DNA from: Myxococcota bacterium
Lineage (GTDB): Bacteria; Myxococcota_A; SURF-8
Length of the DNA stretch: 64,000 nucleotides
Direction of reading: 5' to 3'
Assembly (NCBI GenBank): GCA_965140415.1
Contig: OZ223209.1
Coordinates: 2,848,001-2,912,000, forward strand
Shown piece after piece: positions 1 to 64,000 of the stretch. The notes beneath the pieces were generated by a model that made no database searches, was not told the DNA's origin, and saw only the letters and a program-made list of their open reading frames with translations. The position numbers and the translations under genes were made by a program. Positions within the stretch are counted from its first letter, which is position 1, and each line of letters starts with the position of its first letter.

Positions 1-968
1 ACGCCATTCTGATTTGCGGAGTCAATGAAACCGTACTCGTTCAATCCCAATCCAAATTGTTCGATCAAGTGATTGTTGCGGGTGTCAGGTGCGATTCCGA
101 CTGCCAGCACGATACGGTTGTATTCCTCTTCCAGGCCAAGTCCGGTTGCCTGATCGATACCGACTACGCGGACGTGATCCGTTTCGCTTCCGGGACGCAC
201 TTCTGCGGGAACTCCCTGCATGAATCGGATATTGGAGCGACTTTCCTCGTAGAAATGTCGGAATTCCTTACCCATAATCTGCAAGTCGATGTAGTAAATG
301 GTTACATCCAGGTCGGGACGCAGATGTTTCATCCGATTCACCAGGCGGATACTGGTTTTGCAGCAGAATTGCGAACAGTATTCTTGTCCGCGCGCTCGAT
401 CGCGGGAACCGACACATTGAATGAACGCGATGCGATTCTTTTCCGGCTCTTTCGGCAGGAAAGAATCAAGATCGTCTTGTTTCAAACATTCATCGACATC
501 AAACGTCGTATAGACTTCCGGCAGGTGACCGTAGCCCAATAGACGTTGATTCTTTGGATTGAACGGCTCGAAGCCTGTTGCCAGCACAACGGCCTTGCAG
601 TTGATGGTTGCCGGTTTCTCAAGAATCCAGTCTGGTCTACCCGTACGTTCTTTAATGCTGCCGGGTTTGGGTTGAACCTGAACGGAGAATGCTCCACTCT
701 GACCTTCTACGCCAACGACTTCTGCGTGGGTTAGTACATTGATTTTAGGATGTGAGGCGATCCGGGCGATGTCGTCTTCAATCAGGCATGCAGAGCAACG
801 AGCACATTGTTCGGTGGCCATACAAGCCCAATGAGCCGCATTTCCGCCCAATTTGGCTTCTCGCTCAATCAGCAGCACATCCTGGCCCATCTCAGCCAAT
901 GATGACGCTGTTTCCATGCCTGCTACACCTCCACCGATTACCAGGACACTTGATGTGATTTCCGCCAT
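1..968 (-). CDS. Heterodisulfide reductase subunit A-like FAD/Fe-S oxidoreductase (partial, runs off left edge)
   Basis: Not in the ORF track; translated manually from ATG at 968 (RBS AGGGAG): MAEITSSVLVIGGGVAGMETA...LIEREAKLGG...CARCSAC...VVLATGF...RIAFIQCVGSRD...YCSQFCC...YYIDLQ. These are HdrA-family motifs. Confidence 0.9.
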   Translation of the reverse strand, partial: MAEITSSVLVIGGGVAGMETASSLAEMGQDVLLIEREAKLGGNAAHWACMATEQCARCSACLIEDDIARIASHPKINVLTHAEVVGVEGQSGAFSVQVQPKPGSIKERTGRPDWILEKPATINCKAVVLATGFEPFNPKNQRLLGYGHLPEVYTTFDVDECLKQDDLDSFLPKEPEKNRIAFIQCVGSRDRARGQEYCSQFCCKTSIRLVNRMKHLRPDLDVTIYYIDLQIMGKEFRHFYEESRSNIRFMQGVPAEVRPGSETDHVRVVGIDQATGLGLEEEYNRIVLAVGIAPDTRNNHLIEQFGLGLNEYGFIDSANQNG

Positions 969-1000
969 AATTTACTCCCTGTCGTTAGACTGAGAAGGTG

Positions 1001-1399
1001 TTACGCAATTTTAGTTCCGCCAACCATCGAGGTTTTGGGAGCTTGCCCACTGAGCGATTTTTCGATCTGGTCGAGAAGCTTTTTCTCGTCGATAGGTTTG
1101 TCGATCACCGGAATTCTTGCGCTGATCGCCCAGTTTGCACCTGCCATGCCGCTGACTACGATTACAGGAATGTCCTGCATGTCTTTTTCGCGGTACATCC
1201 GTCGGAACATGCCAACTCCCGTTTCTTCGGGCATCTGGATGTCCAGAAGAATCAGGTCCGGATTGTAGCTACGCACTTTTTCAAACCCGGCATGACCATC
1301 CATTGCCGAATCGATTTCGTAGCCTTGATCCGTGAGAAGATCGGTCATGAATTCAATGATGTCTGCTTCGTCTTCGACAATAAGGATTTTTTTGCTCAT
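1001..1399 (-). CDS. Single-domain response regulator (CheY-like receiver)
   Basis: KILIVEDE, DLILLDIQMP, VIVVSG and KP receiver motifs. Confidence 0.92.
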   Translation of the reverse strand: MSKKILIVEDEADIIEFMTDLLTDQGYEIDSAMDGHAGFEKVRSYNPDLILLDIQMPEETGVGMFRRMYREKDMQDIPVIVVSGMAGANWAISARIPVIDKPIDEKKLLDQIEKSLSGQAPKTSMVGGTKIA

Positions 1400-1429
1400 G
1401 ATTGTGCTCCTATGATGGTTTGGGTGAAA

Positions 1430-3304
1430 TCAATCGTTACAGTCTTCAAAAACGCCGCCGGAAGATAAGTCTGCCGCCTTGCTGACGGAACTTTCGTACA
1501 TTGCCTTCAATTTCGAGGGACATAGGCGGATCGTAAAGCGTGTACCTTTTCCTGGTGAGGAATTTACCTCGATTTCGCCGCCATGTTCCTGAACGATTTT
1601 TTGTGTGACAGCCAGTCCCAGTCCGCTTCCATTCACGCCCTTGGTCGTGAAAAACATATCGAACAGTTTCTGCTGCACTTCTTCTGACATGCCGATGCCG
1701 GTGTCTTCCGTTTCAAAGAGCAGCATATCGCCTTGTAGTGCAGCGCGGAGTGTAAAGGTGCAGTGCTCCTTTTTCGCAGCGGAACAGGCATCAAGTCCGT
1801 TTGAAATCAAATTGGAAAGGCAGGTGTGCAGACCTTCTGCATCAAGGTAAACGTTTTTATCTTCTTTCAAAGGCTCAATGACGAACTCAATATTTCGACG
1901 GTTCGCTTCGGCCTTGAATAGCTGTTCCAACTCTTCGAGCATGGCGTTCGGTGACATGAGGTCAAGATGCGGTTCCTTGTTGCGGGAAAGATCCAGCAAC
2001 CCGCGCACCATTTCAGCAACGCGGTCAAAGTTACGATCCAACATTTCCAGCCCGCGTTCGATCAAAACGTCAGATGCTTTCCGCCGCCCGGATTTGAGCT
2101 TGTACATGCCGCCTTGAATTCCGACCAGGATGTTTTTAATGGCATGTGCAATGACTGCAACCGTTTGGCCGACAGTCGCCAGCCGTTCGCGTTCCAGTTT
2201 TTCGCGTTCCAAGCGCTTAATCGGGCGAAGATCCACAAACGAAGCCGCGCCACCAATGACTTGTCCGATTTCATCTTTTAGCACTGCACCGGAAACGCGC
2301 ACGGGGATGCGTTGGTTGTTCTGGTCTGTAATGTGAGTTTCATTGATTTCAACGGAATCTCCGCCCTCTGCAAGGGCGCGCCGGAATGATTCCGGGAAAA
2401 ATCGCTCGATGCCCTCCGTGCCGATGGCGTCTCTACTTCTAATCCCGAACAACTTCTCTGCGGCGGGATTGAACACCTTGACTCGTCCGTTTTCGTCCAC
2501 TGCAACCAAAGGGTCTAACGCGCTTTCCGTGATATTGCGGCGAAATGCACTTTCCTGTAGCAGCTTTTGAGAAAGCTTATGGGTTTCAGTGACATCAAGG
2601 GACATCTCTAAAACCTGCTTGAATTCTTTGCCATCGGATTTGAATGGAATGGAGGTCACCACATAGTATGTTGGATCGCCATCTTTCGTGACGCCGACGT
2701 GTTTGGAGCTATGGATTTCTCCATCTTCAAATGTCATTTTTGCCGGGCAGTATGGGCAGGCGCTTTCCCGATCTTTGTAGACCTGATAACAGTATTCCTG
2801 GTCGCTGTCTCCGAAAATATCGCGTAATTGCTTGTTGCTACGAACGATTTTCAGATCCTGATCGATGATTGAAATGCTACAGGGAACACGTTCAAATAAG
2901 GTGTTGTATTCCGCTTTCAGCGCTTCATTTTCCGTCTGGTCGTAGGACATCTCCACGATATAGGCGATATTTCCGTCATCATCGTATAAGGGAGAGAAAT
3001 GAATTTCGTAATGTGTGGCTTTTCCATTGATGTCGTACCCGTCCTCACGAGTCACCCGCACCTTGCCGTCGTCGAAGGTTTGCGCAGCCTGGCAGTTTTC
3101 GCAAGGCTTGTCACGGCGTTTATACACTTCGTAACATGGGCGTCCGTCTGCCTCGCCGAATTTGCTGCTGAACAAGTTGTTGGCGTGAATCACCGAGTAA
3201 TTTCGATCGATGATTGCGATGTGAACCGGGGTACATTCGAAAAGCTGTCGGTTGAGGCTTCGGTGGATTTCCTTCGGGAAATCATCTAGTGGGGCATTTA
3301 TCAT
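1430..3304 (-). CDS. Cytoplasmic multi-PAS sensor histidine kinase
   Basis: Three PAS-like segments, H-box (IAHAIKNIL), N-box (NLISNGLDA), G boxes (DTGIG, GSGLGL); no transmembrane segment. Start taken as ATG 3304; the ORF extends to 3352. Confidence 0.92.
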   Translation of the reverse strand: MINAPLDDFPKEIHRSLNRQLFECTPVHIAIIDRNYSVIHANNLFSSKFGEADGRPCYEVYKRRDKPCENCQAAQTFDDGKVRVTREDGYDINGKATHYEIHFSPLYDDDGNIAYIVEMSYDQTENEALKAEYNTLFERVPCSISIIDQDLKIVRSNKQLRDIFGDSDQEYCYQVYKDRESACPYCPAKMTFEDGEIHSSKHVGVTKDGDPTYYVVTSIPFKSDGKEFKQVLEMSLDVTETHKLSQKLLQESAFRRNITESALDPLVAVDENGRVKVFNPAAEKLFGIRSRDAIGTEGIERFFPESFRRALAEGGDSVEINETHITDQNNQRIPVRVSGAVLKDEIGQVIGGAASFVDLRPIKRLEREKLERERLATVGQTVAVIAHAIKNILVGIQGGMYKLKSGRRKASDVLIERGLEMLDRNFDRVAEMVRGLLDLSRNKEPHLDLMSPNAMLEELEQLFKAEANRRNIEFVIEPLKEDKNVYLDAEGLHTCLSNLISNGLDACSAAKKEHCTFTLRAALQGDMLLFETEDTGIGMSEEVQQKLFDMFFTTKGVNGSGLGLAVTQKIVQEHGGEIEVNSSPGKGTRFTIRLCPSKLKAMYESSVSKAADLSSGGVFEDCND

Positions 3305-3384
3305 ATCAAACCTGATTCCGGTTATTGCACTTGAAAACGATGGTACTCCCAACTGGTGGTCGCTCCGCTTCTAATTGATTATGT

Positions 3385-3400
3385 TGCAGGTTTCAGGCCA
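3385..3400 (-). promoter_or_regulatory. Putative sigma54 -24/-12 promoter for the kinase-receiver-hdrA unit
   Basis: Minus strand reads TGGCCTGAAACCTGCA (GG-N10-GC), about 80 nt upstream of the kinase ATG and divergent from a sigma54 activator. Confidence 0.6.
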
Positions 3401-3665
3401 ATTGTAGCGCTACAGTGAAATGAATCGCATTCATTGCTCGTGAAAATAAAAATCTGTGTATTTGCAATATGATCAGATACAGCAAAGGAATGTGTTGGAC
3501 TATGAATTAAGGTTGTGGTACGCATATATATGTACGCTATACTATAACCGTAGCGCAACAGTGTAGCGTTTTAGTGTTGCAATATGCATCGTATCGTGTT
3601 ATATAATATCGCAACAGTACTGTTGTTTAGCTGGAAGGTGTTTTTCGCAATATCGGGGATAAACC

Positions 3666-5006
3666 ATGACCAATTCATCACGACTCGATCCGCGCTATGT
3701 TTCACTGATACTGGACAGCGTAAGCCAGGGAATCTTTACGGTAGATTCAAAAGGTCGAATTACGACTTTCAACTCCGCAGCTTGCGAAATTACAGGGTAT
3801 TCCGAAGAGGAGGTTTTAGGGCGTCCCTGTAGAGAAGTGTTTAAATCCGATCTGTGTGACAGCATCTGCCCCATGCGGCAGAGTATCGACAGCCGAAAAG
3901 AGGTGCGTGGGCGCGAAATTCGTATCAAGAGCAAGGATGGGCGCTCCATCCCCATATCGATCACGACAACTCCATTACAAACGAAAAATGGTAACTTGCT
4001 GGGTGGGGTGGAAGTGTTTCGAGATCTTTCGCAATTGAATGCTTTGCGTCGCAAATTAGATAACAAATATCAATTTGAGGATATCATCTCGAAAAACCCC
4101 GAGATGCAACGAATTTTCCGTTTGCTACCTTTGGTTGCAGATAGCGACAGTACGATTCTGATTACAGGTGAAAGCGGAACAGGCAAGGAATTGATCGCCA
4201 AGGCCGTCCACAACGCAGGTGGGCGTGCGAATCATCCTTTCATTCCTGTGAACTGTGCCGCACTGCCAGAGACCCTGTTGGAGTCCGAATTGTTCGGTTA
4301 TAAAAAGGGGGCTTTTACCGATGCGCGTCAGGACAAACCCGGTCGTATTGCCATGGCAGAGGGCGGCACTTTGTTTCTAGATGAAGTTGCCGATTTGTCG
4401 CGGACTTTACAGGTGAAATTATTGCGCTTTCTACAGGAGCACACCTACGAACCGCTTGGCGAGAACAAACCGATTTCTACAGATGTTCGGGTGGTGACGG
4501 CAACGAATCGGGATTTGCGTGTGATGGTGCGGGAAGGGACATTTCGCGAAGATTTATATTTCCGATTAAATGTGATGGAAATCCATTTGCCGCCTTTACG
4601 GAAACGTACGGAAGATATTCCATTGCTTGTGCAGCATTTTATTGCGGATTACCAGACATCTAGCCGCAAGTCCATTCATGGCATTACCGAAGAGGCTCTG
4701 GCAAGCCTGATGCGGTATCCATTCCCGGGAAACATCCGAGAACTGGAAAATATCGTGGAACGGGCTTTTATTTTGTGCACCGGCCCGGAAATTACGCAGG
4801 ACAATTTGCCGGACTATATTCACGAGCATCAGGAGGATCATCCCTCTGCCAGCGGACCGCAGCTTGATAAGCTTAAACACGCAGAGCGAGATGCCATTAT
4901 CGAAGCATTGAAGAAACACGGAGGTAATCGCACCCATGCCGCCAGAGAGTTGGGGGTGCATCGTGTTACACTGGTCCGGAAACTAAGGAAATATGGGATT
5001 TCTTGA
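3666..5006 (+). CDS. PAS-domain sigma54-dependent activator, OrpR-like (paralog 1)
   Basis: PAS with C-x8-C-x3-C, Walker A GESGTGKE, GAFTDA loop, FLDE, C-terminal Fis HTH. Confidence 0.93.
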   Translation: MTNSSRLDPRYVSLILDSVSQGIFTVDSKGRITTFNSAACEITGYSEEEVLGRPCREVFKSDLCDSICPMRQSIDSRKEVRGREIRIKSKDGRSIPISITTTPLQTKNGNLLGGVEVFRDLSQLNALRRKLDNKYQFEDIISKNPEMQRIFRLLPLVADSDSTILITGESGTGKELIAKAVHNAGGRANHPFIPVNCAALPETLLESELFGYKKGAFTDARQDKPGRIAMAEGGTLFLDEVADLSRTLQVKLLRFLQEHTYEPLGENKPISTDVRVVTATNRDLRVMVREGTFREDLYFRLNVMEIHLPPLRKRTEDIPLLVQHFIADYQTSSRKSIHGITEEALASLMRYPFPGNIRELENIVERAFILCTGPEITQDNLPDYIHEHQEDHPSASGPQLDKLKHAERDAIIEALKKHGGNRTHAARELGVHRVTLVRKLRKYGIS

Positions 5007-5076
5007 TGCTGCCGAATGGGCCGTATGATGAAAAGTGACTGCCGGAATGAGACTCAAACCGGCAGTCGCGTTGGAT

Positions 5077-5433
5077 TTACCAGGGATGCGTCCCGATAAT
5101 CACTTTCTTGCCCCACTTGCCTTCGATTTTGTTTTTCATGTCTTCCAGGTTCATCGGGCAGTCGGCGGTCGTGATCGCTTTCGTGATGCACGTGGCAATA
5201 TGGACCACATCGTATTCGCGCCCAAGTTGATTTGCCATGTCATCCAGCAGGGTCATTTTGGGCATGAACAATCCAGGGCAGCCACCGCATCCCGACCAGA
5301 AAACGACTTCGATTTCGTCTTCGTGCTCCGAAAACTTGCCGAGTTTTTCCGCGGCGGCTTTATGGCACTTCATGCAACCTATACATAGTTTGTCTTTGAT
5401 CTTTTCGCAGCAAAGCACACCAATTTTCGCCAT
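5077..5433 (-). CDS. CGGC domain protein (putative metal or Fe-S binding)
   Basis: MAKIGVLCC...CIGCMKC...GCGGCPG...HIATC...CP...IIGTH pattern of the CGGC family. Confidence 0.85.
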   Translation of the reverse strand: MAKIGVLCCEKIKDKLCIGCMKCHKAAAEKLGKFSEHEDEIEVVFWSGCGGCPGLFMPKMTLLDDMANQLGREYDVVHIATCITKAITTADCPMNLEDMKNKIEGKWGKKVIIGTHPW

Positions 5434-5496
5434 GAGAACAAATCCTTTCTACTTTTATTGCTACGGGTAAGTGGAAACCGCAAAGGTTATACACAA

Positions 5497-5530
5497 ACAG
5501 GGGAGGGCGGTCAAGTCCGCCTTCCCCTGT
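5497..5530 (-). terminator. GC-rich hairpin between the DUF5320 and CGGC genes
   Basis: ACAGGGGAGGGCGG-TCAAGT-CCGCCTTCCCCTGT; only a short T run follows on the minus strand. Confidence 0.55.
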
Positions 5531-5552
5531 AAAGGCAGGGATCACTTTGTTG

Positions 5553-5849
5553 CTACCAGTTTTGGCGTTGTCCGCGACCTTGACCGCGTCTTCGGCCATG
5601 ACCTCGTCCGTCTCCGCCTCCACCTCCGAAGCAGCGTCCACGACCGCCTCCATACGGTCTGCCGCCTCTGCCGACACCGAACATGACTTCATCGCCTTCT
5701 GGTGTCATGCTCTCCATCTCGGTTTCAGGTCGATCCGTGGTTTGATCGGCCTGTCCGGATTTTCGGGACGTCAAGGGGCGACAGCGTCCCATGCCGCGTC
5801 CGGTTCTTGGGCCATTGCCCATCGGTCCGGTCCCGTCTTGTCCAGGCAT
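5553..5849 (-). CDS. DUF5320-family Gly/Arg-rich protein
   Basis: MPGQDGTGPMGNGPRTGRGMGRC start with RBS AGGAGG; Gly/Arg-rich tail. Confidence 0.8.
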   Translation of the reverse strand: MPGQDGTGPMGNGPRTGRGMGRCRPLTSRKSGQADQTTDRPETEMESMTPEGDEVMFGVGRGGRPYGGGRGRCFGGGGGDGRGHGRRRGQGRGQRQNW

Positions 5850-5850
5850 A

Positions 5851-6225
5851 TCAACCTCCTTTTCTGCGACGCAACCGACGGCGACAGCCAGGTTGCGAAC
5901 GCTGATCGAAACATGGAGCTTGCACGGACAATGTGCCATGCAGATACTCCGCGATGCGTGCTTCTGCCTCACCTGTGAGGCCGGTCAGCACGCGAATTCC
6001 CGAGTGGGTAAGGAAAAAATAGTCGCAGCGTCTAATTCCACCTGTCAGCAAGATTTCGACATTCAATCTTGTTAATAGGTTCAAACGATCGGCGCGACTT
6101 AACTGCGCCGCCCTGACGCGCAAGGCTTCCGATTGGCCTCGCTCGGTGTCCTGAACCAGGAAACCGTCACAGAAGTCCAAACGCGGTGAAATATTTCGAT
6201 CGAATAGGGCGGCGGCGACAATCAT
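5851..6225 (-). CDS. NifB/NifX (MTH1175-like) family protein
   Basis: ISPRLDFC...VEILLTGGI...GIRVLTGLTGEAE pattern; operon context. Confidence 0.75.
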   Translation of the reverse strand: MIVAAALFDRNISPRLDFCDGFLVQDTERGQSEALRVRAAQLSRADRLNLLTRLNVEILLTGGIRRCDYFFLTHSGIRVLTGLTGEAEARIAEYLHGTLSVQAPCFDQRSQPGCRRRLRRRKGG

Positions 6226-6237
6226 CGATAACCTCTA

Positions 6238-7461
6238 TCAGTGACCACCACATTTGTGGTTTTCGTCGTGTCCACAAACGTTTGCGCCTGTTTCCAAAAT
6301 ATCGTTGGCGAAGCGACGTACCAGTTCCTCCGGTTCATCGGAGGGGCAACCGGTCACGACGTTGACTCCGGCTTGATTGAACAATTGAATGGCGCGTCCT
6401 CCCATGCCTCCTGCCAGCACCATGTTAGCGCCTTGTTCGGCTACCCAGCGCGGTAATACGCCCGGTTCGTGCGGCGGAGGAGTCAGTTGTTTGGACTCGA
6501 CAATTTCTTTGCTCTCTTCGTCCAGATCGACGAAATGGAACACTTCGCAGTGGCCGAAATGAGCGCAAAGTTTTCCTTGAGCGACGGGGATTGCAATTCG
6601 TTTCACGTTGGTCTTCTCCTTTTGTTGTGGTTCGTTCGAGTCAGTTGTTTGTTGATTCGATTCAATCGATTTCGACAAATCCATAAACGCCTGAGCAACA
6701 GGCGAATCCGGTTGTGATAGCGCGCCTACTCCCTGGTCGGCGCAAAGTGAAATCTGTGGGTCCATAGGCAGCGAGCCAAGCAGGGGAACCCCCATTTGTT
6801 CCGCCATCGCGCGGGCTTCGCCCTCCGGGAAAAGGGTTATGCGTTCACCGCATTTGGGGCAGATAATGCCGTTCATGTTCTCAACGACACCGATCAGCTT
6901 CATTTCGAGCTTATGGCAGAAGGTGATCGATTTTCTTACGTCTACAGCGGAGACTCGCTGTGGGGTAGTGACGACCAGTGCCTCTGCATCCGGTAGGCTC
7001 TGGGCGACGGAAAGTGGTTCGTCGCCAGTGCCTGGAGGTGCATCGACGATCAGGTAGTCCAGTTTTCCCCAGTCCACTTCTGCCAGAAACTGCTGGATAG
7101 CGCCCATTTTGATCGGCCCGCGCCAGATGATGGGACTGTCTGCGTCCGGCAGCATGAAGCCGATGGACATCACTTTGAGACCATCTTTTTCAACCGGAGA
7201 AATCCATCCGTCGTTGCCTCCTGGACGAGCACCTTCCAAACCGAGCATTGTCGGTACGCTGGGGCCATGAATGTCCACGTCAAGCAGTCCCACTCGTTTA
7301 CCGCGTTCTTTCAGAGCGAGTGCCAAATTGACAGCTACCGTGCTTTTTCCAACGCCGCCTTTGCCTGAAAGTACCAGGATTTTGCGACTGACGGATTTCA
7401 TGTTGGCGGCCAATGCGATTTCCCGGGCATCGATTTTCTGTTTACGTTGTTCTTGACTCAT
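6238..7461 (-). CDS. Mrp/ApbC Fe-S carrier ATPase fused to a C-terminal NifB/NifX domain (MrpORP-like)
   Basis: SGKGGVGKST, DVDIHGPS, WRGP, DAPPGTGD, ENM..CPKC; C-terminal IAIP...HFGHC...PPHEPG...GGMG. Confidence 0.92.
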   Translation of the reverse strand: MSQEQRKQKIDAREIALAANMKSVSRKILVLSGKGGVGKSTVAVNLALALKERGKRVGLLDVDIHGPSVPTMLGLEGARPGGNDGWISPVEKDGLKVMSIGFMLPDADSPIIWRGPIKMGAIQQFLAEVDWGKLDYLIVDAPPGTGDEPLSVAQSLPDAEALVVTTPQRVSAVDVRKSITFCHKLEMKLIGVVENMNGIICPKCGERITLFPEGEARAMAEQMGVPLLGSLPMDPQISLCADQGVGALSQPDSPVAQAFMDLSKSIESNQQTTDSNEPQQKEKTNVKRIAIPVAQGKLCAHFGHCEVFHFVDLDEESKEIVESKQLTPPPHEPGVLPRWVAEQGANMVLAGGMGGRAIQLFNQAGVNVVTGCPSDEPEELVRRFANDILETGANVCGHDENHKCGGH

Positions 7462-7470
7462 TGCTACAAA

Positions 7471-7830
7471 TTACTCCGTTTTATTATGGTGTTCACAGTC
7501 GTGGATGGTTGAAAGCATCTGGGGGCCAGCTTCTGTCTGAGTCTGTTCCGCATGAAAATGCAGTTTGCCGAATGCCCCTTCTTCAATGGTCAGCGTAACG
7601 CCGCTGCGTCCATCCAACAGTGGTTCCTTCTTCATCAGTTTCTCGAAATCCGTTTCCAAAACGAAGCGTTGCAGCAGTTCGAACTCTGCTTCTTCTTCCT
7701 CCGTCATGTTTTGCGTACTGGCCAAGAGCTTTTCTGCAAGCTCTCGTCCTCTTGCTTTGGCTGTACAGACCATGCAGTGCCCGGATGTGAGCGGTAGTCG
7801 TATTTTTCGTTTGCAGTTACTCCGGGACAT
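7471..7830 (-). CDS. Hypothetical protein with CxxC, in the orp operon
   Basis: Tightly packed between operon genes; HCMVC motif. Confidence 0.65.
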   Translation of the reverse strand: MSRSNCKRKIRLPLTSGHCMVCTAKARGRELAEKLLASTQNMTEEEEAEFELLQRFVLETDFEKLMKKEPLLDGRSGVTLTIEEGAFGKLHFHAEQTQTEAGPQMLSTIHDCEHHNKTE

Positions 7831-8707
7831 TGTCGGATTCTCCTGTGGAGTCTAACTCCTGCTTAACTTTTTCCCACAATGCCTTCACAGCCTGAGAGGC
7901 TGGTCCGGCTGAGAATTCTGTCAGGATTTCACCCGCAGCAACAGCTTTGACGACTTCCGGGTCGAATGGAATTCGTCCAAGACTACGAACTTGAACGGAA
8001 TTACAATAGTTTTCGATTTCTTCCGACATCTGTTCATTCAAGTCGGCTTTGTTGACGGCAACCGTAATCGGAACACTGAAATGCTGCGCCAGTTCAACCA
8101 CGCGCTTTAGATCGTGCAATCCGCTTTGCGTCGGTTCGGTAATGCATAGCACCAGATCGCAACCGGTAACGGAGGCGATGACCGGACAACCCACGCCGGG
8201 TGATCCATCGATAAGAATCTGCGATAAGCCGTCCTGCTCGGCACGTTCAACCGCTTTCTGGCGAATCAACGAAACCAGTTTGCCGGAGTTTTCGGACGCG
8301 ATACCGAGTTTGGCATGGATAAACGGTCCAAATTGCGTATCGGAGACAAACCAGTTCCCACTGAAAGCTTCTTTCATTTCAATGGCTTCAGTCGGGCAGA
8401 TACGGGAGCAGAATCCGCAGCCTTCACAGGCGATGATATCGATGACGTGCTCCCCGCTGATGGCACCGAAACGACAGTGTTCCCGGCAAAGGTCACAGTG
8501 AATGCACTTGTCCGGCTGAAGATGCGCTTTGACTCCGCCTGAGTAGTTTCCACTTTCCTTGATTTCCGGATTAAGGAGCAGATGCATATCGGCTGCATCC
8601 ACATCGGCATCGACGATCAGAGTCTGGGTTGCCAAGGCTGTAAACGAAGCCGTAATACTGGTTTTGCCTGTGCCACCCTTGCCACTTAAAACAACGAGTT
8701 GTTTCAT
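7817..8707 (-). CDS. MinD-superfamily P-loop ATPase with inserted 2x[4Fe-4S] ferredoxin domain
   Basis: MKQLVVLSGKGGTGKT, DADVD, CIHCDLC..C / CEGCGFC..CP, DGSPGVGCP, TEPT. ATG at 8707 overlaps the upstream stop. Confidence 0.92.
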   Translation of the reverse strand: MKQLVVLSGKGGTGKTSITASFTALATQTLIVDADVDAADMHLLLNPEIKESGNYSGGVKAHLQPDKCIHCDLCREHCRFGAISGEHVIDIIACEGCGFCSRICPTEAIEMKEAFSGNWFVSDTQFGPFIHAKLGIASENSGKLVSLIRQKAVERAEQDGLSQILIDGSPGVGCPVIASVTGCDLVLCITEPTQSGLHDLKRVVELAQHFSVPITVAVNKADLNEQMSEEIENYCNSVQVRSLGRIPFDPEVVKAVAAGEILTEFSAGPASQAVKALWEKVKQELDSTGESDNVPE

Positions 8708-9561
8708 TGTGCCGCCTCCTCTCGTATCTGTTGAGCGAGGGCGTACAATCGTTCCGTCATTTCCGGTTGGGCATCGAGCAGGGTGCCGCCTTTGGAGTAC
8801 ACTGCCGCGAAATTCCGATCGAAGGGTATTTCCAGTAAAATCGGTACGTTTTCTTGCTGACAGTAGGTGTGCACCGAGTCGTCTCCCAGATCCGAACGAT
8901 TGATAACCACACCGCAACTCAACTCAAGAGCCCGGCTCATTTCTACCGCTAGCTTGAGGTCGTTCAATCCGAATGGAGTTGGTTCAGTAACCAATATCAG
9001 AAATTCGACTTTGTTGGTGGCTGCAATAACGGGGCAGGAGGTACCCGGTGGTGCGTCGATGATCGTCCAATCGAGCTTGTTGCCCCGTTCTCTGAGTGTA
9101 TCGATGACCGACACGGAACGGACTTCGCCCACTTTCAGGCGTCCACGGTGAAAGTCTAGATCTTCCGGGTGGGCTTGCTCGATCCATCCTACGGTTTTCG
9201 GCACTTCCGTAATTGCCGATTCCGGGCAGTGGTAAGCGCAACTGCCGCAAGAATGGCAGAGTTCGGGGAAAACAAGGGGGCGATCCGCCAGAATGGCAAT
9301 CGCGCTGAACTGACAGACTTCTCGACAGATGCCGCAACCCGTACAGCGTTCTTCGTCCACTTCGGGAATTGTGGCGGTTGCTGTTTGTTCCGCCTGTGGT
9401 GTTTCATGTAGAAAGAGATGGGCGTTGGGCGCTTCCACATCCGCATCCAACAAGGTCACCGATTCTCCTTTTTTTTGCAGGGCAAGGGCGATCGCCACCG
9501 CCATTGTGGTTTTACCGGTTCCGCCTTTGCCGCTTGCTACGGCAATTGTTATGGGTTTCAC
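8704..9561 (-). CDS. MinD-superfamily P-loop ATPase with inserted ferredoxin domain (second paralog)
   Basis: SGKGGTGKT, CTGCGIC..C, CHSCGSC..CP, DAPPGTSCP, TEPTPFGLNDL. Confidence 0.92.
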   Translation of the reverse strand: MKPITIAVASGKGGTGKTTMAVAIALALQKKGESVTLLDADVEAPNAHLFLHETPQAEQTATATIPEVDEERCTGCGICREVCQFSAIAILADRPLVFPELCHSCGSCAYHCPESAITEVPKTVGWIEQAHPEDLDFHRGRLKVGEVRSVSVIDTLRERGNKLDWTIIDAPPGTSCPVIAATNKVEFLILVTEPTPFGLNDLKLAVEMSRALELSCGVVINRSDLGDDSVHTYCQQENVPILLEIPFDRNFAAVYSKGGTLLDAQPEMTERLYALAQQIREEAAQ

Positions 9562-9923
9562 CAGTGTCCCTCCACATCCGCTCCGCTGGCTTTGGTCAGC
9601 TTGTTTGCGAGATAATCATCCACTGCCTGACGAACGGTGCCCTGGATGCCGGAATAGATTTCGATTTTCGCCGCATTCAGTGCGCGAAAGGCTTTAGGAC
9701 CGACGTGACCGGTAAGTAGGATTTCCACTCCAGCTTTGGAGACGGTTTCCGCCGCTTGAATGCCGGCTCCCTGAGCGGCGTGCAGATTCTGGGTATTGGG
9801 CAGAGTTTCGATTTCTTGATGGTCGCCATCGACTGTAACAATGCAAAAAGCCTGTGCACGTCCGAAACGTGTATCGGTTGGGGCGTCCCAGCCGGATCCT
9901 GCTGCCGTAACGGCGAGTTTCAT
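9558..9923 (-). CDS. NifB/NifX-family 'orange protein' (ORP)-like Mo/Fe cluster-binding protein
   Basis: MKLAVTA...DTRFGRA...GAGIQAA...LTGHVGPKAF...DVEGHW; RBS AAGGA before ATG 9923. Confidence 0.88.
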   Translation of the reverse strand: MKLAVTAAGSGWDAPTDTRFGRAQAFCIVTVDGDHQEIETLPNTQNLHAAQGAGIQAAETVSKAGVEILLTGHVGPKAFRALNAAKIEIYSGIQGTVRQAVDDYLANKLTKASGADVEGHW

Positions 9924-10003
9924 GGTTATTTCCTTTCGTTTGCTTTCGCGTGTTCCAAAAATCAAACAACTTCGCAGAAAATCCGCGCTTGCAGGTATAG
10001 ATG

Positions 10004-10019
10004 AGCAAAGGCCATGCCA
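10004..10019 (-). promoter_or_regulatory. Sigma54 -24/-12 promoter of the orp operon
   Basis: Minus strand reads TGGCATGGCCTTTGCT, a near-consensus TGGCAY-N5-TTGCW, 80 nt upstream of the first operon ATG. Confidence 0.8.
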
Positions 10020-10081
10020 AACAGGTTAGGATGGACAGTAATAAGGGGATTTGATTCGCTAATCTGGAAGGAAACGGAAAG

Positions 10082-11434
10082 TTAAAGGAGACCGAAACGT
10101 TTCATCTTGCGCCACAACGTGTTTCTGGAAATACCCAGTTCCTTTGCTGCTTGACCACGATTGCCATGGCAACGATCCAGAACGGTTTGGATCGTCTGGG
10201 CTTCTGCAGCCTGTAGTGGCGAGTTGCTACTGTTTTCATGATCGAGTGGCGATGATTCAGGCTGAGCCGTGCGCACATGGGTTTCAAAAGAGGATGGAAG
10301 GTGCATTAAACGCAAGGTGTCGCCCTGACAAAGCACGGATGCGTGTTCCACTGCGTTTTCTAACTCTCTGATATTACCTGGATATGGAGCTGCCATCAGC
10401 GCCTGCATGGCTCTTGAAGACACCTGCTTGATGCGGCTGCCTTGTATGGCGTTGAAGCGGCGAATAAAGTGATCCAGAAGCAACGGGATGTCTTCTCGAC
10501 GCTGAGACAACGGTGGAAGTTCCACTCGAATTACGTTAAGCCGAAAGTAGAGATCCTCCCGAAAGCGCTTCTCTTTCATTTCCGTTTCGAGGTTTTTGTT
10601 GGTCGCTACGATGACGCGCACATCGACTTTCTGTGTATGTGTCGCACCCAGAGGCTCGAATTCCCGTTGTTGTAAAACACGTAATAATTTCACCTGCATT
10701 GCTGGTGAGATGTCCCCGATTTCATCCAGAAAAAGAGTGCCGCCATTGGCCAGCATAAAGCGGCCAGGCTTGTCTTGTTTCGCTTCGCTGAACGCTCCGC
10801 GAACATAGCCGAACAGTTCTGATTCCAATAGACTGTCTGGCAGTGCCGCGCAATTCACGGCGATAAACGAATTTTTCCTTCTTGGGCTTAAATTGTGGAT
10901 GGCTTGTGCAACCAGTTCCTTCCCTGTACCGCTCGCTCCTTCGATCAGGATGGTACTGGGGCTGGCGGCTAGTAATGGCAAACGTTCCAGGATACGCTGC
11001 ATCTGCTCGTTTTTACTAATGATATCTTCAAATTCGTAGCTTTTATGAAGGCGTTTGCGAAGTTCGGCAAGTTGTGAAAGATCACGAAACATTTCCACAC
11101 CACCGAGCACCTGACCTTGGGAATCGAGCAGGGCGGCAGTGGAGACGGCAATCGGTATTTCGTCGCCGGCTTTGTTTAAAATGCTGATTTCGCGTTCTCC
11201 GATTTTCTTCCGGGTTCGAACGCTGCGTTTTAGTGGGCAATCCTGCTGGCAGATATTGGCATGGAAAATATCGTAACAGCGTTGGCCAATCGCTTCTTCG
11301 GAGGTGTAGTGCGTAATTTCCTCGGCGGCACGATTGAACGACGTGATCCGGTTTTCCGAATCTACTGTGAAAATGCCCAGGGGTGAAGAATCGAACAATA
11401 TGGGCAAATAGCGTTGGTCTAATGCACCAGTCAT
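10082..11434 (-). CDS. PAS-domain sigma54-dependent activator, OrpR-like (paralog 2)
   Basis: PAS with C-x8-C-x3-C, GASGTGKE, GAFSEA, FLDE, Fis HTH. Start taken as ATG 11434; the ORF extends to 11470. Confidence 0.92.
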   Translation of the reverse strand: MTGALDQRYLPILFDSSPLGIFTVDSENRITSFNRAAEEITHYTSEEAIGQRCYDIFHANICQQDCPLKRSVRTRKKIGEREISILNKAGDEIPIAVSTAALLDSQGQVLGGVEMFRDLSQLAELRKRLHKSYEFEDIISKNEQMQRILERLPLLAASPSTILIEGASGTGKELVAQAIHNLSPRRKNSFIAVNCAALPDSLLESELFGYVRGAFSEAKQDKPGRFMLANGGTLFLDEIGDISPAMQVKLLRVLQQREFEPLGATHTQKVDVRVIVATNKNLETEMKEKRFREDLYFRLNVIRVELPPLSQRREDIPLLLDHFIRRFNAIQGSRIKQVSSRAMQALMAAPYPGNIRELENAVEHASVLCQGDTLRLMHLPSSFETHVRTAQPESSPLDHENSSNSPLQAAEAQTIQTVLDRCHGNRGQAAKELGISRNTLWRKMKRFGLL

Positions 11435-11625
11435 GTGACAGAGACTATCATTGATGTCTCGAAAATGCAATATGAATAATCACTGTTTTGAAAATGGTGC
11501 AAAATTAAAAGAAATCGGATTCTAGAATGATATTTACCTTGAATCTAAGCGACCAGTCAGTCCTTAAATAACAATCATTTTAAATAATATCATGGAAGAA
11601 ATTCAATTTAATATGAATCTCCTCT

Positions 11626-12327
11626 ATGAAAGGTAGGAACACGATGAAGCAGCAATTACAAAAAGTGCGATTATTAAGCGACATACACCCTCACGATTTC
11701 AATGCGCTGGCACGTGTAACCATTGGAAAGAACTATGACAAAGGCGATTATATTTGCCATGAAGGTGAACGTGCGGTCAATTTTTACTGGGTAACTTCCG
11801 GTAAGGTGAAATTGGTGAAGCACACCACCTTTGGAAAAGATGTCATTCTGGAAATTTGTACAGCGGGTGAAACCTTTTTGTTGGAATCGCTTATGGATGG
11901 CAGTGAGCATCCTGTTTCTGCGATAGCCGCAGAGCCGACTTCGATTCTGCAACTGGAGCGGATCACCTTACTGCGGATCATGGACCAGAATCCCAAAATG
12001 GCACGAGCATTTTTGCGGGAAATGTCTTCGCGCAACCGGGTGCTAATCGATCAGATTCAGGAACTTTCCGTTGGTAAGGTGGATTATCGGATTGCCAACA
12101 TGGTTCTGAAACTCGGCCAGAAAATCGGAGAAGAAGATGCCAGTGGGCAGGTCAAGATGGACATTTCGCTGTCGAGACAGGATATTGCCGATCTGACGGG
12201 TACGACCATCGAGACGGCGATTCGTACCATGAGTCGACTGGCAAAGCAGGAAGTGCTGCGCACGACACGTGATTCCATTCTGATCTTGGATCGGGACAAG
12301 CTTGAAGATATCGCCGCTGGATTTTAG
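11626..12327 (+). CDS. Crp/Fnr-family transcriptional regulator
   Basis: cNMP-binding-like N-terminus (GKVKL...G), HTH SRQDIADLTGTTIETAIR; no FNR N-terminal Cys cluster. The start may be 11644. Confidence 0.9.
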   Translation: MKGRNTMKQQLQKVRLLSDIHPHDFNALARVTIGKNYDKGDYICHEGERAVNFYWVTSGKVKLVKHTTFGKDVILEICTAGETFLLESLMDGSEHPVSAIAAEPTSILQLERITLLRIMDQNPKMARAFLREMSSRNRVLIDQIQELSVGKVDYRIANMVLKLGQKIGEEDASGQVKMDISLSRQDIADLTGTTIETAIRTMSRLAKQEVLRTTRDSILILDRDKLEDIAAGF

Positions 12328-12370
12328 TAGAGTGGTTTAAGTATTAAGAGCAAATTGCTGAAAATGCACA

Positions 12371-12410
12371 AAAAAACGCCGGAAGGGTATGGGCCCTGTC
12401 CGGCGTTTTT
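12371..12410. terminator. Bidirectional intrinsic terminator
   Basis: AAAAAACGCCGGA...TCCGGCGTTTTT between convergent genes. Confidence 0.8.
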
Positions 12411-12427
12411 GGTCTGGTTGTAAAGCA

Positions 12428-14695
12428 CTAGTATTCCAAGCATCCACCATCTACGACATTGCCACTTTGATCCGTTACCGGAATGCAGACTTCGCCCACT
12501 TCACAACTGTTTGGTGTGGCATCACAGGTGCTCCAGCAAAGGTTATCTACACCTGGAGGCAGAATCGGCAAGCCCGCTACCGGTACGCATACTTTAAAGG
12601 GAATGTAACTGCAAACTCCACCAGGATTGTCACAAGGTTCTGCATTCAAGTCTGCGCATAGATCGAAGGGAGAGTCGAAGTCAGAGGCATCGATGCATGC
12701 GACATCCGAATCGCAAGTCGAGATATCGCAACGATTCAAGCAAAGCGAACCCAGTCCTTGCTGGGAAACGCAATAATCCCGACCAGCCGCTTCGCATTCG
12801 GAGTCTGAAGAGCAGGCTGTACATTCGCATGAATCATCATCGCTTGATTGCGGAATGCATTCGCCATCGACATATCCTTTGCCATGACAATAGGTATCGC
12901 AGGTGCGGGTATACCAGTGGTCGTTTACGGTACTACAGCGACAGAGCTGCTCATCGTTTTCGCACCAGTTCCATACATCCTCTGCTAAACAATCTCCGCT
13001 GCAAACCAGAGGCTCATCACCATCGACTATATCGCCGTCGGTAAGATCTCCATCCGGAACGATGTCACCGTCTGTGATGTCTCCATCGGTTAGATCTCCG
13101 TCGATCATATCGCCATCCACAAGATCTCCATCAAACAGGTCGATGTCCAGTTCCTCGTCGCCATCAACCGGGGGATCCGTACAGAAACAAGTGGCAATAT
13201 CTCCCATGATTCCACAACCATTGGAGATCATCTCGTTTGCAGCACAGAGTTCGGAACATGGATATTGCGTCCAAAAGCCATCTTCGCAAATACAGATGTC
13301 TTCGCTGTCTTCCACGCAGAACGTTTCATCAAGAAATACACAACCACCCTCGCAGTCAAGAGGATGCTCCAAGTCTCCATCGGGAATGAAGTCGCCGTCG
13401 ATTAGGTCGCCATCAATCAGATCGCCGTCAACATCACCATCGGAGGAGGCGAGCAGGGCGTCTATCAACGAATTGGATAAGCAACCGGATTGGTCGCCGT
13501 AGTTATCATCCGCAGTTTGCTGGTCGATAATGCCGGCTTCTACCAATTCTTGAGGGGAGAAGCAACGATAGTCGTCTTCCATGCGACATTGCTCGTCCAT
13601 GTCGCATTCAGCCAGACAGATTCCATAGCCTTCATACATCGGACCGAAAATCGGGGCGAGACTGAAGCAAAGACCGCCAAGGGCAGATGGACAACTGCTT
13701 TCCGGATCGGCAAGAGAACAGATGTTGGAGCAATAGCCTCCTGGCATCTCCGTTCCCGGAATAATCGCATCGATGTATTCCGTAGTCATGCAGGTGTCGG
13801 TCATGCATTCGTCGGCTGTTTCGCAAGGATCGCCAATCAGGCCAGTAATAATTTCCAGTTCCTCTTCCATATCCCCATCCGGTTGGACATCACCATCCGG
13901 TTGCACGTCGCCATCGGGCTGGAGGTCGCCATCCGGTTGGACATCACCATCCGGTTGCACGTCGCCATCGGGCTGGAGGTCGCCATCCGGTTGAATATCG
14001 CCATCCGGTTGAATATCACCATCGGGTTGGATATCCCCATCCGGTTGGACATCTCCATCGGGTTGGATATCGCCATCCGGCTGAATATCCCCATCCGGTT
14101 GGACATCTCCATCGGGTTGGACATCTCCATCGGGTTGGACGTCGCCATCCGGTTGGACGTCCCCATCGGGTTGGACGTCACCATCGGGCTGGATATCACC
14201 ATCCGGTTGAATATCACCATCGGGTTGGATATCACCATCGGGCTGGACATCACCATCGGGAGTATCGCCGTCAGGAGTGTCACCGTCAGGAGTGTCACCA
14301 TCAGGAGTGTCACCATCAGGAGTATCGCCGTCAGGAGTGTCACCGTCAGGAGTGTCACCATCAGGAGTGTCACCATCAGGAGTATCGCCGTCAGGAGTGT
14401 CACCGTCAGGAGTGTCACCATCAGGAGTGTCACCATCAGGAGTGTCACCATCGGGAGTATCGCCATCTGGAGTATCGCCATCTGGTTTAACATCTCCATC
14501 TGGGAGAGGATTTTCATCCTCATCACCATCGGCTTGATTGTCACCGTCCTGATTCTCTGTGTCAGTGATTTCAGAATCCATTTCCTGTTCGGAATCATCT
14601 CCATCGGGCAACGTCGGATCGTCGCTGGAAGAACATCCAGAAGTCAGCAAAAGAAAAAGGCTTAAGATGAACAGAGTCGCTGTCCATTTTTTCAT
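12428..14695 (-). CDS. DGD-repeat, Cys-rich lipoprotein
   Basis: Signal peptide II (LTSG-C), a long PDGD repeat stalk, several Cys-rich modules separated by further DGD linkers; RBS AAGGAG before ATG 14695. Confidence 0.88.
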   Translation of the reverse strand: MKKWTATLFILSLFLLLTSGCSSSDDPTLPDGDDSEQEMDSEITDTENQDGDNQADGDEDENPLPDGDVKPDGDTPDGDTPDGDTPDGDTPDGDTPDGDTPDGDTPDGDTPDGDTPDGDTPDGDTPDGDTPDGDTPDGDTPDGDTPDGDVQPDGDIQPDGDIQPDGDIQPDGDVQPDGDVQPDGDVQPDGDVQPDGDVQPDGDIQPDGDIQPDGDVQPDGDIQPDGDIQPDGDIQPDGDLQPDGDVQPDGDVQPDGDLQPDGDVQPDGDVQPDGDMEEELEIITGLIGDPCETADECMTDTCMTTEYIDAIIPGTEMPGGYCSNICSLADPESSCPSALGGLCFSLAPIFGPMYEGYGICLAECDMDEQCRMEDDYRCFSPQELVEAGIIDQQTADDNYGDQSGCLSNSLIDALLASSDGDVDGDLIDGDLIDGDFIPDGDLEHPLDCEGGCVFLDETFCVEDSEDICICEDGFWTQYPCSELCAANEMISNGCGIMGDIATCFCTDPPVDGDEELDIDLFDGDLVDGDMIDGDLTDGDITDGDIVPDGDLTDGDIVDGDEPLVCSGDCLAEDVWNWCENDEQLCRCSTVNDHWYTRTCDTYCHGKGYVDGECIPQSSDDDSCECTACSSDSECEAAGRDYCVSQQGLGSLCLNRCDISTCDSDVACIDASDFDSPFDLCADLNAEPCDNPGGVCSYIPFKVCVPVAGLPILPPGVDNLCWSTCDATPNSCEVGEVCIPVTDQSGNVVDGGCLEY
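13883..14485 (-). repeat. Coding tandem repeat: 15 x 15 bp (PDGDT) followed by 21 x 18 bp (PDGD[VIL]Q)
   Basis: Counted from the DNA: 14261-14485 has a 15-bp period and 13883-14260 an 18-bp period. Confidence 0.92.
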
Positions 14696-14975
14696 AGTTT
14701 TCTCCTTCCACAAAACGGCCTGCATCCTGGCAAACCAGAGGGGATGCTTGATATTTCGGCAAATATTCGCCGTTCAATTAACTGTTTTTAACGTTATCCC
14801 GAATTTTCCATTAAAAAACGAATGCCATGAGACAAATCCCATTGCAAGTCTTTTTAGTGGCCGCTAATACTTAATTGATAATGCGTTTTGGGCCTGATTT
14901 CAACCAAATTCTTAGCTGGCCGTCATCGCAGCACTCAAAACGCCGAAGATTCCCGTAAATTTCCTTGGAGTAGGT

Positions 14976-17096
14976 ATGCAAACGCAGGGTTGGCGCATGT
15001 GGTCGCCGCGATATTTAAAAACGATCGTTGATGCGACCCGGCAGGATCGTCTGGTTGTTAGCGGCGCGTCGATTGCTACAGCTCAGGCAAGGGAATTGTT
15101 AAAGGCTCATGCAATCCATGGGATGCATATTGAATTCGGTAACGTGATCGCGCATTGCAGTATTGAAGATTTGCTCCTTCATAAGTCGATCCAGGAGATC
15201 AGAAACTGGGTTTTGCTACAGCGTCGAAGGTCTGGGGCATCCAATTTGTTGCTACAGGCTATGGAGAAGCTGTTTTTACAGCGTAAGCCAGATGCTGCCT
15301 ACAGACTTCTGGATTCATGCGTCCAGACGAACCGATTCGGAACCATTCCTGTCCTACTTTGGATGCTCTATTTTCACGAACCGCTACGAGCGCGAAAAAT
15401 TCTGGAATTTAACGAGAATCGTTTTTCAACATGCAAGCAATGGATTCAAGCTGCTCTGCTATGGCGAAGCTTGTTTGCCGATGAGGATCGGGTGAATCGC
15501 TCCTTGAGTTGTGCGCTTGAAACTGCCGAATCCATTGGAGATAAGATTAGAGTTACAGAGTGTCTGTTGCTGCTTGATGAACCTCCATTGCGTATCGAAC
15601 GGCAATTTGAAGCAGCTTTGTCTCTTTCGGACAGTTGCCAGAATCTCGCTAAAGTTGGACTTGCTTGGCGGCGCTTGTTTGATAATGACAACAAGGCGCT
15701 CGACTGCTTGCGCCAAGCGGAAGAACAGGCAAAAGAAGCTTCTGACTGGTTGAGTTGTGCTCAAGGATGGATCTTGACCTTTCAGGGGAAGCACCACGCC
15801 GAACAGTGTCTATTAAATGCAACTGAACTGGTTGCAGATATAAAAGAAAAAAACTCGGAATTGACACATACGAGATTAGAAGTTGCTTATCACTGGTTGC
15901 ATATGCTTTGTGATGTCGATAGGACCCGGCAGCAACTGCATGACGTGATGGAGAGGCAGGCTACTGCAAGCCAGTGGATTGAATCTGCCAATTTATGGCA
16001 TGAACTGAGAACGGTAGATGCTCAGAGTGGCCAAGAGTGTGAAAGTCAAATAGAGAAGGCGCTGCAACATGCAAGTGAACATGCAAATGCTTTGCACGAT
16101 AGATGGGCAATCGTGCAGACCTGGAAAAAATGCAGTGGCGATCCGATGCTTCTGAAAAAGTGTTTTGCACATGCAGAAAAGAGTGGGTGTAATTGCCCTG
16201 AGATGACATGGGTTGCCTGGTTGTGGAAGGAATTCTTGGACGATACTTCCAGCACACGCCGTTGTTTGAAAAAGGCTGAAGAGTTGAGTTGTGAAGCCAA
16301 TGAGTGGCACATGGTGGCGGAAAGCTGGCAGGAATTGCTGGGTGCGGATAAAGAAACGGCGCGCTGTCTCGATCAGGCGGAGAAAAAAGGTCGGGGAGTC
16401 TCTTTTTTGCTCTCATTGCTAAAAGACTGGGACACCGTGACAGAAGGTGGGGAGAGAAAACGCCGTTGCATTACTCTAGCCTGCCGGATGGCCACTCGTT
16501 GCTCGGACTGGGTATTGCTTTCAAAGGCTTTTTCTGGCTGGTTGAACGATATGGATCAAGCTAATGAATGTCTCCGTCGGGCGCAGGACAATGCCGACTG
16601 CGTTTCCGACTGGTTGGATATTGCCAGAGAATGGAACAAGATCGACGAAATTGGATTTCATTGCCGTTTTGCGCTTGAATCTGCCGATCGGTTGGCAACG
16701 GCTTTTTCAGAAAAGCTGGATGTGCTTGTCATGCGGAAAGAATTGCTGAAAGACAATGAAACCCTGATTTCAGGGCTTAAGTACTTGATGAGATCCGCTT
16801 GTCAAACGGATGATTGGCTGGCATTGGAGCGCATGTTCCGAGAACACACGAAACATACAAAAGAAACTCTGCATTGTTGGAGAAAAGCCGTCATCGTTGC
16901 GGAAAGCACACAAGACTGGTTGAATATCGCGATGGTTTACAGCGAGTACCTAACGGTAGCGCATCTCTTTCACGATGCCGAAAAGACCTTGAAAACAAGT
17001 TTGGTCATGGCCGCGAATCTCGCCGAAACAGAGAATGAACGGAGGAGGGTGGATCGTACCTGGAGACGATTGATCGGTGGTGATATGCTGCGCTAA
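14976..17096 (+). CDS. Hypothetical alpha-helical (TPR-like) Trp/Cys-rich repeat protein
   Basis: 706-aa ORF with a recurring ~35-aa unit A..CL..A...A....W...A..W. Confidence 0.75.
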   Translation: MQTQGWRMWSPRYLKTIVDATRQDRLVVSGASIATAQARELLKAHAIHGMHIEFGNVIAHCSIEDLLLHKSIQEIRNWVLLQRRRSGASNLLLQAMEKLFLQRKPDAAYRLLDSCVQTNRFGTIPVLLWMLYFHEPLRARKILEFNENRFSTCKQWIQAALLWRSLFADEDRVNRSLSCALETAESIGDKIRVTECLLLLDEPPLRIERQFEAALSLSDSCQNLAKVGLAWRRLFDNDNKALDCLRQAEEQAKEASDWLSCAQGWILTFQGKHHAEQCLLNATELVADIKEKNSELTHTRLEVAYHWLHMLCDVDRTRQQLHDVMERQATASQWIESANLWHELRTVDAQSGQECESQIEKALQHASEHANALHDRWAIVQTWKKCSGDPMLLKKCFAHAEKSGCNCPEMTWVAWLWKEFLDDTSSTRRCLKKAEELSCEANEWHMVAESWQELLGADKETARCLDQAEKKGRGVSFLLSLLKDWDTVTEGGERKRRCITLACRMATRCSDWVLLSKAFSGWLNDMDQANECLRRAQDNADCVSDWLDIAREWNKIDEIGFHCRFALESADRLATAFSEKLDVLVMRKELLKDNETLISGLKYLMRSACQTDDWLALERMFREHTKHTKETLHCWRKAVIVAESTQDWLNIAMVYSEYLTVAHLFHDAEKTLKTSLVMAANLAETENERRRVDRTWRRLIGGDMLR

Positions 17097-17158
17097 AGTG
17101 TTTCACGTAACCTCATGTCTCATCATTTCTGTTTTCGAAAATCCATAGTAGCAAAAAG

Positions 17159-17191
17159 AAACGCCCCGAACCGTGATGGTTGGGGCGTTTT
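17159..17191. terminator. Bidirectional intrinsic terminator
   Basis: AAACGCCCC-GAACC-GTGAT-GGTT-GGGGCGTTTT between convergent genes. Confidence 0.75.
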
Positions 17192-17210
17192 AGTGTTGTT
17201 TAAAAGGTCG

Positions 17211-18278
17211 TTACTTGCTGCAATTGGCCTCCGGCGTGCAATAGCCGTTATCCGGGTCGTTCTGGTCGATGCCGATACAGCAGATCAGACCTTGTGAGCT
17301 ATCGCAGTTTCCAACTGTGTCCAGAGATCCGGAGGTCTCAGTGCAGAGATCCTGAGCGCAAAGTTCACCGTCTCCCACCAAGGGAACGCGGCATCGCAGA
17401 CCACTGACCGTGTCGATGCATTGCTTGGGGCAGTCGCAATCGTCACTGACTTCGCAGCGCCCGTTCGGGAAACATTCGATTCCGCCCAGACCATCGGAAA
17501 GACAGTCGTTGAACGGATCGCACATCGAAACTTCGTAAGCGTCACCGGCTGCGTTGCAGGTGAGGATTGCTTCTCCGCCTAGATCGCCCAGGTCGATGCA
17601 GTCTGGATTGCCAGGATCTTCGGTGCAGCAGATTTTCCAACCCGGCTGACAGGCGAAGATGTCTTCACGACAGGTGCCGGCATCACAGATGTAGCCTTCA
17701 CCATAAAGCGTGGTGCAGTCTTCCTGGCTACAGCATTCGGTTGTGCAGGGATTGTTTTCATCCACGCAGCGATTCAAGCGGCAGATGTAGCCCTCACCAA
17801 AATTCGGGTCGTTTTCACAGTCCCAATCCTGGCAGCATTCTTTATCGCAATCGACGATCAGTACGCAGGTGTGCGTGTTTGTGTCGCAGAAGTTGTTTGA
17901 GGGGCAGTCGGCATCTGTGCAGCATTGATATTGACAGACAACCTGGTCGGGGTCTCCACCGACCTGATCACCATCGGTGTTGTTATTGTTGTCACCATCG
18001 GTGGCCGGTTCGAACTTGCCGTTTTCACAGAGATGGTCGATGCAGGCTCCGTTGCATTCATCGTCTTTGATGCAGTATTCTGCTACCGAGTAGCACAATC
18101 CTTCCGGGGAGCAAACCCAAGAAGCCAAGCCGCCCGTGCCGCAGTCTGTCGCTTGATTGCAGGAATCTCGCTCCAGTTCGGAATCTCCATCCGCGTTGTT
18201 ATCACCGCTATCGGAACATCCGGCAATCATGGCCAGACAGATCGCAATAATCAGTAGTATGTTCCACTTCGCTCGCAT
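17211..18278 (-). CDS. Cys-rich lipoprotein with DGD motifs
   Basis: MIAG-C lipobox, SDSGDNNADGD, repeated CC.D.DC...C...C modules; RBS AGGAGG. Confidence 0.85.
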   Translation of the reverse strand: MRAKWNILLIIAICLAMIAGCSDSGDNNADGDSELERDSCNQATDCGTGGLASWVCSPEGLCYSVAEYCIKDDECNGACIDHLCENGKFEPATDGDNNNNTDGDQVGGDPDQVVCQYQCCTDADCPSNNFCDTNTHTCVLIVDCDKECCQDWDCENDPNFGEGYICRLNRCVDENNPCTTECCSQEDCTTLYGEGYICDAGTCREDIFACQPGWKICCTEDPGNPDCIDLGDLGGEAILTCNAAGDAYEVSMCDPFNDCLSDGLGGIECFPNGRCEVSDDCDCPKQCIDTVSGLRCRVPLVGDGELCAQDLCTETSGSLDTVGNCDSSQGLICCIGIDQNDPDNGYCTPEANCSK

Positions 18279-18401
18279 TTCTATGCCTCCTGTTTCGTCC
18301 CTGAAATGGGACTTTATCCGAAAAATCCTGTTCCCTGTTCGGAAACGTACTGGAAAATCAGCATTTATACAATCGGGTTCTAAGAGAAACCGTATTTTAT
18401 G

Positions 18402-18722
18402 TTAGTTAACCGTGTTGTCAGAGTCAACCGGCGGCATGATTTTTGTTGCTTTGCGCAGTGGAATTTCGCCGAAGCGGTTTTCATAGGCTTCGATTTGACG
18501 ATTCAATAGTGAAGCCAAGCGCTTAGCATGTATCGGATTCAGCACCACTCGGGAAAATACTTTGGCTTTATTGGTTTGCGGTGCCAAAAAGACGAAATCC
18601 AACAAAAATTCCGTTTCCGACTGATTCACCATGATGAAATTGGAGTATTGACCTCCGGCGACGGTTTCGTCGGCATGAATTTCAAGTTTGATTCCTTTTA
18701 CTCGTTTCGGTTGATCGCTCAT
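18402..18722 (-). CDS. DUF3467-family protein
   Basis: GQYSNF...EFLLDF...SRVVLNPIHAKRL...YENRFGEI signature. Confidence 0.85.
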   Translation of the reverse strand: MSDQPKRVKGIKLEIHADETVAGGQYSNFIMVNQSETEFLLDFVFLAPQTNKAKVFSRVVLNPIHAKRLASLLNRQIEAYENRFGEIPLRKATKIMPPVDSDNTVN

Positions 18723-18873
18723 AAATACACTCCTCTCGTTTGCCGTTTATCATAGACGTTTCGAAACCGATTTCAAGGAAATTATCGTTTACAGGAAGAG
18801 AAGCCTTGTGCTAGTGTGAGTGCCCGATTGCACGCAGGAAAAGCGTTCGTACAGTAAACAGGAGGATGTGAGA

Positions 18874-20352
18874 ATGGGATCTTATATTCTTGCCATCGAT
18901 CAAGGAACAACCAGTTCACGCGCCATTATCCTGGACCGCGACCTTACGGTTAAAGGCGTCGGTCAGAAAGAATTCCAGCAGCATTTCCCGAATCCGGGTT
19001 GGGTGGAACACGATCCCGAGCAGATATGGGAAAGTGTTACTGTCTCTATTGCTACGGCATTAGAAAAAGCTGGAATTTCTGGAGAAGAAATTGCGGGTAT
19101 CGGTATTACCAACCAGCGCGAAACAATCGTAGTTTGGGACAAGGAGAGCGGTAAACCGGAATACAACGCGATTGTCTGGCAGTGCCGCCGGTCCATGGAC
19201 ATTTGTAACAACTTGAAAAAACAGGGGTTGGAGTCGAAATTCACACGGCGCACAGGCTTATTGCTCGATCCGTATTTCAGCGGAACGAAGCTCTCCTGGA
19301 TGTTCGAAAATGTTGAAGGCTTACGTGAAAAGGCCGAAAAGGAAAACCTACAGGCGGGTACGATCGACTGCTTCCTGGTTCATCGCCTTTCCGGTAGGCA
19401 GGCTCATGTCACCGATGTCAGCAACGCCTGTCGCACACTTTTAATGAACATTCAAACCCTGCAATGGGATGATGAACTGGCGCAAGCCTTGAATGTCCCT
19501 ATGAGTATTCTGCCGCAGATTGCAAGCTGCTCAGAAGTTTATGCCAAAACGAAAGGCTTGGACGTTCTCCCTGATGGTATTCCCATTTGCGGTATGGCAG
19601 GAGACCAGCAGGCGGCGCTTTTCGGACAGGCCTGTTTCGAACCCGGTGATGCGAAATGTACTTATGGCACCGGTGCGTTTCTTTTAATGAATACCGGCGA
19701 GCGTGCCGTACCCAGCTACAATCGACTGCTGACAACTGTGGCATGGAAGCTGGGTGATAAGACCACTTATGCTTTGGAAGGTAGCGCTTTTATTGCGGGG
19801 GCCGCAGTGCAGTGGCTACGGGATGGATTACAGATCATTTCTGAGAGTTCCGAAGTAGAGGCGCTGGCGCGTCAGGTAGATTCATCTGATGGTGTGGTGC
19901 TTGTCCCTGCTTTTGCCGGACTGGGTGCGCCACATTGGAGAGCGGAAGCACGAGGCATCTTAACTGGTATGACGCGCGGAACGACCAAGGCGCATATCGC
20001 ACGTGCAGCGCTGGAAGGTATTGCATTGCAGAACTTCGAATTGCTTTCTGCGATGGAGTCGGATTCCGAAACAAAGCTTAGGGAACTGAAGGTGGATGGT
20101 GGTGCAAGCGCGAACAACCTGCTGATGCAGTTCCAGTCCGATATCTTACAGTGCGATATTGTAAGACCAAAAATGCTGGAAACCACGGCTTTAGGAGCGG
20201 CTTTCTTGGCTGGCTTGGCTGTGGAGTATTGGAAGGGATTAGACGATATTCGCAATGCTTGGAAGGAAGACCGTTCTTTCACACCTCAGATGGATGCATC
20301 AAAGCGAGAAAATCACATCGAGCAGTGGAAAGCGGCGATTGAGAAGGCTTGA
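18874..20352 (+). CDS. glpK: Glycerol kinase
   Basis: YILAIDQGTTSSRA, GITNQRET, WQCRR, GDQQAALFGQ, KCTYGTG, VDGGA; RBS GGAGG. Confidence 0.97.
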   Translation: MGSYILAIDQGTTSSRAIILDRDLTVKGVGQKEFQQHFPNPGWVEHDPEQIWESVTVSIATALEKAGISGEEIAGIGITNQRETIVVWDKESGKPEYNAIVWQCRRSMDICNNLKKQGLESKFTRRTGLLLDPYFSGTKLSWMFENVEGLREKAEKENLQAGTIDCFLVHRLSGRQAHVTDVSNACRTLLMNIQTLQWDDELAQALNVPMSILPQIASCSEVYAKTKGLDVLPDGIPICGMAGDQQAALFGQACFEPGDAKCTYGTGAFLLMNTGERAVPSYNRLLTTVAWKLGDKTTYALEGSAFIAGAAVQWLRDGLQIISESSEVEALARQVDSSDGVVLVPAFAGLGAPHWRAEARGILTGMTRGTTKAHIARAALEGIALQNFELLSAMESDSETKLRELKVDGGASANNLLMQFQSDILQCDIVRPKMLETTALGAAFLAGLAVEYWKGLDDIRNAWKEDRSFTPQMDASKRENHIEQWKAAIEKA

Positions 20353-20454
20353 TTCCAAGAAATTCGTGATAGTGGCGGAATGGATACTGATACACCATTC
20401 TTTTTAATAGCAGACATTGCTTACTGTAATCTGAGTTACTGAAGGAGGAAAAAG

Positions 20455-21636
20455 ATGAGAGATGTTGTTGTTGTAGGTATGGCGCGTACGCCTATCGGTT
20501 CGTTTGGTGGCTCTCTGAAGCCCTTGCTTTCTTATGAACTGGGAACCATCGCAGTAAAAGAAGCGATCAAGCGCTCCGGTTTGGAAGATCTTTCGCAGAT
20601 CGATGACGTTCTGATCGGTAACTGCTTTATGCGCACCGATGAAATCAATGTGGCACGTTGTATCGGTCTAAGCTCCGGCATTCCGTTCACTACTCCGGCT
20701 TCTACGATTCAGCGTCAATGCGCTTCCGGTATGCAGGCCATCGTGTTTGGCGCCCAGAAAATCTGGCTGGAAGAATGCGATATCGTGGTCGCCGGTGGTA
20801 CCGAGTCGATGTCTAACGTCCCTTACGTCCTTAAAGATATGCGCTGGGGAGCGCGTCAACTGGATGTTAAGGCAACCGATTCTCTCTTTGAGGGCTTGAG
20901 CGATCCCTTCGAGCACATCCTGATGGGGATCACGGCGGAGAACTTGGCTACGAAACACAATATCAGCCGTGAAGAACAGGATGAAGTGGCTTTGATGTCG
21001 CAGACTCGTGCATTGAAGGCCATTGATGAAGGTTGGTTCAAGGAAGAAATCATTCCGGTTCCAGTACCGCAGCGCAGAGGCGATCCGGTCATGTTCGATA
21101 CAGACGAACATCCCCGCAAGGGAGCGACGCTGGAATCGTTGGGCAAACTCCGCGCAGCCTTCAAAAAAGACGGCACCGTGACGGCCGGTAACGCTTCCGG
21201 TTTGAACGATGGCGCGGCGGCCATGGTATTGATGAGCCTGGATAAAGCCAATGAACTGGGATTGAAGCCGATCTGCCGTATCGTTGCTCATTCGGTTGCA
21301 GGTGTCGAACCTGAATTGATGGGTTACGGTCCTGTTCCGGCCATTCAGAAACTGATGAAGAAAACCGGTTTCACGTTGGACGATTTCGACCTGATCGAGT
21401 TGAATGAAGCCTTTGCTGCCCAGTATCTCGCTTGTGAGAAACTGTTGGAACTGGATCGGGAAAAGACGAATATCGTCGGTTCCGGTATCGCACTGGGTCA
21501 TCCGGTCGGCGCAACGGGCGCTCGCATCACCATCAGTCTGATCCACAACCTCAAGCGCTTGGGTCTCAAGCGTGGTCTGGCTTCCTTGTGTGTCGGTGGT
21601 GGTATGGGTAAGGCGATCGTGGTTGAAATGATCTAG
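20455..21636 (+). CDS. Acetyl-CoA C-acetyl/acyltransferase (thiolase)
   Basis: [41 protein letters not shown] motifs. Confidence 0.95.
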
Positions 21637-21659
21637 TTTTCTTATCGAAGTTACATAAG

Positions 21660-21690
21660 AAAAGGGCGCACCGTTTGGTGCGCCCTTTTT
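21660..21690. terminator. Bidirectional intrinsic terminator
   Basis: AAAAGGGCGCACC-GTTT-GGTGCGCCCTTTTT. Confidence 0.85.
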
Positions 21691-21713
21691 AATGTCTTAA
21701 TAGAAACAGATGG

Positions 21714-23117
21714 TTACTCATCCATATTCTGTACCGCAATCTGAATGAGATCCAGGTAGTATTCGGAAGACTGCTCGTGAGTCAACTTCATATCACTCAT
21801 GCGAATGGCTGCCGCCCATGGGATGGCGTTGAACATGACGCTGTCGAAAATCACACGCTCATCAGCGTTACTGTCGATATCCGAAAGACGATAGCCTTCG
21901 GTGCATCCGTAAAGGTTGATTTTATCGTTTGCAAAGCTATTGCCGGTCGGAATGCCGGGGAAAGAGCTTTCTCCAACTACATGGATAAAGTCTGCGTTTA
22001 AATCGACTAGGCGATCTTCCAAGCCGCCTTCAATGCAGAATTGGTTCATCAGGAATTCCTGACAGGCCGGGCACCAACCCGCGCTGACGAGGATAAACAG
22101 CGTTTTGGTTTCTGGATGATCGCAGCGGTATTGCGCCAGATCGAGACCGGTAATTTCATCGTAATGATACGCGCCGGGCCAGGAAAGTGGGGGTACGGTG
22201 CCGGGTTCCGGTTCTGTTTTACCGGGTTCAGGTCCGAGGAAGTAATAAGGAGGTTCTGGGTACCCGCAATCCACTTCAGGCTTGTCCAAGTGGACGTAAC
22301 CGGGATCTTTTACCATAACGGAAAACGTATAGGTATCCAGGCACCAGACATCGCCGTTTTCAACCGGAGTGGTCGTCATATCCTGTGCAATCGTGACCTG
22401 CTGTAGCGCAACGTTATTGAAAGTAACGCTCAACATATCTCCGGGGACATCGCTGATTTCGCTGATTACGATTTCCCCGCCTTGAGCCGGCATATAGGTT
22501 CGACCGCAATAGCGGACTCCCTGGTCGTTGTAATCGCAGTTGTACTCAAAGACCATGCAGTTGGCGCAGGTTGCATAACTGGTTTCATCTTCACCGATCG
22601 GATACGTTCCAGGCTCTGTCGGGGCTCCATTTCCTTTCCACATTTCAAAACGGAGTACATTCATGGGATAACGGGCTTGTGAATAGCCTTTATAAGACCA
22701 AAGAGTTTCGTCCTGATCGTCTAACAGAAGGTCTACACGTTCCACTTCGGGAGCATAGCCGGTACGATTGCAGGAGAGTTGAGGAATATCGCCATCAACA
22801 TTTGTGTCACCATCGGTGGTGTCGCCATCTACGGTTGTGTCCCCATCAGGAGTATCTCCGTCGATTACATCCCCGTCCGTGTTGTCGCCATCTACATTCG
22901 TATCTCCATCGATACCATCTCCGTCCGGCTCTGTGTCTCCATCTGTTGTCGTGTCGCCGTCACTCGATGTGTCAGTTTCAGATAATTCGGAATCTCCATC
23001 CGTGGTGTTGCCGGTATCATCATCGTCTCCACAACTATAAATTGAAATGGAGAGGAGAACGATCAATGCAAAATGTAGCATTGTTTGTGTCCAAGAAGGA
23101 AGGGGGGCTTTAGTCAT
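21714..23117 (-). CDS. DGD-repeat lipoprotein with a C-terminal thioredoxin-like domain
   Basis: IYS-C lipobox, about 11 DGD motifs, C-terminal LFILVSAGWCPAC; RBS AGGAG before ATG 23117. Confidence 0.82.
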   Translation of the reverse strand: MTKAPLPSWTQTMLHFALIVLLSISIYSCGDDDDTGNTTDGDSELSETDTSSDGDTTTDGDTEPDGDGIDGDTNVDGDNTDGDVIDGDTPDGDTTVDGDTTDGDTNVDGDIPQLSCNRTGYAPEVERVDLLLDDQDETLWSYKGYSQARYPMNVLRFEMWKGNGAPTEPGTYPIGEDETSYATCANCMVFEYNCDYNDQGVRYCGRTYMPAQGGEIVISEISDVPGDMLSVTFNNVALQQVTIAQDMTTTPVENGDVWCLDTYTFSVMVKDPGYVHLDKPEVDCGYPEPPYYFLGPEPGKTEPEPGTVPPLSWPGAYHYDEITGLDLAQYRCDHPETKTLFILVSAGWCPACQEFLMNQFCIEGGLEDRLVDLNADFIHVVGESSFPGIPTGNSFANDKINLYGCTEGYRLSDIDSNADERVIFDSVMFNAIPWAAAIRMSDMKLTHEQSSEYYLDLIQIAVQNMDE

Positions 23118-23295
23118 AGGAATCTCCTGCTGTGTAATGTTCCGGTTGTATCTCGCCAAAGGTCGATTATTTTTCGTTTATAGCATGGGCGAAATTGGTT
23201 GTTGATTGTCCTTAGCGTGGCCAGTCTTCTTCCAAAATTACTACGATAGGAAGCCGAAAGGTAAGATATGCCACAGTAAAAGTAATATTGTCCAG

Positions 23296-23327
23296 AAAAA
23301 AAACCGGCCCGGAAGACCGGGCCGGTT
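23296..23327 (-). terminator. Intrinsic terminator after the 23355-25163 gene
   Basis: CCGGCCCGG-AAGA-CCGGGCCGG stem with an 8-T run on the minus strand. Confidence 0.85.
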
Positions 23328-23354
23328 CGCTCACCTTGAAAATGTGAACCGGAA

Positions 23355-25163
23355 TTAACCGCAGAAGTCGCCGATGTAGCACATGGTGCTGTCGCCGACC
23401 GGACCGCAGCAGCCACCGCCGTAACCGGAGGCAGTACAGTCGCTGTCGCTCGTGCAGTCTCCCGCACACCAGGAAACACCGCAGTAACCTTCCACACACA
23501 CACCGCGGCTACCGACAACGGAGGCGCAGTCGGCTGCGGAAGTGCAGGGGGCAGGTTGGGAGGTGCTGGCATCGGCATGCATTCCAATGCAGTTCAGACC
23601 AGACTGACAGTTTCCGGCATCGGCATTGACCGAACCAAATGCACAGGCTTCACCCGCAGCCTGATCGCCAGTGCCACCACCACAGAAGTCTGCAATGTAA
23701 CACATGGTATCGCTTCCGACCGGGCCACAGCAACCACCGCCATAACCGGCAGCATTACAATCCGAATCGCTAGAACAGCTTTCAGCACACCAGGCAACAC
23801 CGCAGTAACCCTGAGCACATTCGCCACGGCTACCGACAACAGCGGTACAATCCGCGTCGCTGGTACAAGCTGCCGGTTGAGAAGTGGAAGCGTCGGCGTA
23901 CATGCCGATACAGCTCGCGCCGCTTTCGCAATCGCCGGCGTTGGCATTGACAACACCGAAGGTGCAGTCTTCACCAGGAGCCTGATCGCCAGTGCCGCCG
24001 CTACAGAAATCCGCGATGTAGCACATGTTGTCGCTTCCGACCGGACCACAGCAGCCACCGCCATAACCGGCAGCATTACAGTCCGCATCGGTCGTACAGC
24101 TTTCAGCACACCAAGAGACTCCACAGTAGCCTTGGGCACATTCGCCACGGCTACCGACAACGGCGGTGCAATCCGCATCGCTGGTGCAAGCTGCCGGTTG
24201 AGTGCTGGAAGCGTCGGCATACAGACCAATGCAGTTTCCGCCGCTTTCGCAATTGCCAGCATTGGCATTGACAACACCGAAGGTGCAGTCTTCACCAGGA
24301 GCCTGATCGCCAGTACCGCCGCTACAGAAGTCCGCGATGTAGCACATGTTCGTGTCGCCAACCGGACCACAACAGGCGCCATTTCCGAGCGCCGAGCAAT
24401 CGGCGTCCGTATTACAGGCCGCGGTGCACCAGGAAACGCCGCAATAACCCTGGGCGCAAACGCCCTGGCTGCCGACGACGGAAGTGCAATCCGAATCGGT
24501 CATACAAGGAGCGGGTTGGTCCGTGTTGGTATCCGCGTACATACCGATGCAGTCGTAACCAGATTGGCAATCACCGGCATTGGGATTGACTACGCCGAAC
24601 GTACAGGCACCACCCGGTTGTCCGGGATTGACAACGGTGTCTTCCACACAAGCGCCGTTTTCTTCATGATAACCATTGTCGCATTCGCAACGATTGGTCA
24701 TGGTGTTGCAATGCGCATGAAGTGGGCAGCCACCGCAAGGATCGCTGGTGTCGCCGTCGACCACGTTGTCGCCGTCAACTACATTGTCACCATCAACTAC
24801 ATTGTCACCGTCGACTACATTGTCACCATCAACGACATTGTCGCCGTCAACGACATTGTCGCCGTCAACTACGTTGTCGCCGTCAGTGGTGTTATCACCA
24901 TCAACAACGTTATCACCGTCAGTCGTGGTGTTGTCGCCGTCAGTCGTCGTGTTATCGCCGTCGGTCGTGGTGTTGTCGCCGTCTGTGATCGGCGGGTTAT
25001 ACGGATTGTTGGGGTTGTTGGGGTTGCTGGGACCGTCACCATCGGCGATTGTGGTATCACCATCGGTGTCATCGGTGTCTTCATCTTCGCCGCCGCAGCC
25101 GAAAGCAAACAGGGCTAAGATCAGCACTGCCAGCAAAAGAATAGAGTGCCATCTTTTTTCCAT
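23355..25163 (-). CDS. DGD-repeat lipoprotein with four ~107-aa, 14-Cys repeats
   Basis: FAFG-C lipobox, DGDNTTT/DGDNVV stalk, an EGF-like segment, then four copies of the Cys module; RBS AGGAGG before ATG 25163. Confidence 0.88.
   Translation of the reverse strand: MEKRWHSILLLAVLILALFAFGCGGEDEDTDDTDGDTTIADGDGPSNPNNPNNPYNPPITDGDNTTTDGDNTTTDGDNTTTDGDNVVDGDNTTDGDNVVDGDNVVDGDNVVDGDNVVDGDNVVDGDNVVDGDNVVDGDTSDPCGGCPLHAHCNTMTNRCECDNGYHEENGACVEDTVVNPGQPGGACTFGVVNPNAGDCQSGYDCIGMYADTNTDQPAPCMTDSDCTSVVGSQGVCAQGYCGVSWCTAACNTDADCSALGNGACCGPVGDTNMCYIADFCSGGTGDQAPGEDCTFGVVNANAGNCESGGNCIGLYADASSTQPAACTSDADCTAVVGSRGECAQGYCGVSWCAESCTTDADCNAAGYGGGCCGPVGSDNMCYIADFCSGGTGDQAPGEDCTFGVVNANAGDCESGASCIGMYADASTSQPAACTSDADCTAVVGSRGECAQGYCGVAWCAESCSSDSDCNAAGYGGGCCGPVGSDTMCYIADFCGGGTGDQAAGEACAFGSVNADAGNCQSGLNCIGMHADASTSQPAPCTSAADCASVVGSRGVCVEGYCGVSWCAGDCTSDSDCTASGYGGGCCGPVGDSTMCYIGDFCG
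23358..24620 (-). repeat. Internal coding repeat of about 321 bp, four copies
   Basis: The anchor GCCTGATCGCCAGT recurs at 23659, 23980 and 24301 (321-bp period); a more diverged copy lies upstream in the gene. Confidence 0.88.
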
Positions 25164-25326
25164 AACCTGATTCCTCCTTAACATTTCACACATGGCGTTG
25201 CACTACAATAAAACGGTTTTCTCTACCATGATTCTTTACCAAGAGTCAATTGAAAACCTGTATCCGCTACATGGCACAACGCCGACCAGGGTTAAAAACA
25301 AGTAATTTCAAGAATAAACACCTTGT

Positions 25327-26625
25327 TTATTCGCAAAAATCGCTGATATAGCACATGTTGTTGCTTCCAACCGGACCACAGCAGCCGCCGCCGTAACCGG
25401 ATGCCGTGCAATCCGAGTCGGTGGAACAACTTTCAGCGCACCAAGAAACACCACAATATCCTCCAACGCACACTCCGGTGCTACCAACTGTAGAGGTACA
25501 GTCAACTGCCGTCTCACAAGGGGCTGGGCTTGAAGTAGATGAATCGGCATGTAAACCGATGCAGCTAGAACCGGATCGGCAATCACCTGCATTTGCGTTT
25601 ACCATTCCAAAGGTACAAGGTTCGCCAGGTGCTTGATCTCCTTCAGGCGGTTCTTCGCAGAAGTCTCCAAGGTAACACATGTTGGAATCTCCGACCGGAC
25701 CGCAGCAACCGCTTCCATATCCTTCATCATTGCAGTCTTCATCGGTGGAGCAGTCTTCGGCACACCAGGAAATTCCGCAGTAACCGTCCGCACATACACC
25801 ACGACTTCCAACGACGGAAGTGCAATCCGCGGCTGACGTACAGGGGGCAGGTTGAACACTGCTGGCATTAGCGTGCATGCCGATACAGTTAGAACTGCTG
25901 TCGCATTCATTGGCCGTGGCATTAACCGAGCCGAAAGGACAGGGAGCGCCGGGACCGGATTCGACTGTGCAAAGGACGCAACCGCCGTTTTCTTCACAAT
26001 AGCCGTTGTCGCATTCACATTGATCAGTGCTTTCATTGCAGTGAGAATGCCAGGGACAGCTACCTCCGCAGGGAAGTCCTTGGTCTTCATCTTCATCGCC
26101 ATCGGGTTGAACGTCGCCATCCGGTTGGTCATCACCATCGGGCTGAAGGTCACCGTCGGGCTGATCATCGCCATCGGGTTGATTATCACCATCGGGTTGG
26201 TAGTCGCCGTCGGGCTGGTAGTCACCATCAGGCTGATCATCGCCATCGGGCTGGTAGTCACCATCGACTACGTTGTCACCGTCGACTACATTGTCGCCAT
26301 CGACTACATTGTCGCCATCGATTACGTTGTCGCCATCGACTATATTGTCGCCATCGACTACATTGTCGCCATCGACTACATTGTCGCCATCGACTACGTT
26401 GTCACCATCGACTACGTTGTCACCGTCTGTGGCGTTATCGCCGTCTGTGGTTATTGGAGGATTCACCGGATTCCACCAACTGGAATCGTCATCGCCATCG
26501 GATTGATGAGTATCGCCATCGGGATCGTCGTTATCATCCACATCATCCTCGCCACCGCAACCCAATACAAGCTGAGACAGGATAAGCGAAACCATTACAA
26601 GCCAATACCATCGTTCACGTCTCAT
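25327..26625 (-). CDS. Paralogous DGD-repeat lipoprotein with two copies of the 14-Cys module
   Basis: LVLG-C lipobox, 9x DGDN[VI][VI] plus 9x DGDxQP, an EGF-like segment and two Cys modules homologous to the neighbouring gene. Confidence 0.88.
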   Translation of the reverse strand: MRRERWYWLVMVSLILSQLVLGCGGEDDVDDNDDPDGDTHQSDGDDDSSWWNPVNPPITTDGDNATDGDNVVDGDNVVDGDNVVDGDNVVDGDNIVDGDNVIDGDNVVDGDNVVDGDNVVDGDYQPDGDDQPDGDYQPDGDYQPDGDNQPDGDDQPDGDLQPDGDDQPDGDVQPDGDEDEDQGLPCGGSCPWHSHCNESTDQCECDNGYCEENGGCVLCTVESGPGAPCPFGSVNATANECDSSSNCIGMHANASSVQPAPCTSAADCTSVVGSRGVCADGYCGISWCAEDCSTDEDCNDEGYGSGCCGPVGDSNMCYLGDFCEEPPEGDQAPGEPCTFGMVNANAGDCRSGSSCIGLHADSSTSSPAPCETAVDCTSTVGSTGVCVGGYCGVSWCAESCSTDSDCTASGYGGGCCGPVGSNNMCYISDFCE

Positions 26626-26914
26626 TTAAAGCTCCTCCAATTTTCGGATTTCGTAAGGAAACAAATTATACGGGAAGGATTATTCCTACCCAGATGTTAT
26701 GTTTAAGAACGTGGCGAGATCCTCATCTTACCTAAAACGATTTAGCTTGACAAGAAATATCGTGATATTTGTTGACTGAGGTTAGCCTGTCTTCAAAAAT
26801 ATCAATTGAAATTCTTACTGTGTATGTTCGAAAACAATTAGTAAATACACAGATATATACATCGTTCTGCATGGTTCGCCGAGGTGCTGTGGAACAGATG
26901 TGATGCGCGATGAT

Positions 26915-28015
26915 TCAAGCGCTTTTCTTCTTTTCGTTGCGAATTTGCTCTAGCAGAGATTCGCAGGCATTGAATACTTTCTCAACGGAAAGATCCTGCA
27001 TACACTGGCAAATCGCAGCAGAATGGTTTCGCTTTTTGTAACAAGCACGATTGCAGGTCGGATTGTGGCGCACAACTCGATTTGGTTCCCAGAATGGACC
27101 ATGGATCATAGGATCGGTTGGTCCGTAAAGCCCAACAACGGGTGTTTTCTGCGCTGCCGCCAAATGCAAAGGTCCGGTATCGGGTGAAACCACATAAGCG
27201 CATTGCTCGAAAAACGCAGCCAATTCAAGTAAATTCATGCGTGGGCCCAATAACCCTTTTTGTTTCATTCTACCAATGATTTCTTTGGCAACGGCCTCCT
27301 CGTGATTTCCGTACCAAAGGATAATCGGAGTCAATCCCTGTTCGTTACTGATACGATCCGCCAATTCAGCATACGCATCTATACGCCATTGCTTGATTTT
27401 CTTGGAAGAACACGGGCAAATCGCAACGATTTGGTGAGAACTGAGTTTATAAGGCAGCAAGAAATCTTGTACCACCTTATGGTTTTCCTCGGACAGGGGG
27501 ATCGATACACGATTTGGCGTCATATCTACACCCATCGGCTGCAACAGCGATAGGTTCTGCATGATGGCGTGCTGTTTTCTGGAAACGGAGATTCTGACAT
27601 TATTCAGTAGCCAGCCGCCTTCCGCGAAACGGTTGAAACCGATACGGACGCGTGCGAAAGAAAGCCTGGCAAACAGGGATGACCTCAACAGTGGTTGAAA
27701 TACAATTGCTGCAACTAACTTCATTCGATACAAGCGATGGGCAAAAGCCAGAATCAATCCAACCGCTTTCCAGAACCACTGAAGCGTTTTCAGTTCTTTG
27801 GTTACTTCAGGTCGATCGAAGGAAACAACTTCTAGTTCATCAAAACTCTCAAGAAGATGACGGTATGGTTCATCCACCATCCAGCTAAAGCGGGTGCGTG
27901 GGTAACGTTTTTTCAGTGCGTGATAGGCGGGCAGGGTATGGATAATGTCCCCCAGCGCGCTCATGCGTCCGATCAGCAAATTGAATGGGGTGACACCATG
28001 CAAAGGATCTTTCAT
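26915..28015 (-). CDS. Glycosyltransferase family 9 (LPS heptosyltransferase-like)
   Basis: RMSALGDIIHTLPA, K.W, SPDTGPLHLAAA, LYGPTDP. Confidence 0.9.
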   Translation of the reverse strand: MKDPLHGVTPFNLLIGRMSALGDIIHTLPAYHALKKRYPRTRFSWMVDEPYRHLLESFDELEVVSFDRPEVTKELKTLQWFWKAVGLILAFAHRLYRMKLVAAIVFQPLLRSSLFARLSFARVRIGFNRFAEGGWLLNNVRISVSRKQHAIMQNLSLLQPMGVDMTPNRVSIPLSEENHKVVQDFLLPYKLSSHQIVAICPCSSKKIKQWRIDAYAELADRISNEQGLTPIILWYGNHEEAVAKEIIGRMKQKGLLGPRMNLLELAAFFEQCAYVVSPDTGPLHLAAAQKTPVVGLYGPTDPMIHGPFWEPNRVVRHNPTCNRACYKKRNHSAAICQCMQDLSVEKVFNACESLLEQIRNEKKKSA

Positions 28016-28107
28016 TTAGCTTCTCCCAATGAGCCTGGAGTGAGTACGTTGTTTATATATAAAACTTCATCTTTTTACTCCGATTCGCACGTCGTTTCAA
28101 GAGAAAC

Positions 28108-28881
28108 TCAGTGATTTTCGGGAGTCTGTTCGTTTTGTGATGTGGAGTGGTATTTGATCCAGCCTTCAATAAAGGCTGCTCGGGCCAGTCTATATCCATA
28201 AGTGCGGTCCAAAAATCCGGCTTTCAACACATAACTGCGGAAAAATCGCCAGCTTGGTCGAAACGTCCGATCCAGTATAGAGATCCTTTTTCCCTGTTTT
28301 GCCAGACTTTTTGCTGCCAGTTCCCCATAAAGTCGCGCTTTTTCTTCAATTCCTTCAATGTGTTGCGCTGTGACGTGCTCGATTGGTGTGTGCAGTTTAC
28401 CCCAGCGACCATTCAAACAGACATGGTCGTGCGGTTCCATATTTCGGTTCCAATATCCTAACTCGCGCTTGAATAACCTTTTCTGATAGCCTGGCCAATA
28501 TCCGTTATGCTGAAGATGCTTATCTCCAATGAATGTGCGTATTGGAATGCGATAGCCTGAGAATTTTGGAGATTCAAGAGTGGCAAGAATCTCTTTTACC
28601 AATGTGGGAGGGACGACTTCATCCGCATCCAGATTGAGAATCCACTCACCATGGACCATCTTTCGAGCAGCCTCTTTCTGGTCATTGGCTCCGATATATG
28701 GGCGCTGTATAACCGTGGTTGCCATTTCCTTGGCAATTTTTATTGTCTGATCTGTGCTTCCACTATCTATTACCAGTATTTCATCACAAAAGGCGAGTGA
28801 ACTCAGACAATTGGCTATATGCCTTTCTTCGTTCCGGCAAATTATGGTGGCAGAAAGTAGCGGGACAGAAGAAGATTTCAT
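28108..28881 (-). CDS. Glycosyltransferase family 2 (WaaE/KdtX-like LPS core glycosyltransferase)
   Basis: LSATIICRNEE, DSGSTD.T, WILNLDADE, YVLKAGFLD. Confidence 0.88.
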   Translation of the reverse strand: MKSSSVPLLSATIICRNEERHIANCLSSLAFCDEILVIDSGSTDQTIKIAKEMATTVIQRPYIGANDQKEAARKMVHGEWILNLDADEVVPPTLVKEILATLESPKFSGYRIPIRTFIGDKHLQHNGYWPGYQKRLFKRELGYWNRNMEPHDHVCLNGRWGKLHTPIEHVTAQHIEGIEEKARLYGELAAKSLAKQGKRISILDRTFRPSWRFFRSYVLKAGFLDRTYGYRLARAAFIEGWIKYHSTSQNEQTPENH

Positions 28882-29012
28882 TGTTTCACAGGTTCCTTGC
28901 TGATATTGACCTATACCCCTAGCAGATTATCTTGTCTTCTGCCAGTTGCGTGAAGTAAAAAGCGTGATATTTTGAATAAGGGTGTTGATGTCAAAGCCAG
29001 AGTTTCAAGTAT

Positions 29013-30215
29013 ATGACCACTGGAAAGAGCATGTCTGATTGGACGGGGCATAGAATGATTCTGCATGTCGATATGGATGCGTTTTTCGCAGCCATCGAAA
29101 TGCGGGACGATCCCACGTTGAAGGGAAAGCCGGTGATTATCGGTGCCATGCCGGGGATGCGTGGGGTTGTTTCGACTTGCTCATACGAGGCGCGCAAGTT
29201 TGGAGTTCATTCCGCCATGCCAATATCCGAGGCATATCGGAGATGCCCCAACGGCGTTTATTTGCGACCGGATATGAAGCGCTACAGTACTGCATCGAAA
29301 AAGGTGATGCGTGCTTTGCAAGATGTTTCTCCCATAGTTGAACCCGTTTCTGTGGATGAGGCTTACATGGATATCAGTGGCTTGGAGCGCCTCTGGGGTG
29401 GGCCGGAGAAAATCGGTCGGCGGGTGAAAGAGGCAATATGGGAAGCCACGAAATTGTCCGCTTCTGTAGGGATAGGACCGAATCGGCTTGTTGCCAAAAT
29501 CGCATCGGATTTTAATAAACCGGATGGGTTGACCATCATTGCTCCGACAAAAGTTCTTGAGTTTTTATTGCCGTTGGAAATTTCTCGTTTACGAGGCGTG
29601 GGAAAAGTATTCCAACGTAAAATGCGTGACCAGGGAATTCTGACCATTCGGGACTTGCACAGGTATACAGAGGAGCAACTTGTGCAACGATTCGGTCTGG
29701 CGGCGGGTAGGATGTTGTACCGGCAGGCACGAGGAATTGCGTCTGACATTGTGGGGCAGAGCAGTGGACGGAAATCGATATCGAAGGAAACCACTTTCAA
29801 TGAGGATGTTACAGACCTCGCACTGTTGCGAAAAACTTTACGAATGCAATCCGAACAAGTTGGCAGTTCATGTCGGCGAAAACAACTGAAAGGTCGCTGT
29901 ATCACTTTGAAAATTCGTTTAACAGGCTTTGAAACTCATACATGTAGCCTCACTCTTGCCGACTGCACGGATCAGGACAAGAACATTTTTTCCGTTGCTT
30001 GGAAATTATATGAAAACAGTGATTACAAGGGGAAAGCGGTGCGTTTGATCGGTGTTGGAATTTCAGATTGGAGCACCCAACAGCAATTAGACCTATTCGC
30101 ATCGAAAGCTCAGCAGGAGAGTACAGTCACAAATATCAAAGATGAAATTCGAATGCGCTTCGGTTCGCATGTGGTCGGTTTTAGAGCGAAAAAAGAAAAA
30201 CCACGATCAAAATAA
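29013..30215 (+). CDS. dinB: DNA polymerase IV
   Basis: HVDMDAFFA, SYEARKFGV, SVDEAY, AKIASD.KPDG, VRLIGV and a C-terminal clamp motif QLDLF. Confidence 0.95.
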   Translation: MTTGKSMSDWTGHRMILHVDMDAFFAAIEMRDDPTLKGKPVIIGAMPGMRGVVSTCSYEARKFGVHSAMPISEAYRRCPNGVYLRPDMKRYSTASKKVMRALQDVSPIVEPVSVDEAYMDISGLERLWGGPEKIGRRVKEAIWEATKLSASVGIGPNRLVAKIASDFNKPDGLTIIAPTKVLEFLLPLEISRLRGVGKVFQRKMRDQGILTIRDLHRYTEEQLVQRFGLAAGRMLYRQARGIASDIVGQSSGRKSISKETTFNEDVTDLALLRKTLRMQSEQVGSSCRRKQLKGRCITLKIRLTGFETHTCSLTLADCTDQDKNIFSVAWKLYENSDYKGKAVRLIGVGISDWSTQQQLDLFASKAQQESTVTNIKDEIRMRFGSHVVGFRAKKEKPRSK

Positions 30216-30248
30216 GACCGTGGTTTTAAAGTGATTTGCTGCTTTTGC

Positions 30249-31394
30249 CTACACCATTCGTTCCGGTTTTGTGGAGGAATATTCTCGTTTATTCGACGAG
30301 AATATGCGATATCCCCAATCCAGTCGCACGAATGCGATCAGCAAAGATAAAAGGATTATCAGTATCGCTGCGGTGAGCGTTGGGCTGTGAACGTCACGGA
30401 AAAAGATTTTTCCTTCACCTACGGCTGGAGTCGTAATGGGCATAAGTGGCAATCCGTAGCGTTCAGCCAGTCGATTGATTTTCGTCATGTGAATGACGGG
30501 TATGCCTTCGTAGATAAATCGAGTCATTACCGAATCGATGATCGAAGCGCCTCTTGGGGCGGTGCGGTTCAGACCGGGATGGAACATCAACTTGCCGACT
30601 TTCGTACCGACTGAAGTCGTGCCTCCGCCGACATTGATATACACCTTGTAGTCGCCTTGACCGGCATGCAATCTATAAAGTGACATTCTCTGCTCAACAC
30701 TATCGGCATAATCTTTGACTGACAATGAGGGAAGACCGCTACGCTCGATTACGCCGTCCAACATTTTACGGGCGTCTTTGGTCAAACCCAATGCTCGGTC
30801 GTCGATACCTCCTCGAGAGAGAGCAACCGATCTTGAGGGAAACACACGCTTCTCTACCAACACTCGTTCCATATCCGGCCACATCATGTCCGGTAGGTTC
30901 GCGCCCCATTGTGAAGAGCCTGCACTGGAAATCGTAACCGGTTTCAGTTCCAACACCTGGACTGCCGCCAACACAGCGATATTGATGGCGGGAAAGGAGC
31001 CGGACATTCCTATGGCCACTTTGTCGCCGGGCTCTACTCCAGCTCGCTTCAGCAGATGTACAACTACTGCTGCGAAATTAGGATTGGCTGAAGTTTGTTT
31101 TGAGGGAAGGTGCCCAGGATTAGTTGTGACTGGCGAAAGCAGTTCTCCGATGATTCCTGAAAGTGCCGGGTCGGATTCTGCGTCAATGCGATGACCGATA
31201 CGAATTCGTTCTTTCTTGATCGTTTCAAATGCGTCTCTGGTTAGCTGAGCGGCTTTGATCTTTTCCGTATAAAACGGCTGTTTTTCGCGCACACTGTAAG
31301 TTTCGACCGCAATTAATCCTGCAATTGAAAGTAGGGCAACCAAAGAAAGCAGACGCAAGGAAATGCGCTGGGGGCGCCAGTAGAGCTTTTTCAT
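30249..31394 (-). CDS. pgsW: Poly-gamma-glutamate system protein (PgsW-like)
   Basis: N-terminal TM, TT.G.L.SKQTS.NPNFAA, SGSFPA.NIA, GSSQWGAN, YINVGG; directly downstream of pgsBC. Confidence 0.85.
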   Translation of the reverse strand: MKKLYWRPQRISLRLLSLVALLSIAGLIAVETYSVREKQPFYTEKIKAAQLTRDAFETIKKERIRIGHRIDAESDPALSGIIGELLSPVTTNPGHLPSKQTSANPNFAAVVVHLLKRAGVEPGDKVAIGMSGSFPAINIAVLAAVQVLELKPVTISSAGSSQWGANLPDMMWPDMERVLVEKRVFPSRSVALSRGGIDDRALGLTKDARKMLDGVIERSGLPSLSVKDYADSVEQRMSLYRLHAGQGDYKVYINVGGGTTSVGTKVGKLMFHPGLNRTAPRGASIIDSVMTRFIYEGIPVIHMTKINRLAERYGLPLMPITTPAVGEGKIFFRDVHSPTLTAAILIILLSLLIAFVRLDWGYRIFSSNKREYSSTKPERMV

Positions 31395-31837
31395 GACAGC
31401 ACCTCCGGCCCCACGATCAGAATGAGAATGAGACGCACGATAACCGAAACGATGGTCAAAGATGCCAGTGTTTGGACTACGCCTTGTTTGTCCATCCAGA
31501 GGGCAATCAGTCCTGGAATAATAAATCCGATGACATAGTAATCAAGCATGGCTACACCGCGCCAATTGCTGACCAGCATGCCGATGATATAGCCAACCAA
31601 GATCATCAAAGCCGTGCGGCGTCTTCCGTAGATGATCATGAAGGAAGAAAGCGCCCGGACAAAACCGAAGGTTGCAAAGGCGACTGCCAGAGTGATTGCA
31701 ATATCCGCCGGCTTGGTGAGATACAAAGCCATGTAGCCAGGAACGATCAAGCCGCCAGTTGCTATTCCAAAGACTTCCGTAAAGAGCATCCCGACAACCA
31801 AGCCGATTCCAACCGCCATCGAAAGAAGTTCGATCAT
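31391..31837 (-). CDS. pgsC: Poly-gamma-glutamate biosynthesis protein PgsC/CapC
   Basis: GGLIVPGYMAL, IYGRRR, IGFIIPGLIA.W; TGATG coupling to pgsB. Confidence 0.93.
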   Translation of the reverse strand: MIELLSMAVGIGLVVGMLFTEVFGIATGGLIVPGYMALYLTKPADIAITLAVAFATFGFVRALSSFMIIYGRRRTALMILVGYIIGMLVSNWRGVAMLDYYVIGFIIPGLIALWMDKQGVVQTLASLTIVSVIVRLILILIVGPEVLS

Positions 31838-33030
31838 CACTGTTCCTCCGGAACACTTCGATTCTTGAAATAGCGCACCAACTTCAATCCTTGCCCGCCA
31901 ATATTTCCCATTCCAACAATCAGGGTGGTTTTTCCGCACACTTCTAAAACTTGCTCAAGAATATCGTCCATTCTTTCGCTATCTACGTGTATCAGCTTCT
32001 GTGCGATCTGGTTTTTCTGTGCTGCGATGCGAGCGAAAAGGTATGCGCCCGATCCCATAAGAATCACATTGTCTGCTCGATGCCAGAAGTTTGCGTCGTG
32101 GGCGAATTGATGGGTTCGCGATGGTCGGTCTCCACGCAAATTGAAAATTCCAATTACCCGTTCCGCCTCGTGATGCTTTTCAAGAGAGTAGCGCCAGATG
32201 GTTTTCGTTGATTCTGGATCGTTGGCGGCAAAGCCGTTGATGAAAATGATTTTACGACCATAGAAATTCAATGTATATTCGCTCATCGCTCCCGGATCGG
32301 GATGCGTATTCCACATGCCTTGAATCGCTGTTTGCCGATCAATGCCGAAATCGGAGAGAATTCGAAGAACCAAAGCTACGTTTTCCTTGTGCTCGGTATA
32401 GCAAAATCCCGCCATTTCCTTGTCTGTTACTGCATTCACATCTGCTTCGTCAACACTGACGACGCGAGTCCCTCGATCATTGGCAGCGAGGGTAAGCGTT
32501 TCAAGGTGTTTTTGTTCCGCTGTATAAAGCACACCTTTTATGGGAATCATGCCTGCAAGTGTCAGGGCAACGTCTTTTTCGGTCGGTCCCATAATATCAA
32601 GATGATCGGCGCGAGCATTGGTGATGACGCCGTGTGTGGCCTTGATCAACATGTTTTCGGAGACCCAGTGCAGCAAAGGTTGCAATGCCATGCATTCCGC
32701 AACCAACGCTTCCGCACCGATGTTGATTGCTGCCGAAACAACTCTCTTCTGTTCGATAATATTCGCGCCCAATGGACGGTATATTGGAAACTCTCTGTGG
32801 TCAGGTAATATCATGCGCGCAAGAGTGCCGGTGGTTTTAGCTGCTGTAGATATTCCCCCGGCGTTGAGCCCGGCATGAATCAGGCGGGTAACGCTAGATT
32901 TTCCCCTTGTGCCACTGACGTGGATACGTGTCGGGAGTTTATGAAGATGGCTCGCGTGCAGTGCTCGTTCGGCTACTCCAAGACCGATTAGTCCTCCTGC
33001 AAGGAGGCTTAGAACTTCTACTCCGACCAT
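31837..33030 (-). CDS. pgsB: Poly-gamma-glutamate synthase PgsB/CapB
   Basis: RIHVSGTRGKSSVTRLI, AKTTGT, NIIEQ, ECMALQP, TNARADHLD, GFAANDP.ST, GMGNIGG. Confidence 0.95.
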   Translation of the reverse strand: MVGVEVLSLLAGGLIGLGVAERALHASHLHKLPTRIHVSGTRGKSSVTRLIHAGLNAGGISTAAKTTGTLARMILPDHREFPIYRPLGANIIEQKRVVSAAINIGAEALVAECMALQPLLHWVSENMLIKATHGVITNARADHLDIMGPTEKDVALTLAGMIPIKGVLYTAEQKHLETLTLAANDRGTRVVSVDEADVNAVTDKEMAGFCYTEHKENVALVLRILSDFGIDRQTAIQGMWNTHPDPGAMSEYTLNFYGRKIIFINGFAANDPESTKTIWRYSLEKHHEAERVIGIFNLRGDRPSRTHQFAHDANFWHRADNVILMGSGAYLFARIAAQKNQIAQKLIHVDSERMDDILEQVLEVCGKTTLIVGMGNIGGQGLKLVRYFKNRSVPEEQ

Positions 33031-33055
33031 GGTGTCTCCTTAGGTTCGAATGCGA

Positions 33056-33910
33056 CTAAGCATACGATAAAAGCATTGTGCGCACAAGCTTTGCGGCGAC
33101 AATAGAGGAAACTCCGCTTGGGTCGTAATCTGGTGAAAGTTCGACCATGTCCATACCGACGACATGAAGGGCGTTAAGTTTTCTAAGGCTTCGATCTAAG
33201 TCAAAATAGCTACAACCACCAGGTTCAGGTGTGCCCGTTCCCAGCAGCACAGAAGGATCCAGCACGTCCAGGTCCAGCGTTACGTATACCGGGCGTTGTC
33301 CGACTTTAGCAATAATCTGATCGATCGCTTCACCCGCAACAGGATACACACAATTGGCTTGTCGCATCCGGTTCCACTCTTCACGTGTTCCGGAACGAAT
33401 ACCGATCTGGAATGTTTCTCCGGTTGGAAGTGCCTCGGAAATCAAATTCATTACCGTGGCATGGCTCAGGCGAACACCGAGATAATCCTGGCGCATGTCG
33501 GCGTGTGCGTCGAATTGAATGACGCATAGTTCCGGATAATTTGGAAGTAGCGCTTGAATGGCACCCCAAGTTACCAGATGTTCGCCGCCAAGTAAGAAAG
33601 GCTTAGCGCCTCTTTCAAGAATTCCTTCAGTCCCTTTACGGATAATCTCCAGTACTCGGGCACTGTCGCCCATAGGAAGATCAAGATTGCCGAGATCTGC
33701 AAAAGCAAGATCATCAAGACTTTGAGTACAGATTGGACAGTAGTCTTCAAGACCTTCAGATGCTTCGCGCAACGCGTTGGGACCGCTTCTTGAGCCGGAG
33801 CGAAAACTGCTCGTGCCATCGAACGGAGCGCCGAAAAGAGCCCAACCGCCGCTTATCAATTCAGTCGAAGCACATAAAAAAGGTTTTGCCTTCAGGAATT
33901 CAGCAGGCAT
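33056..33910 (-). CDS. speB: Agmatinase
   Basis: GGEHL, FDAHADMR, SHAT, DLDVLDPS..GTGTPEPGG ureohydrolase motifs. Confidence 0.93.
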   Translation of the reverse strand: MPAEFLKAKPFLCASTELISGGWALFGAPFDGTSSFRSGSRSGPNALREASEGLEDYCPICTQSLDDLAFADLGNLDLPMGDSARVLEIIRKGTEGILERGAKPFLLGGEHLVTWGAIQALLPNYPELCVIQFDAHADMRQDYLGVRLSHATVMNLISEALPTGETFQIGIRSGTREEWNRMRQANCVYPVAGEAIDQIIAKVGQRPVYVTLDLDVLDPSVLLGTGTPEPGGCSYFDLDRSLRKLNALHVVGMDMVELSPDYDPSGVSSIVAAKLVRTMLLSYA

Positions 33911-33912
33911 GA

Positions 33913-34770
33913 TTATTGGCCTTCGGAAATTAATTCCTGATACAGAGTTTGAGCAAATGCGGGAAGGTGGAACGCGCTGTTTTGAGTCTCTGCCGTATAA
34001 TAGCGCAATCCTTTCATATTCTCAACGCGTTGCCGATTGAAATGCTCGTGTGGGGTTCTGCTCTGCGATGCGAAAGCGAATGTCCAGTAGCCGCTCGGAT
34101 ACATCGGTATTGCACCGCCATATGCAGCGATGTTTTTGAAAACCTGACGCAATTCGAGGAACGTACGCTTCCATGGTTCCAATTGGTAAAACGGAGATTC
34201 CGCTTGCTGAACGAAAATACCACCCGATTTTAGGGCTCGGTTGCAGTCTTCGTAGAAAGGTGAGCGGAAAAGGCCTTCTGCAAATCCGATGGGATCGGTG
34301 GAATCCACGATGATGACGTCGAAGCTGTTTTTATGCTGCCGAATATACTCGATTCCATCCCCAACAAAGACTTCCGCTTTAGGAGAATCGAAACCGCAGG
34401 CAACAAATGGAAGATGCTTTTTGCTTTCAGTGATGACCATTTCGTCGATTTCGCACAATACAGCGCGTTCGACTTCGGGGTGTTTGGTTACTTCCCGTAA
34501 GGTGCCACCGTCGCCGCCGCCGATGATCAGTACCTGCGCGGGAGATGGATGGGCAAAAAGGGTAGGGTGCACCAGCAGTTCATGGTAAGTGAACTCATGC
34601 TTTTCAGTCAGCATGAGAAAACCATCTAATGCCATAACACGGCCTACGGATTCATTTTCGAAGATATCCAGTTGTTGCATGCCGGTATGAACGGATACCA
34701 GTTCGTGATCGATGCGAATCGTTTGACCGTATCCCTTTTCGGCTTCTTTGAACCACTTCGCGTTACTCAT
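33913..34770 (-). CDS. speE: Spermidine synthase (polyamine aminopropyltransferase)
   Basis: YHELLVH, LIIGGGDGG, CEID, DVIIVDSTDP, YPSGYW. Confidence 0.95.
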   Translation of the reverse strand: MSNAKWFKEAEKGYGQTIRIDHELVSVHTGMQQLDIFENESVGRVMALDGFLMLTEKHEFTYHELLVHPTLFAHPSPAQVLIIGGGDGGTLREVTKHPEVERAVLCEIDEMVITESKKHLPFVACGFDSPKAEVFVGDGIEYIRQHKNSFDVIIVDSTDPIGFAEGLFRSPFYEDCNRALKSGGIFVQQAESPFYQLEPWKRTFLELRQVFKNIAAYGGAIPMYPSGYWTFAFASQSRTPHEHFNRQRVENMKGLRYYTAETQNSAFHLPAFAQTLYQELISEGQ

Positions 34771-34788
34771 CTGTACTACCTCAGCCGA

Positions 34789-35277
34789 TTATTGGTCAAT
34801 GGAAGCCATCGGGAACAGGACGACGCCTGCAAATGATGCTCCGACGGTTTCGACTTCATGTTCTGTTGAGATGGACAGGATACGGTCGAGCTCGAAGTTC
34901 CGGTATTTGAAAGCTTCTTCCGCCATGGAACGGACTACGCGTTCAATATCCTGGGAGCGGCCACGTGCGCTGTATTCCATAATCACACCTGGTAATTCCG
35001 GGTCTTTTGGCACTGCGATAGCCACCGCTGCCGAAATGATATCTTGCGGTGTAGAAGATTCGATGCTGCCGTACGCAATCGGAGTATACCCGCCTAATGG
35101 TAGCTTCACCGGTTTGCTCTCGATCATGCCGGGAGGCAGGATGGAGGACAACTTGATAAGATTGACATTCCCGACGCCTGCATTTAACAAAGCGGCATCA
35201 AACGCATTAAGAATCGTGTATCCTTCCGAGTGACCGGCGCAAAGGAAAAAATGAGTCGGCTTTTCCAGCAACATCAA
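34789..35277 (-). CDS. Pyruvoyl-dependent arginine decarboxylase (PdaD family)
   Basis: [27 protein letters not shown] with the Ser-Ser self-cleavage site; GVIMEY. Confidence 0.9.
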
Positions 35278-35693
35278 GCATCTCCGTGTTGAAAATGAAA
35301 AGAATTGAGTTCGGTTCGCGGCAGGTCTATATGGGTTTCCGAAACTTCAATAATCCCACGTTTCATTTCTTGATGCGCCGTCCGCCCAGCTTTGAGTTTA
35401 CGTTCGATGTATTCGAACGCGATCCATGGATCTACCGTATCGCCACAGGTGAAGAGATCCAGCGCGGCATATCCACTCTCTGGCCATGTATGGATGGACA
35501 AATGTGACTCGGCGATCACGACCACTCCACTCACTCCTTGTGGGGAAAATTTATGAATGACGTTTCCCACGATGGTGGCTCCGGCTAATTCCGCAGCCTG
35601 CAACATCATGCGGTTTACCGATTCCTGATCGTTCAAAACGACCGGATCGCAGTCATACATTTCCACAAGAATATGACGTCCCAATTCTTTCAT
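35274..35693 (-). CDS. speD: S-adenosylmethionine decarboxylase proenzyme (short class)
   Basis: [43 protein letters not shown]. Confidence 0.95.
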
Positions 35694-35736
35694 TTCTTAG
35701 ACTCCACTCGAAAACAGCGTCACATGCGCAAAATGG

Positions 35737-35783
35737 AAGAAAAGAGCCGGGGAGGGACTGATCTGCTCAGTCGCCTCTCCCGG
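35737..35783 (-). terminator. Terminator-like hairpin between the HU gene and speD
   Basis: Minus strand: CCGGGAGAGGCGACTGA-GCAGA-TCAGTCCCTCCCCGG followed by CTCTTTTCTT. Confidence 0.6.
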
Positions 35784-35848
35784 GTCCGTTCGCTTTACCC
35801 TAAAAAGGTAAAAACAGGAAAAGAATCAACTTGTCAGTTTAGTATCCG

Positions 35849-36178
35849 TTATTTTTTGGCTTTCTTAGGCGGAACGATTGATTCCTGGAAAGATTTGGAC
35901 AGTCGCATCTTCACAACGGTCTTGGCGGCAATTTTGATCGTTTCGCCGGTGGCCGGATTGCGTCCCATGCGTGCTGCACGTTTGGTCAGGGCTACTTTAC
36001 CCATGCCGGGAATGGTGAAGGTTCCGTTTTTCTTGGCTTCTTTGGCGGCCAGTTTGACCAACTCATCAAGAAAGTCACCAGCGGTGGCTTTGCTGATTTC
36101 AAACGTGTCGGCGAAATGTGCAATCACCTGAGCTTTGGTCATCGGCTTTTTGGGGGCGGCTGTTTTTTTCTCTGCCAT
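35849..36178 (-). CDS. HU-family DNA-binding protein
   Basis: MTKAQ..., F.IPG.GK, RAARMGRNPATGETIKI; Lys-rich termini. Confidence 0.95.
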   Translation of the reverse strand: MAEKKTAAPKKPMTKAQVIAHFADTFEISKATAGDFLDELVKLAAKEAKKNGTFTIPGMGKVALTKRAARMGRNPATGETIKIAAKTVVKMRLSKSFQESIVPPKKAKK

Positions 36179-36419
36179 GTTAAGTCTCCTTAATCATTTA
36201 GAATTAGTTGAATGCTACTATGCAGTTCCTGAAAAAATCGTAGTACATCAAAAGCGAATAGATATTTTCAGAAACCGAAACCATAATTGAATCATCTATT
36301 GCGTTCCTTTTAAGACACTAAAAATGGAACGAGAACCGTTTGCCCGCTGTTGCAATACTAAAAACGCCGCAGCATTGCTTGGCGAGAGCGAATTCTTTTA
36401 TACTCTAAGTCGTATAAAG

Positions 36420-36713
36420 TCAATGTACTTCTTTGCCGCGAATCAATCTAATACTTGAATCTTCGGACATCTCGATCATCAACATGCCGTCATCGCCTTT
36501 ATGGACGATTCCTGTGACTTGAACTTCCTGGCGTAATCTGGAAAATAATTCCTGGGAGGATGGGGTCTCTATGACAAAATATTCTTTTTCACCATCAGTG
36601 AAAATGCTTACTCCGGTGACTTGGTTGTCTTTGCCCCATTTGGAGGCAGTGACAATACCGGTAACCGTTGTGATTTTATCATGCTTCTTTCCAGGCAAAA
36701 TGTACCTCATCAC
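36420..36713 (-). CDS. Small hypothetical beta-rich protein under a sigma54 promoter
   Basis: 97-aa ORF with a duplicated VTGIV motif, directly downstream of a -24/-12 site. Confidence 0.65.
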   Translation of the reverse strand: MMRYILPGKKHDKITTVTGIVTASKWGKDNQVTGVSIFTDGEKEYFVIETPSSQELFSRLRQEVQVTGIVHKGDDGMLMIEMSEDSSIRLIRGKEVH

Positions 36714-36758
36714 TCATGGCCAGATATCGAGTCTTGCAAAATCAACGGGCCGCACTAA

Positions 36759-36774
36759 AGCAGAAATCGTGCCA
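36759..36774 (-). promoter_or_regulatory. Sigma54 -24/-12 promoter
   Basis: Minus strand reads TGGCACGATTTCTGCT (GG-N10-GC). Confidence 0.78.
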
Positions 36775-36849
36775 CATAAAGAAATTAGAAATAGGTGTAA
36801 CAAATACAATAGGATACTGTTGAGTCGCAAAATTGGTTAGATGATAAAT

Positions 36850-36968
36850 TCGGAACTGTAATGTCCGATAAACCGATTCTGGTTGCATTGAAGGACGAAT
36901 GTTTTCTGTGATTCTCGTTAACACAATGATATTACAGAAGATGTACGAGTCGGAATAAATATGTCCGA
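36850..36968. promoter_or_regulatory. Two palindromic putative enhancer sites, TCGGA-N9-TCCGA
   Basis: TCGGAACTGTAATGTCCGA (36850-36868) and TCGGAATAAATATGTCCGA (36950-36968), upstream of the sigma54 promoter. Confidence 0.7.
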
Positions 36969-36987
36969 AATAGCACTATTCGGAAGC

Positions 36988-38421
36988 TCAATGTCTGGTT
37001 GTGGAGGGGGGCTTGAAGTCCGCCTTGTTAAGACTATGTTTGACCATCAGGCGATGTAGCTGGCGTTCTGTAATGCCAGCGGCTTTGGCGGATAGACCGA
37101 TTTTTCCTTCACATCGCGTTAGCAAGTCATTTAGGTAGCGCTGTTCAAGAACATGATATGCAGACTGGCGGAAGCTGGACAAGGATTGGTTGGTATCAAC
37201 TGGTCGATCCGTTCGCGTGGCATGACCTTCGAAGAGATCGGATGGAAAAGCTTCTTCGGTAAGGATGGAACTCTCTTCCAGCAAATACGCTCGCTCGATC
37301 AGGTTTTCCAGCTCACGAATGTTTCCCGGCCATTCATAATGCTGAAATGCATCCAGTACGTTGGCGTGAATATAATGGATTTCTTTTTGGTATAGAAGAT
37401 TCAAGCGCGAAAGAAAAGTGTCTGTTAATAGTGGTATGTCCTCTCTGCGTTCTCGCAATGCCGGCAGTTCAATAGGAAAGACATTCAGGCGATAGAACAA
37501 ATCACTGCGAAAGGTGCCTTCAAGGCGCCGTTGATTCAAGTCTTCATTCGTTGCTGCGATAATGCGAACATCCACATCGATGTCCTTGGGGCTGCCGAGG
37601 CGGCGAATCTGTTTGTCCTGTAGTACTTGCAGAAGTTTAACCTGCATGGATTGACTGATCGTTCCTACTTCATCTAGAAACAGTGTTCCTCCATCCGCAA
37701 CTTCAAAGCGACCCAGCTTGCGTTCTGTGGCTCCTGTAAAAGCTCCTTTTTCATGACCGAACAATTCACTTTCCAGCAAACTATCTGGGATCGCTCCGCA
37801 ATGTACCGAAATAAACTGGTCCTCTTTGCGTTCGCTGTGACGGTGCAGCAGTTTGGCAAGTAATCCTTTACCGGTACCTGTTTCTCCGGTCAGCAGCACC
37901 GTAACTTTCTTTCCGGCCACGGTTCGGACCTTGTTAAAGATCGCCTGCATTTTGGGACTGTTGGTAGTAACCACTTCCAGCGAATCGTCTTGCCAGAATC
38001 GATCTCGCAGGTAATCCAATTCAAGTTGCAGGTATTTGGATTCGTCCAGGTCCTCTAGCTCGTGGAGGACTTCTTCTCGGACGATTGGATAGGTCAGGTA
38101 GGTGCTGGCTCCAGCGCGAATAATCGAAACGGTTTCTCGGATGCGCTCCGGTGGTGTCAGGATGATGATTTCCACTGATGGAAAAAGCCGCCAGATCCCC
38201 GCCAGTACGCTTTGCATCTCCTTTAAGCTGCGACGACTTTTTGCCGTGCGCAGGATCAAATCGATTTCAAGAAATAAAATCTCATACAGTCGATCCTGGC
38301 GACTTTCAAGAATTTCAAGCGACGGGCCAACAAGAAGGTCCGTCTCGCAGGTGCTTGCCAGCACGTTTTGCAGCGTGCGGCCCATCGCTTGGTTTTCTAC
38401 AGCCACCAGAATCGATTGCAT
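36988..38421 (-). CDS. Sigma54-dependent activator with a degenerate receiver domain
   Basis: GETGTGKG, GAFTGA, FLDE, WPGNIRELEN, HTH. The receiver-like N-terminus lacks canonical DD, D and KP residues. Confidence 0.92.
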   Translation of the reverse strand: MQSILVAVENQAMGRTLQNVLASTCETDLLVGPSLEILESRQDRLYEILFLEIDLILRTAKSRRSLKEMQSVLAGIWRLFPSVEIIILTPPERIRETVSIIRAGASTYLTYPIVREEVLHELEDLDESKYLQLELDYLRDRFWQDDSLEVVTTNSPKMQAIFNKVRTVAGKKVTVLLTGETGTGKGLLAKLLHRHSERKEDQFISVHCGAIPDSLLESELFGHEKGAFTGATERKLGRFEVADGGTLFLDEVGTISQSMQVKLLQVLQDKQIRRLGSPKDIDVDVRIIAATNEDLNQRRLEGTFRSDLFYRLNVFPIELPALRERREDIPLLTDTFLSRLNLLYQKEIHYIHANVLDAFQHYEWPGNIRELENLIERAYLLEESSILTEEAFPSDLFEGHATRTDRPVDTNQSLSSFRQSAYHVLEQRYLNDLLTRCEGKIGLSAKAAGITERQLHRLMVKHSLNKADFKPPSTTRH

Positions 38422-38438
38422 GTTGATCCGTTACCTAA

Positions 38439-41400
38439 TTACCGACTGCTACAGTCGACAGCATCATCAAAGTAATCGTCAGGGAATTCGATTTCACAGA
38501 ATTCGTTGCAATTTCCGTCGTTCTGCAATCCGCAGGGGTCGTCCGCCGAACAACTGCAATTGGTGTAGATGCGTTGTTCGCAGTGGTCCTGGGCTACCTG
38601 ATCGCAATCGTACACACAGCGGCAGGTTTCATTTTCATACCCAGGAGTTGTGTATTCATGACAAACACCCGACAGAGCTTCGCTTACATCGATGCAATAA
38701 CGATTGCAGTCCGCGGCTTTTAACGTGTTCGTGGTTTGGTAGCAATAACAGAGATCCAAGGCATCCATGCAACCGAATGGCGGATTTTCAATGTCACAAG
38801 GACCGGCACAGCCGGTGATTGTGCCTAAATCAGCCTCGAAGGTGAACAGCCCCATGGAGGTTTCGTAAACACCATCGACAATGAGATACACGGTTTGAGC
38901 GCTACCGGTTTCGTTGATGTAATTGATGCGACTGGAGGATGCGGAGATGCAAGTGTCCATATCCGCAGGATCCGTTATCAGCACCAGCCTTGGCCCGAAG
39001 CTGACAGCCGATGTCAAAGCCGCAGCGAAGAAATCTCCACTTTGCAGATCTGCACGATAAACGACATCCGGTCCGATCAGTTCGCTGGATGCACAGCCAT
39101 CGGCACCTGGATCGTAATCGTTGGTTGCTCCGATCGTACTACCTTCGTAAACGCCGGGGCTGTCTATCAGCAGAGCCGTTTCTGCCGTGTTGTTACTTGG
39201 GGCAGTAATCGCTTCGTAAGCAATGTTCAAAGTAAAGGTCGTATCCTCGTTTGGATCGAGAAGGAACGTGTCCACGATCAGGAACGCCGAAAGCAACTCA
39301 TCGGATTCATTAGCGTAGATGAATTGCTCGATACCTGCTTCATAGTTGGTGTCTGCTCCTGCCAGGCAGCTGTCGTTCGCAGCGGAGCAATCTGTTACCA
39401 GATAAATCTGGGAGTCGAAGGGCGCATCGATGATTACCTTAATTGTATGATTTGCAGGAACCTCGACCGAGTAAGCCAAGTCTTTCCCCATGGCTCCCCA
39501 GCCTGTGCAATTGGCAGCGGTGTAATTAGCGCCTGCCCCGCTGAAGTCAAGATCGTGCTCCCCAGCAGCTAACGTGTCTGCACCCGCGCAAGTGCTATTT
39601 TGGGCTAGATTGTAGCGGTCAACATAGAGCAGGAACGGATCGTCGGACAGTCCCACCACATAAGGCGACTGGGTGACCTCGATGTAAACGTCCTGCTCTT
39701 GTTCCGGCTGGTAGCCAATCAACACCGAGAAGTAGTTTCCTCCGTTCGAGCTGATGTCATCGTTGATCCAGCCTTCGATTTCGTTGCCGAAGCGATCCAG
39801 AAGGCGAACGATTGTATCCGCCGCAGTGTCGCAGAAAGGCATAGTACGCACATCCAGTCCTTGTGTAGGACTTACATGGATCTTGAACAGATCGATGTCC
39901 GGGTGCCCTTCTTGCGGGGTAAAGACTTCCGATATTGTAGTTGGGAAATCGTTCAGTTCCATCGCTGAAAGCAGATCGTTGTTGGGTTCTATTTCCATGC
40001 CGTCGATTTCCGGGGATAAATCACAGTAGCCGCCGGAGCAAACCAGCATGTCACATCCGCAATCCGCATCGGAAGAGCAGTTACCCGTTTGGCAGAAGCC
40101 ATTCTGGCAGATGCCACTACCGCAATCCGCCTGTTCTGTACAGGGGTTACCATCCGGCTGGCTTTGTTGGCAATAGCCGTCTTCATTGCATGTTGAGGGT
40201 AGGCTACAAGCGCCGGTTACAGGCAGACAAAGTTTATCGTATCCGTTAATGTTGTAGCAGCGTGTACCGGTGGGACACACTTTATTGAAGTAGCCGCAAT
40301 CCAACGCACAGAAACTGTTGCCGTCTATGCCGGTGACGCATTGATTGAATCCCCAGCCTTCAGCGTTGCATTCGTAATCGAAGTTATCGGGGTCACAAGG
40401 GGTGCACATTCCAGCTTCCTGTGGTTCGATCAGGACCGATCCTTCGCAATGAGTGGCGTTATCGCAGGTGGTGGTGCATTCACCATTTATACATTGACCG
40501 GTTTCACAGTCGATGTCGTTGCGGCAGTAACCGAATAGGTAACGTTGATTCTGGAAGCTCAATACACAGCGATTGTCGAAGCAGGACATACCATCCGGGC
40601 ACTGATCGTCGCTCTGGCAGGCATCGCTACAGTAAGTGACTTGGAAATTGGGGTCAGGGTAGCATTCTCCGCTGCATTGTTCTTGTGATTCACAGTAATC
40701 CATGCAGCTGTTCCAATAGCAGTATAATCCCTCTTCACATTCCAGTGTGGCGTTGCAGTACGCGCCGACCGGCTTGATGTGAACCTTTGCAGAGGGGACG
40801 CAAGAAGAAACATTGTCTTCCTCCAGGCACTCTCCGCTTGAGCAGGTCGCACTTTCACAGTCGTCAGTGCAGATCATTTCCCCCAGAACCTCGCGGCACA
40901 GCCCTGAAGTACATTGCCAGTCGCCGACACAAGCCTGACCAAAGCCGAGGTTCATGTCTACATCGCGAGTGCATACGCCGGTGTCTGGGTTCGCCATCAT
41001 ACCGAAGACGCAACTCATGCCCGCAGGGCAGGTATCCACTCCAGCAAATACCCAACATTGGCCGGAGCAGTAATTGTTCAGACAGTATCGGCTATTGCAA
41101 TCCGCGCCGCTGGCACAAACCTGGTTCATGGTATTGCTGCCTTGGGGAACGCAAATATACCCGAATTCACCGGATTCCAGGCATTTTCCGCAGCCTTCAC
41201 ATAACAGATCGCTGCCACCGATTCCGGCAACTTCACAATTTTTGGTGCAGAAACGATAGCTGCCATATGCCAGGCAGGAACCTTCGGTACAGTCCGCATC
41301 ACTGTTGCAAACGTTAAACAGACCTAAACTACTGTCGCCAGGCAGGGTGTCATCGATCAGGATCGGACGGCAGATTTTCCCGATGTCCAGACCGCCCCAG

Positions 41401-42206
41401 GCGCAGGCCATGTTTTCGGGGCAAGCCGGCATATCTTCGCCGCAGCGCTGGGCGCAGAAAGTGTTCCAGTCGTTATTCAAATCGATACACAGTCCGCTTT
41501 CGCATTCACTATCGTAATTACAGGGATAATTGGTAAGTTGGTCGTAGGTGCGATGGTCACAGACTCCGAAACCGTAACAGGTTTCAGCCAAACACATGCC
41601 GCTTCCCTCTAATCCGTCAACGAATTCACAGGCATAGTCGTCTGGGGCGGGCTCGTAGGAACACTGGCCCGTTTGAGGATCGCAGACGCCGGGTAAGGTG
41701 CAAGGATCGCCCTCAGAGCAAACTACCGGTTCAATTCCAGTGCAGGTTCCTAACTCGCACTGTCCATTCTGCTGACACAAATCGCCTTCATGGCAAACTA
41801 GACCTTCATTGATGGGTAGGCATCCATCGCAGCAGTCGTTGACTACGGAACAGGTGCATTGTACGACTTCATCGATTTCCTCATCCCCATCAACAATTAT
41901 GTCACCATCGGGAATGTCACCATCGGGAGTATCTCCATCTATAATATCGCCGTCTGGAGTGTCACCATCCGTTTTGTCACCGTCCACGGATTGATCGCCA
42001 TCGGAATTGTCTCCATCTGTCTGATCACCATCTGGCGTATCGCCATCGGCAGGGGTATCCTGGTCACCATTAGAGGTGTCGCCATCGATAATGATGTCAC
42101 CATCGTTTTGATCGCCGTCGGGGGTGTTGTCATCACTGCCGGAGCACCCCGCAAATGTGATCAAAAACAATAGGAGGGTGATAGACGTCAAAAAAGTATA
42201 ACGCAT
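38439..42206 (-). CDS. Large DGD-repeat, Cys-rich lipoprotein with PPC-like beta-sandwich domains
   Basis: TFAG-C lipobox, about 13 DGD motifs, many C..D.DC..G.C modules, EIEPNND...DIDLF...DTIVRLLD segment. Confidence 0.85.
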   Translation of the reverse strand: MRYTFLTSITLLLFLITFAGCSGSDDNTPDGDQNDGDIIIDGDTSNGDQDTPADGDTPDGDQTDGDNSDGDQSVDGDKTDGDTPDGDIIDGDTPDGDIPDGDIIVDGDEEIDEVVQCTCSVVNDCCDGCLPINEGLVCHEGDLCQQNGQCELGTCTGIEPVVCSEGDPCTLPGVCDPQTGQCSYEPAPDDYACEFVDGLEGSGMCLAETCYGFGVCDHRTYDQLTNYPCNYDSECESGLCIDLNNDWNTFCAQRCGEDMPACPENMACAWGGLDIGKICRPILIDDTLPGDSSLGLFNVCNSDADCTEGSCLAYGSYRFCTKNCEVAGIGGSDLLCEGCGKCLESGEFGYICVPQGSNTMNQVCASGADCNSRYCLNNYCSGQCWVFAGVDTCPAGMSCVFGMMANPDTGVCTRDVDMNLGFGQACVGDWQCTSGLCREVLGEMICTDDCESATCSSGECLEEDNVSSCVPSAKVHIKPVGAYCNATLECEEGLYCYWNSCMDYCESQEQCSGECYPDPNFQVTYCSDACQSDDQCPDGMSCFDNRCVLSFQNQRYLFGYCRNDIDCETGQCINGECTTTCDNATHCEGSVLIEPQEAGMCTPCDPDNFDYECNAEGWGFNQCVTGIDGNSFCALDCGYFNKVCPTGTRCYNINGYDKLCLPVTGACSLPSTCNEDGYCQQSQPDGNPCTEQADCGSGICQNGFCQTGNCSSDADCGCDMLVCSGGYCDLSPEIDGMEIEPNNDLLSAMELNDFPTTISEVFTPQEGHPDIDLFKIHVSPTQGLDVRTMPFCDTAADTIVRLLDRFGNEIEGWINDDISSNGGNYFSVLIGYQPEQEQDVYIEVTQSPYVVGLSDDPFLLYVDRYNLAQNSTCAGADTLAAGEHDLDFSGAGANYTAANCTGWGAMGKDLAYSVEVPANHTIKVIIDAPFDSQIYLVTDCSAANDSCLAGADTNYEAGIEQFIYANESDELLSAFLIVDTFLLDPNEDTTFTLNIAYEAITAPSNNTAETALLIDSPGVYEGSTIGATNDYDPGADGCASSELIGPDVVYRADLQSGDFFAAALTSAVSFGPRLVLITDPADMDTCISASSSRINYINETGSAQTVYLIVDGVYETSMGLFTFEADLGTITGCAGPCDIENPPFGCMDALDLCYCYQTTNTLKAADCNRYCIDVSEALSGVCHEYTTPGYENETCRCVYDCDQVAQDHCEQRIYTNCSCSADDPCGLQNDGNCNEFCEIEFPDDYFDDAVDCSSR

Positions 42207-42379
42207 GGATCGATCCTTTCCTGGTCGAGCTGGAAAACCGTGGCGGTACGTTCCAAATTAGCAATTCAATACGATAGCTTTATATCAGAAAGTGAAGATT
42301 CATAGAAACGAAAAGTTAACATTTAATAGAGAGATATGCAGATTTTAGCGAGTGTGTGAGTTGTACTGTATTGAGGATT

Positions 42380-45300
42380 TCAGATACGCTTGGCATTCGA
42401 TTCGTCGATCAGGCGGTAGCCCTCGAGAAGCAGACTTTCCGTAGGAAGATAGATCTCGGCTTTGGGCAGGGGGGCATGCCCATCGAAATGGAAATTTCCT
42501 TCAGTCCAGGTTAGCAAGTCGTAAAAAGCTTTTTCACCCATGGAATCCTGATAGATACATTGGATAATAGCCCCATTTTTGAAAAACAGGCTGGCTTGGC
42601 TTTGTTGTTGTTCGAACATCAATGCTCCGCTTTTTTTAGTAGCGGAGAGTAATTGAATGATGTCGGCCATCGCGACTTCGGAGAGATCTCCGGATAGAGC
42701 GGCTTCACTACGGGGAGAGATCGGGGCCTTGGGTAAATGGTTTGGCCTGTTGCTACGGCTGCTCATGATCAAACGCTCCAGTTTTGCATCGATAGCATAG
42801 GCCCGCAATGGCGGTAACAGGACATCATCACAACCGACACTGAAAACATGTTTTACAATCTCTTCAGATAATTCATTGGGAGAATAGAATACGATAGGAA
42901 TAAAAGACGTGTCCGGATAGGATTTCAGCAAGGAGTAAAGTTCCCATTGGCTTTTTTGTTTAGGTACGTCAGAGAGAATCAGGTCCACATCATACATTTC
43001 CAGAGAGTGGATCGCTTCTTCCTGGCTGGATACGGTGATGACGGCAATGTCCAAATCATGCAAAAGCAGTGGTAGGACATCTCTGTCATTGATTCCTAGC
43101 CAGAGATACAAAGCCATGGGACGAGACTCTTTTACCAGTGTGACAGGCGGGCTTTCAACCTGTTGTTGAACCAAAGGTGTTGGTCTGTCGGGAGTGGACA
43201 GTTCAACAACATCTGCATTGTTTTCCTGCTTGTGCGGCGTTTCTTTACGCTCTCTATTCGATGATTGGTTAAGGTGTTCTGTGGAAGCTGTTGGTATTCC
43301 TTCACTTATTCGCTTGGCAGAAGATGTGGTATCTTCTTGGGCCGGGTCAAGAGGTTTGGGCTTGACCGTTACTGGATCGATACTGAGTTCCATTTTTATC
43401 GTATTGGTTGTTTCAATAGGTAAATCATGGATCAACCTTAGATTTCCGCGGCGCAGGTATACCCGGTGAGAACCGGTGGGAAGCAAAAAATGCTGGGTTT
43501 CATCTCGCAGCATTTGTCTTCGAGTCAGTGGGTCGCCATCGATTTCGATTTGAGCGAAGTCTCCTCTTGTTCTGGCATTAGCCCCTATTGCTTCTGTAAG
43601 TGGTTGATTCCATTTCGGTCGAATGCTTACAAGTGCTTGCTTGAGCTTGATGGCCCGATTGACTCTTGCACCGCTATATGGATCAACAGAAAGCAAAATA
43701 TGATTTTCTTCACTGCCTATCAGTTTTCTCGTGCGTGCATCTAGTATCAGGGTGAGAATCGTGAGGTGATGTTTACCCGCTGATACGTGAGGGATGACAA
43801 GTTGTCCGCTTACGCTCGCTGCCGTCCGGGTCGCTCTGCGTTTGAAGAAACGAACCAATTGCCGATCGATATCGACAGCTTTGAATAAGTCCTGCTGACT
43901 GTATAGGGATGATACATTCAAGGAATGCCGCGATTTGGCACGTGAAAGTTGAATTACGAAAATTGCAGACAAAGGTGGACGATCGAATTGGAGATCAATA
44001 TGTACTGGCCCTTTGCGACGATACGAGAAGAGTACAACAACAAGTAGAATGAATATCGATATCAAGCCAAAGGCAAGGTGATTTCGCTTCAATAACTGAT
44101 CGCGTCGAGTGACGAGTAAGACTTGTGCTTCTAAAACACTCTCATCCTGCTCTTCTTGAATGTAGCTGTATATGTGAAGGGTGAAGTCATCGTCCGCGCC
44201 GTCGATGCGTTTTTCACGTTGCAGGGAGAGGCCAACGGCTGCGTCTAGATTGAATTTCGCTGCAAAATCACGCAATATTTCCAGATTTGAAGGGGACGAA
44301 TGTTGTTGTTTGGCATGTTCTTTGAGATAAGTTTCGAACCTCGGCGAAATCTGAACGCTGGCGTTATGATCTAGAATTCGTTTTAAATCGTCCCATACCG
44401 GGGTAACATTCAGGTTAGTGAAAGCTAGTAAAGAAAGAATTCCATCCTGAGATTCTCCATTTGCAGCTTTGTTATAATCGAACAATCCTATAGTCTCCCC
44501 GTCGCGAGGTAAAATGTCTGCGATATCCAGTATTTCGGGAAAGTTCAGGCTTTTAGTTGGAATAGGGGGGCGTTTAAGAATTTGCTTTGGGGGTTCCGGG
44601 AGCGATTCAAAGAAAGCTGCTCGATCCGGAGCTACAGCTTTTAGTTGCTCAATTGTACGCTTGAGCTTATTCCTATCATGTAGTTTCCATGAAAGATCGG
44701 CCTGCATTGCCAGAGCTTCCACATGATCAGGGTATGTTTTTAAAAGCGCTTGCAGTGTTCTTTTCGCTAAACGCATCTCACCACAGGCGATTTGGAGTCG
44801 GGCATGTTCAAGTTGCCACTTTTCAGCGTTCGGTTCTAATTCCAATATCTTCTGAAACGTGTTCAATGCCAGGTTTAAATTGCCGTCTTGAAGCAAGATC
44901 CACACAAGCCCGATTCGGGCTGGAAGATTCTGGGGTTCCCGATCCACGATATGCTTATAAAGATATTGAGCTTTGCGTAAGGACCGCTTATCCTGGGCAA
45001 GGTAATTTGCGGCTTGCAATTGAATAGCGAAATCGTTTGGTGCGATTTCCGCAGCACTTTCGAAATAGTTGATTGCTTGGGGAACATCTCCCTGGGCTTG
45101 TGAAATTTGAGCTAGAGTCAAAAGAATGGATCGGTTGGCACGATCTTTCAAGGGAGATAAAATTTCGGATAGATATTCAAGTTGCTTTTTATCAAGCAAG
45201 GCAATCTTAAGTCGATCAAGCAGGTCGAGATTTAACCTACGTTTAATAGCTTTCATATAGCACCGATTTGATTGAACAAAATCGCGCAACTCGAAATACA

Positions 45301-46423
45301 AGTCACCTGCTTGAGAATAAAGCTTGGAGGAGTTCTTGCGGTTTCTTGTTGAGGCGAGGTGCTCTAAAATATCTGGCCGGGTCGTACCGAGTTGAACCGC
45401 TTTTTTCCAGGCTCTGGTAAGTTTATAGGATTGTTTTTGCTTAAGGTAAAAATCACCTTTCAATGCGTAATAATCAGCGGAAGAAGAGTAAATCCGTTCC
45501 CCTTTGTCAAAAAATTGCTGTGCCTCTTCAAGTCGTTGGTTTCGTAATAGCCATGATGCATAATCTAAACAAAGCATCGCGCTGCTTTTGGATGGACAAT
45601 TCAATTTGCTGTATGACCTATTGGCTTGTTCCTCATTGTCAGTCAGATCGTACAACATCGTCGATGCTTCGAGTTGTTGAGCTTTGTTGGAAATCTCAGT
45701 GATGAGGTGCTCAAGTTCTACGACATTGGGAATAGAAGTCTGGGGAATATTTCCTGCTAAGCGGCGAGTGTTTGTTAAAATATTCAAACCTTCGAGGGCA
45801 TTGCCTTCCGATAACTGTTTCCAGCCTCTTCCAATCGCCTCGGCGATACCGGTGCCGTAAGATTCCGCGTCAGGAACATTCTTCTTGGTTTTAGTCTCTC
45901 CATAAATGTCGATCAATCCTTGTGTACTACGAGCCACAAGTGCACCCACATCTCCGTTTGTTTGCGTGATTTCAATCGCTTTGTTTTGAGATGGGTTTAC
46001 CTGATCATAGTTGCGTATCACTAAGGAAATTGAATCTCCTTTTTGTTTGAGCCAGCCCAGAGCGGTCCGGTTTGCATGTGTGGTCAATGTTAAATATGGG
46101 AGGTCTTGTACGAGGATTCGCTGCTTGGGTTTTAATATGTTTCCTTTGCGGGCTTGAATAAGAATTTCATGTAAAGGGACACATGAAATACCATGTTTTT
46201 GCAGTCTGTCTTGTAATAATAAGTTGATTCCGTTTTTAAGAAAATCGATTTCAGTGTCGGCCATCAGATAGAGCACAAGCTGAATCGAGTTTGCTTGGGA
46301 GGATGTGGCTTTCGGCGTTTGCGCCTGAACTGGTGTTGTGTGCACTAGCAGTGATACCATAATGAGAATAGAATAAAAATAGAAAACACAATGGGTTGCG
46401 ATTGGCTTGGTAATGGTTGTCAT
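42380..46423 (-). CDS. Membrane protein: TPR region, TM helix, receiver-like domain and C-terminal DUF4388 (PatA-N-like) domain
   Basis: TPR-like repeats, hydrophobic segment LAFGLISIFILLVVVLFSYRRK, VDLILSD receiver, LSGDLSEV...DIIQLL...KSGAL...W.EG.F.F...LLLEG. Start uncertain; the ORF extends to 46588. Confidence 0.78.
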   Translation of the reverse strand: MTTITKPIATHCVFYFYSILIMVSLLVHTTPVQAQTPKATSSQANSIQLVLYLMADTEIDFLKNGINLLLQDRLQKHGISCVPLHEILIQARKGNILKPKQRILVQDLPYLTLTTHANRTALGWLKQKGDSISLVIRNYDQVNPSQNKAIEITQTNGDVGALVARSTQGLIDIYGETKTKKNVPDAESYGTGIAEAIGRGWKQLSEGNALEGLNILTNTRRLAGNIPQTSIPNVVELEHLITEISNKAQQLEASTMLYDLTDNEEQANRSYSKLNCPSKSSAMLCLDYASWLLRNQRLEEAQQFFDKGERIYSSSADYYALKGDFYLKQKQSYKLTRAWKKAVQLGTTRPDILEHLASTRNRKNSSKLYSQAGDLYFELRDFVQSNRCYMKAIKRRLNLDLLDRLKIALLDKKQLEYLSEILSPLKDRANRSILLTLAQISQAQGDVPQAINYFESAAEIAPNDFAIQLQAANYLAQDKRSLRKAQYLYKHIVDREPQNLPARIGLVWILLQDGNLNLALNTFQKILELEPNAEKWQLEHARLQIACGEMRLAKRTLQALLKTYPDHVEALAMQADLSWKLHDRNKLKRTIEQLKAVAPDRAAFFESLPEPPKQILKRPPIPTKSLNFPEILDIADILPRDGETIGLFDYNKAANGESQDGILSLLAFTNLNVTPVWDDLKRILDHNASVQISPRFETYLKEHAKQQHSSPSNLEILRDFAAKFNLDAAVGLSLQREKRIDGADDDFTLHIYSYIQEEQDESVLEAQVLLVTRRDQLLKRNHLAFGLISIFILLVVVLFSYRRKGPVHIDLQFDRPPLSAIFVIQLSRAKSRHSLNVSSLYSQQDLFKAVDIDRQLVRFFKRRATRTAASVSGQLVIPHVSAGKHHLTILTLILDARTRKLIGSEENHILLSVDPYSGARVNRAIKLKQALVSIRPKWNQPLTEAIGANARTRGDFAQIEIDGDPLTRRQMLRDETQHFLLPTGSHRVYLRRGNLRLIHDLPIETTNTIKMELSIDPVTVKPKPLDPAQEDTTSSAKRISEGIPTASTEHLNQSSNRERKETPHKQENNADVVELSTPDRPTPLVQQQVESPPVTLVKESRPMALYLWLGINDRDVLPLLLHDLDIAVITVSSQEEAIHSLEMYDVDLILSDVPKQKSQWELYSLLKSYPDTSFIPIVFYSPNELSEEIVKHVFSVGCDDVLLPPLRAYAIDAKLERLIMSSRSNRPNHLPKAPISPRSEAALSGDLSEVAMADIIQLLSATKKSGALMFEQQQSQASLFFKNGAIIQCIYQDSMGEKAFYDLLTWTEGNFHFDGHAPLPKAEIYLPTESLLLEGYRLIDESNAKRI

Positions 46424-46730
46424 TCGCTCACTTAGTCGAAACAGACCAATCCTGAAAGACATGGCTCTGGCTTTATATCGGTCCCGTTCCATCGGTGGTA
46501 ATCGTTTCCTAAAAAGAGAATCGTGTTCTTTTTCTACGACTTCAGTGCTGCAATACGGCCCCTTCAAAATGTAATCGATACAATCCAAAAGTTACGTTAT
46601 GCTAATACATCATTGAATGTCAAGACAATGCGGACGGCTTGTTCTCATTCTAAAGCGGATCTCCATCAAACTCGGATTTGGTTTGTTGTGTTGCAAGCTG
46701 CGCTAACGTACCACTTTCGGTAATGCGAGT

Positions 46731-46759
46731 TTGACAAATGATTCATCATTGAATACAAT
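46731..46759 (+). promoter_or_regulatory. Sigma70-type promoter
   Basis: TTGACA-N17-TACAAT, 63 nt upstream of the ATG at 46822. Confidence 0.75.
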
Positions 46760-46821
46760 TACTTTCGCTGATTCAGAAAAATCGTGATCGTTGTGGCCCC
46801 AACCTAAAAAAGGGGAATGCG

Positions 46822-48828
46822 ATGAAGGTTTGTTTTTTCCTTCTGTGGATGGTGTTTTCTCTTTCGATAGTCAATGCCGAGGAAATCTCGAAAGAAGCGG
46901 ATTTTGCCGAGATTTTTAACGAGGCTTCGGTCCCTGCTTCTTCGGAAACGATAACAGAAAGCCAAAAGGAGAAGCAGGGGACGCTTTCGGAAACTCCTCC
47001 TGTTTCAATTGAGCAGGAGGGGGGGGCCGTCCCGGATTCTTCTGATTCTGGTGAAAGAGAATCTAATCCGTCGATTGGTAAAACAGAAGTTCTTCCAGCT
47101 AAACCGGAATCTGCCGCAGTGAAAGAAGTTGAACCCTCTAGGGATATGACTGGTTCTGAAGAAACATCCGATTCCCTGTTGATTACGCCTGGCAGTATCG
47201 AGGATGTCTTTTTTAATGAGATGCTGGCGCCACGCGGGAAACCGCGCAAACCCTTGGTTCTGACCGATGGAGGATTTTTATTCGATCTTTCCGCAGAATA
47301 TCGATTCCGTACCATTTATATCAAGCCGCTGGAACTGAGCGGAAAAGATGCAGCGGAAGTTCTGTATGGAGTGCAGCGCGGGCGTACCAAGTGGACAATG
47401 GGATATAAGGACTACGTCAAGCTCGTTACCGAGTTGGATCTTGTTGCTGGAGCGTTGTTTGGTGACAATGGGAAACTGACAGGAGACGCTCCTTATCCGA
47501 ACGATGGCATGAGTACCACGGCCAGAACCCCGAACAATGCAGGAATCGGTATGGGATTAAAACCCGGTGAAGATCCACTGGAGGCCGATTCCTACACCTA
47601 TGACCTGGTTCCTATTGATCCTGTCAACATTCGCAGGATCTGGGGAGAGGTTTCATTGATGGCTCTGGTCCTTCGTGTAGGGCGTCAACCGGCCAGTGAT
47701 GGACGTGGCATCCTTCTAAATAACGGCGACAACGACGACAATCGCTTCGGAGTCTGTGGTAGTGGCCAAACGGCGGACCGGATTTCGTTGGGCACAAAGC
47801 CTCTGGAAATTGCCAAAGCCATTTCTGCACACTCCGCGTCTGCGGCGGATACGCGGGAGGATCGTGGTTTTTTCATTGGATTTGCATACGATCATCTTGT
47901 CTACGACAATATTGCTTCCACTGCCGATGATGCCCGTCAGTTTGGAGGATCCATCTACTATTTACAGCCGGAATTTACTCTTGGAAATGTTTCCGGTGGT
48001 GATTTGAAACTTTCATACCAAGTTGCGTATCGATACAGCAAGGCGGTTGATCTGAAATTGCTAATCAACGTATTGGAATTGAAGGTGCGATTGGCCGATT
48101 TTCATTTCGAAGCGCAGGCGGCGGTCACGTCCGGAGAAACGCGCGAAATCTCGGATGCCCTCAGTTTGATCCGACAACGAACACCTACAAAGCAGGATGT
48201 ACTGGGCTGGGGTATGTTCATGATTGCCGATTACGATGTCGGTCCCGTCACGTTCACGTTGGAATTTGATTATGCCACAGGCGATTCGGACCCACGTCCC
48301 GACAATACCGTGAAAAACTTCTATTTTTCCGAGGATACACAAGTCGGTTTGTTGTTGTTCCCTCACGTATTGGCCTATGAAACTGCGCGTTCTGCGGCCG
48401 CAGCGACAGCCAATTTAAAAGGACTGGGCGCGGATAGTCTACCCAGTACACGAATGGCGACCAAGGGTGCCGTCCACAACGCCATCATCTTCTTCCCTCA
48501 ATTGACTTACAACATTACGGAAACGATCTTTTTGCGGGGAGGTGTATTGGCTGCCTGGACTCAGGAACCGCTTGTCGATCCATACTCCACGTTGAGGCGG
48601 GAGGATGGCGAGCGTATCGATGATGATGCCATCAATTATCACGGTGGAAAGCCGGGGGACTATTACGGTACGGAATTCGATTTGCGTCTGTCGATCAAGT
48701 TGTGGCGTGAGTACTTTCTTTTCGATTTAGAAGGTGCGTTGCTACTGCCGGGTGATGCGCTATACGATATCAATGGCGATGCGGCGATGAGTGGTCTGAT
48801 TGAGGGCCGTATTACGTTCCGTTTCTAG
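46822..48828 (+). CDS. Putative outer-membrane beta-barrel protein
   Basis: Signal peptide, disordered acidic N-terminus, alternating aromatic strands, LRVGRQ, YATGD, YGTEFD, terminal RITFRF. Confidence 0.75.
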   Translation: MKVCFFLLWMVFSLSIVNAEEISKEADFAEIFNEASVPASSETITESQKEKQGTLSETPPVSIEQEGGAVPDSSDSGERESNPSIGKTEVLPAKPESAAVKEVEPSRDMTGSEETSDSLLITPGSIEDVFFNEMLAPRGKPRKPLVLTDGGFLFDLSAEYRFRTIYIKPLELSGKDAAEVLYGVQRGRTKWTMGYKDYVKLVTELDLVAGALFGDNGKLTGDAPYPNDGMSTTARTPNNAGIGMGLKPGEDPLEADSYTYDLVPIDPVNIRRIWGEVSLMALVLRVGRQPASDGRGILLNNGDNDDNRFGVCGSGQTADRISLGTKPLEIAKAISAHSASAADTREDRGFFIGFAYDHLVYDNIASTADDARQFGGSIYYLQPEFTLGNVSGGDLKLSYQVAYRYSKAVDLKLLINVLELKVRLADFHFEAQAAVTSGETREISDALSLIRQRTPTKQDVLGWGMFMIADYDVGPVTFTLEFDYATGDSDPRPDNTVKNFYFSEDTQVGLLLFPHVLAYETARSAAAATANLKGLGADSLPSTRMATKGAVHNAIIFFPQLTYNITETIFLRGGVLAAWTQEPLVDPYSTLRREDGERIDDDAINYHGGKPGDYYGTEFDLRLSIKLWREYFLFDLEGALLLPGDALYDINGDAAMSGLIEGRITFRF

Positions 48829-48838
48829 GAGTATACCC

Positions 48839-50098
48839 ATGTCATCTTTTCAATCTGTAAAAGGCTGTGGGCTGGTTGTCTTGGTACTTACTGTCTTATT
48901 GCCAATGATGGCCTGCGAGTATGATCCTCCGCCGGAAATCGTTTCTTCCGTTCCGGAAAGAGGTGGAAATATGACGGGCGGTGATGGAAACCTGGAAATT
49001 GAGTTTTCAGAGGCCATCAAGCCGGAAACGTTGGAATTGGGGCTATGGACCTTGCAACTGGATGAAGAACAGGAACTGCTGCCCCCCTGTAGCTCTGAGA
49101 AAACCGAGCAATGTTCAAAGCGACTGGCTGGACCCTGTCGTTTTGATTTGTCTTCCGATCCCACTATCAGCGATCAAGACAGTTGCTTGTGCAGCCTCGT
49201 TCAAAATTGTCCGGGCGCTGAAATGAGCCTGCAACTGGATTGTCGCAATTTCATAAAATATCAAAACAGTTGCGCTCAAGTTGATCAAAGCGTTGAAAGT
49301 ACAGAAGAAAAGTCTCTATTGACAGTCAACCCAAAACAGGATTTGGGAATTGGAACATACGTGTTGCGTGTTTCTGCGGGCCTTTCGGATTTGTCAGGAC
49401 ATGATACCGGCGCTCCCTTGGATTTTACTTTCGGTGTAACACCGGATGTAGGTGATACGGATGGTGATCAGACGGATGGGGATGGGACAGATGGAGATGA
49501 AGGGGGAACTCCCACCGAATTTGAGTCAGGGGTTTTTGTCACCTGGATGGATCTGGATCAACCCTTCGATTATCCACTTGAAGTGTATTGGATTTTCGAT
49601 GTGAATCCAAATACGGGGCGTGTCACCGGTACGGGGTGTGATGCCGACCCGATCGATGTCAACAACTGGAATCGCGACCTCCACAAGCATGAAGAGGTTA
49701 TGCCATACCCTTACTATGTTTCAGGGTACTATTTCAATTTTACTGCCACCGTGAGCGATATCGACGTAGATGGTGAACCTGGTTACTATTTCGATACCGA
49801 TCCTTTCGTGATTTATTCGGCGACTCCGATTACCGTTGAAGTGGCCGATGGCAAGATTCAGGTTAGTATTGTCTATGATGAGGCGCTTGGGCGGGAAAAG
49901 ATGATCGGTCTGCTCAATTCTCCTGAAACATACGTTTTCGGCGATCATACCAACAAGGAACCCAGTGTTGCCTCCGGGGCGGTTTATGGGTATCGCTTGA
50001 CTGATGAGGAAGTGGCCGCTTTGAAAGATGCTTTTCCCGATGCCTATGGAAAATGCGAATCCAGAGATTATGTGCCCAGCCCGGAAGATGGACCATGA
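48839..50098 (+). CDS. Lipoprotein with an Ig-like (Big_5-type) domain and an internal DGD linker
   Basis: MMA-C lipobox, PPEIVSSVP...IEFSEAI...YVLRVSAGLSDLSG, DTDGDQTDGDGTDGD; RBS AGGAG. Confidence 0.75.
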   Translation: MSSFQSVKGCGLVVLVLTVLLPMMACEYDPPPEIVSSVPERGGNMTGGDGNLEIEFSEAIKPETLELGLWTLQLDEEQELLPPCSSEKTEQCSKRLAGPCRFDLSSDPTISDQDSCLCSLVQNCPGAEMSLQLDCRNFIKYQNSCAQVDQSVESTEEKSLLTVNPKQDLGIGTYVLRVSAGLSDLSGHDTGAPLDFTFGVTPDVGDTDGDQTDGDGTDGDEGGTPTEFESGVFVTWMDLDQPFDYPLEVYWIFDVNPNTGRVTGTGCDADPIDVNNWNRDLHKHEEVMPYPYYVSGYYFNFTATVSDIDVDGEPGYYFDTDPFVIYSATPITVEVADGKIQVSIVYDEALGREKMIGLLNSPETYVFGDHTNKEPSVASGAVYGYRLTDEEVAALKDAFPDAYGKCESRDYVPSPEDGP

Positions 50099-50305
50099 AT
50101 CTTATTTGGCAAGGGAAAGGCATCGAACTGACCTTCTTTGCTTCTTATCTTAAAAAATTAGAAAAAACCGTATGATCGGTATCATTTTTCTTTTGGTCTG
50201 CAAGTTGTAAACAGTCTATAGTAACGTCACGTATTACCGAAGTAACCATTTTTCATAAGAGCTGGGCTCCCCGGCTTCTTATCTTTGTATTGCTGGAGGT
50301 ATGGA

Positions 50306-53300
50306 ATGAAGAAGTTATTTGTATCTTGGGTGCTGTTGTTAGCTTGTGTGTTCCTGATCGTTTCCGGATGTTCCGACTCTTCCGAGCAGGACGAAAACCC
50401 GGATGGGGATTCTATTGTTGATGGCGATGGAACGGATGGAGACGGAACGGAAGATGAACCGGAATGCCGCTTCATCGAAGATTGCGAGCAGGGGCAAGAC
50501 TGTGTCAACAACGAATGTGTAGGAACCGATACTTGTCGCGATCAGTATGATTGTCGCGACGATCAGATCTGCTGGTACGATGAGGATTCCGTAAACGGCC
50601 GGTGTTTGGTGTATTGCGCCACGGATATGGACTGCGATGAAAGCGGGCAGTGTATCCGAGGTCTGTGCGAGAAGTATATCGGAATAGAGGAGGGCGACCC
50701 GCCACCGAAACATGAGGACTGGAATGGCAAACTGCATGCCCAGTTTGTACAGGATTTCCTTGAATTCCCAATGACCGTCACAATGGGTGGGTATGGCTTA
50801 CGCAAAGGACCACTCGGGCCTTACCAAATTGCAATGGGCGGCTCGGCTGGCATTTACGATCGATTGTTTGTCAAGGCTCTCACGCTGGATGACGGTAATG
50901 ATCGCGTGACTTTCGTCAGCATTCCAATGTGTTTCCCCACGGATTATCTTGTGATGGGAATTGTCAAGGAAGTGATCGCATTGGGTGGTCCGGATCTTCG
51001 TCACAATCTGGTTGTAAATGCTTCCCATACGCATTCCGGTCCGGCGGAATATTGGAACCTGCTGCCGGGGATGGGATTTGGTACGTTGGGATTCAGTGAC
51101 TTCAGCTACGAAATGTACCAGCGGTTGACGAAATCGATTGCAAAGGTTGTGTATGCTGCACAGCAAGAATTGAAACCGGCGGCCTTTGGTTACAAGATCA
51201 ACGAAAATTTCGATCCTGATGATCAAATCAATGCGGATCGACGTTCCTTGTCCGGTCATCTTAAAGACAATCGCCTCGTAGTCTGGCGCATTGATGACAT
51301 GTCAAGTGGTTCTGCTGAACCCTGGGTGATAACGCTGAATTATGCGACTCACGGCACCGTGGAAGGGCAAAGCGATACTCGATTGACCAACGATTCGGCT
51401 GGTGGCGCGGAAAACATGACCAAGTTGCTCTATGAAAAAGACCATCCCGGAAAAACCATCAATACGATGTTTTTCAATGGGATGGCCGGAAATGTCAGCC
51501 CGCGCGGTGGTGACAAGGGGCATAGTCATGCTCAGCGCATGCAGGTTATCGGCACGCGTGTGTATGACAAAGTCATGGAATTGTTTGAACAAATCGACCC
51601 AAGCGATGAAATCGATGTAAAAATGGTCTCCAAGCGGGTACCGATCGATCGCAATTACATTGGTTATGCCGACGATGAATTTTACAGCGATGGCGTTAGT
51701 TTATTCGAACCAAAACCCGGTGGTCCGTTCCGTTTCGGTGCATTCTATTGCGGCTCATCCACCACGGAGCCTGAGGAGAACCTGAATATACATGTATATG
51801 ATTCTTCTCAGAATTTAGTTAAAGAGGCAATGGATACCACTTCCAATGGAAAAACCGACAAGTTGGAGGATGGTACCGAGGTGCAGTGGGATGGTGAAGA
51901 AGTGATTTTCACCGCTAGCGAAACAGGGAAACATACCATCCTGGTCGACGGGTACAAGGGCTGCATGAGCGATTATGTTCTGAGAATCACCAAGGTTAAC
52001 GTGGGCAGCAAGCGTGGGGCGTTGTGCTTGGATGCAAGCTGTGGCGCGATCTGTGGTGCCTGTCCGACTATGAAAAGCGATCTGCCGCCATTGGTTTGCA
52101 ACGAAGATACAATGGAAGAAAACGATTCCAGTTCCGCCGCGAAAGATTTGAGCTTTACGGATGGAAGTATTGAAGTTCAGAATTTGCAGGTTTGTCCGAA
52201 TGATGAAGACTGGTTCTCTTTCGATGTCGTCGAAGGAGAGCAATACAGCGTGAGAGTGATGTGGCATCAGGATGATGAAGCCTATAATCCTGAAACTCAC
52301 ATTAAAGACGGAAACCTGGGTTGCATGTTGAATATCGAGATCATGAACCATGGTCCAATGCCGATGTTCGGCAAAACGCGCTTCACCGGAATTTTGCTTG
52401 GCGATCTGTATTTGGCTGGTCTGCCGGGTGAATCGAGTTCCCGTATGGGATATGATGCCATCGAGGCCCTTTCCGCAGAAACCGATTTCGCTGATATCGT
52501 CATTTTTGGATACACTAACGACCATCACTTCTACATCTCCACAGAGCAGGATTGGATGCAGGGTGGCTACAACACCATGATGTCCATTTGGGGAATGAAA
52601 TTCGGCCAGTTCTGTATCGACCACCTGAAAGAATTAGCAATTGCCGTTTCAAATGGAACGGAAGAAGAGACCGTAAATGAGTTCCCACAGGTTAAGCCCT
52701 TGGTTTATAAAAACCTGGAAGCTCCTCTTCGCGTACCCATTAAAACCGCCAAACCCACGGAAACCTCTATTCTCATTCAGCCGGTGGATCATCGTCGCAT
52801 GCAGCAGATCGCAACCATGCAGTGGATCGGCGCCGACCCCGGCGTAGATTTCCCTCATGTTTACTTGGAACGCGAGAATACTTCTGGAGAATTCGAGCCT
52901 GTGTTGCGTGAGTCCGGGTTGGTATATGATGATCGTTACTACGAGATATCGCTTACCTATGCCAATGAATCCTTTGCCTACCCCGGCATTCAGGATGCAG
53001 ATACCAACAATTACTGGACGTTGTATTGGGACGAAACAACAGATTTCCCCCTTGGAACCTATCGTTTCCGGGTCGAGGGGCACTACTACAATGGTCCGGA
53101 AGACAGTTTCGACAATGAGACGGGTATCGAAGCCTATGAATTGCTAAGCGATCCCTTTGAGCTGTTGCCGGCAACAATCGAAGCGCAAACCGCGAAAATC
53201 GAAGAAGGTGTGTTTAAATCGTTCCTGCTATACGGGCATCCGGCCACCAATGATGATGGCGAATCGGACTTCGAACGCTTCAGTCCGGTTGGAACCAAAC

Positions 53301-53635
53301 TGCATAGCGTGGAAGTGCATCCCATGGTTGGACCGAGACTATCGGAAAACGTGGATGACAGCACCATCGCGATAACGATTTTCGACGATCAGGACCAGGA
53401 AGTGTCCACCATTGACAGCTATACGCTTGAGCGACTGGAAAGCGGAGTTGTACAGTATCCGGCAGGACGAACGGAAGGTGTTGTATTCATGAGTAATTAC
53501 GGTGGTCCGGTCACGCAACTATCTGCAACCTTGCCCGCGTTGGATGCTGGTGATTATCGTTTGCATCTTGATATGGAAGATAGTTTTGGCAATGCCGGTG
53601 AGTTCGACTACAACTTCACCGTAACTGTACCGTAA
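50306..53635 (+). CDS. Neutral/alkaline ceramidase-family lipoprotein with DGD tether
   Basis: VSG-C lipobox; SHTHSGP, NYATHGT, AGNVSP, LPGE, GYTND..Y, GGY motifs. Confidence 0.8.
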   Translation: MKKLFVSWVLLLACVFLIVSGCSDSSEQDENPDGDSIVDGDGTDGDGTEDEPECRFIEDCEQGQDCVNNECVGTDTCRDQYDCRDDQICWYDEDSVNGRCLVYCATDMDCDESGQCIRGLCEKYIGIEEGDPPPKHEDWNGKLHAQFVQDFLEFPMTVTMGGYGLRKGPLGPYQIAMGGSAGIYDRLFVKALTLDDGNDRVTFVSIPMCFPTDYLVMGIVKEVIALGGPDLRHNLVVNASHTHSGPAEYWNLLPGMGFGTLGFSDFSYEMYQRLTKSIAKVVYAAQQELKPAAFGYKINENFDPDDQINADRRSLSGHLKDNRLVVWRIDDMSSGSAEPWVITLNYATHGTVEGQSDTRLTNDSAGGAENMTKLLYEKDHPGKTINTMFFNGMAGNVSPRGGDKGHSHAQRMQVIGTRVYDKVMELFEQIDPSDEIDVKMVSKRVPIDRNYIGYADDEFYSDGVSLFEPKPGGPFRFGAFYCGSSTTEPEENLNIHVYDSSQNLVKEAMDTTSNGKTDKLEDGTEVQWDGEEVIFTASETGKHTILVDGYKGCMSDYVLRITKVNVGSKRGALCLDASCGAICGACPTMKSDLPPLVCNEDTMEENDSSSAAKDLSFTDGSIEVQNLQVCPNDEDWFSFDVVEGEQYSVRVMWHQDDEAYNPETHIKDGNLGCMLNIEIMNHGPMPMFGKTRFTGILLGDLYLAGLPGESSSRMGYDAIEALSAETDFADIVIFGYTNDHHFYISTEQDWMQGGYNTMMSIWGMKFGQFCIDHLKELAIAVSNGTEEETVNEFPQVKPLVYKNLEAPLRVPIKTAKPTETSILIQPVDHRRMQQIATMQWIGADPGVDFPHVYLERENTSGEFEPVLRESGLVYDDRYYEISLTYANESFAYPGIQDADTNNYWTLYWDETTDFPLGTYRFRVEGHYYNGPEDSFDNETGIEAYELLSDPFELLPATIEAQTAKIEEGVFKSFLLYGHPATNDDGESDFERFSPVGTKLHSVEVHPMVGPRLSENVDDSTIAITIFDDQDQEVSTIDSYTLERLESGVVQYPAGRTEGVVFMSNYGGPVTQLSATLPALDAGDYRLHLDMEDSFGNAGEFDYNFTVTVP

Positions 53636-53671
53636 CGTATTAAAAGTCCAGAGATCATTTGAAGCAAAGCG

Positions 53672-53723
53672 AAGGCCGGAAGTGGAAAGGCGCAATAAGC
53701 GCCGATCCATTTCCGGCCTTTTT
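53672..53723 (+). terminator. Intrinsic terminator with branched hairpin
   Basis: AAGGCCGGAAGTGGA...GGCGC-AATAA-GCGCC...TCCATTTCCGGCCTTTTT between convergent genes. Confidence 0.75.
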
Positions 53724-53791
53724 ATCATTCTGAGTGATGGGCTTGGATTTACAGGGTTTTCACCTTCATTTCCTGTCAACCAAAGTTTTAC

Positions 53792-55588
53792 TTACTTTTC
53801 TTGCGGAAGCTTCGTCCAGCGACCGATCCAGTAGGCGGACATGAAATCAACGCCAGGAAGCAAGCGACTTCCATCGCTTCCACTATTGGGACGGTAGGGG
53901 TTACTGCGCCATTCATAATTACTGGGAGGGCGAATTCGTTTCGGAACTGGCTCTTCGCAGATGAGGTCACCTTTTCGACCGATTGTTCCTAGTACCACCA
54001 TCTCCGAATCATCGACCATTGTACAGATACCGTTATTGATTTCTTCCTCATCGCAATTCATGATGCCGTTTTCCCAATAAGGTGCGTCTGAGAATTCTTT
54101 CAATGTTTCCAAGCCTCTAGCCACGACATCTTCATGTAATGCCCCGTCAGGATCGGAAAAGGCGGTCCCATCCAATTCAGAGGCTGCATAGATGAAATCA
54201 TAAAGGCTCATCTTTTGTTCCACCGGCTGCATCACCATGTCCGGCGTGTCGTATAATTGGACGGCGATGGCTTCGCGCAGAATGTCGCGGGCGGCTTGAT
54301 CGTCGATGTAACGCATGGCAAGCCAGGCGGATGTGAACGCCATACTGTAATTACTGAAATTCGTTTGATATTCCATATTAATGTAGATCATGCTGTCGCG
54401 AGCGAGTTCCGGCAGTTTTCGTTCTGCGATCAGTTCGTCATACAGGTAACTTTGAGCGTCTGGGTCACCGGAAGCATAGGCATAGGCACCGACAATGCCC
54501 AGTGCCATCATGGCGTAGAACCCGTTTTCGAAGGTTTCCAGGTGCATGGCTCGTTCAACGCAATGCTCGTTGATGTAACCGTGGAAGGTGATTCGACCAT
54601 CGGCATCCGGGAATTGGAGATCGTAGCCATCCTCTCGAACGACACGCATGGCGTCTAATGCCTTTTTCGAGTCGGAGCGGATGCGAGTTTTCAACTCTTC
54701 AGGGAAAGAGTCATCTGGACCGATTACTTCCATCGTGACCGCGCTGGCTGCCGCCCAGCCCAGCATCATGTCGCGGCTACAGGAATCTTCCCAGAAATAA
54801 TCGGGATATTCGCCGGAATTGTCTTCACGCCATTCGCCGTTGCTCTTTTCTTCCGGTAGGGGATTGCCACTCCCATCGAAAAGGGGCACCAGTTCATCGT
54901 TATCTCGAATGGCCTGTGCATCGCCGGGAAGCGTGTTTTTTATGAAACCACGTGCCACGACACCGGGAACACCGCCAATAGTGAAGGCGATATGCAGGCC
55001 ATCGATCGCTTTAAGCAATTGTTGGCGAGCGATTTCGATTTCATCACAGTCTGCGCCACGGTCACGAAGCACCGCGTAGCGAATGGCATCGGCAACGATT
55101 CCCATGCCGCCATATAGCCCAGCTACTTTTTGCCAACCGCTCACGACATCCAGTGCGGTTTTGCCACCGGAATACTCTTCGAAACTCCATAAATCACTAT
55201 CGCGTACAAAGGAGTTGATTTCATCACGCGAGGCTGTGTCGTCAAGTGGAACTGCCACATCGACACTGACGGCCATCGGATAGCCGTTAAAATTGTGAAA
55301 ACTACGTTCGTAGCGGCGAACCTTGGCAGCGAGATCCGCATCATAGCCTTCTTCGTCCGGACCGGGAATCATGTGGCGATCGGTAGTCGCGTTTGTGCCA
55401 CAGGCTGGCCAAGCCGAGGTTGTGTCTTCGTTATCGGTTTCCGAATCTCCATCGACGGGGTTGTCATCATCTCCATCCACGTTATTGTTATTGCCGGAAT
55501 CCGAGCATGAAAAGACTAGGAGTGCAACAATAACAAGTAATAACAAGTGGATATGCGGGGTTTTAATGCATCTTGAACGTGCAGTCAT
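53792..55588 (-). CDS. Hypothetical lipoprotein with DGD tether and a large helical domain
   Basis: VFS-C lipobox, SDSGNNNNVDGDDDNPVDGD; RBS AAGGAG. Confidence 0.8.
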   Translation of the reverse strand: MTARSRCIKTPHIHLLLLVIVALLVFSCSDSGNNNNVDGDDDNPVDGDSETDNEDTTSAWPACGTNATTDRHMIPGPDEEGYDADLAAKVRRYERSFHNFNGYPMAVSVDVAVPLDDTASRDEINSFVRDSDLWSFEEYSGGKTALDVVSGWQKVAGLYGGMGIVADAIRYAVLRDRGADCDEIEIARQQLLKAIDGLHIAFTIGGVPGVVARGFIKNTLPGDAQAIRDNDELVPLFDGSGNPLPEEKSNGEWREDNSGEYPDYFWEDSCSRDMMLGWAAASAVTMEVIGPDDSFPEELKTRIRSDSKKALDAMRVVREDGYDLQFPDADGRITFHGYINEHCVERAMHLETFENGFYAMMALGIVGAYAYASGDPDAQSYLYDELIAERKLPELARDSMIYINMEYQTNFSNYSMAFTSAWLAMRYIDDQAARDILREAIAVQLYDTPDMVMQPVEQKMSLYDFIYAASELDGTAFSDPDGALHEDVVARGLETLKEFSDAPYWENGIMNCDEEEINNGICTMVDDSEMVVLGTIGRKGDLICEEPVPKRIRPPSNYEWRSNPYRPNSGSDGSRLLPGVDFMSAYWIGRWTKLPQEK

Positions 55589-55730
55589 GAATGTACTCCT
55601 TAGCGGAAACCGATAATAGTTGAATTAATTTGTAAAACTGATCGCCAATGGCGTATCGTTCGCTCGCTACGATACTTTAAAAGCTCAGGTATCGGCAAGA
55701 TGATTTTTCGTCTCTTTTCGCAACTTTTCC

Positions 55731-55758
55731 TTGCATTTTGAGTCCAAATCTTTATACT
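55731..55758 (+). promoter_or_regulatory. Putative sigma70 promoter for the rpmE operon
   Basis: TTGCAT-N16-TATACT upstream of rpmE. Confidence 0.5.
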
Positions 55759-55814
55759 TGGCTGCCTTCGTTGTAAAAGGCGGGCTTTATTTTCGAGTCT
55801 GCAAGGAGAAGAAC

Positions 55815-56030
55815 ATGAAAGAAAAAATCCATCCCAAGTATGAAGAAGCTACGATCCGGTGCGCCTGTGGGGCCGAATACAAGACCCGCACCACCAAAGG
55901 TGACTACGCGGTTGAAATTTGTTCGGCTTGCCATCCGTTTTTCACCGGAAAGCAGAAACTCCTCGATTCCGAGGGCCGCGTGGAACGATTCAACCGCAAG
56001 TACGGTCGCAAAAGTTTCGCAGAAAAATAG
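55815..56030 (+). CDS. rpmE: 50S ribosomal protein L31 (Zn-binding form)
   Basis: [34 protein letters not shown]. Confidence 0.97.
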
Positions 56031-56195
56031 AGCCCTTTCCCATTCGCCGATTCAATTTGCCGGTGCGGATTTCGAACAGTGGTTTCGGTCCGCCCGGACT
56101 ATCGGGTCCGCCTGGAGATTTGGGAGGGAATGTTTACCCTGCCAGAAGGCTCTAAGGTAATGTCGTTATGAACGTACTAACCCAGGTGGAGCAAG

Positions 56196-57293
56196 ATGAG
56201 TAATAAAGTTAATGTTGGTGGGCAGGCTATTATTGAGGGTGTGATGATGCGTTCGCCCAAGTCGCTGGCGGTGTGTGTGCGTCGTCCGACCGGGGAAATC
56301 ATCGTTACCGAACGTGTTTGGGAATCTCTGTGGGAGAGATTTACCTTTTTGCGCTGGCCGTTTTTACGTGGCGCCATTGTGCTGATCGAATCGTTGATCA
56401 ATGGCATTCAGGCGTTGATGTTTTCCGCAAATCAGGCGATGGTTGCGGAAGAGGCAGCACAAAAAGCGGAGAAAGAAGCCAAGGCTTTAGAGAACGACGG
56501 AACTAGGAACGAAGTAAGCGTAAGTGAAGTTCCCTTAGCGGATGCCTCAAGCGATGACGATTCCGTCAGGCATGAAATCAACGAAGAGCCTCCGATGTCT
56601 CGCTGGTGGCTGATCGGGACGATTGCATTCTCGCTTGGTTTTGCCTTTCTGGTGTTCAAGGGAATCCCGCATCTGTTGGCAACGCTTCTTGGGCTGTCCA
56701 CGGATTCCGTCCTGTTTCACATTTCAGACGGCGTGATCAAAATCACCATGTTTGTAGCCTATGTGTTGGCGATCAGCTTCATGCCGGATATTCGCCGGGT
56801 TTTCCAGTATCACGGCGCGGAACACAAGGCGATCAAGACCTACGAACACGGCGAAGAGCTGATTGTAGAAAACGCCAGGAAATACAGTACCTTGCATCCA
56901 AGGTGCGGGACCAGTTTTATCATCATCGTGCTCTTGTCATCCATAATCACGTTCATGGTTGTATTTCCTTTCCTGCCGCAATTTCATCCCAACACCTGGG
57001 TGAATGCCCTGATTCAGATTGCGATCAAGCTTCCCCTGATGCTGCCGATTGCCGGGATTTCCTACGAATTCCTGCGCTGGTCTGCCAAACATATGGACAA
57101 TCCGATTGTTGGATCTCTGGTCAAGCCTGGACTTTGGCTGCAACTGATCACAACGCGAGAACCAGACGACGAGCAACTGGAAATCGGGTTGACTTCTCTG
57201 CGTAAAGCGCTATGGCGTGAACAGGTCGGAGCGAACGATCTGGACAGTAAGGAAATCGAAATCTATCCTAGTTTCAAGGACGTTCCCTTCTAG
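56196..57293 (+). CDS. DUF1385-family membrane protein
   Basis: VGGQAIIEGVMMR, FQYHGAEHK, HPRCGTSF, TTREPD; usual position between rpmE and prfA. Confidence 0.92.
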   Translation: MSNKVNVGGQAIIEGVMMRSPKSLAVCVRRPTGEIIVTERVWESLWERFTFLRWPFLRGAIVLIESLINGIQALMFSANQAMVAEEAAQKAEKEAKALENDGTRNEVSVSEVPLADASSDDDSVRHEINEEPPMSRWWLIGTIAFSLGFAFLVFKGIPHLLATLLGLSTDSVLFHISDGVIKITMFVAYVLAISFMPDIRRVFQYHGAEHKAIKTYEHGEELIVENARKYSTLHPRCGTSFIIIVLLSSIITFMVVFPFLPQFHPNTWVNALIQIAIKLPLMLPIAGISYEFLRWSAKHMDNPIVGSLVKPGLWLQLITTREPDDEQLEIGLTSLRKALWREQVGANDLDSKEIEIYPSFKDVPF

Positions 57294-57410
57294 CTGTGTG
57301 GCTCATTCGATGAATTTTCTGGCGGCGACGAATTCTCCTGCTTTTCCTATGCAGGCTGAATTCGCAGGCTAAATGGATTGTTGAACCCAAATTAAGTGAT
57401 TGAATACGCT

Positions 57411-58478
57411 ATGTTGGAAAAACTGGATGCCATCGTTGAAAAGTACCGGAAATTGGAAGAACAACTGTCCGATCCGGCTGTGATTTCCGATCGGAAGAGA
57501 TTCCAGGAAGTGGGTAAAGAACATTCGGACTTGTCCGAACTGGTCGAAAATTATGAGAAATTCAAAGACGTGATTCGTCAGATTGCGGATAACGAAGACC
57601 TGTTACAGGAAAGCGATCGGGAAATTCGCGAGATGGCTCGTGAGGAACTGGATGAGTTGCACCAGCGTCGCGATGAGCTGCAAGAACATATGAAGCTTTT
57701 ACTGCTTCCCAAAGATCCGAATGATTCTAAAAACGTGATCGTCGAAATCCGGGCGGGAACCGGTGGTGAAGAGGCGATGCTGTTCGCAGGGGATCTGTAT
57801 CGCATGTACCTGCGTTACGCCGAAAACAAAAACTGGAAAGTTGAAGTGTTGAGCGCCCATGAAAGCGATCTGGGCGGTGTAAAAGAAATCGTGATGCTTA
57901 TTGCCGGTAAAGATGTGTATAGCCATTTGAAATTCGAGAGTGGTGTGCATCGTGTACAGCGCGTACCGGAAACCGAGTCTCAGGGACGCATTCATACTTC
58001 AGCAGCAACGGTCGCGGTATTGGCAGAGGCGGAAGAGGCTGATGTCGATATTCGACCGGAAGATCTGCGTATCGATGTGTATCGCTCCAGCGGTGCAGGC
58101 GGGCAGCACGTTAACACAACCGACTCCGCGGTTCGAATTACTCACATTCCTACCGGGATCGTGGTTGCTTGCCAGGATGAACGCTCGCAGATCAAGAATC
58201 GCTCCAAGGCGATGAAGATCCTGATGTCGCGTCTGTTGGAAAAAGAACAGGAAACGCTGGCCAAGGAACGGGCCGACAGTCGAAAAAGCATGGTAGGCAG
58301 TGGAGATCGATCCGAGCGCATTCGTACCTACAATTTCCCACAGGGGCGTTTGACCGATCATCGCATTAACTACACCGTTTATCGGCTGGAAGAAATTCTA
58401 CAGGGCGATATGGATGAGTTGATTGTGCAGACGCGCACCTTTTTCCAGGCGGAAGCGTTGAAAGGGAGCGAGGTGTGA
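57411..58478 (+). CDS. prfA: Peptide chain release factor 1
   Basis: [19 protein letters not shown] (PxT), [17 protein letters not shown]. The start may be 57396. Confidence 0.97.
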
Positions 58479-59365
58479 GCGGGAACCCGTCCGATTCGCC
58501 ACGTGAAGTGTTAGAAGTTCTGCGCTTGAGCGAAGACTATTTTTCACGTAAAGGTGTGGCTTGTCCACGCGTGGATGCCGAGATTCTATTGGCCCATGTC
58601 CTTGGGTGTAAACGTTTTGAATTGTACATGCGACACGATCAGCCGCTCAAGGAAGAGGAATTGAGTGTCTATCGGGAGCATATTCGCAGGCGTGGCAGTG
58701 GCGTGCCTGTACAGCATCTTACCGGCGAACAGGATTTTTACGCCTTGAAGATGCAGGTGTCTGACAAGGTTTTGATTCCACGACCGGAAACGGAGATCCT
58801 GGTCGAAACCGCCTTTAAAAAAGTAGCTCCAGAAGGAGACTCAAATAGAAGGCGGGTGCTGGAAATTGGTTCAGGAACCGGAGCGATTTCGATTGCGCTG
58901 GCGGTTGGATGGCAGCAGGCTGAACTTTGGTCGGTGGATTTGTCGCTGGATGCTCTTGATGTTGCACGAGGCAATGCAAGGTATCATGAAGTATTGGGAC
59001 GCTTACATCTGCTCCACGGGGATTTGTTCGAACCCGTTATGGATCAGCCTCCCTTCGATCTGATCATCTCCAATCCTCCCTACATTGTCAGTTCTGAAAT
59101 CGAGGAACTGGACGTTGAAGTTCGTACTCACGAACCTCATTTGGCGTTAGATGGCGGTTCGGATGGTCTGGATATCATCCGACGGATCGTCGCGACGGCA
59201 CCCTCTAAATTGTTGGAAAAAGGTTGGTTGTTATTGGAGATCGGTGCCAATCAAGGGGTTGCAGTATTGAAATTACTGGAGGAATCCGGCGAATTCGAAA
59301 CGACTGACATCCAAAAGGATTTAGCCGGTCGTGATCGCATCGTTTGCGCGCAGAAACACCCCTGA
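58475..59365 (+). CDS. prmC: Release factor glutamine methyltransferase
   Basis: [31 protein letters not shown]. Confidence 0.95.
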
Positions 59366-59622
59366 GCGTCGTAAAAGCTTTGCACTGTCAGAGAATCCCC
59401 GCCCGCGTCCCCCGCTGTCACGTTGCTTGCGCTTCGTAGCGCATCTTGCAAAACAGATTGCCAAATTTGTCTCAGAAAATGATGGTATACGCTTGATGAT
59501 TCTATCAAAATGCGTGCGCCAGCAAGATGCTCTCCGAGACAAGCACCGCGCCAGCGAGTTGTTGGAAGTGCTGATCGGTTGAGAAATTCTATTTTTTCAA
59601 ATTGGGGATAGGGCGATTTCTT

Positions 59623-59955
59623 CTATTCGTCTTCGAGATACGACAACGGAGGCGCTTCCTCTAATTCTGAAGCGTTGGTTTCGTCTGGGTTTTCCTGGAT
59701 TTTTCGTTTCCGCTCGTTATGTGCCAGCGTGTTGATATTGATAATATGAGTGTTTCCGCAGGTGTTGCAGACGAGTAGGACACAGCGAACCTGTTTATTT
59801 TTTATTTCGCGCACGTTTGACATGGTGCCCAAACGCAGGAATAACAGTTCGGGTTCAAGTTCCCAGTCGCTGCCACCGCAAAGGGCGCAGGTATCGACCT
59901 TTTCTTGAAGAATTCGCTGGATTTCCGAGATTGAGATCGAATTTTTTGTCGCCAT
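59623..59955 (-). CDS. Small putative zinc-ribbon protein
   Basis: CALCG...CNTCG pair and an acidic tail; start taken as ATG 59955. Confidence 0.6.
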   Translation of the reverse strand: MATKNSISISEIQRILQEKVDTCALCGGSDWELEPELLFLRLGTMSNVREIKNKQVRCVLLVCNTCGNTHIININTLAHNERKRKIQENPDETNASELEEAPPLSYLEDE

Positions 59956-60081
59956 TCGTTTCCCGATTCGTATAGTTATGTGGTGACACTTGCATTCTGC
60001 ACGAAAAGATGAGAGAAAAATAACAGGTTTTTTAGGTAAATTCAATATAAAAAAGATTTTGACGAAAGGCGTGGGAATCTC

Positions 60082-61341
60082 ATGGATAAGCTGATTATCA
60101 ACGGTGGGGCAAAACTGAAAGGCGAAGTGGAGATTTCCGGGTCGAAAAACGCGGCTTTGCCGATATTGTTGGCATCTATCCTAAATGGCGGAAAGACTGT
60201 TTTACGCAACGTGCCGGATTTGTGGGATGTGGATACGACGCTGAGGCTATTACGGCAAATCGGAGCGGAAGCGGCACGGGCAGAGAATGGGGATATACAT
60301 ATCGACACGGAGGAAGTCAATCATCTGGAAGCGCCTTATGATCTGGTGAAGACGATGAGAGCTTCCGTGCTGGTATTGGGACCGCTTTTGGCGCGATTCA
60401 ATCAGGCCAAAGTGTCGTTGCCGGGTGGTTGTGCCATCGGGGCGCGTCCGGTCGATCAGCATCTAAAGGGAATGGAGCAACTGGGAGCGGAAATTCGCTT
60501 GGAGCATGGGTATATCAAGGCACGTGCTCCACGTCGCTTAAAGGGCGCTCGCATCGTGTTCGACGTACCTACGGTTGGAGGTACGGAAAATGTGCTGATG
60601 GCTGCCGTGCAGGCACAGGGAATCAGTGTGTTGCAGAATTGCGCACGAGAGCCGGAAGTGTCGGATCTGGCGAATATGCTAAATGCGATGGGAGGCAAAA
60701 TCAGCGGAGTTGGGACATCGGAATTGATTGTTGAAGGTGTTCCAGAGTTGCATGATATCGAATATTCGGTAATTCCGGATCGTATCGTTGCCGGTACGTA
60801 TATGATTGCAGCGGCGATGACTGGTGGTGATGTTGTCTTGAAAAATTGCCGAGTGGACCACATGACGGCGTTGATTGAAAAATTGACGAGAATGGGAGTG
60901 TTAATTGAGGAAGTTGAGGGTGGTGTTCGTGTGCGTCGTGTCGGGGCGTTGGTGTCGGCGAATGTGACAACGGGACCATATCCCGGATTTCCAACGGATA
61001 TGCAGGCGCAATTAATGGCGCTGATGAGTGTTACCGAGGGGCAGAGTGTAGTAAATGAAACGATTTTCGAGAATCGCTTCATGCACGTCAGCGAGTTGCA
61101 GCGCATGGGAGCGGATGTTCGTCTGGAAGGTCGCACTGCGGTAGTAAGTGGTGTGGGGCATTTGCAAGGAGCGAACGTGATGGCTACGGATTTACGTGCC
61201 AGCGCTTGTCTCGTTTTGGCAGGGCTCGTGGCCGATGGTTTTACCGAGGTGACACGTATTTACCACCTGGATCGCGGATATGAACGGTTAGAAGAGAAGC
61301 TGAATCGCCTGGGAGCCGAGATACGGCGAGAAAGCGCCTGA
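60082..61341 (+). CDS. murA: UDP-N-acetylglucosamine 1-carboxyvinyltransferase
   Basis: SGSKNAALP, MRAS, LPGGCAIGARPVDQH, PGFPTDMQ, DLRA, HLDRGY. Confidence 0.97.
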   Translation: MDKLIINGGAKLKGEVEISGSKNAALPILLASILNGGKTVLRNVPDLWDVDTTLRLLRQIGAEAARAENGDIHIDTEEVNHLEAPYDLVKTMRASVLVLGPLLARFNQAKVSLPGGCAIGARPVDQHLKGMEQLGAEIRLEHGYIKARAPRRLKGARIVFDVPTVGGTENVLMAAVQAQGISVLQNCAREPEVSDLANMLNAMGGKISGVGTSELIVEGVPELHDIEYSVIPDRIVAGTYMIAAAMTGGDVVLKNCRVDHMTALIEKLTRMGVLIEEVEGGVRVRRVGALVSANVTTGPYPGFPTDMQAQLMALMSVTEGQSVVNETIFENRFMHVSELQRMGADVRLEGRTAVVSGVGHLQGANVMATDLRASACLVLAGLVADGFTEVTRIYHLDRGYERLEEKLNRLGAEIRRESA

Positions 61342-61345
61342 TCGG

Positions 61346-62008
61346 CTAGCGCAGGGATGAGTCACCGACACTTTTTGACACGGGTTGAAATGCTGCTCTG
61401 ACGCGAGGGCGCATTAGATAGTAAACGATTCCTGCATGAAGAATTACAAACGTGATCACGACCAAGGTCCAGACCCGAAGAAATGTCGCGACCATGTTTT
61501 CCTGGTTTACATCCAGTCCCATACCGGAATACAGGGTATAGATGACACGTGCAAGATCGGGAAGAATGTAATAGCCGGAAACGGCCAGGGTGACGGTGGC
61601 TGAAACAATAAACCAGATTTCCAGTTGGCGTCCCCAATCGCGACGCATCAGGATGCCTATTCCGGCGATCAAGCCAAGCAGAGAAAGTAGAAAACTAGCC
61701 GTGTCGTATAGAGGACGCTGTGGGAAAATATGCTTGATTTCCTCCATGGATTTGTCTAATAGCTTTTCCGTTCTCGGGTCTGCGCGGAGTTGATTTAACT
61801 GCTGTTTGATTTCTTGTGGCAGGCCTTTTGTAAATTCATCAAATAAGGATGGGGATTGCTCGACGTCGCTGACTTCAACTGTCAACCAGCCGTTAACGGT
61901 ATACCAGCAGCCGATTGCCCCTAAAATGATCCCGGTTATGGCGAGCAGGAGCAATCCGTCGGGCAAAGGCAGCGGTTTGTGATTGAGTTTAAATTGCTCA
62001 TCCAACAA
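61346..62008 (-). CDS. Hypothetical four-TM membrane protein
   Basis: Four hydrophobic segments; overlaps the upstream gene; ends YYLMRPRVRAAF. Confidence 0.7.
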   Translation of the reverse strand: MLDEQFKLNHKPLPLPDGLLLLAITGIILGAIGCWYTVNGWLTVEVSDVEQSPSLFDEFTKGLPQEIKQQLNQLRADPRTEKLLDKSMEEIKHIFPQRPLYDTASFLLSLLGLIAGIGILMRRDWGRQLEIWFIVSATVTLAVSGYYILPDLARVIYTLYSGMGLDVNQENMVATFLRVWTLVVITFVILHAGIVYYLMRPRVRAAFQPVSKSVGDSSLR

Positions 62009-62699
62009 AGCGATCTAGTCCTTTTCTGCGTGTGAACCACAGGGTCAACCGCGCTCCGGTCAATAAGATAAGCCAGAACCAGAGACTGGGTGCGCCTGTT
62101 TGATTCCCGCAGGAGAAGGGGCTGTCGCTGCCACTGTCATCGTCTTCCTCCGTATCGTCACCATCCGTACTGCTGGAACTACTTCCCCTGGGACAATCCA
62201 TATCGGCAGGCAGGCAGACTTTATCCCCGGTGACGACATCCGCGCAGCAACCAGAGGAGCAATCGGAATCGGATTCGCATAGGGATGCACACGCGGTTCG
62301 ACCGGATTCGATGACGATGCACAGTTCCCAGGAAGTGCAAGTGTTTTCGCCGCAATCGCTGGTTTCAACGGAATTGCCGTCATCACCATCGGTGCTGTAA
62401 GTTACGTCGCCGTCCGACATCGTTCCGCCATCACCATCGGTGGTGGTGGTCATACCGCAATCATCTTCGGTACCGCAGATCCAGGCGGTGTATGGTACAG
62501 AAATCCGCGTGCAACAAGTAGTTGGACATTGCAGATTGGTTTGGCAGATCATCCAGCAGGATTCTCCATCACCGCGATCCAGGCACAAATAGTGTTCCGG
62601 GCAGGTCGTGCCACCACAGGCGACGCCGGCATGTGCGGGGAATGTTTGCAATAGAAAGAAGACGCATAGGAATGTTGCTATGGCGATAGCTTTAATCAT
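61998..62699 (-). CDS. Secreted Cys-rich protein with DGD linkers and a putative C-terminal sorting signal
   Basis: Signal peptide ending AHA, two Cys modules, DGD linkers, C-terminal Cys, hydrophobic segment and RRK. Confidence 0.78.
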   Translation of the reverse strand: MIKAIAIATFLCVFFLLQTFPAHAGVACGGTTCPEHYLCLDRGDGESCWMICQTNLQCPTTCCTRISVPYTAWICGTEDDCGMTTTTDGDGGTMSDGDVTYSTDGDDGNSVETSDCGENTCTSWELCIVIESGRTACASLCESDSDCSSGCCADVVTGDKVCLPADMDCPRGSSSSSTDGDDTEEDDDSGSDSPFSCGNQTGAPSLWFWLILLTGARLTLWFTRRKGLDRFVG

Positions 62700-63102
62700 C
62701 TTGTTCGTTTCCTTCCAAGTGGAGGTACATGCGCCTGGAGCGAGGGCCGTCGAACTCACAGAAATAGATTCCCTGCCAGGTTCCCAGTAGCAGTTTGCCA
62801 TTGTGAACCAGTATGCGTTCGGACGCTCCAAACATAGAAGCTTTGACATGTGCATCCGAATTGCCTTCGGAATGGTGATAATTTCCATGATGAGGGATCA
62901 GGCGAGCCAAGGTTGTAAGCATGTCGCGTTTGACTGTCGGATCGGCATTTTCATTGATTGTGACAGCGGCGGTGGTGTGTGGAATGAAGACCGTGATGCT
63001 GCCTTGGTGAATGTTCGCTTCGTGAACGGCCTGTTGTAGAAGGTCCGTGATCTCGACTAGGCATTCTCTTGCTGGAGTACTTAGTGAGCGCTCATGAATC
63101 AT
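62692..63102 (-). CDS. yjbQ: YjbQ/UPF0047-family protein
   Basis: HTTAAVTINENADP.V, H.EGNSDAHVK, LGTWQGIYFCEFDGPR. Confidence 0.93.
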   Translation of the reverse strand: MIHERSLSTPARECLVEITDLLQQAVHEANIHQGSITVFIPHTTAAVTINENADPTVKRDMLTTLARLIPHHGNYHHSEGNSDAHVKASMFGASERILVHNGKLLLGTWQGIYFCEFDGPRSRRMYLHLEGNEQDD

Positions 63103-63835
63103 GATTCGACTCCGTAATCTCGGGTTCTTCAGCCTGTAGCTTGTCCAATGCTTCGTTTGCCGCCTGTTGCTCGGCTACTTTGATACTTCTTCCCGTACCC
63201 TGACCATAGCGGACCTGGTCAAGCATACAGTCAACGGAATAGCGTGACTCATGGTCGGGACCGGTTTTGCCAGTACGAATATACCTGGGAATCGGGCGAT
63301 GCGACTTCGCACAGATTTCCTGTAACAGGGATTTAGCGTCACGGCGACCAAGAGACTTCATCCTCTGTCGAATGCGTGGGCGCATGTCCCGTTCTATCAG
63401 CGAAGTAACGGCAGGCAAGCCTCCATCCAGAAATACCGCAGCCAAGAGAGATTCATAGGTGTCGGCTAAAACGGACGATTTTTCCGCTCCGCCGCTCTTT
63501 TCTTCTCCGACGCCGAAAAAGATAATCTGACCGATATCCATTTCTTTTGCGATATGAGCCAGCGTTTTTTCGTTTACCAGACTGGAGCGTAACTTCGTCA
63601 TCTGACCGGAGCTATGATTGGGGTGTTCCAGGTATAGTATTTTCGCGATAACCATATCCAGTACGGCATCACCGAGATATTCTAGGCGATCATTATCGTG
63701 GATGGACGGATCTTTGGATTCATTGGCATATGAACGATGCACCAAGGCTTCCATCAGTAAATCTTTGGACTGAAAGGTGTGCCCCAATGCTTTTTCTGCG
63801 GCGGCAAGGCGTCGTTCGATTTCCTGCTGCTTCAC
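63092..63835 (-). CDS. rnc: Ribonuclease III
   Basis: ALVHRSY, NDRLEYLGDAVL, ADTYE, C-terminal dsRBD with GPDH and AEQQAA. Confidence 0.95.
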   Translation of the reverse strand: MKQQEIERRLAAAEKALGHTFQSKDLLMEALVHRSYANESKDPSIHDNDRLEYLGDAVLDMVIAKILYLEHPNHSSGQMTKLRSSLVNEKTLAHIAKEMDIGQIIFFGVGEEKSGGAEKSSVLADTYESLLAAVFLDGGLPAVTSLIERDMRPRIRQRMKSLGRRDAKSLLQEICAKSHRPIPRYIRTGKTGPDHESRYSVDCMLDQVRYGQGTGRSIKVAEQQAANEALDKLQAEEPEITESNHDS

Positions 63836-64000
63836 GCCCAGGTTCTCCTTATAGTTTTATCAGCGAAGCTTCGCAATCAGATGATGAGAGTGATTGTACA
63901 AGTCACCTGCAATTACATCTACGATATTATTGCGAATATCTTCTTCAGAGTCAATCAGGACATGGTAATAATTTGTAGAGAAGCCCTGGTACAATCTGCT

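Follow-up and report, generated by a model that had tools for sequence, protein, structure and literature searches.

The lipoprotein export signal (LES) of Bacteroidota, found on surface and OMV hydrolases, is a brief acidic sequence whose effect depends on its placement directly behind the lipidated Cys; it takes the form C-X-K-(D/E)2 in Capnocytophaga, SDDDD in B. fragilis and S(D/E)3 in B. thetaiotaomicron. The B. fragilis consensus occupies +2 to +6 and its position is critical, and OMV hydrolases of B. thetaiotaomicron carry S(D/E)3 whereas periplasm-facing lipoproteins do not (PMC5080379, PMC6222051). LES lipoproteins depend on an expanded LptD complex, and their export is said to be the work of Bacteroidota-specific Lpt subunits (10.64898/2026.10.03.756453). 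The T2SS/GspN-dependent lipoproteins of A. baumannii have GGG or ND(N/D) after the Cys, at P2′–P4′ (PMC12802150), where such a stretch marks exit from the periplasm. In M. xanthus, the residue at +7 decides whether the lipoprotein FibA is exported, and the A27D substitution keeps FibA in the outer membrane (PMC3222651). Structures of E. coli LolCDE show three substrate residues at +12 to +16 docking in the LolE cleft (PMC12846838), and Gram-negative lipoprotein linkers are described as required for Lol trafficking.

The locus considered here is a stretch of 64,000 nucleotides (the window) that encodes eight lipoproteins sharing an N-terminal module, with a signal peptide and lipobox present in all eight. 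The module consists of the lipobox Cys (+1), a flexible G/S/D/N-rich stretch of 7–11 residues and then an invariant Asp-Gly-Asp (DGD), whose first Asp lies at +8 to +14 with a mode of +10; what comes next is often a run of (DGDxx)n or (DGDxxx)n repeats or else generally acidic sequence. The eight genes and two contrast cases are as follows, with positions given in window coordinates.

12428..14725, minus strand: lipoprotein gene, 765-aa ORF, lipobox TSGC, cargo without a Pfam match; Cys codon 14633-14635; first DGD 14597-14605, 10 after Cys; acidic tether 13877-14632 with most of the protein's 55 DGDs.
17211..18278, minus strand: lipoprotein gene, 355 aa, lipobox IAGC, Cys-rich cargo; Cys codon 18216-18218; first DGD 18183-18191, 9 after Cys; short tether 18144-18215.
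21714..23159, minus strand: lipoprotein gene, 481-aa ORF, lipobox IYSC, 12 DGDs; Cys codon 23031-23033; first DGD 22992-23000, 11 after Cys; tether 22800-23030.
23355..25193, minus strand: lipoprotein gene, 612 aa, lipobox AFGC, DGDN(V/T)(V/T) array; Cys codon 25095-25097; first DGD 25056-25064, 11 after Cys; cargo of three 107-aa modules, with a 321-bp tandem repeat at 23362-24348.
25327..26625, minus strand: lipoprotein gene, 432 aa, lipobox VLGC, 22 DGDs; Cys codon 26557-26559; first DGD 26512-26520, 13 after Cys.
38439..42206, minus strand: lipoprotein gene, 1255 aa, lipobox FAGC, 14 DGDs; Cys codon 42144-42146; first DGD 42111-42119, 9 after Cys; tether 41922-42143.
50285..53635, plus strand: lipoprotein gene, ORF with likely start at 50306, lipobox VSGC, neutral-ceramidase-like N-terminal domain in the cargo; Cys codon 50369-50371; first DGD 50402-50410, 11 after Cys; short tether 50372-50455.
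53792..55588, minus strand: lipoprotein gene, 598 aa, lipobox VFSC; Cys codon 55505-55507; first DGD 55469-55477, 10 after Cys.
48800..50098, plus strand: contrast case, lipoprotein with lipobox MMAC and a Big_5 Ig-like domain, without the N-terminal DGD module; Cys codon 48914-48916; mature start EYDPPP; internal DGDs only, the first at 49460-49468, 182 residues after Cys.
61998..62888, minus strand: contrast case, signal-peptide protein that is not a lipoprotein; DGD in internal linkers only, at residues 151, 159, 167 and 242.

A preliminary description of this DNA had placed the first DGD of the eight lipoproteins, in gene order, 10, 9, 11, 11, 13, 9, 11 and 10 residues past the lipobox Cys, and we recovered exactly these distances; the two further secreted proteins that it had counted, at 48800 and 61998, do contain DGDs, all of them internal. 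The ceramidase-like assignment proposed there also holds (PF04734, E 2e-15) and is the only one of its cargo labels to be confirmed, the Pfam search having returned no match for the other seven of the eight lipoproteins. The cargos had been called mostly unrelated, which is borne out genome-wide, where 227 cargos fall into 141 unrelated clusters (115 of them singletons), though within the window the genes at 23355 and 25327, and only these, are paralogs. The same clusters leave no basis for speaking of a family of lipoproteins.

Beyond the window, genes and lipoproteins of the genome (5.98 Mb, 93.7% complete by marker genes) were called by our own crude ORF and regex rules rather than by SignalP or LipoP, yielding 597 predicted lipoproteins among 4418 ORFs, a very high proteome share. 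Across the whole genome, 232 of the 597 (39%) carry their first DGD at an offset of 6–12 after the Cys, with a mean of 8.9 and a standard deviation of 1.5 among these carriers. The tether that follows is of low hydrophobicity, with a median length of 31 aa. One possible, though rather doubtful, explanation is that the DGD-rich segment is simply the local version of the disordered acidic tether of Myxococcota, the first DGD appearing fixed only as the first repeat unit after a short G/S/D hinge, with nothing reading it. The presence of DGD arrays as internal linkers in 36 SPI-like proteins is in keeping with this explanation, as is, weakly, a single-sequence AlphaFold2 model of residues 24–260 from gene 25327, which has almost no secondary structure and pLDDT values of 28–57 (28–46 throughout the tether, bar one block of 57 just past the signal peptide). 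The offset, however, is independent of tether length (r = -0.12; mean 8.5–9.1 over bins from <20 to >100 aa), and 59 of the 232 carriers have a tether of fewer than 20 aa, in which DGD is no part of a long stalk; the tripeptide keeps its register even without a following repeat.

Randomized controls also weigh against a mere linker habit. In the set defined by a strict lipobox regex, the first DGD falls at offset 6–12 in 163 of 424 lipoproteins, as opposed to 14.3±3.6 (maximum 26) in 1000 shuffles of the first 43 mature residues and 51.1±6.3 (maximum 72) in circular rotations that keep the repeats intact. The enrichment over shuffled linkers that the preliminary description had anticipated is therefore seen genome-wide in this regex-called set. 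At the same offsets the strict set contains 187 occurrences of DGD versus 17 of DTD, 16 of DSD and 11 of DAD, and of its 41 lipoproteins with a single DGD in the whole protein, 14 place it at offset 7–11. Overall, the position and frequency of DGD do not look like products of chance.

With respect to the level at which selection acts, the DGD arrays of the window are encoded by 15- or 18-nt tandem DNA repeats with 68–93% matches. Genome-wide, all 16 codon combinations of DGD are present and the 5′ regions have no DNA in common (similarity in only 69 of 26,796 pairs), which demonstrates selection on the protein, as had been argued for the window. The data likewise support a DGD register that is set by the lipidated Cys and not by the cargo. 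As far as best-hit orthologs can tell, the motif is kept within the family: where our genome has DGD the relative has it at offset 6–13 in 9 of 10 pairs, and where ours lacks it the relative lacks it in 29 of 36. In the DGD-bearing pairs the surrounding tether has diverged while the first DGD is retained, a pattern that a passive linker does not readily account for.

The spacing between DGDs bears on a further, improbable explanation, in which Asp pairs would coordinate Ca2+ or Mg2+, thereby making the stalk stiffer or linking its anchor-proximal segment to lipopolysaccharide phosphates. The lipoproteins are strongly Asp-rich, with DGD at 9.9 times its composition-based expectation; DxDxDG loops bind calcium, and a period-4 DGDxDGD recreates such a loop. 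Only 102 spacings are of 4 residues, however, and spacings of 5 (1081) and 6 (695) dominate, which departs from the D-x-D-x-D-G spacing of EF-hand-like and thrombospondin type 3 calcium repeats. Given that searches of Pfam and NCBIfam gave no calcium-repeat family and no solved-structure relative was found, the Ca2+-stiffened stalk put forward in the preliminary description gains no positive support from these results. Metal binding alone would, moreover, leave both the fixed distance from the Cys and the absence of the motif from periplasmic lipoproteins unexplained.

In terms of the residues ahead of DGD, the signal peptides and lipoboxes of carriers and non-carriers are indistinguishable and the two classes diverge from +2 on, with S, G, D and N prevailing at +2 to +7 in carriers. 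The consensus there, [S/G]-[D/S/G]-D-D-D at +2 to +6, is nearly that of B. fragilis. In LES, a polar or basic residue precedes two or more D/E within +2 to +6; here, two or more D/E at +3 to +6, with K/R absent from +2 to +6, occur in 140 of 232 carriers versus 56 of 262 DGD-free lipoproteins. With 81 lipoproteins that have an acidic start but no DGD, and 54 of 232 carriers that have DGD but no acidic start, the motif is not obligatory, a point against its being a sorting signal. Unlike in LES, the invariant element is DGD, which at about +10 to +12 lies beyond the LES window, and the host lies outside Bacteroidota, in which LES occurs; homologs are MAG proteins bearing the names Myxococcales, Myxococcota or Deltaproteobacteria. 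In one relative (G004) G/S often takes the place of the acidic patch while DGD stays (9 versus 18 of 32 lipoproteins), and this greater constancy of DGD again argues against a linker that nothing reads.

The carriers also have a G/S- or N/D-rich P2′–P8′ segment directly after the Cys, as do the A. baumannii lipoproteins, although the description of that system, in the portion cited, contains no DGD element, and a search for GspN (PF01203) gave no match in the genome (G000), which has two GspD-type secretins over the family cut-off. The +7 signal for extracellular-matrix lipoproteins in M. xanthus comes from the same phylum and likewise lies several residues past the Cys; there, however, the determinant is a single Ala, as opposed to an acidic triplet, and Asp at +7 blocks FibA export. 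As in the disordered linkers of E. coli, the segment after the Cys is predicted to be unstructured, and the LolE contact is near the DGD register (+10 to +13). That contact is described as sequence-independent, whereas here a specific triplet is conserved; sequence-independence does not apply, since the tripeptide exceeds shuffles more than 10-fold at a fixed register and is kept in orthologs.

The DGD tag is a family-level trait confined to one bacterial family, in agreement with the lineage specificity claimed earlier. It is found in 29 of 86 lipoproteins from five related family genomes; the remainder of the order has it in 3 of 64, a phylum sample in 0 of 35 and the set from elsewhere in 0 of 85. 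Within the family its share varies widely (G004 18/32, G002 4/10, G003 5/23, G001 2/19, G005 0/2), and in an order-level genome (G008) the tethers are poly-D with DGD further in. The cargo family of gene 53792 is widespread in Myxococcota-type MAGs, where it sits on other tether styles: among 106 homologs with a lipobox, 7 have DGD at offset 6–12 and the others have poly-D, G/T/S-rich, D-A/V or no tether. Such lineage-dependent tethers on a single cargo, like those of G008, also fit a mere fashion in linkers.

Cargo types were compared in samples from lipoprotein-dense stretches (44 carriers and 49 non-carriers, best 25 families per set). Among the Pfam matches listed, carriers include arylsulfotransferase, metallophosphoesterase, FGE-sulfatase, CotH, endonuclease I, GH5, GDSL lipase and Ig-like domains, and non-carriers include TPR, SurA/rotamase, ZnuA, S49, M23, HlyD and OmpA. 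Lipoproteins of the OmpA, HlyD, M23, YfiO and rotamase types have a DGD within 45 aa in 0 of 13 cases versus 39% overall (P about 0.002). Carriers are therefore of hydrolase or exoenzyme type, and housekeeping envelope lipoproteins that face the periplasm, as judged from family type, are without the motif, a division like that seen with LES. The partition could nonetheless just reflect a need of exoenzymes for long tethers.

Exoenzyme-type carriers, absence from housekeeping lipoproteins and restriction to one family together make the module look like an address label or the start of a tether. We assign a probability of roughly 45%, somewhat short of even odds, to the module being a sorting or recognition determinant for lipoproteins that also begins a disordered acidic tether. 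A lipoprotein-trafficking component would recognize it at a constant spacing from the acyl anchor, so marking enzymes bound for the cell surface, vesicles or the exterior, and the downstream DGD arrays would act only as an acidic spacer. The module would then be a functional analogue of LES and of the motif, rich in G/S or N/D, on the T2SS-dependent lipoproteins of Acinetobacter. Docking at +12 to +16 in the LolE cleft indicates that a trafficking machine can touch a triplet about this far from the anchor, and the pattern fits, circumstantially, the export signal and surface proteome suggested in the preliminary description. We found no candidate reader for DGD in the genome. A LolF-like permease has an identical cleft-equivalent segment (GGFPYxVRDW) in relatives with and without DGD, and this segment thus does not covary with DGD, as would also be expected if nothing reads the triplet; a search for Slam gave no match, with control genomes equally silent.

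The fixed distance to the anchor and the exoenzyme-type cargo could also reflect processing, with a membrane-proximal protease freeing the enzyme from its lipid anchor at DGD, or an enzyme modifying Asp or Gly, and the distance matching how far a membrane-bound active site can extend. Asp-Gly is a chemically labile pair, prone to isoaspartate formation. We regard this explanation as highly improbable: no candidate enzyme was found, nothing pointing to the modification signal proposed earlier, and the tens of further DGDs in many of the proteins would be cut or modified too.

Returning to the module as a sorting determinant, a more specific and tentative form, which we think rather unlikely, is that one Myxococcota family has a new lipoprotein sorting code with DGD at about +10 to +12 as its core, perhaps in two parts together with the LES-like acidic patch. 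A trafficking component would read this code at a set spacing from the acyl chains, sending several hundred hydrolases to the surface or into predatory or foraging vesicles. If true, this would be the first case outside Bacteroidota of such a signal being set by an invariant tripeptide and not by charge, and it would bear on how diderms outside that phylum pick lipoproteins to expose or release. A sorting code of this kind would make the surface and vesicle proteome of an uncultured group predictable from sequence alone and would provide a portable tag for tests in Myxococcus. About 230 unrelated carriers form a very large natural data set, in which about 260 DGD-free lipoproteins can serve as internal controls and sister lineages bear the same cargos on other tethers. 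Should only linker fashion be at work, the genome would still clearly illustrate how a low-complexity segment can evolve in concert, at the protein level, over hundreds of genes.

The tethers also resemble the Ser-Asp repeats of staphylococcal MSCRAMMs in being acidic, dipeptide-type stalks, although those proteins, to which there is no homology, are Gram-positive and wall-anchored with a C-terminal stalk. NCBIfam matches to staphylococcal SD-repeat regions are compositional and sub-threshold, at 28 bits versus cut-offs of 1150–2500.

Translation of the ten DGD-bearing genes (Asp-Gly-Asp) singled out in the preliminary description showed that eight encode lipoproteins with an N-terminal DGD. 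Each of the eight carries a signal peptide and a lipobox (TSGC, IAGC, IYSC, AFGC, VLGC, FAGC, VSGC and VFSC), and, as had been described, the first DGD begins 10, 9, 11, 11, 13, 9, 11 and 10 residues after the lipobox Cys. The other two genes serve as contrast cases:

48800-50098, lipoprotein, DGD in internal linkers only
61998-62888, signal-peptide protein, DGD in internal linkers only

The DGD arrays of the window are encoded by imperfect tandem repeats of 15 or 18 nt (68-93% matches). With respect to the cargos, the folded parts that follow the disordered acidic tether, clustering after tether masking found paralogy only between genes 23355 and 25327 (named by start coordinate), in agreement with the view that they are mostly unrelated. 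A 321-bp tandem repeat at 23362-24348 (3.1 copies, 79% matches) encodes three cargo modules of 107 aa; the 25327 paralog has two such modules, for which a low-confidence model gives the order helix-strand-strand-helix-strand-strand.

The source genome, in which the window spans G000:C1:2848001-2912000, is a single contig of 5.98 Mb with 52% GC, for which our home-made gene and lipoprotein calls gave 4418 non-overlapping ORFs (91.6% of the sequence) and, with a strict lipobox expression, 424 lipoproteins. DGD is present in 287 of these lipoproteins, compared with 520 of the 3994 other ORFs. The first DGD is concentrated at offsets 7-11 after the Cys and falls at offset 6-12 in 163 of the 424. 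That the motif exceeds what linker composition would supply was borne out by 1000 shuffles of the first 43 mature residues, which gave 14.3±3.6 such proteins (maximum 26); circular rotations, which preserve the repeats, gave 51.1±6.3 (maximum 72). Chance or composition is ruled out by these two controls together with the almost complete lack of the motif in other lineages when the predictor is kept the same. At offset 6-12 no other tripeptide comes close to DGD in number (187, versus 17 for DTD, 16 for DSD and 11 for DAD), and where a strict-set lipoprotein has a single DGD, it lies at offset 7-11 in 14 of 41 cases.

The strict expression missed many true lipoproteins, and a relaxed, hydrophobicity-filtered predictor returned 597. 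Within this set, the first DGD falls at offset 6-12 in 232 proteins (hereafter carriers), 335 have a DGD within 45 aa and 262 have none. Only 50 of the 556 ORFs that have an N-terminal hydrophobic segment but lack a lipobox carry a DGD in the 60 aa past that segment. Relative to compositional expectation, DGD is enriched 9.9-fold in lipoproteins, 5.7-fold in SPI-like ORFs and 2.5-fold in the rest; most of the DGD-array ORFs inspected in this last class had mis-called starts that hid a signal peptide. The lipoprotein-like share of the genome (597 of 4418 ORFs, 13.5%) is itself unusually high, comparable to that reported for Bacteroidota.

In terms of anatomy, the mean offset in carriers is 8.9 (sd 1.5), which places the first Asp at about +10 to +11, counting the Cys as +1. 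Signal peptide and lipobox are indistinguishable between carriers and non-carriers, and the two diverge from +2 on: carriers follow the consensus [S 0.36/G 0.31]-[D/S/G]-D 0.39-D 0.44-D 0.38, whereas non-carriers show no pattern and frequent K/R. The residue preceding DGD is mainly T, P, V, A, S or I. That DGD marks a processing site is the least probable of the readings we weighed. Successive DGDs are spaced by 5 residues (1081 cases) or 6 (695), rarely by 4 (102). Comparison of the repeats with known structures and families gave one match below E 0.001, a compositional one to 5vj4_A ('Uncharacterized protein', E 0.0003), the others being weaker and low-complexity only; we regard a cation site at DGD as improbable.

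The tether of the 25327 protein (residues 24-260) has pLDDT values of about 28-57, or 28-46 bar one block, and hardly any secondary structure in a single-sequence AlphaFold2 model, which weakly suggests disorder. The DGD tether is one of the broader group of disordered linkers described for lipoproteins, and DGD might be purely a fashion of such linkers. The offset is independent of how long the tether is (r = -0.12; tethers of 1-252 aa, median 31), and in 59 of 232 carriers the tether is shorter than 20 aa, with a folded, often Cys-rich domain within a few residues of DGD. We consider pure linker fashion rather unlikely, though a more serious candidate than either a cation or a processing site.

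Two groups of paralogs in the source genome depart from the usual G/S/D start. Three large lipoproteins (G000:C1:4161466-4169520 and 3338611-3342591) form a small group with an aromatic-acidic N-terminus, C-DWF(E/Q)WEEP, ahead of DGD. The lipoproteins at G000:C1:292547, 460019, 4484377 and 5184582 begin C-S-[SDG]-[DS]-[TS]-D-A-[GS]-[DE]-[IV]-A and continue into a conserved LxDRLTDALDF; this group, with its acidic start and no DGD, may represent a separate N-terminal domain.

The mixed codon usage from which protein-level selection had been proposed was also found genome-wide: the first DGD is encoded by all 16 possible GAY-GGN-GAY combinations, and GGC is modestly preferred at Gly (59% versus a 41% background). 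A shared recombining 5' DNA cassette is ruled out, as blastn similarity between 5' regions (from the start codon up to the first DGD) is confined to 69 of the 26,796 pairs. Paralog expansion is likewise ruled out, since single-linkage clustering of 227 cargos with tethers masked gave 141 clusters, of which 115 hold a single member. A GC-content artefact is ruled out by carriers in family members ranging from GC 0.51 to 0.61. Judging from these sequences, selection is on the protein and not on the DNA.

Homologs of one housekeeping gene and one cargo of the window belong by name to Myxococcales, Myxococcota, Bradymonadales and Deltaproteobacteria MAGs, which makes the source organism Myxococcota-like. 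Relatives were examined with the same predictor on sampled stretches of 34-320 kb each, counting first DGDs at offset 6-12.

Carriers among predicted lipoproteins of related and other genomes
Same family, G004: 18 of 32
Same family, G002: 4 of 10
Same family, G003: 5 of 23
Same family, G001: 2 of 19
Same family, G005: 0 of 2
Same family pooled, five genomes: 29 of 86
Other families of the order, G008: 2 of 22
Other families of the order, G007: 1 of 12
Other families of the order, G006: 0 of 23
Other families of the order, G009: 0 of 7
Other families of the order pooled, four genomes: 3 of 64
Same phylum, five genomes: 0 of 35
Other genomes, 80 loci: 0 of 85

In G004, 18 of the 19 DGDs seen within 45 aa sit at offsets 7-12; the starts in G006 and G009 are acidic but contain no DGD. 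Best-hit pairs with the source genome (coverage at least 50%) gave family-level partners of carriers with DGD at offset 6-13 in 9 of 10 cases, though the surrounding tether differs, and partners of non-carriers without DGD in 29 of 36. Eight order-level partners of carriers comprise three in register, two with DGD elsewhere and three without it. Public homologs of the 53792 cargo have a lipobox in 106 of 120 cases. In 7 of these 106, namely the query and the hits nearest to it, DGD lies at offset 7-9; the remainder have a poly-D, G/T/S-rich or D-A/V tether, or none. Other tether flavours were seen as well. Lipoproteins of G008 (loci L101-L110) have poly-Asp tethers with runs of 5-30 D, punctuated further in by S/T-DGD-T, and in its orthologs of source-genome carriers a poly-D insert pushes DGD to offsets 15-17. 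In several lipoproteins of G003 (L168-L173) the lipobox is followed by long (Gly-Glu)n runs, some of which end in DGD.

The kinds of cargo also differ. From the 20 stretches of 20 kb richest in lipoproteins of at most 650 aa we sampled 97; after setting aside four in which the first DGD lay at offset 21-45, we compared the others with Pfam as two sets. Among the 25 commonest families listed for each, the 49 without DGD include TPR (4), PPIase/SurA (2), ZnuA, peptidase S49, M23, HlyD, OmpA and similar, and the 44 with DGD within 20 aa include arylsulfotransferase (3), metallophosphoesterase (3), FGE-sulfatase (2), Ig-like, CotH, endonuclease I, GH5 cellulase, GDSL lipase, metallo-beta-lactamase fold and similar. 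Genome-wide, periplasm-facing families (OmpA, HlyD_D23, OEP, M23, YfiO and rotamase) account for 38 genes, and none of the 13 predicted lipoproteins among them has a DGD within 45 aa (P about 0.002 against a 39% background, indicative only since kin are not independent). Four more members, with a visible lipobox missed by the predictor, likewise lack DGD. This partition mirrors the one reported, in the part of the source available, for the acidic lipoprotein export signal (LES) of Bacteroides (PMC6222051), with localisation here judged from family type.

What is new is an invariant tripeptide kept at a set distance from the lipid anchor, across unrelated genes and genera, with repeats or without. 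Such concerted, position-specific conservation has the look of signals read by a common machine, which favours a sorting or recognition role for the DGD module over linker fashion, a cation site or a processing site, tentatively and with a probability of roughly 0.45; the four readings are not mutually exclusive. A sorting role is made plausible by four published cases, as described in the accessible sections of each source. The LES is position-critical, its B. fragilis version being SDDDD at +2 to +6 (PMC5080379); lipoproteins of the A. baumannii T2SS/GspN route require a G/S- or N/D-rich P2'-P8' (PMC12802150); FibA export in M. xanthus hinges on residue +7 (PMC3222651); and the LolE cleft of E. 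coli LolCDE docks three substrate residues at +12 to +16 (PMC12846838). The nearness of the LolE-contact register to that of DGD is a coincidence of register, not evidence. Literature searches on DGD or Asp-Gly-Asp motifs or repeats in lipoproteins found nothing relevant, and those on Myxococcota lipoboxes and acidic linkers nothing on point.

With respect to candidate machinery, co-variation of the Lol permease cleft with the motif is not supported, the equivalent LolF-like segment being the same in DGD-bearing and DGD-free lineages. The source genome has two GspD secretins; it gave no match to GspN, and none to Slam in a search run without a positive control. It also encodes two unlinked LolF-like permease paralogs, 54% identical (locus L201, 961-2295; L202, 1495-2829), each carrying an insertion of ~37 residues in its periplasmic domain when compared with solved LolF. 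Their neighbours are ordinary: LolD and BamA for one only, TilS and ROK for the other. The sole strong LolF-like match in G008 (G008:C1:744325-745715; L219/L224) is interrupted by an in-frame TGA or a frameshift, which may reflect a sequencing error, a recoded stop or a broken gene.

Two further window ORFs are neighbours of each other:

42380-46588, minus strand, large ORF of 1402 aa
46822-48828, plus strand, 668-aa ORF with an ordinary signal peptide; a long part of it is rich in S, E and P

Follow-up and report, generated by a model that had tools for sequence, protein, structure and literature searches.

A cluster of seven genes in a Myxococcota genome places a predicted arginine-to-spermidine route directly before a pgsB-pgsC-pgsW cassette whose product is presumed to be poly-gamma-glutamate. 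We consider it likely, with a probability of about 0.7, that these are two independently conserved and already catalogued cassettes, set head to tail by genome rearrangement in this Myxococcota lineage. Both cassettes are known already, and what is particular to the locus is their juxtaposition.

Composition of the seven-gene cluster

Gene identities were taken from NCBIfam profile scores set against curated cut-offs and cross-checked with Pfam. All seven proteins of the cluster (SpeD, PdaD, SpeE, SpeB, PgsB, PgsC and PgsW) exceed their NCBIfam cut-offs, and Pfam is concordant for six of them, the pgsW product having no Pfam match. The genes all lie on the minus strand, with spacings of -4 to +25 nt between neighbours (positions are those of the window, the whole 64,000-nt stretch of DNA analysed, and features are on the minus strand unless stated). 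The original prediction of seven same-strand genes separated by gaps of at most 25 nt is thus borne out by the profile matches and by our reading of the junctions.

The first gene is speD (35274–35693), encoding an S-adenosylmethionine (SAM) decarboxylase proenzyme of 139 aa (TIGR03330 158.1 bits, cut-off 75.65; PF02675 149 bits), in which a stretch of 13 residues fits what we take to be the Glu-Ser self-cleavage site motif. It overlaps by 4 nt with pdaD (34789–35277), for a pyruvoyl-dependent arginine decarboxylase of 162 aa (TIGR00286 139.5 bits, cut-off 106.95; PF01862 130.3 bits), which is followed after 18 nt by speE (33913–34770), for a polyamine aminopropyltransferase or spermidine synthase of 285 aa (NF002010 346.6 bits, cut-off 260; TIGR00417 294.6 bits), and after a further 2-nt gap by speB (33056–33910), for an agmatinase of 284 aa (TIGR01230 252.9 bits, cut-off 174.3; PF00491 249.3 bits). 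All four enzyme families of the pathway are therefore present over curated cut-offs, and the claim that these genes lead from arginine and SAM to spermidine holds as a complete predicted route. PdaD would convert arginine to agmatine, SpeB agmatine to putrescine and SpeD SAM to decarboxylated SAM, with SpeE turning putrescine into spermidine. The sequence fits SpeE acting on putrescine or on agmatine, the latter being the aminopropylagmatine route of Thermus.

The speB-pgsB junction (33031–33055) measures 25 nt and carries an AGGAGA ribosome-binding site before the pgsB ATG; a classical promoter would not fit into it. PgsB (31837–33030), the ligase subunit of poly-gamma-glutamate synthase, has 397 aa, and its description as a Mur-type amide ligase agrees with its scores (TIGR04012 431.8 bits, cut-off 222.7; PF08245 33 bits) and with a Mur-ligase P-loop, GTRGKSS. 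For the membrane subunit gene pgsC the mechanical open reading frame extends to 31939, and the TIGR04011 match begins at residue 43 of this long frame. If the start is the ATG at 31837, behind GGAGGA, pgsC occupies 31391–31837, encodes 148 aa (TIGR04011 125.5 bits, cut-off 96.45; PF14102 112.7 bits) and overlaps pgsB by 1 nt (TGATG). Directly after pgsC, and overlapping it by 4 nt, lies a gene for a pgsW-type 'poly-gamma-glutamate system protein' of 381 aa (30249–31394; TIGR04332 325.8 bits, cut-off 100).

The AF2 model of PgsW (pLDDT 89.7) has helices at residues 13–32 and 338–358, and the protein is accordingly modelled as two terminal transmembrane helices flanking an alpha/beta domain. Foldseek gave no informative fold match to the PDB (TM-scores of 0.19 or less), and VIA-align against 48,161 chains reached a best Z of 7.9 (rmsd 3.3, 129 residues aligned). 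The VIA-align matches listed are generic Rossmann-type; they include many methyltransferases and a single polyamine synthase (Z 6.5), and no periplasmic polyamine-binding-protein fold. The name 'poly-gamma-glutamate system protein' is used in public records from Myxococcota, Planctomycetota and other groups, and it also appears in excerpts of a Francisella genome comparison (PMC5362203). Our literature search returned no paper using the name 'pgsW' and no study of a TIGR04332-type system.

Distribution and history of the linkage

We surveyed 61 related genomes, 43 other species-representative loci and 80 metagenome loci, 64 of the latter with 1 kb or more of flanking sequence on one side. The pgsB-pgsC-pgsW genes are kept as a unit at all 20 loci of the related genomes, at 41 of 43 species-representative loci and at 63 of 80 metagenome loci, and the unit stands without spe genes at 18, 39 and 63 of these, respectively. 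Of the 43 species-representative loci only 2 have spe genes beside pgsBCW, and these belong to a single related genus with another gene order; none of the 80 metagenome loci has them. This is close to the synteny confined to one genome that the original prediction had named as evidence against itself. Adjacency was seen only in this genome (G000) and in G006 and G009, which represent a single genus (g6) where the order is HU-pgsBCW-spe, as against HU-spe-pgsBCW here; the linked state thus occurs in three of the nine pgsW-bearing genomes of the order. The linkage is not conserved beyond close kin and, since it is almost unique to this lineage, the pairing is better read as local gene rearrangement than as a shared pathway.

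Nor do the two modules travel together. Among the ten genomes with both pgsW and speD, the two are adjacent in three, 369 kb apart in one and on different contigs in six. SpeD exceeds its cut-off in 10 of 20 pgsW-positive and 16 of 41 pgsW-negative genomes (n=61, the genomes being mutually related); speD is not commoner in genomes with pgsW than in those without, and there is no co-occurrence signal. The g23 genomes, which lack a TIGR03330-type speD, were considered as a case of pgsBCW being independent of polyamines and were set aside, as they carry nspC and speE elsewhere. Only in G019 and G022, which have pgsBCW, was speD not found with both nspC and speE below cut-off. Our literature search found no paper describing a spermidine-polyglutamate operon linkage; in excerpts of one article the two compounds are both mentioned, only as separate acid-stress factors (PMC8982180).

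The spermidine cassette likewise has a life of its own. In a tblastn search of the whole genome speD, pdaD and speB were single-copy and speE had only a weak (28%) second match; a single gene of the Orn/Arg/DAP-decarboxylase fold is present. Because these spe genes are the only copies in the genome, the cassette is best seen as housekeeping, serving general polyamine supply. A speD-pdaD-speE-speB unit was found in all four other genomes examined (G001, G004, G007 and G020), where it stands alone with the same genes, order and strand and 38–73% protein identity, and two of the four lack pgsW. Compared with this stand-alone operon of relatives, the operon here and in genus g6 abuts pgsBCW. PdaD-based polyamine routes in bacteria are themselves in print, as excerpts of two papers indicate (PMC8503589, PMC13625781).

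As for how the cassettes met, the HU/IHF-family DNA-binding protein gene at 35849–36178 (PF00216 78.4 bits) is informative, since its counterpart lies directly upstream of pgsB in relatives (G002, G004, G006 and G009). A sigma-54 activator-HU-pgsBCW arrangement is common to this genome, G004 and G006, which singles out the spe cassette as the insertion in this genome: it sits between HU and pgsB, where relatives have just a short spacer. Such an insertion would lead to all seven genes being read from one transcript, and the position of the cassette at this spot makes one transcript the most likely state. Gene order is heavily scrambled among members of the family, and the sequences flanking the spe cassette in G001 and in G004 correspond to dispersed positions in G000. 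We also looked for a clean empty site; the G004 flanks map to 3.020–3.026 Mb of G000, but one inversion and an additional open reading frame of 608 aa lie between them, leaving no clean excision scar.

The gene trees complicate this history. The tree of PgsB and PgsW places G006 and the unlinked G004 as sisters (SH-aLRT 99), with G000 outside that pair; in the tree of the four spe proteins G000 instead clusters with G001 and G004, both unlinked (92), and it is G006 that falls outside. The two linked lineages are therefore non-sister on both trees, implying that the adjacency either arose twice or was ancestral and often lost. One route would be a linkage ancestral to the order, with some five later losses and a single local swap. 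Two joinings of the cassettes at the same locus would be very unlikely by chance and would suggest selection.

Transcription and competing readings

An intrinsic terminator with a 12-pair stem and a T-run, recognised by the terminator scan and on reading the sequence, closes the cluster at 30187–30227; the convergent dinB ends there too. Every other terminator-like site has a stem of 5 pairs, except for an 11-pair one at 32219–32243 on the + strand, opposite the cluster, and the scan total is at chance level (8 found, 7.9 expected). Between speB and pgsB neither the scan nor our reading of the junction found a terminator, and the claim that the cluster has no visible internal terminator stands, in that none inside it is convincing. 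Because of the 25-nt speB-pgsB gap, the lack of a convincing internal terminator and the one strong terminator at the end, the seven genes probably form one transcript, ending at the closing hairpin (30227–30197). Judged from these signals the spermidine and polyglutamate genes are probably co-expressed in this organism, and pgsBCW now seems to rely for its expression on transcripts that pass through the spe genes. The proposed co-production of polycation and polyanion therefore survives as probable co-expression, inferred from spacing and terminators; as a shared pathway it finds no support, given a near-unique linkage and no co-occurrence signal.

Upstream, the 155-nt HU-speD spacer folds at -54.3 kcal/mol (z -2.5) and contains a GC-rich hairpin followed by a U-rich tract (35739–35791), which leaves about 45 nt before the speD ATG. 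The terminator scan did not flag this hairpin, which is probably an HU terminator or a leader element; an Rfam search of 29000–37500 gave no riboswitch or leader match at E <= 1. No sigma-54 promoter was found before speD, and across the window the pattern occurs less often than chance predicts (28 found, 34.9 expected). A promoter region shared with relatives was considered and rejected, since the spacer aligns with the HU-pgsB spacers of four relatives only over the hairpin and T-run.

It could be argued that the neighbours are transcribed separately, with a promoter in the 3' part of speB driving pgsBCW. The pgsBCW genes of relatives do have their own upstream region after HU, and the sigma-70 consensus used in the scan predicts Myxococcota promoters poorly, promoter-like sites inside coding sequence being at chance level (7 found, 8.3 expected). 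Against this, the scan, with that same limitation, reported no promoter-like site on the minus strand in the 200 nt before pgsB, no terminator separates speB from pgsB, and the gap between them holds a ribosome-binding site only; we regard separate transcription as very unlikely. A selected co-regulation without covalent chemistry seems unlikely as well, though less so. Here the polycation spermidine and the polyanion poly-gamma-glutamate would have been brought under one promoter because making both together benefits the cell, for example by balancing charge, by forming a matrix or coacervate, or by dealing jointly with excess nitrogen from arginine and glutamate. Adjacency in two non-sister lineages of one order, in two arrangements with identical orientation, speaks for it, as do the tight junction here and a spacer of roughly 100 nt in G006 that has no strong terminator. 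Indeed, the polyphyly of the linked state on both gene trees, and a speB-pgsB spacing as tight as any within either cassette, count against simple rearrangement. However, the order's other six genomes with pgsW lack the linkage, as do 41 of 43 species-representative loci and all 80 metagenome loci; the modules show no co-occurrence signal; and no selection would be needed for the swapped order if the cassettes had been adjacent ancestrally and had then undergone tandem duplication and differential loss. Doubtful in our view is a stronger version, with two independent recruitments of the spe cassette to the pgsBCW locus within one order (before pgsB here, behind pgsW in g6), the gain being that a single transcript yields both polycation and polyanion. 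As counter-ion, spermidine or putrescine would then condense poly-gamma-glutamate in periplasm or matrix; less probably, one of them would supply the amine from which PgsB begins a chain.

Direct biochemical coupling, with PgsB as a Mur/FolC-type enzyme using putrescine or spermidine as primer or acceptor to give a gamma-glutamylated polyamine or a polyamine-capped polyglutamate, strikes us as highly improbable. What speaks for it is the gene adjacency and the general capacity of ATP-dependent ligases to acylate amines, and nothing else; bacteria do gamma-glutamylate polyamines but, in excerpts of the literature, by way of glutamine-synthetase-like enzymes (PMC5403932, PMC8998196). PgsB is an ordinary TIGR04012 member, 58–64% identical to PgsB of relatives without spe genes at the pgs locus; pgsBCW is found in G019 and G022, in which nspC and speE stay below cut-off and no speD was found; the spe genes are single-copy housekeeping genes; and the matches listed for the PgsW model are generic Rossmann-type folds (Z of 7.9 or less), with no polyamine-binding-protein fold among them. 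We infer that the two products have no direct biochemical link. The idea of polyamine as primer, acceptor or dedicated counter-ion thus fared poorly, in the face of a rare linkage, no co-occurrence, single-copy spe genes and modules conserved independently of each other.

Were the link real, it would be the first clue to the product of a widespread PgsA-less polyglutamate cassette in double-membraned bacteria and would point to a polyamine-polyglutamate material, and the non-sister status of the two linked lineages is the one point left in its favour. As the evidence stands, and in line with the rearrangement that we prefer, the locus illustrates how a neighbour's transcription unit may capture a housekeeping operon in a genome with fast-changing gene order, and tight spacing in one genome is weak evidence for a shared pathway.

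Comparison with known systems

The closest known system is the pgsB-pgsC-pgsW cassette itself (TIGR04012/TIGR04011/TIGR04332), which the cluster matches with all three proteins over cut-off, an identical order and genes that overlap or nearly do; it differs from the cassette of relatives in that the latter's own upstream spacer has been lost and four spermidine genes precede. In double-membraned bacteria such a PgsA-less cassette would presumably polymerise glutamate via gamma-amide bonds at the inner membrane. The established poly-gamma-glutamate systems are pgsBCA(E) of Bacillus subtilis and capBCADE of Bacillus anthracis, whose PgsB (an ATP-dependent Mur-type ligase) and PgsC (a membrane subunit) are homologous to those found here. 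Unlike in these systems, the cell envelope here is diderm and the third gene is not PgsA/CapA, having no PF09587 match. That no pgsA/capA or capD lies nearby was confirmed: the only PF09587 match over cut-off in the genome (2,196,562–2,197,101) is about 680 kb from the cluster, and the gamma-glutamyltranspeptidase/CapD family (PF01019) has no match in this 93.7%-complete genome.

With respect to polyamines, PuuA of E. coli is a gamma-glutamylpolyamine synthetase. Bacterial gamma-glutamylation of polyamines through glutamine-synthetase-like enzymes is also described, in excerpts of two papers, for GlnA3 and GlnA2 of Streptomyces coelicolor (PMC5403932, PMC8998196). NCBIfam and Pfam matches revealed no member of the glutamine-synthetase-fold family in the cluster. 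The reaction originally proposed for PgsB, linkage of a polyamine to the gamma-carboxyl of glutamate, is the one that GlnA3, GlnA2 and PuuA carry out, but they do so with a glutamine-synthetase fold, add one glutamate and act in polyamine breakdown or detoxification.

Seven-gene cluster and its upstream region

The genome studied here (G000) is a single contig of 5.98 Mb whose closest public relatives are MAGs labelled Myxococcota or Myxococcales, and its window (C1:2848001-2912000) contains seven successive ORFs on the minus strand, running from 35693 to 30249. All seven exceeded the curated NCBIfam cut-offs by which they were assigned: SpeD (TIGR03330, 158.1 bits), PdaD (TIGR00286, 139.5 bits), SpeE (NF002010, 346.6 bits), the agmatinase SpeB (TIGR01230, 252.9 bits), PgsB (TIGR04012, 431.8 bits), PgsC (TIGR04011, 125.5 bits) and PgsW, a 'poly-gamma-glutamate system protein' (TIGR04332, 325.8 bits). 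Pfam was in accord for the first six proteins, and no Pfam family matched PgsW. From speD to pgsW the junctions measure -4, +18, +2, +25, -1 and -4 nt, the pgsB/pgsC value taking the ATG at 31837 as the pgsC start; this codon has GGAGGA ahead of it and agrees with the start of the TIGR04011 alignment. At the cluster end, facing the convergent dinB, lies a 12-pair hairpin with a T-run (30227-30197); the remaining terminator-like matches are 5-pair stems and, on the plus strand (32219-32243), a single stem of 11 pairs, and the number of such sites is at chance level (8 found, 7.9 expected). Family scores, junction lengths and the terminal hairpin therefore bear out the single-strand cluster of the original prediction. 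Since the 25-nt speB-pgsB junction holds only a ribosome-binding site, and a single terminator stands at the cluster end, the spe and pgs genes are probably co-transcribed.

An HU-family gene (35849-36178) lies 155 nt ahead of speD, and the spacer carries a GC-rich hairpin and, after it, a U-rich tract (35791-35739, minus strand; fold z -2.5), with roughly 45 nt left up to the ATG of speD. The hairpin matched no Rfam family, and apart from a comparable hairpin, such as the one standing before pgsB in the related genome G002, the spacer showed no alignment to those between HU and pgsB in relatives. The hairpin of G000 could be an HU terminator read through by the downstream operon, or a leader element, and spe-pgs transcription would come either from HU read-through or from a promoter within the spacer. 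HU is itself preceded by an unassigned 97-aa ORF (36420-36713, minus), and 46 nt upstream of that ORF a site (TGGCACGATTTCTGCT, 36759-36774, minus) departs from the sigma-54 promoter consensus at one position; the count of this pattern across the window is not above chance. Adjoining this ORF is a sigma-54 enhancer-binding-protein gene (36988-38421, minus), and a 1255-aa ORF (38439-42206, minus) has an N-terminus resembling a signal sequence, a long stretch of repeats rich in Asp, Gly and Thr, and numerous Cys-rich modules.

Two separable modules and the frequency of their linkage

The pgs genes form a unit of their own. TIGR04332 was found in 20 of 61 related genomes, and pgsB-pgsC-pgsW kept their order in all 20 loci fetched (from 19 other genomes); the full triad was present in 41/43 loci from a scan of species representatives (one genome each), spanning Myxococcota, Planctomycetota, Thermodesulfobacteriota and Oligoflexales, and in 63 of the 80 loci kept from a metagenome scan. 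A second PgsB-like region in G000 (G000:C1:4374496-4375491; 34% identical to PgsB) scored 219.1 bits against TIGR04012, slightly below the 222.7 cut-off. It sits within a 742-aa ORF without a Pfam match (positions 5396-7624, minus strand, of the fetched locus L089), flanked by a 689-aa ORF with a HEAT repeat and a 1432-aa ORF, with no other family matched.

The spe module is an independent unit too: speD-pdaD-speE-speB occurred in the same order in all four loci fetched (G001, G004, G007 and G020), and two of these genomes, G007 and G020, lack pgsW. In G000, tblastn against the genome returned speD, pdaD and speB as single copies and, beside speE itself, just one speE-like match of 28% identity. 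Because these are sole copies and only one Orn/Arg/DAP-decarboxylase-fold gene is present, the cassette appears to be the general polyamine supply of the cell. Among the 61 related genomes, pdaD is present in 10. This distribution does not show that pgsBCW works without polyamines: genomes of genus g23 without a TIGR03330-type speD have nspC and speE elsewhere, not adjoining pgsW, while G019 and G022 lack speD, nspC and speE, the three families checked, at cut-off.

The spe genes adjoin pgsBCW in G000, G006 and G009, the latter two forming one genus (g6) in a sister family with the order HU-pgsB-pgsC-pgsW-speD-pdaD-speE-speB, in which spe lies behind pgs rather than in front as in G000. These same two genomes account for the linked loci in relatives (2/20) and among species representatives (2/43); none of the 80 metagenome loci was linked, at least 1 kb of flank being available upstream of pgsB in 40, downstream of pgsW in 52 and on at least one of these sides in 64. 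The order of G000 comprises ten species genomes, nine with pgsW and three linked. Where pgsW and speD both passed the cut-off (ten genomes), they were adjacent in three, at a distance of 369 kb in G008 and on separate contigs in G001, G002, G003, G004, G043 and G060; speD occurred in 10/20 pgsW-positive versus 16/41 pgsW-negative genomes. The synteny is thus nearly confined to G000, the exception being G006/G009 with their other order. In G009 (fetched as L043 and L082; G009:C32:7873-11483) the pgsB, pgsW and speD matches are broken by stop codons or frame changes (pgsB in three pieces, pgsW with one TAA and two TGA, speD in two pieces), which points either to a linked cluster that is truly decaying or to indels introduced by long-read assembly.

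History of the locus

G004 and G006 share the syntenic block of sigma-54 activator, HU and pgsBCW, and HU adjoins pgsB in G002, G004, G006 and G009, so the spe cassette of G000 appears to have entered later, at the HU-pgsB boundary. Genes in this family are strongly reshuffled: the spe flanks of G001 and G004 map to scattered positions in G000, those of G004 to 3.020-3.026 Mb with an inversion. Most likely, a rearrangement has locally joined two known operons to give this cluster.

The chief evidence against this explanation is that the linked state is not monophyletic, as follows from two trees. For PgsB+PgsW (25 rows, including 5 of the 80 metagenome loci and 0 of 37 extra species loci; G009 excluded as fragmented), G006 was sister to the unlinked G004 (SH-aLRT 99), with G000 outside the pair; for the four spe proteins (6 rows), G000 grouped with the unlinked G001 and G004 (92), with G006 outside. 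The linkage may be ancestral to the order, repeatedly broken in fast-rearranging genomes and swapped once; if pgsBCW-spe had been duplicated in tandem and the outer copies then lost, the result would be HU-spe-pgsBCW with orientation preserved. Alternatively the cassettes may have been joined twice, which is hardly possible by chance and would therefore speak for selection; we regard it as improbable that selection for making polycation and polyanion together lies behind the double occurrence. The PgsB+PgsW tree is also at odds with the spe tree and with taxonomic families, G006 (family f2) being sister to G004 (f1) and G008 (f4) grouping with G001 (f1), and this discord could reflect pgs cassette transfer within the order or weak tree resolution.

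PgsW and comparison with known polyamine glutamylation

The AlphaFold model of PgsW (pLDDT 89.7, pTM 0.84) has N- and C-terminal membrane helices (13-32 and 338-358) enclosing an alpha/beta domain, which the positively charged termini suggest faces the periplasm. No specific relative emerged from Foldseek (TM-scores of at most 0.19) or VIA-align (best Z 7.9, generic Rossmann-type matches), so the fold speaks neither for nor against a role connected with polyamines.

The original prediction held that polycation and polyanion are co-produced. Co-expression in G000 is plausible given the 25-nt junction and single terminator, but a shared pathway is not supported, the linkage being nearly confined to this genome, and the sequences do not point to direct chemistry between spermidine and polyglutamate products. 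No description of spe-pgs linkage was found in the literature searched. The polyamine gamma-glutamylation described in PMC5403932 and PMC8998196 is carried out by glutamine-synthetase-like enzymes. The cluster encodes no such enzyme, and its PgsB is a typical member of its family, sharing 58-64% identity with PgsB of relatives without spe genes at the locus; the spe-pgs order is an unusual, lineage-restricted arrangement of two ordinary, known cassettes.
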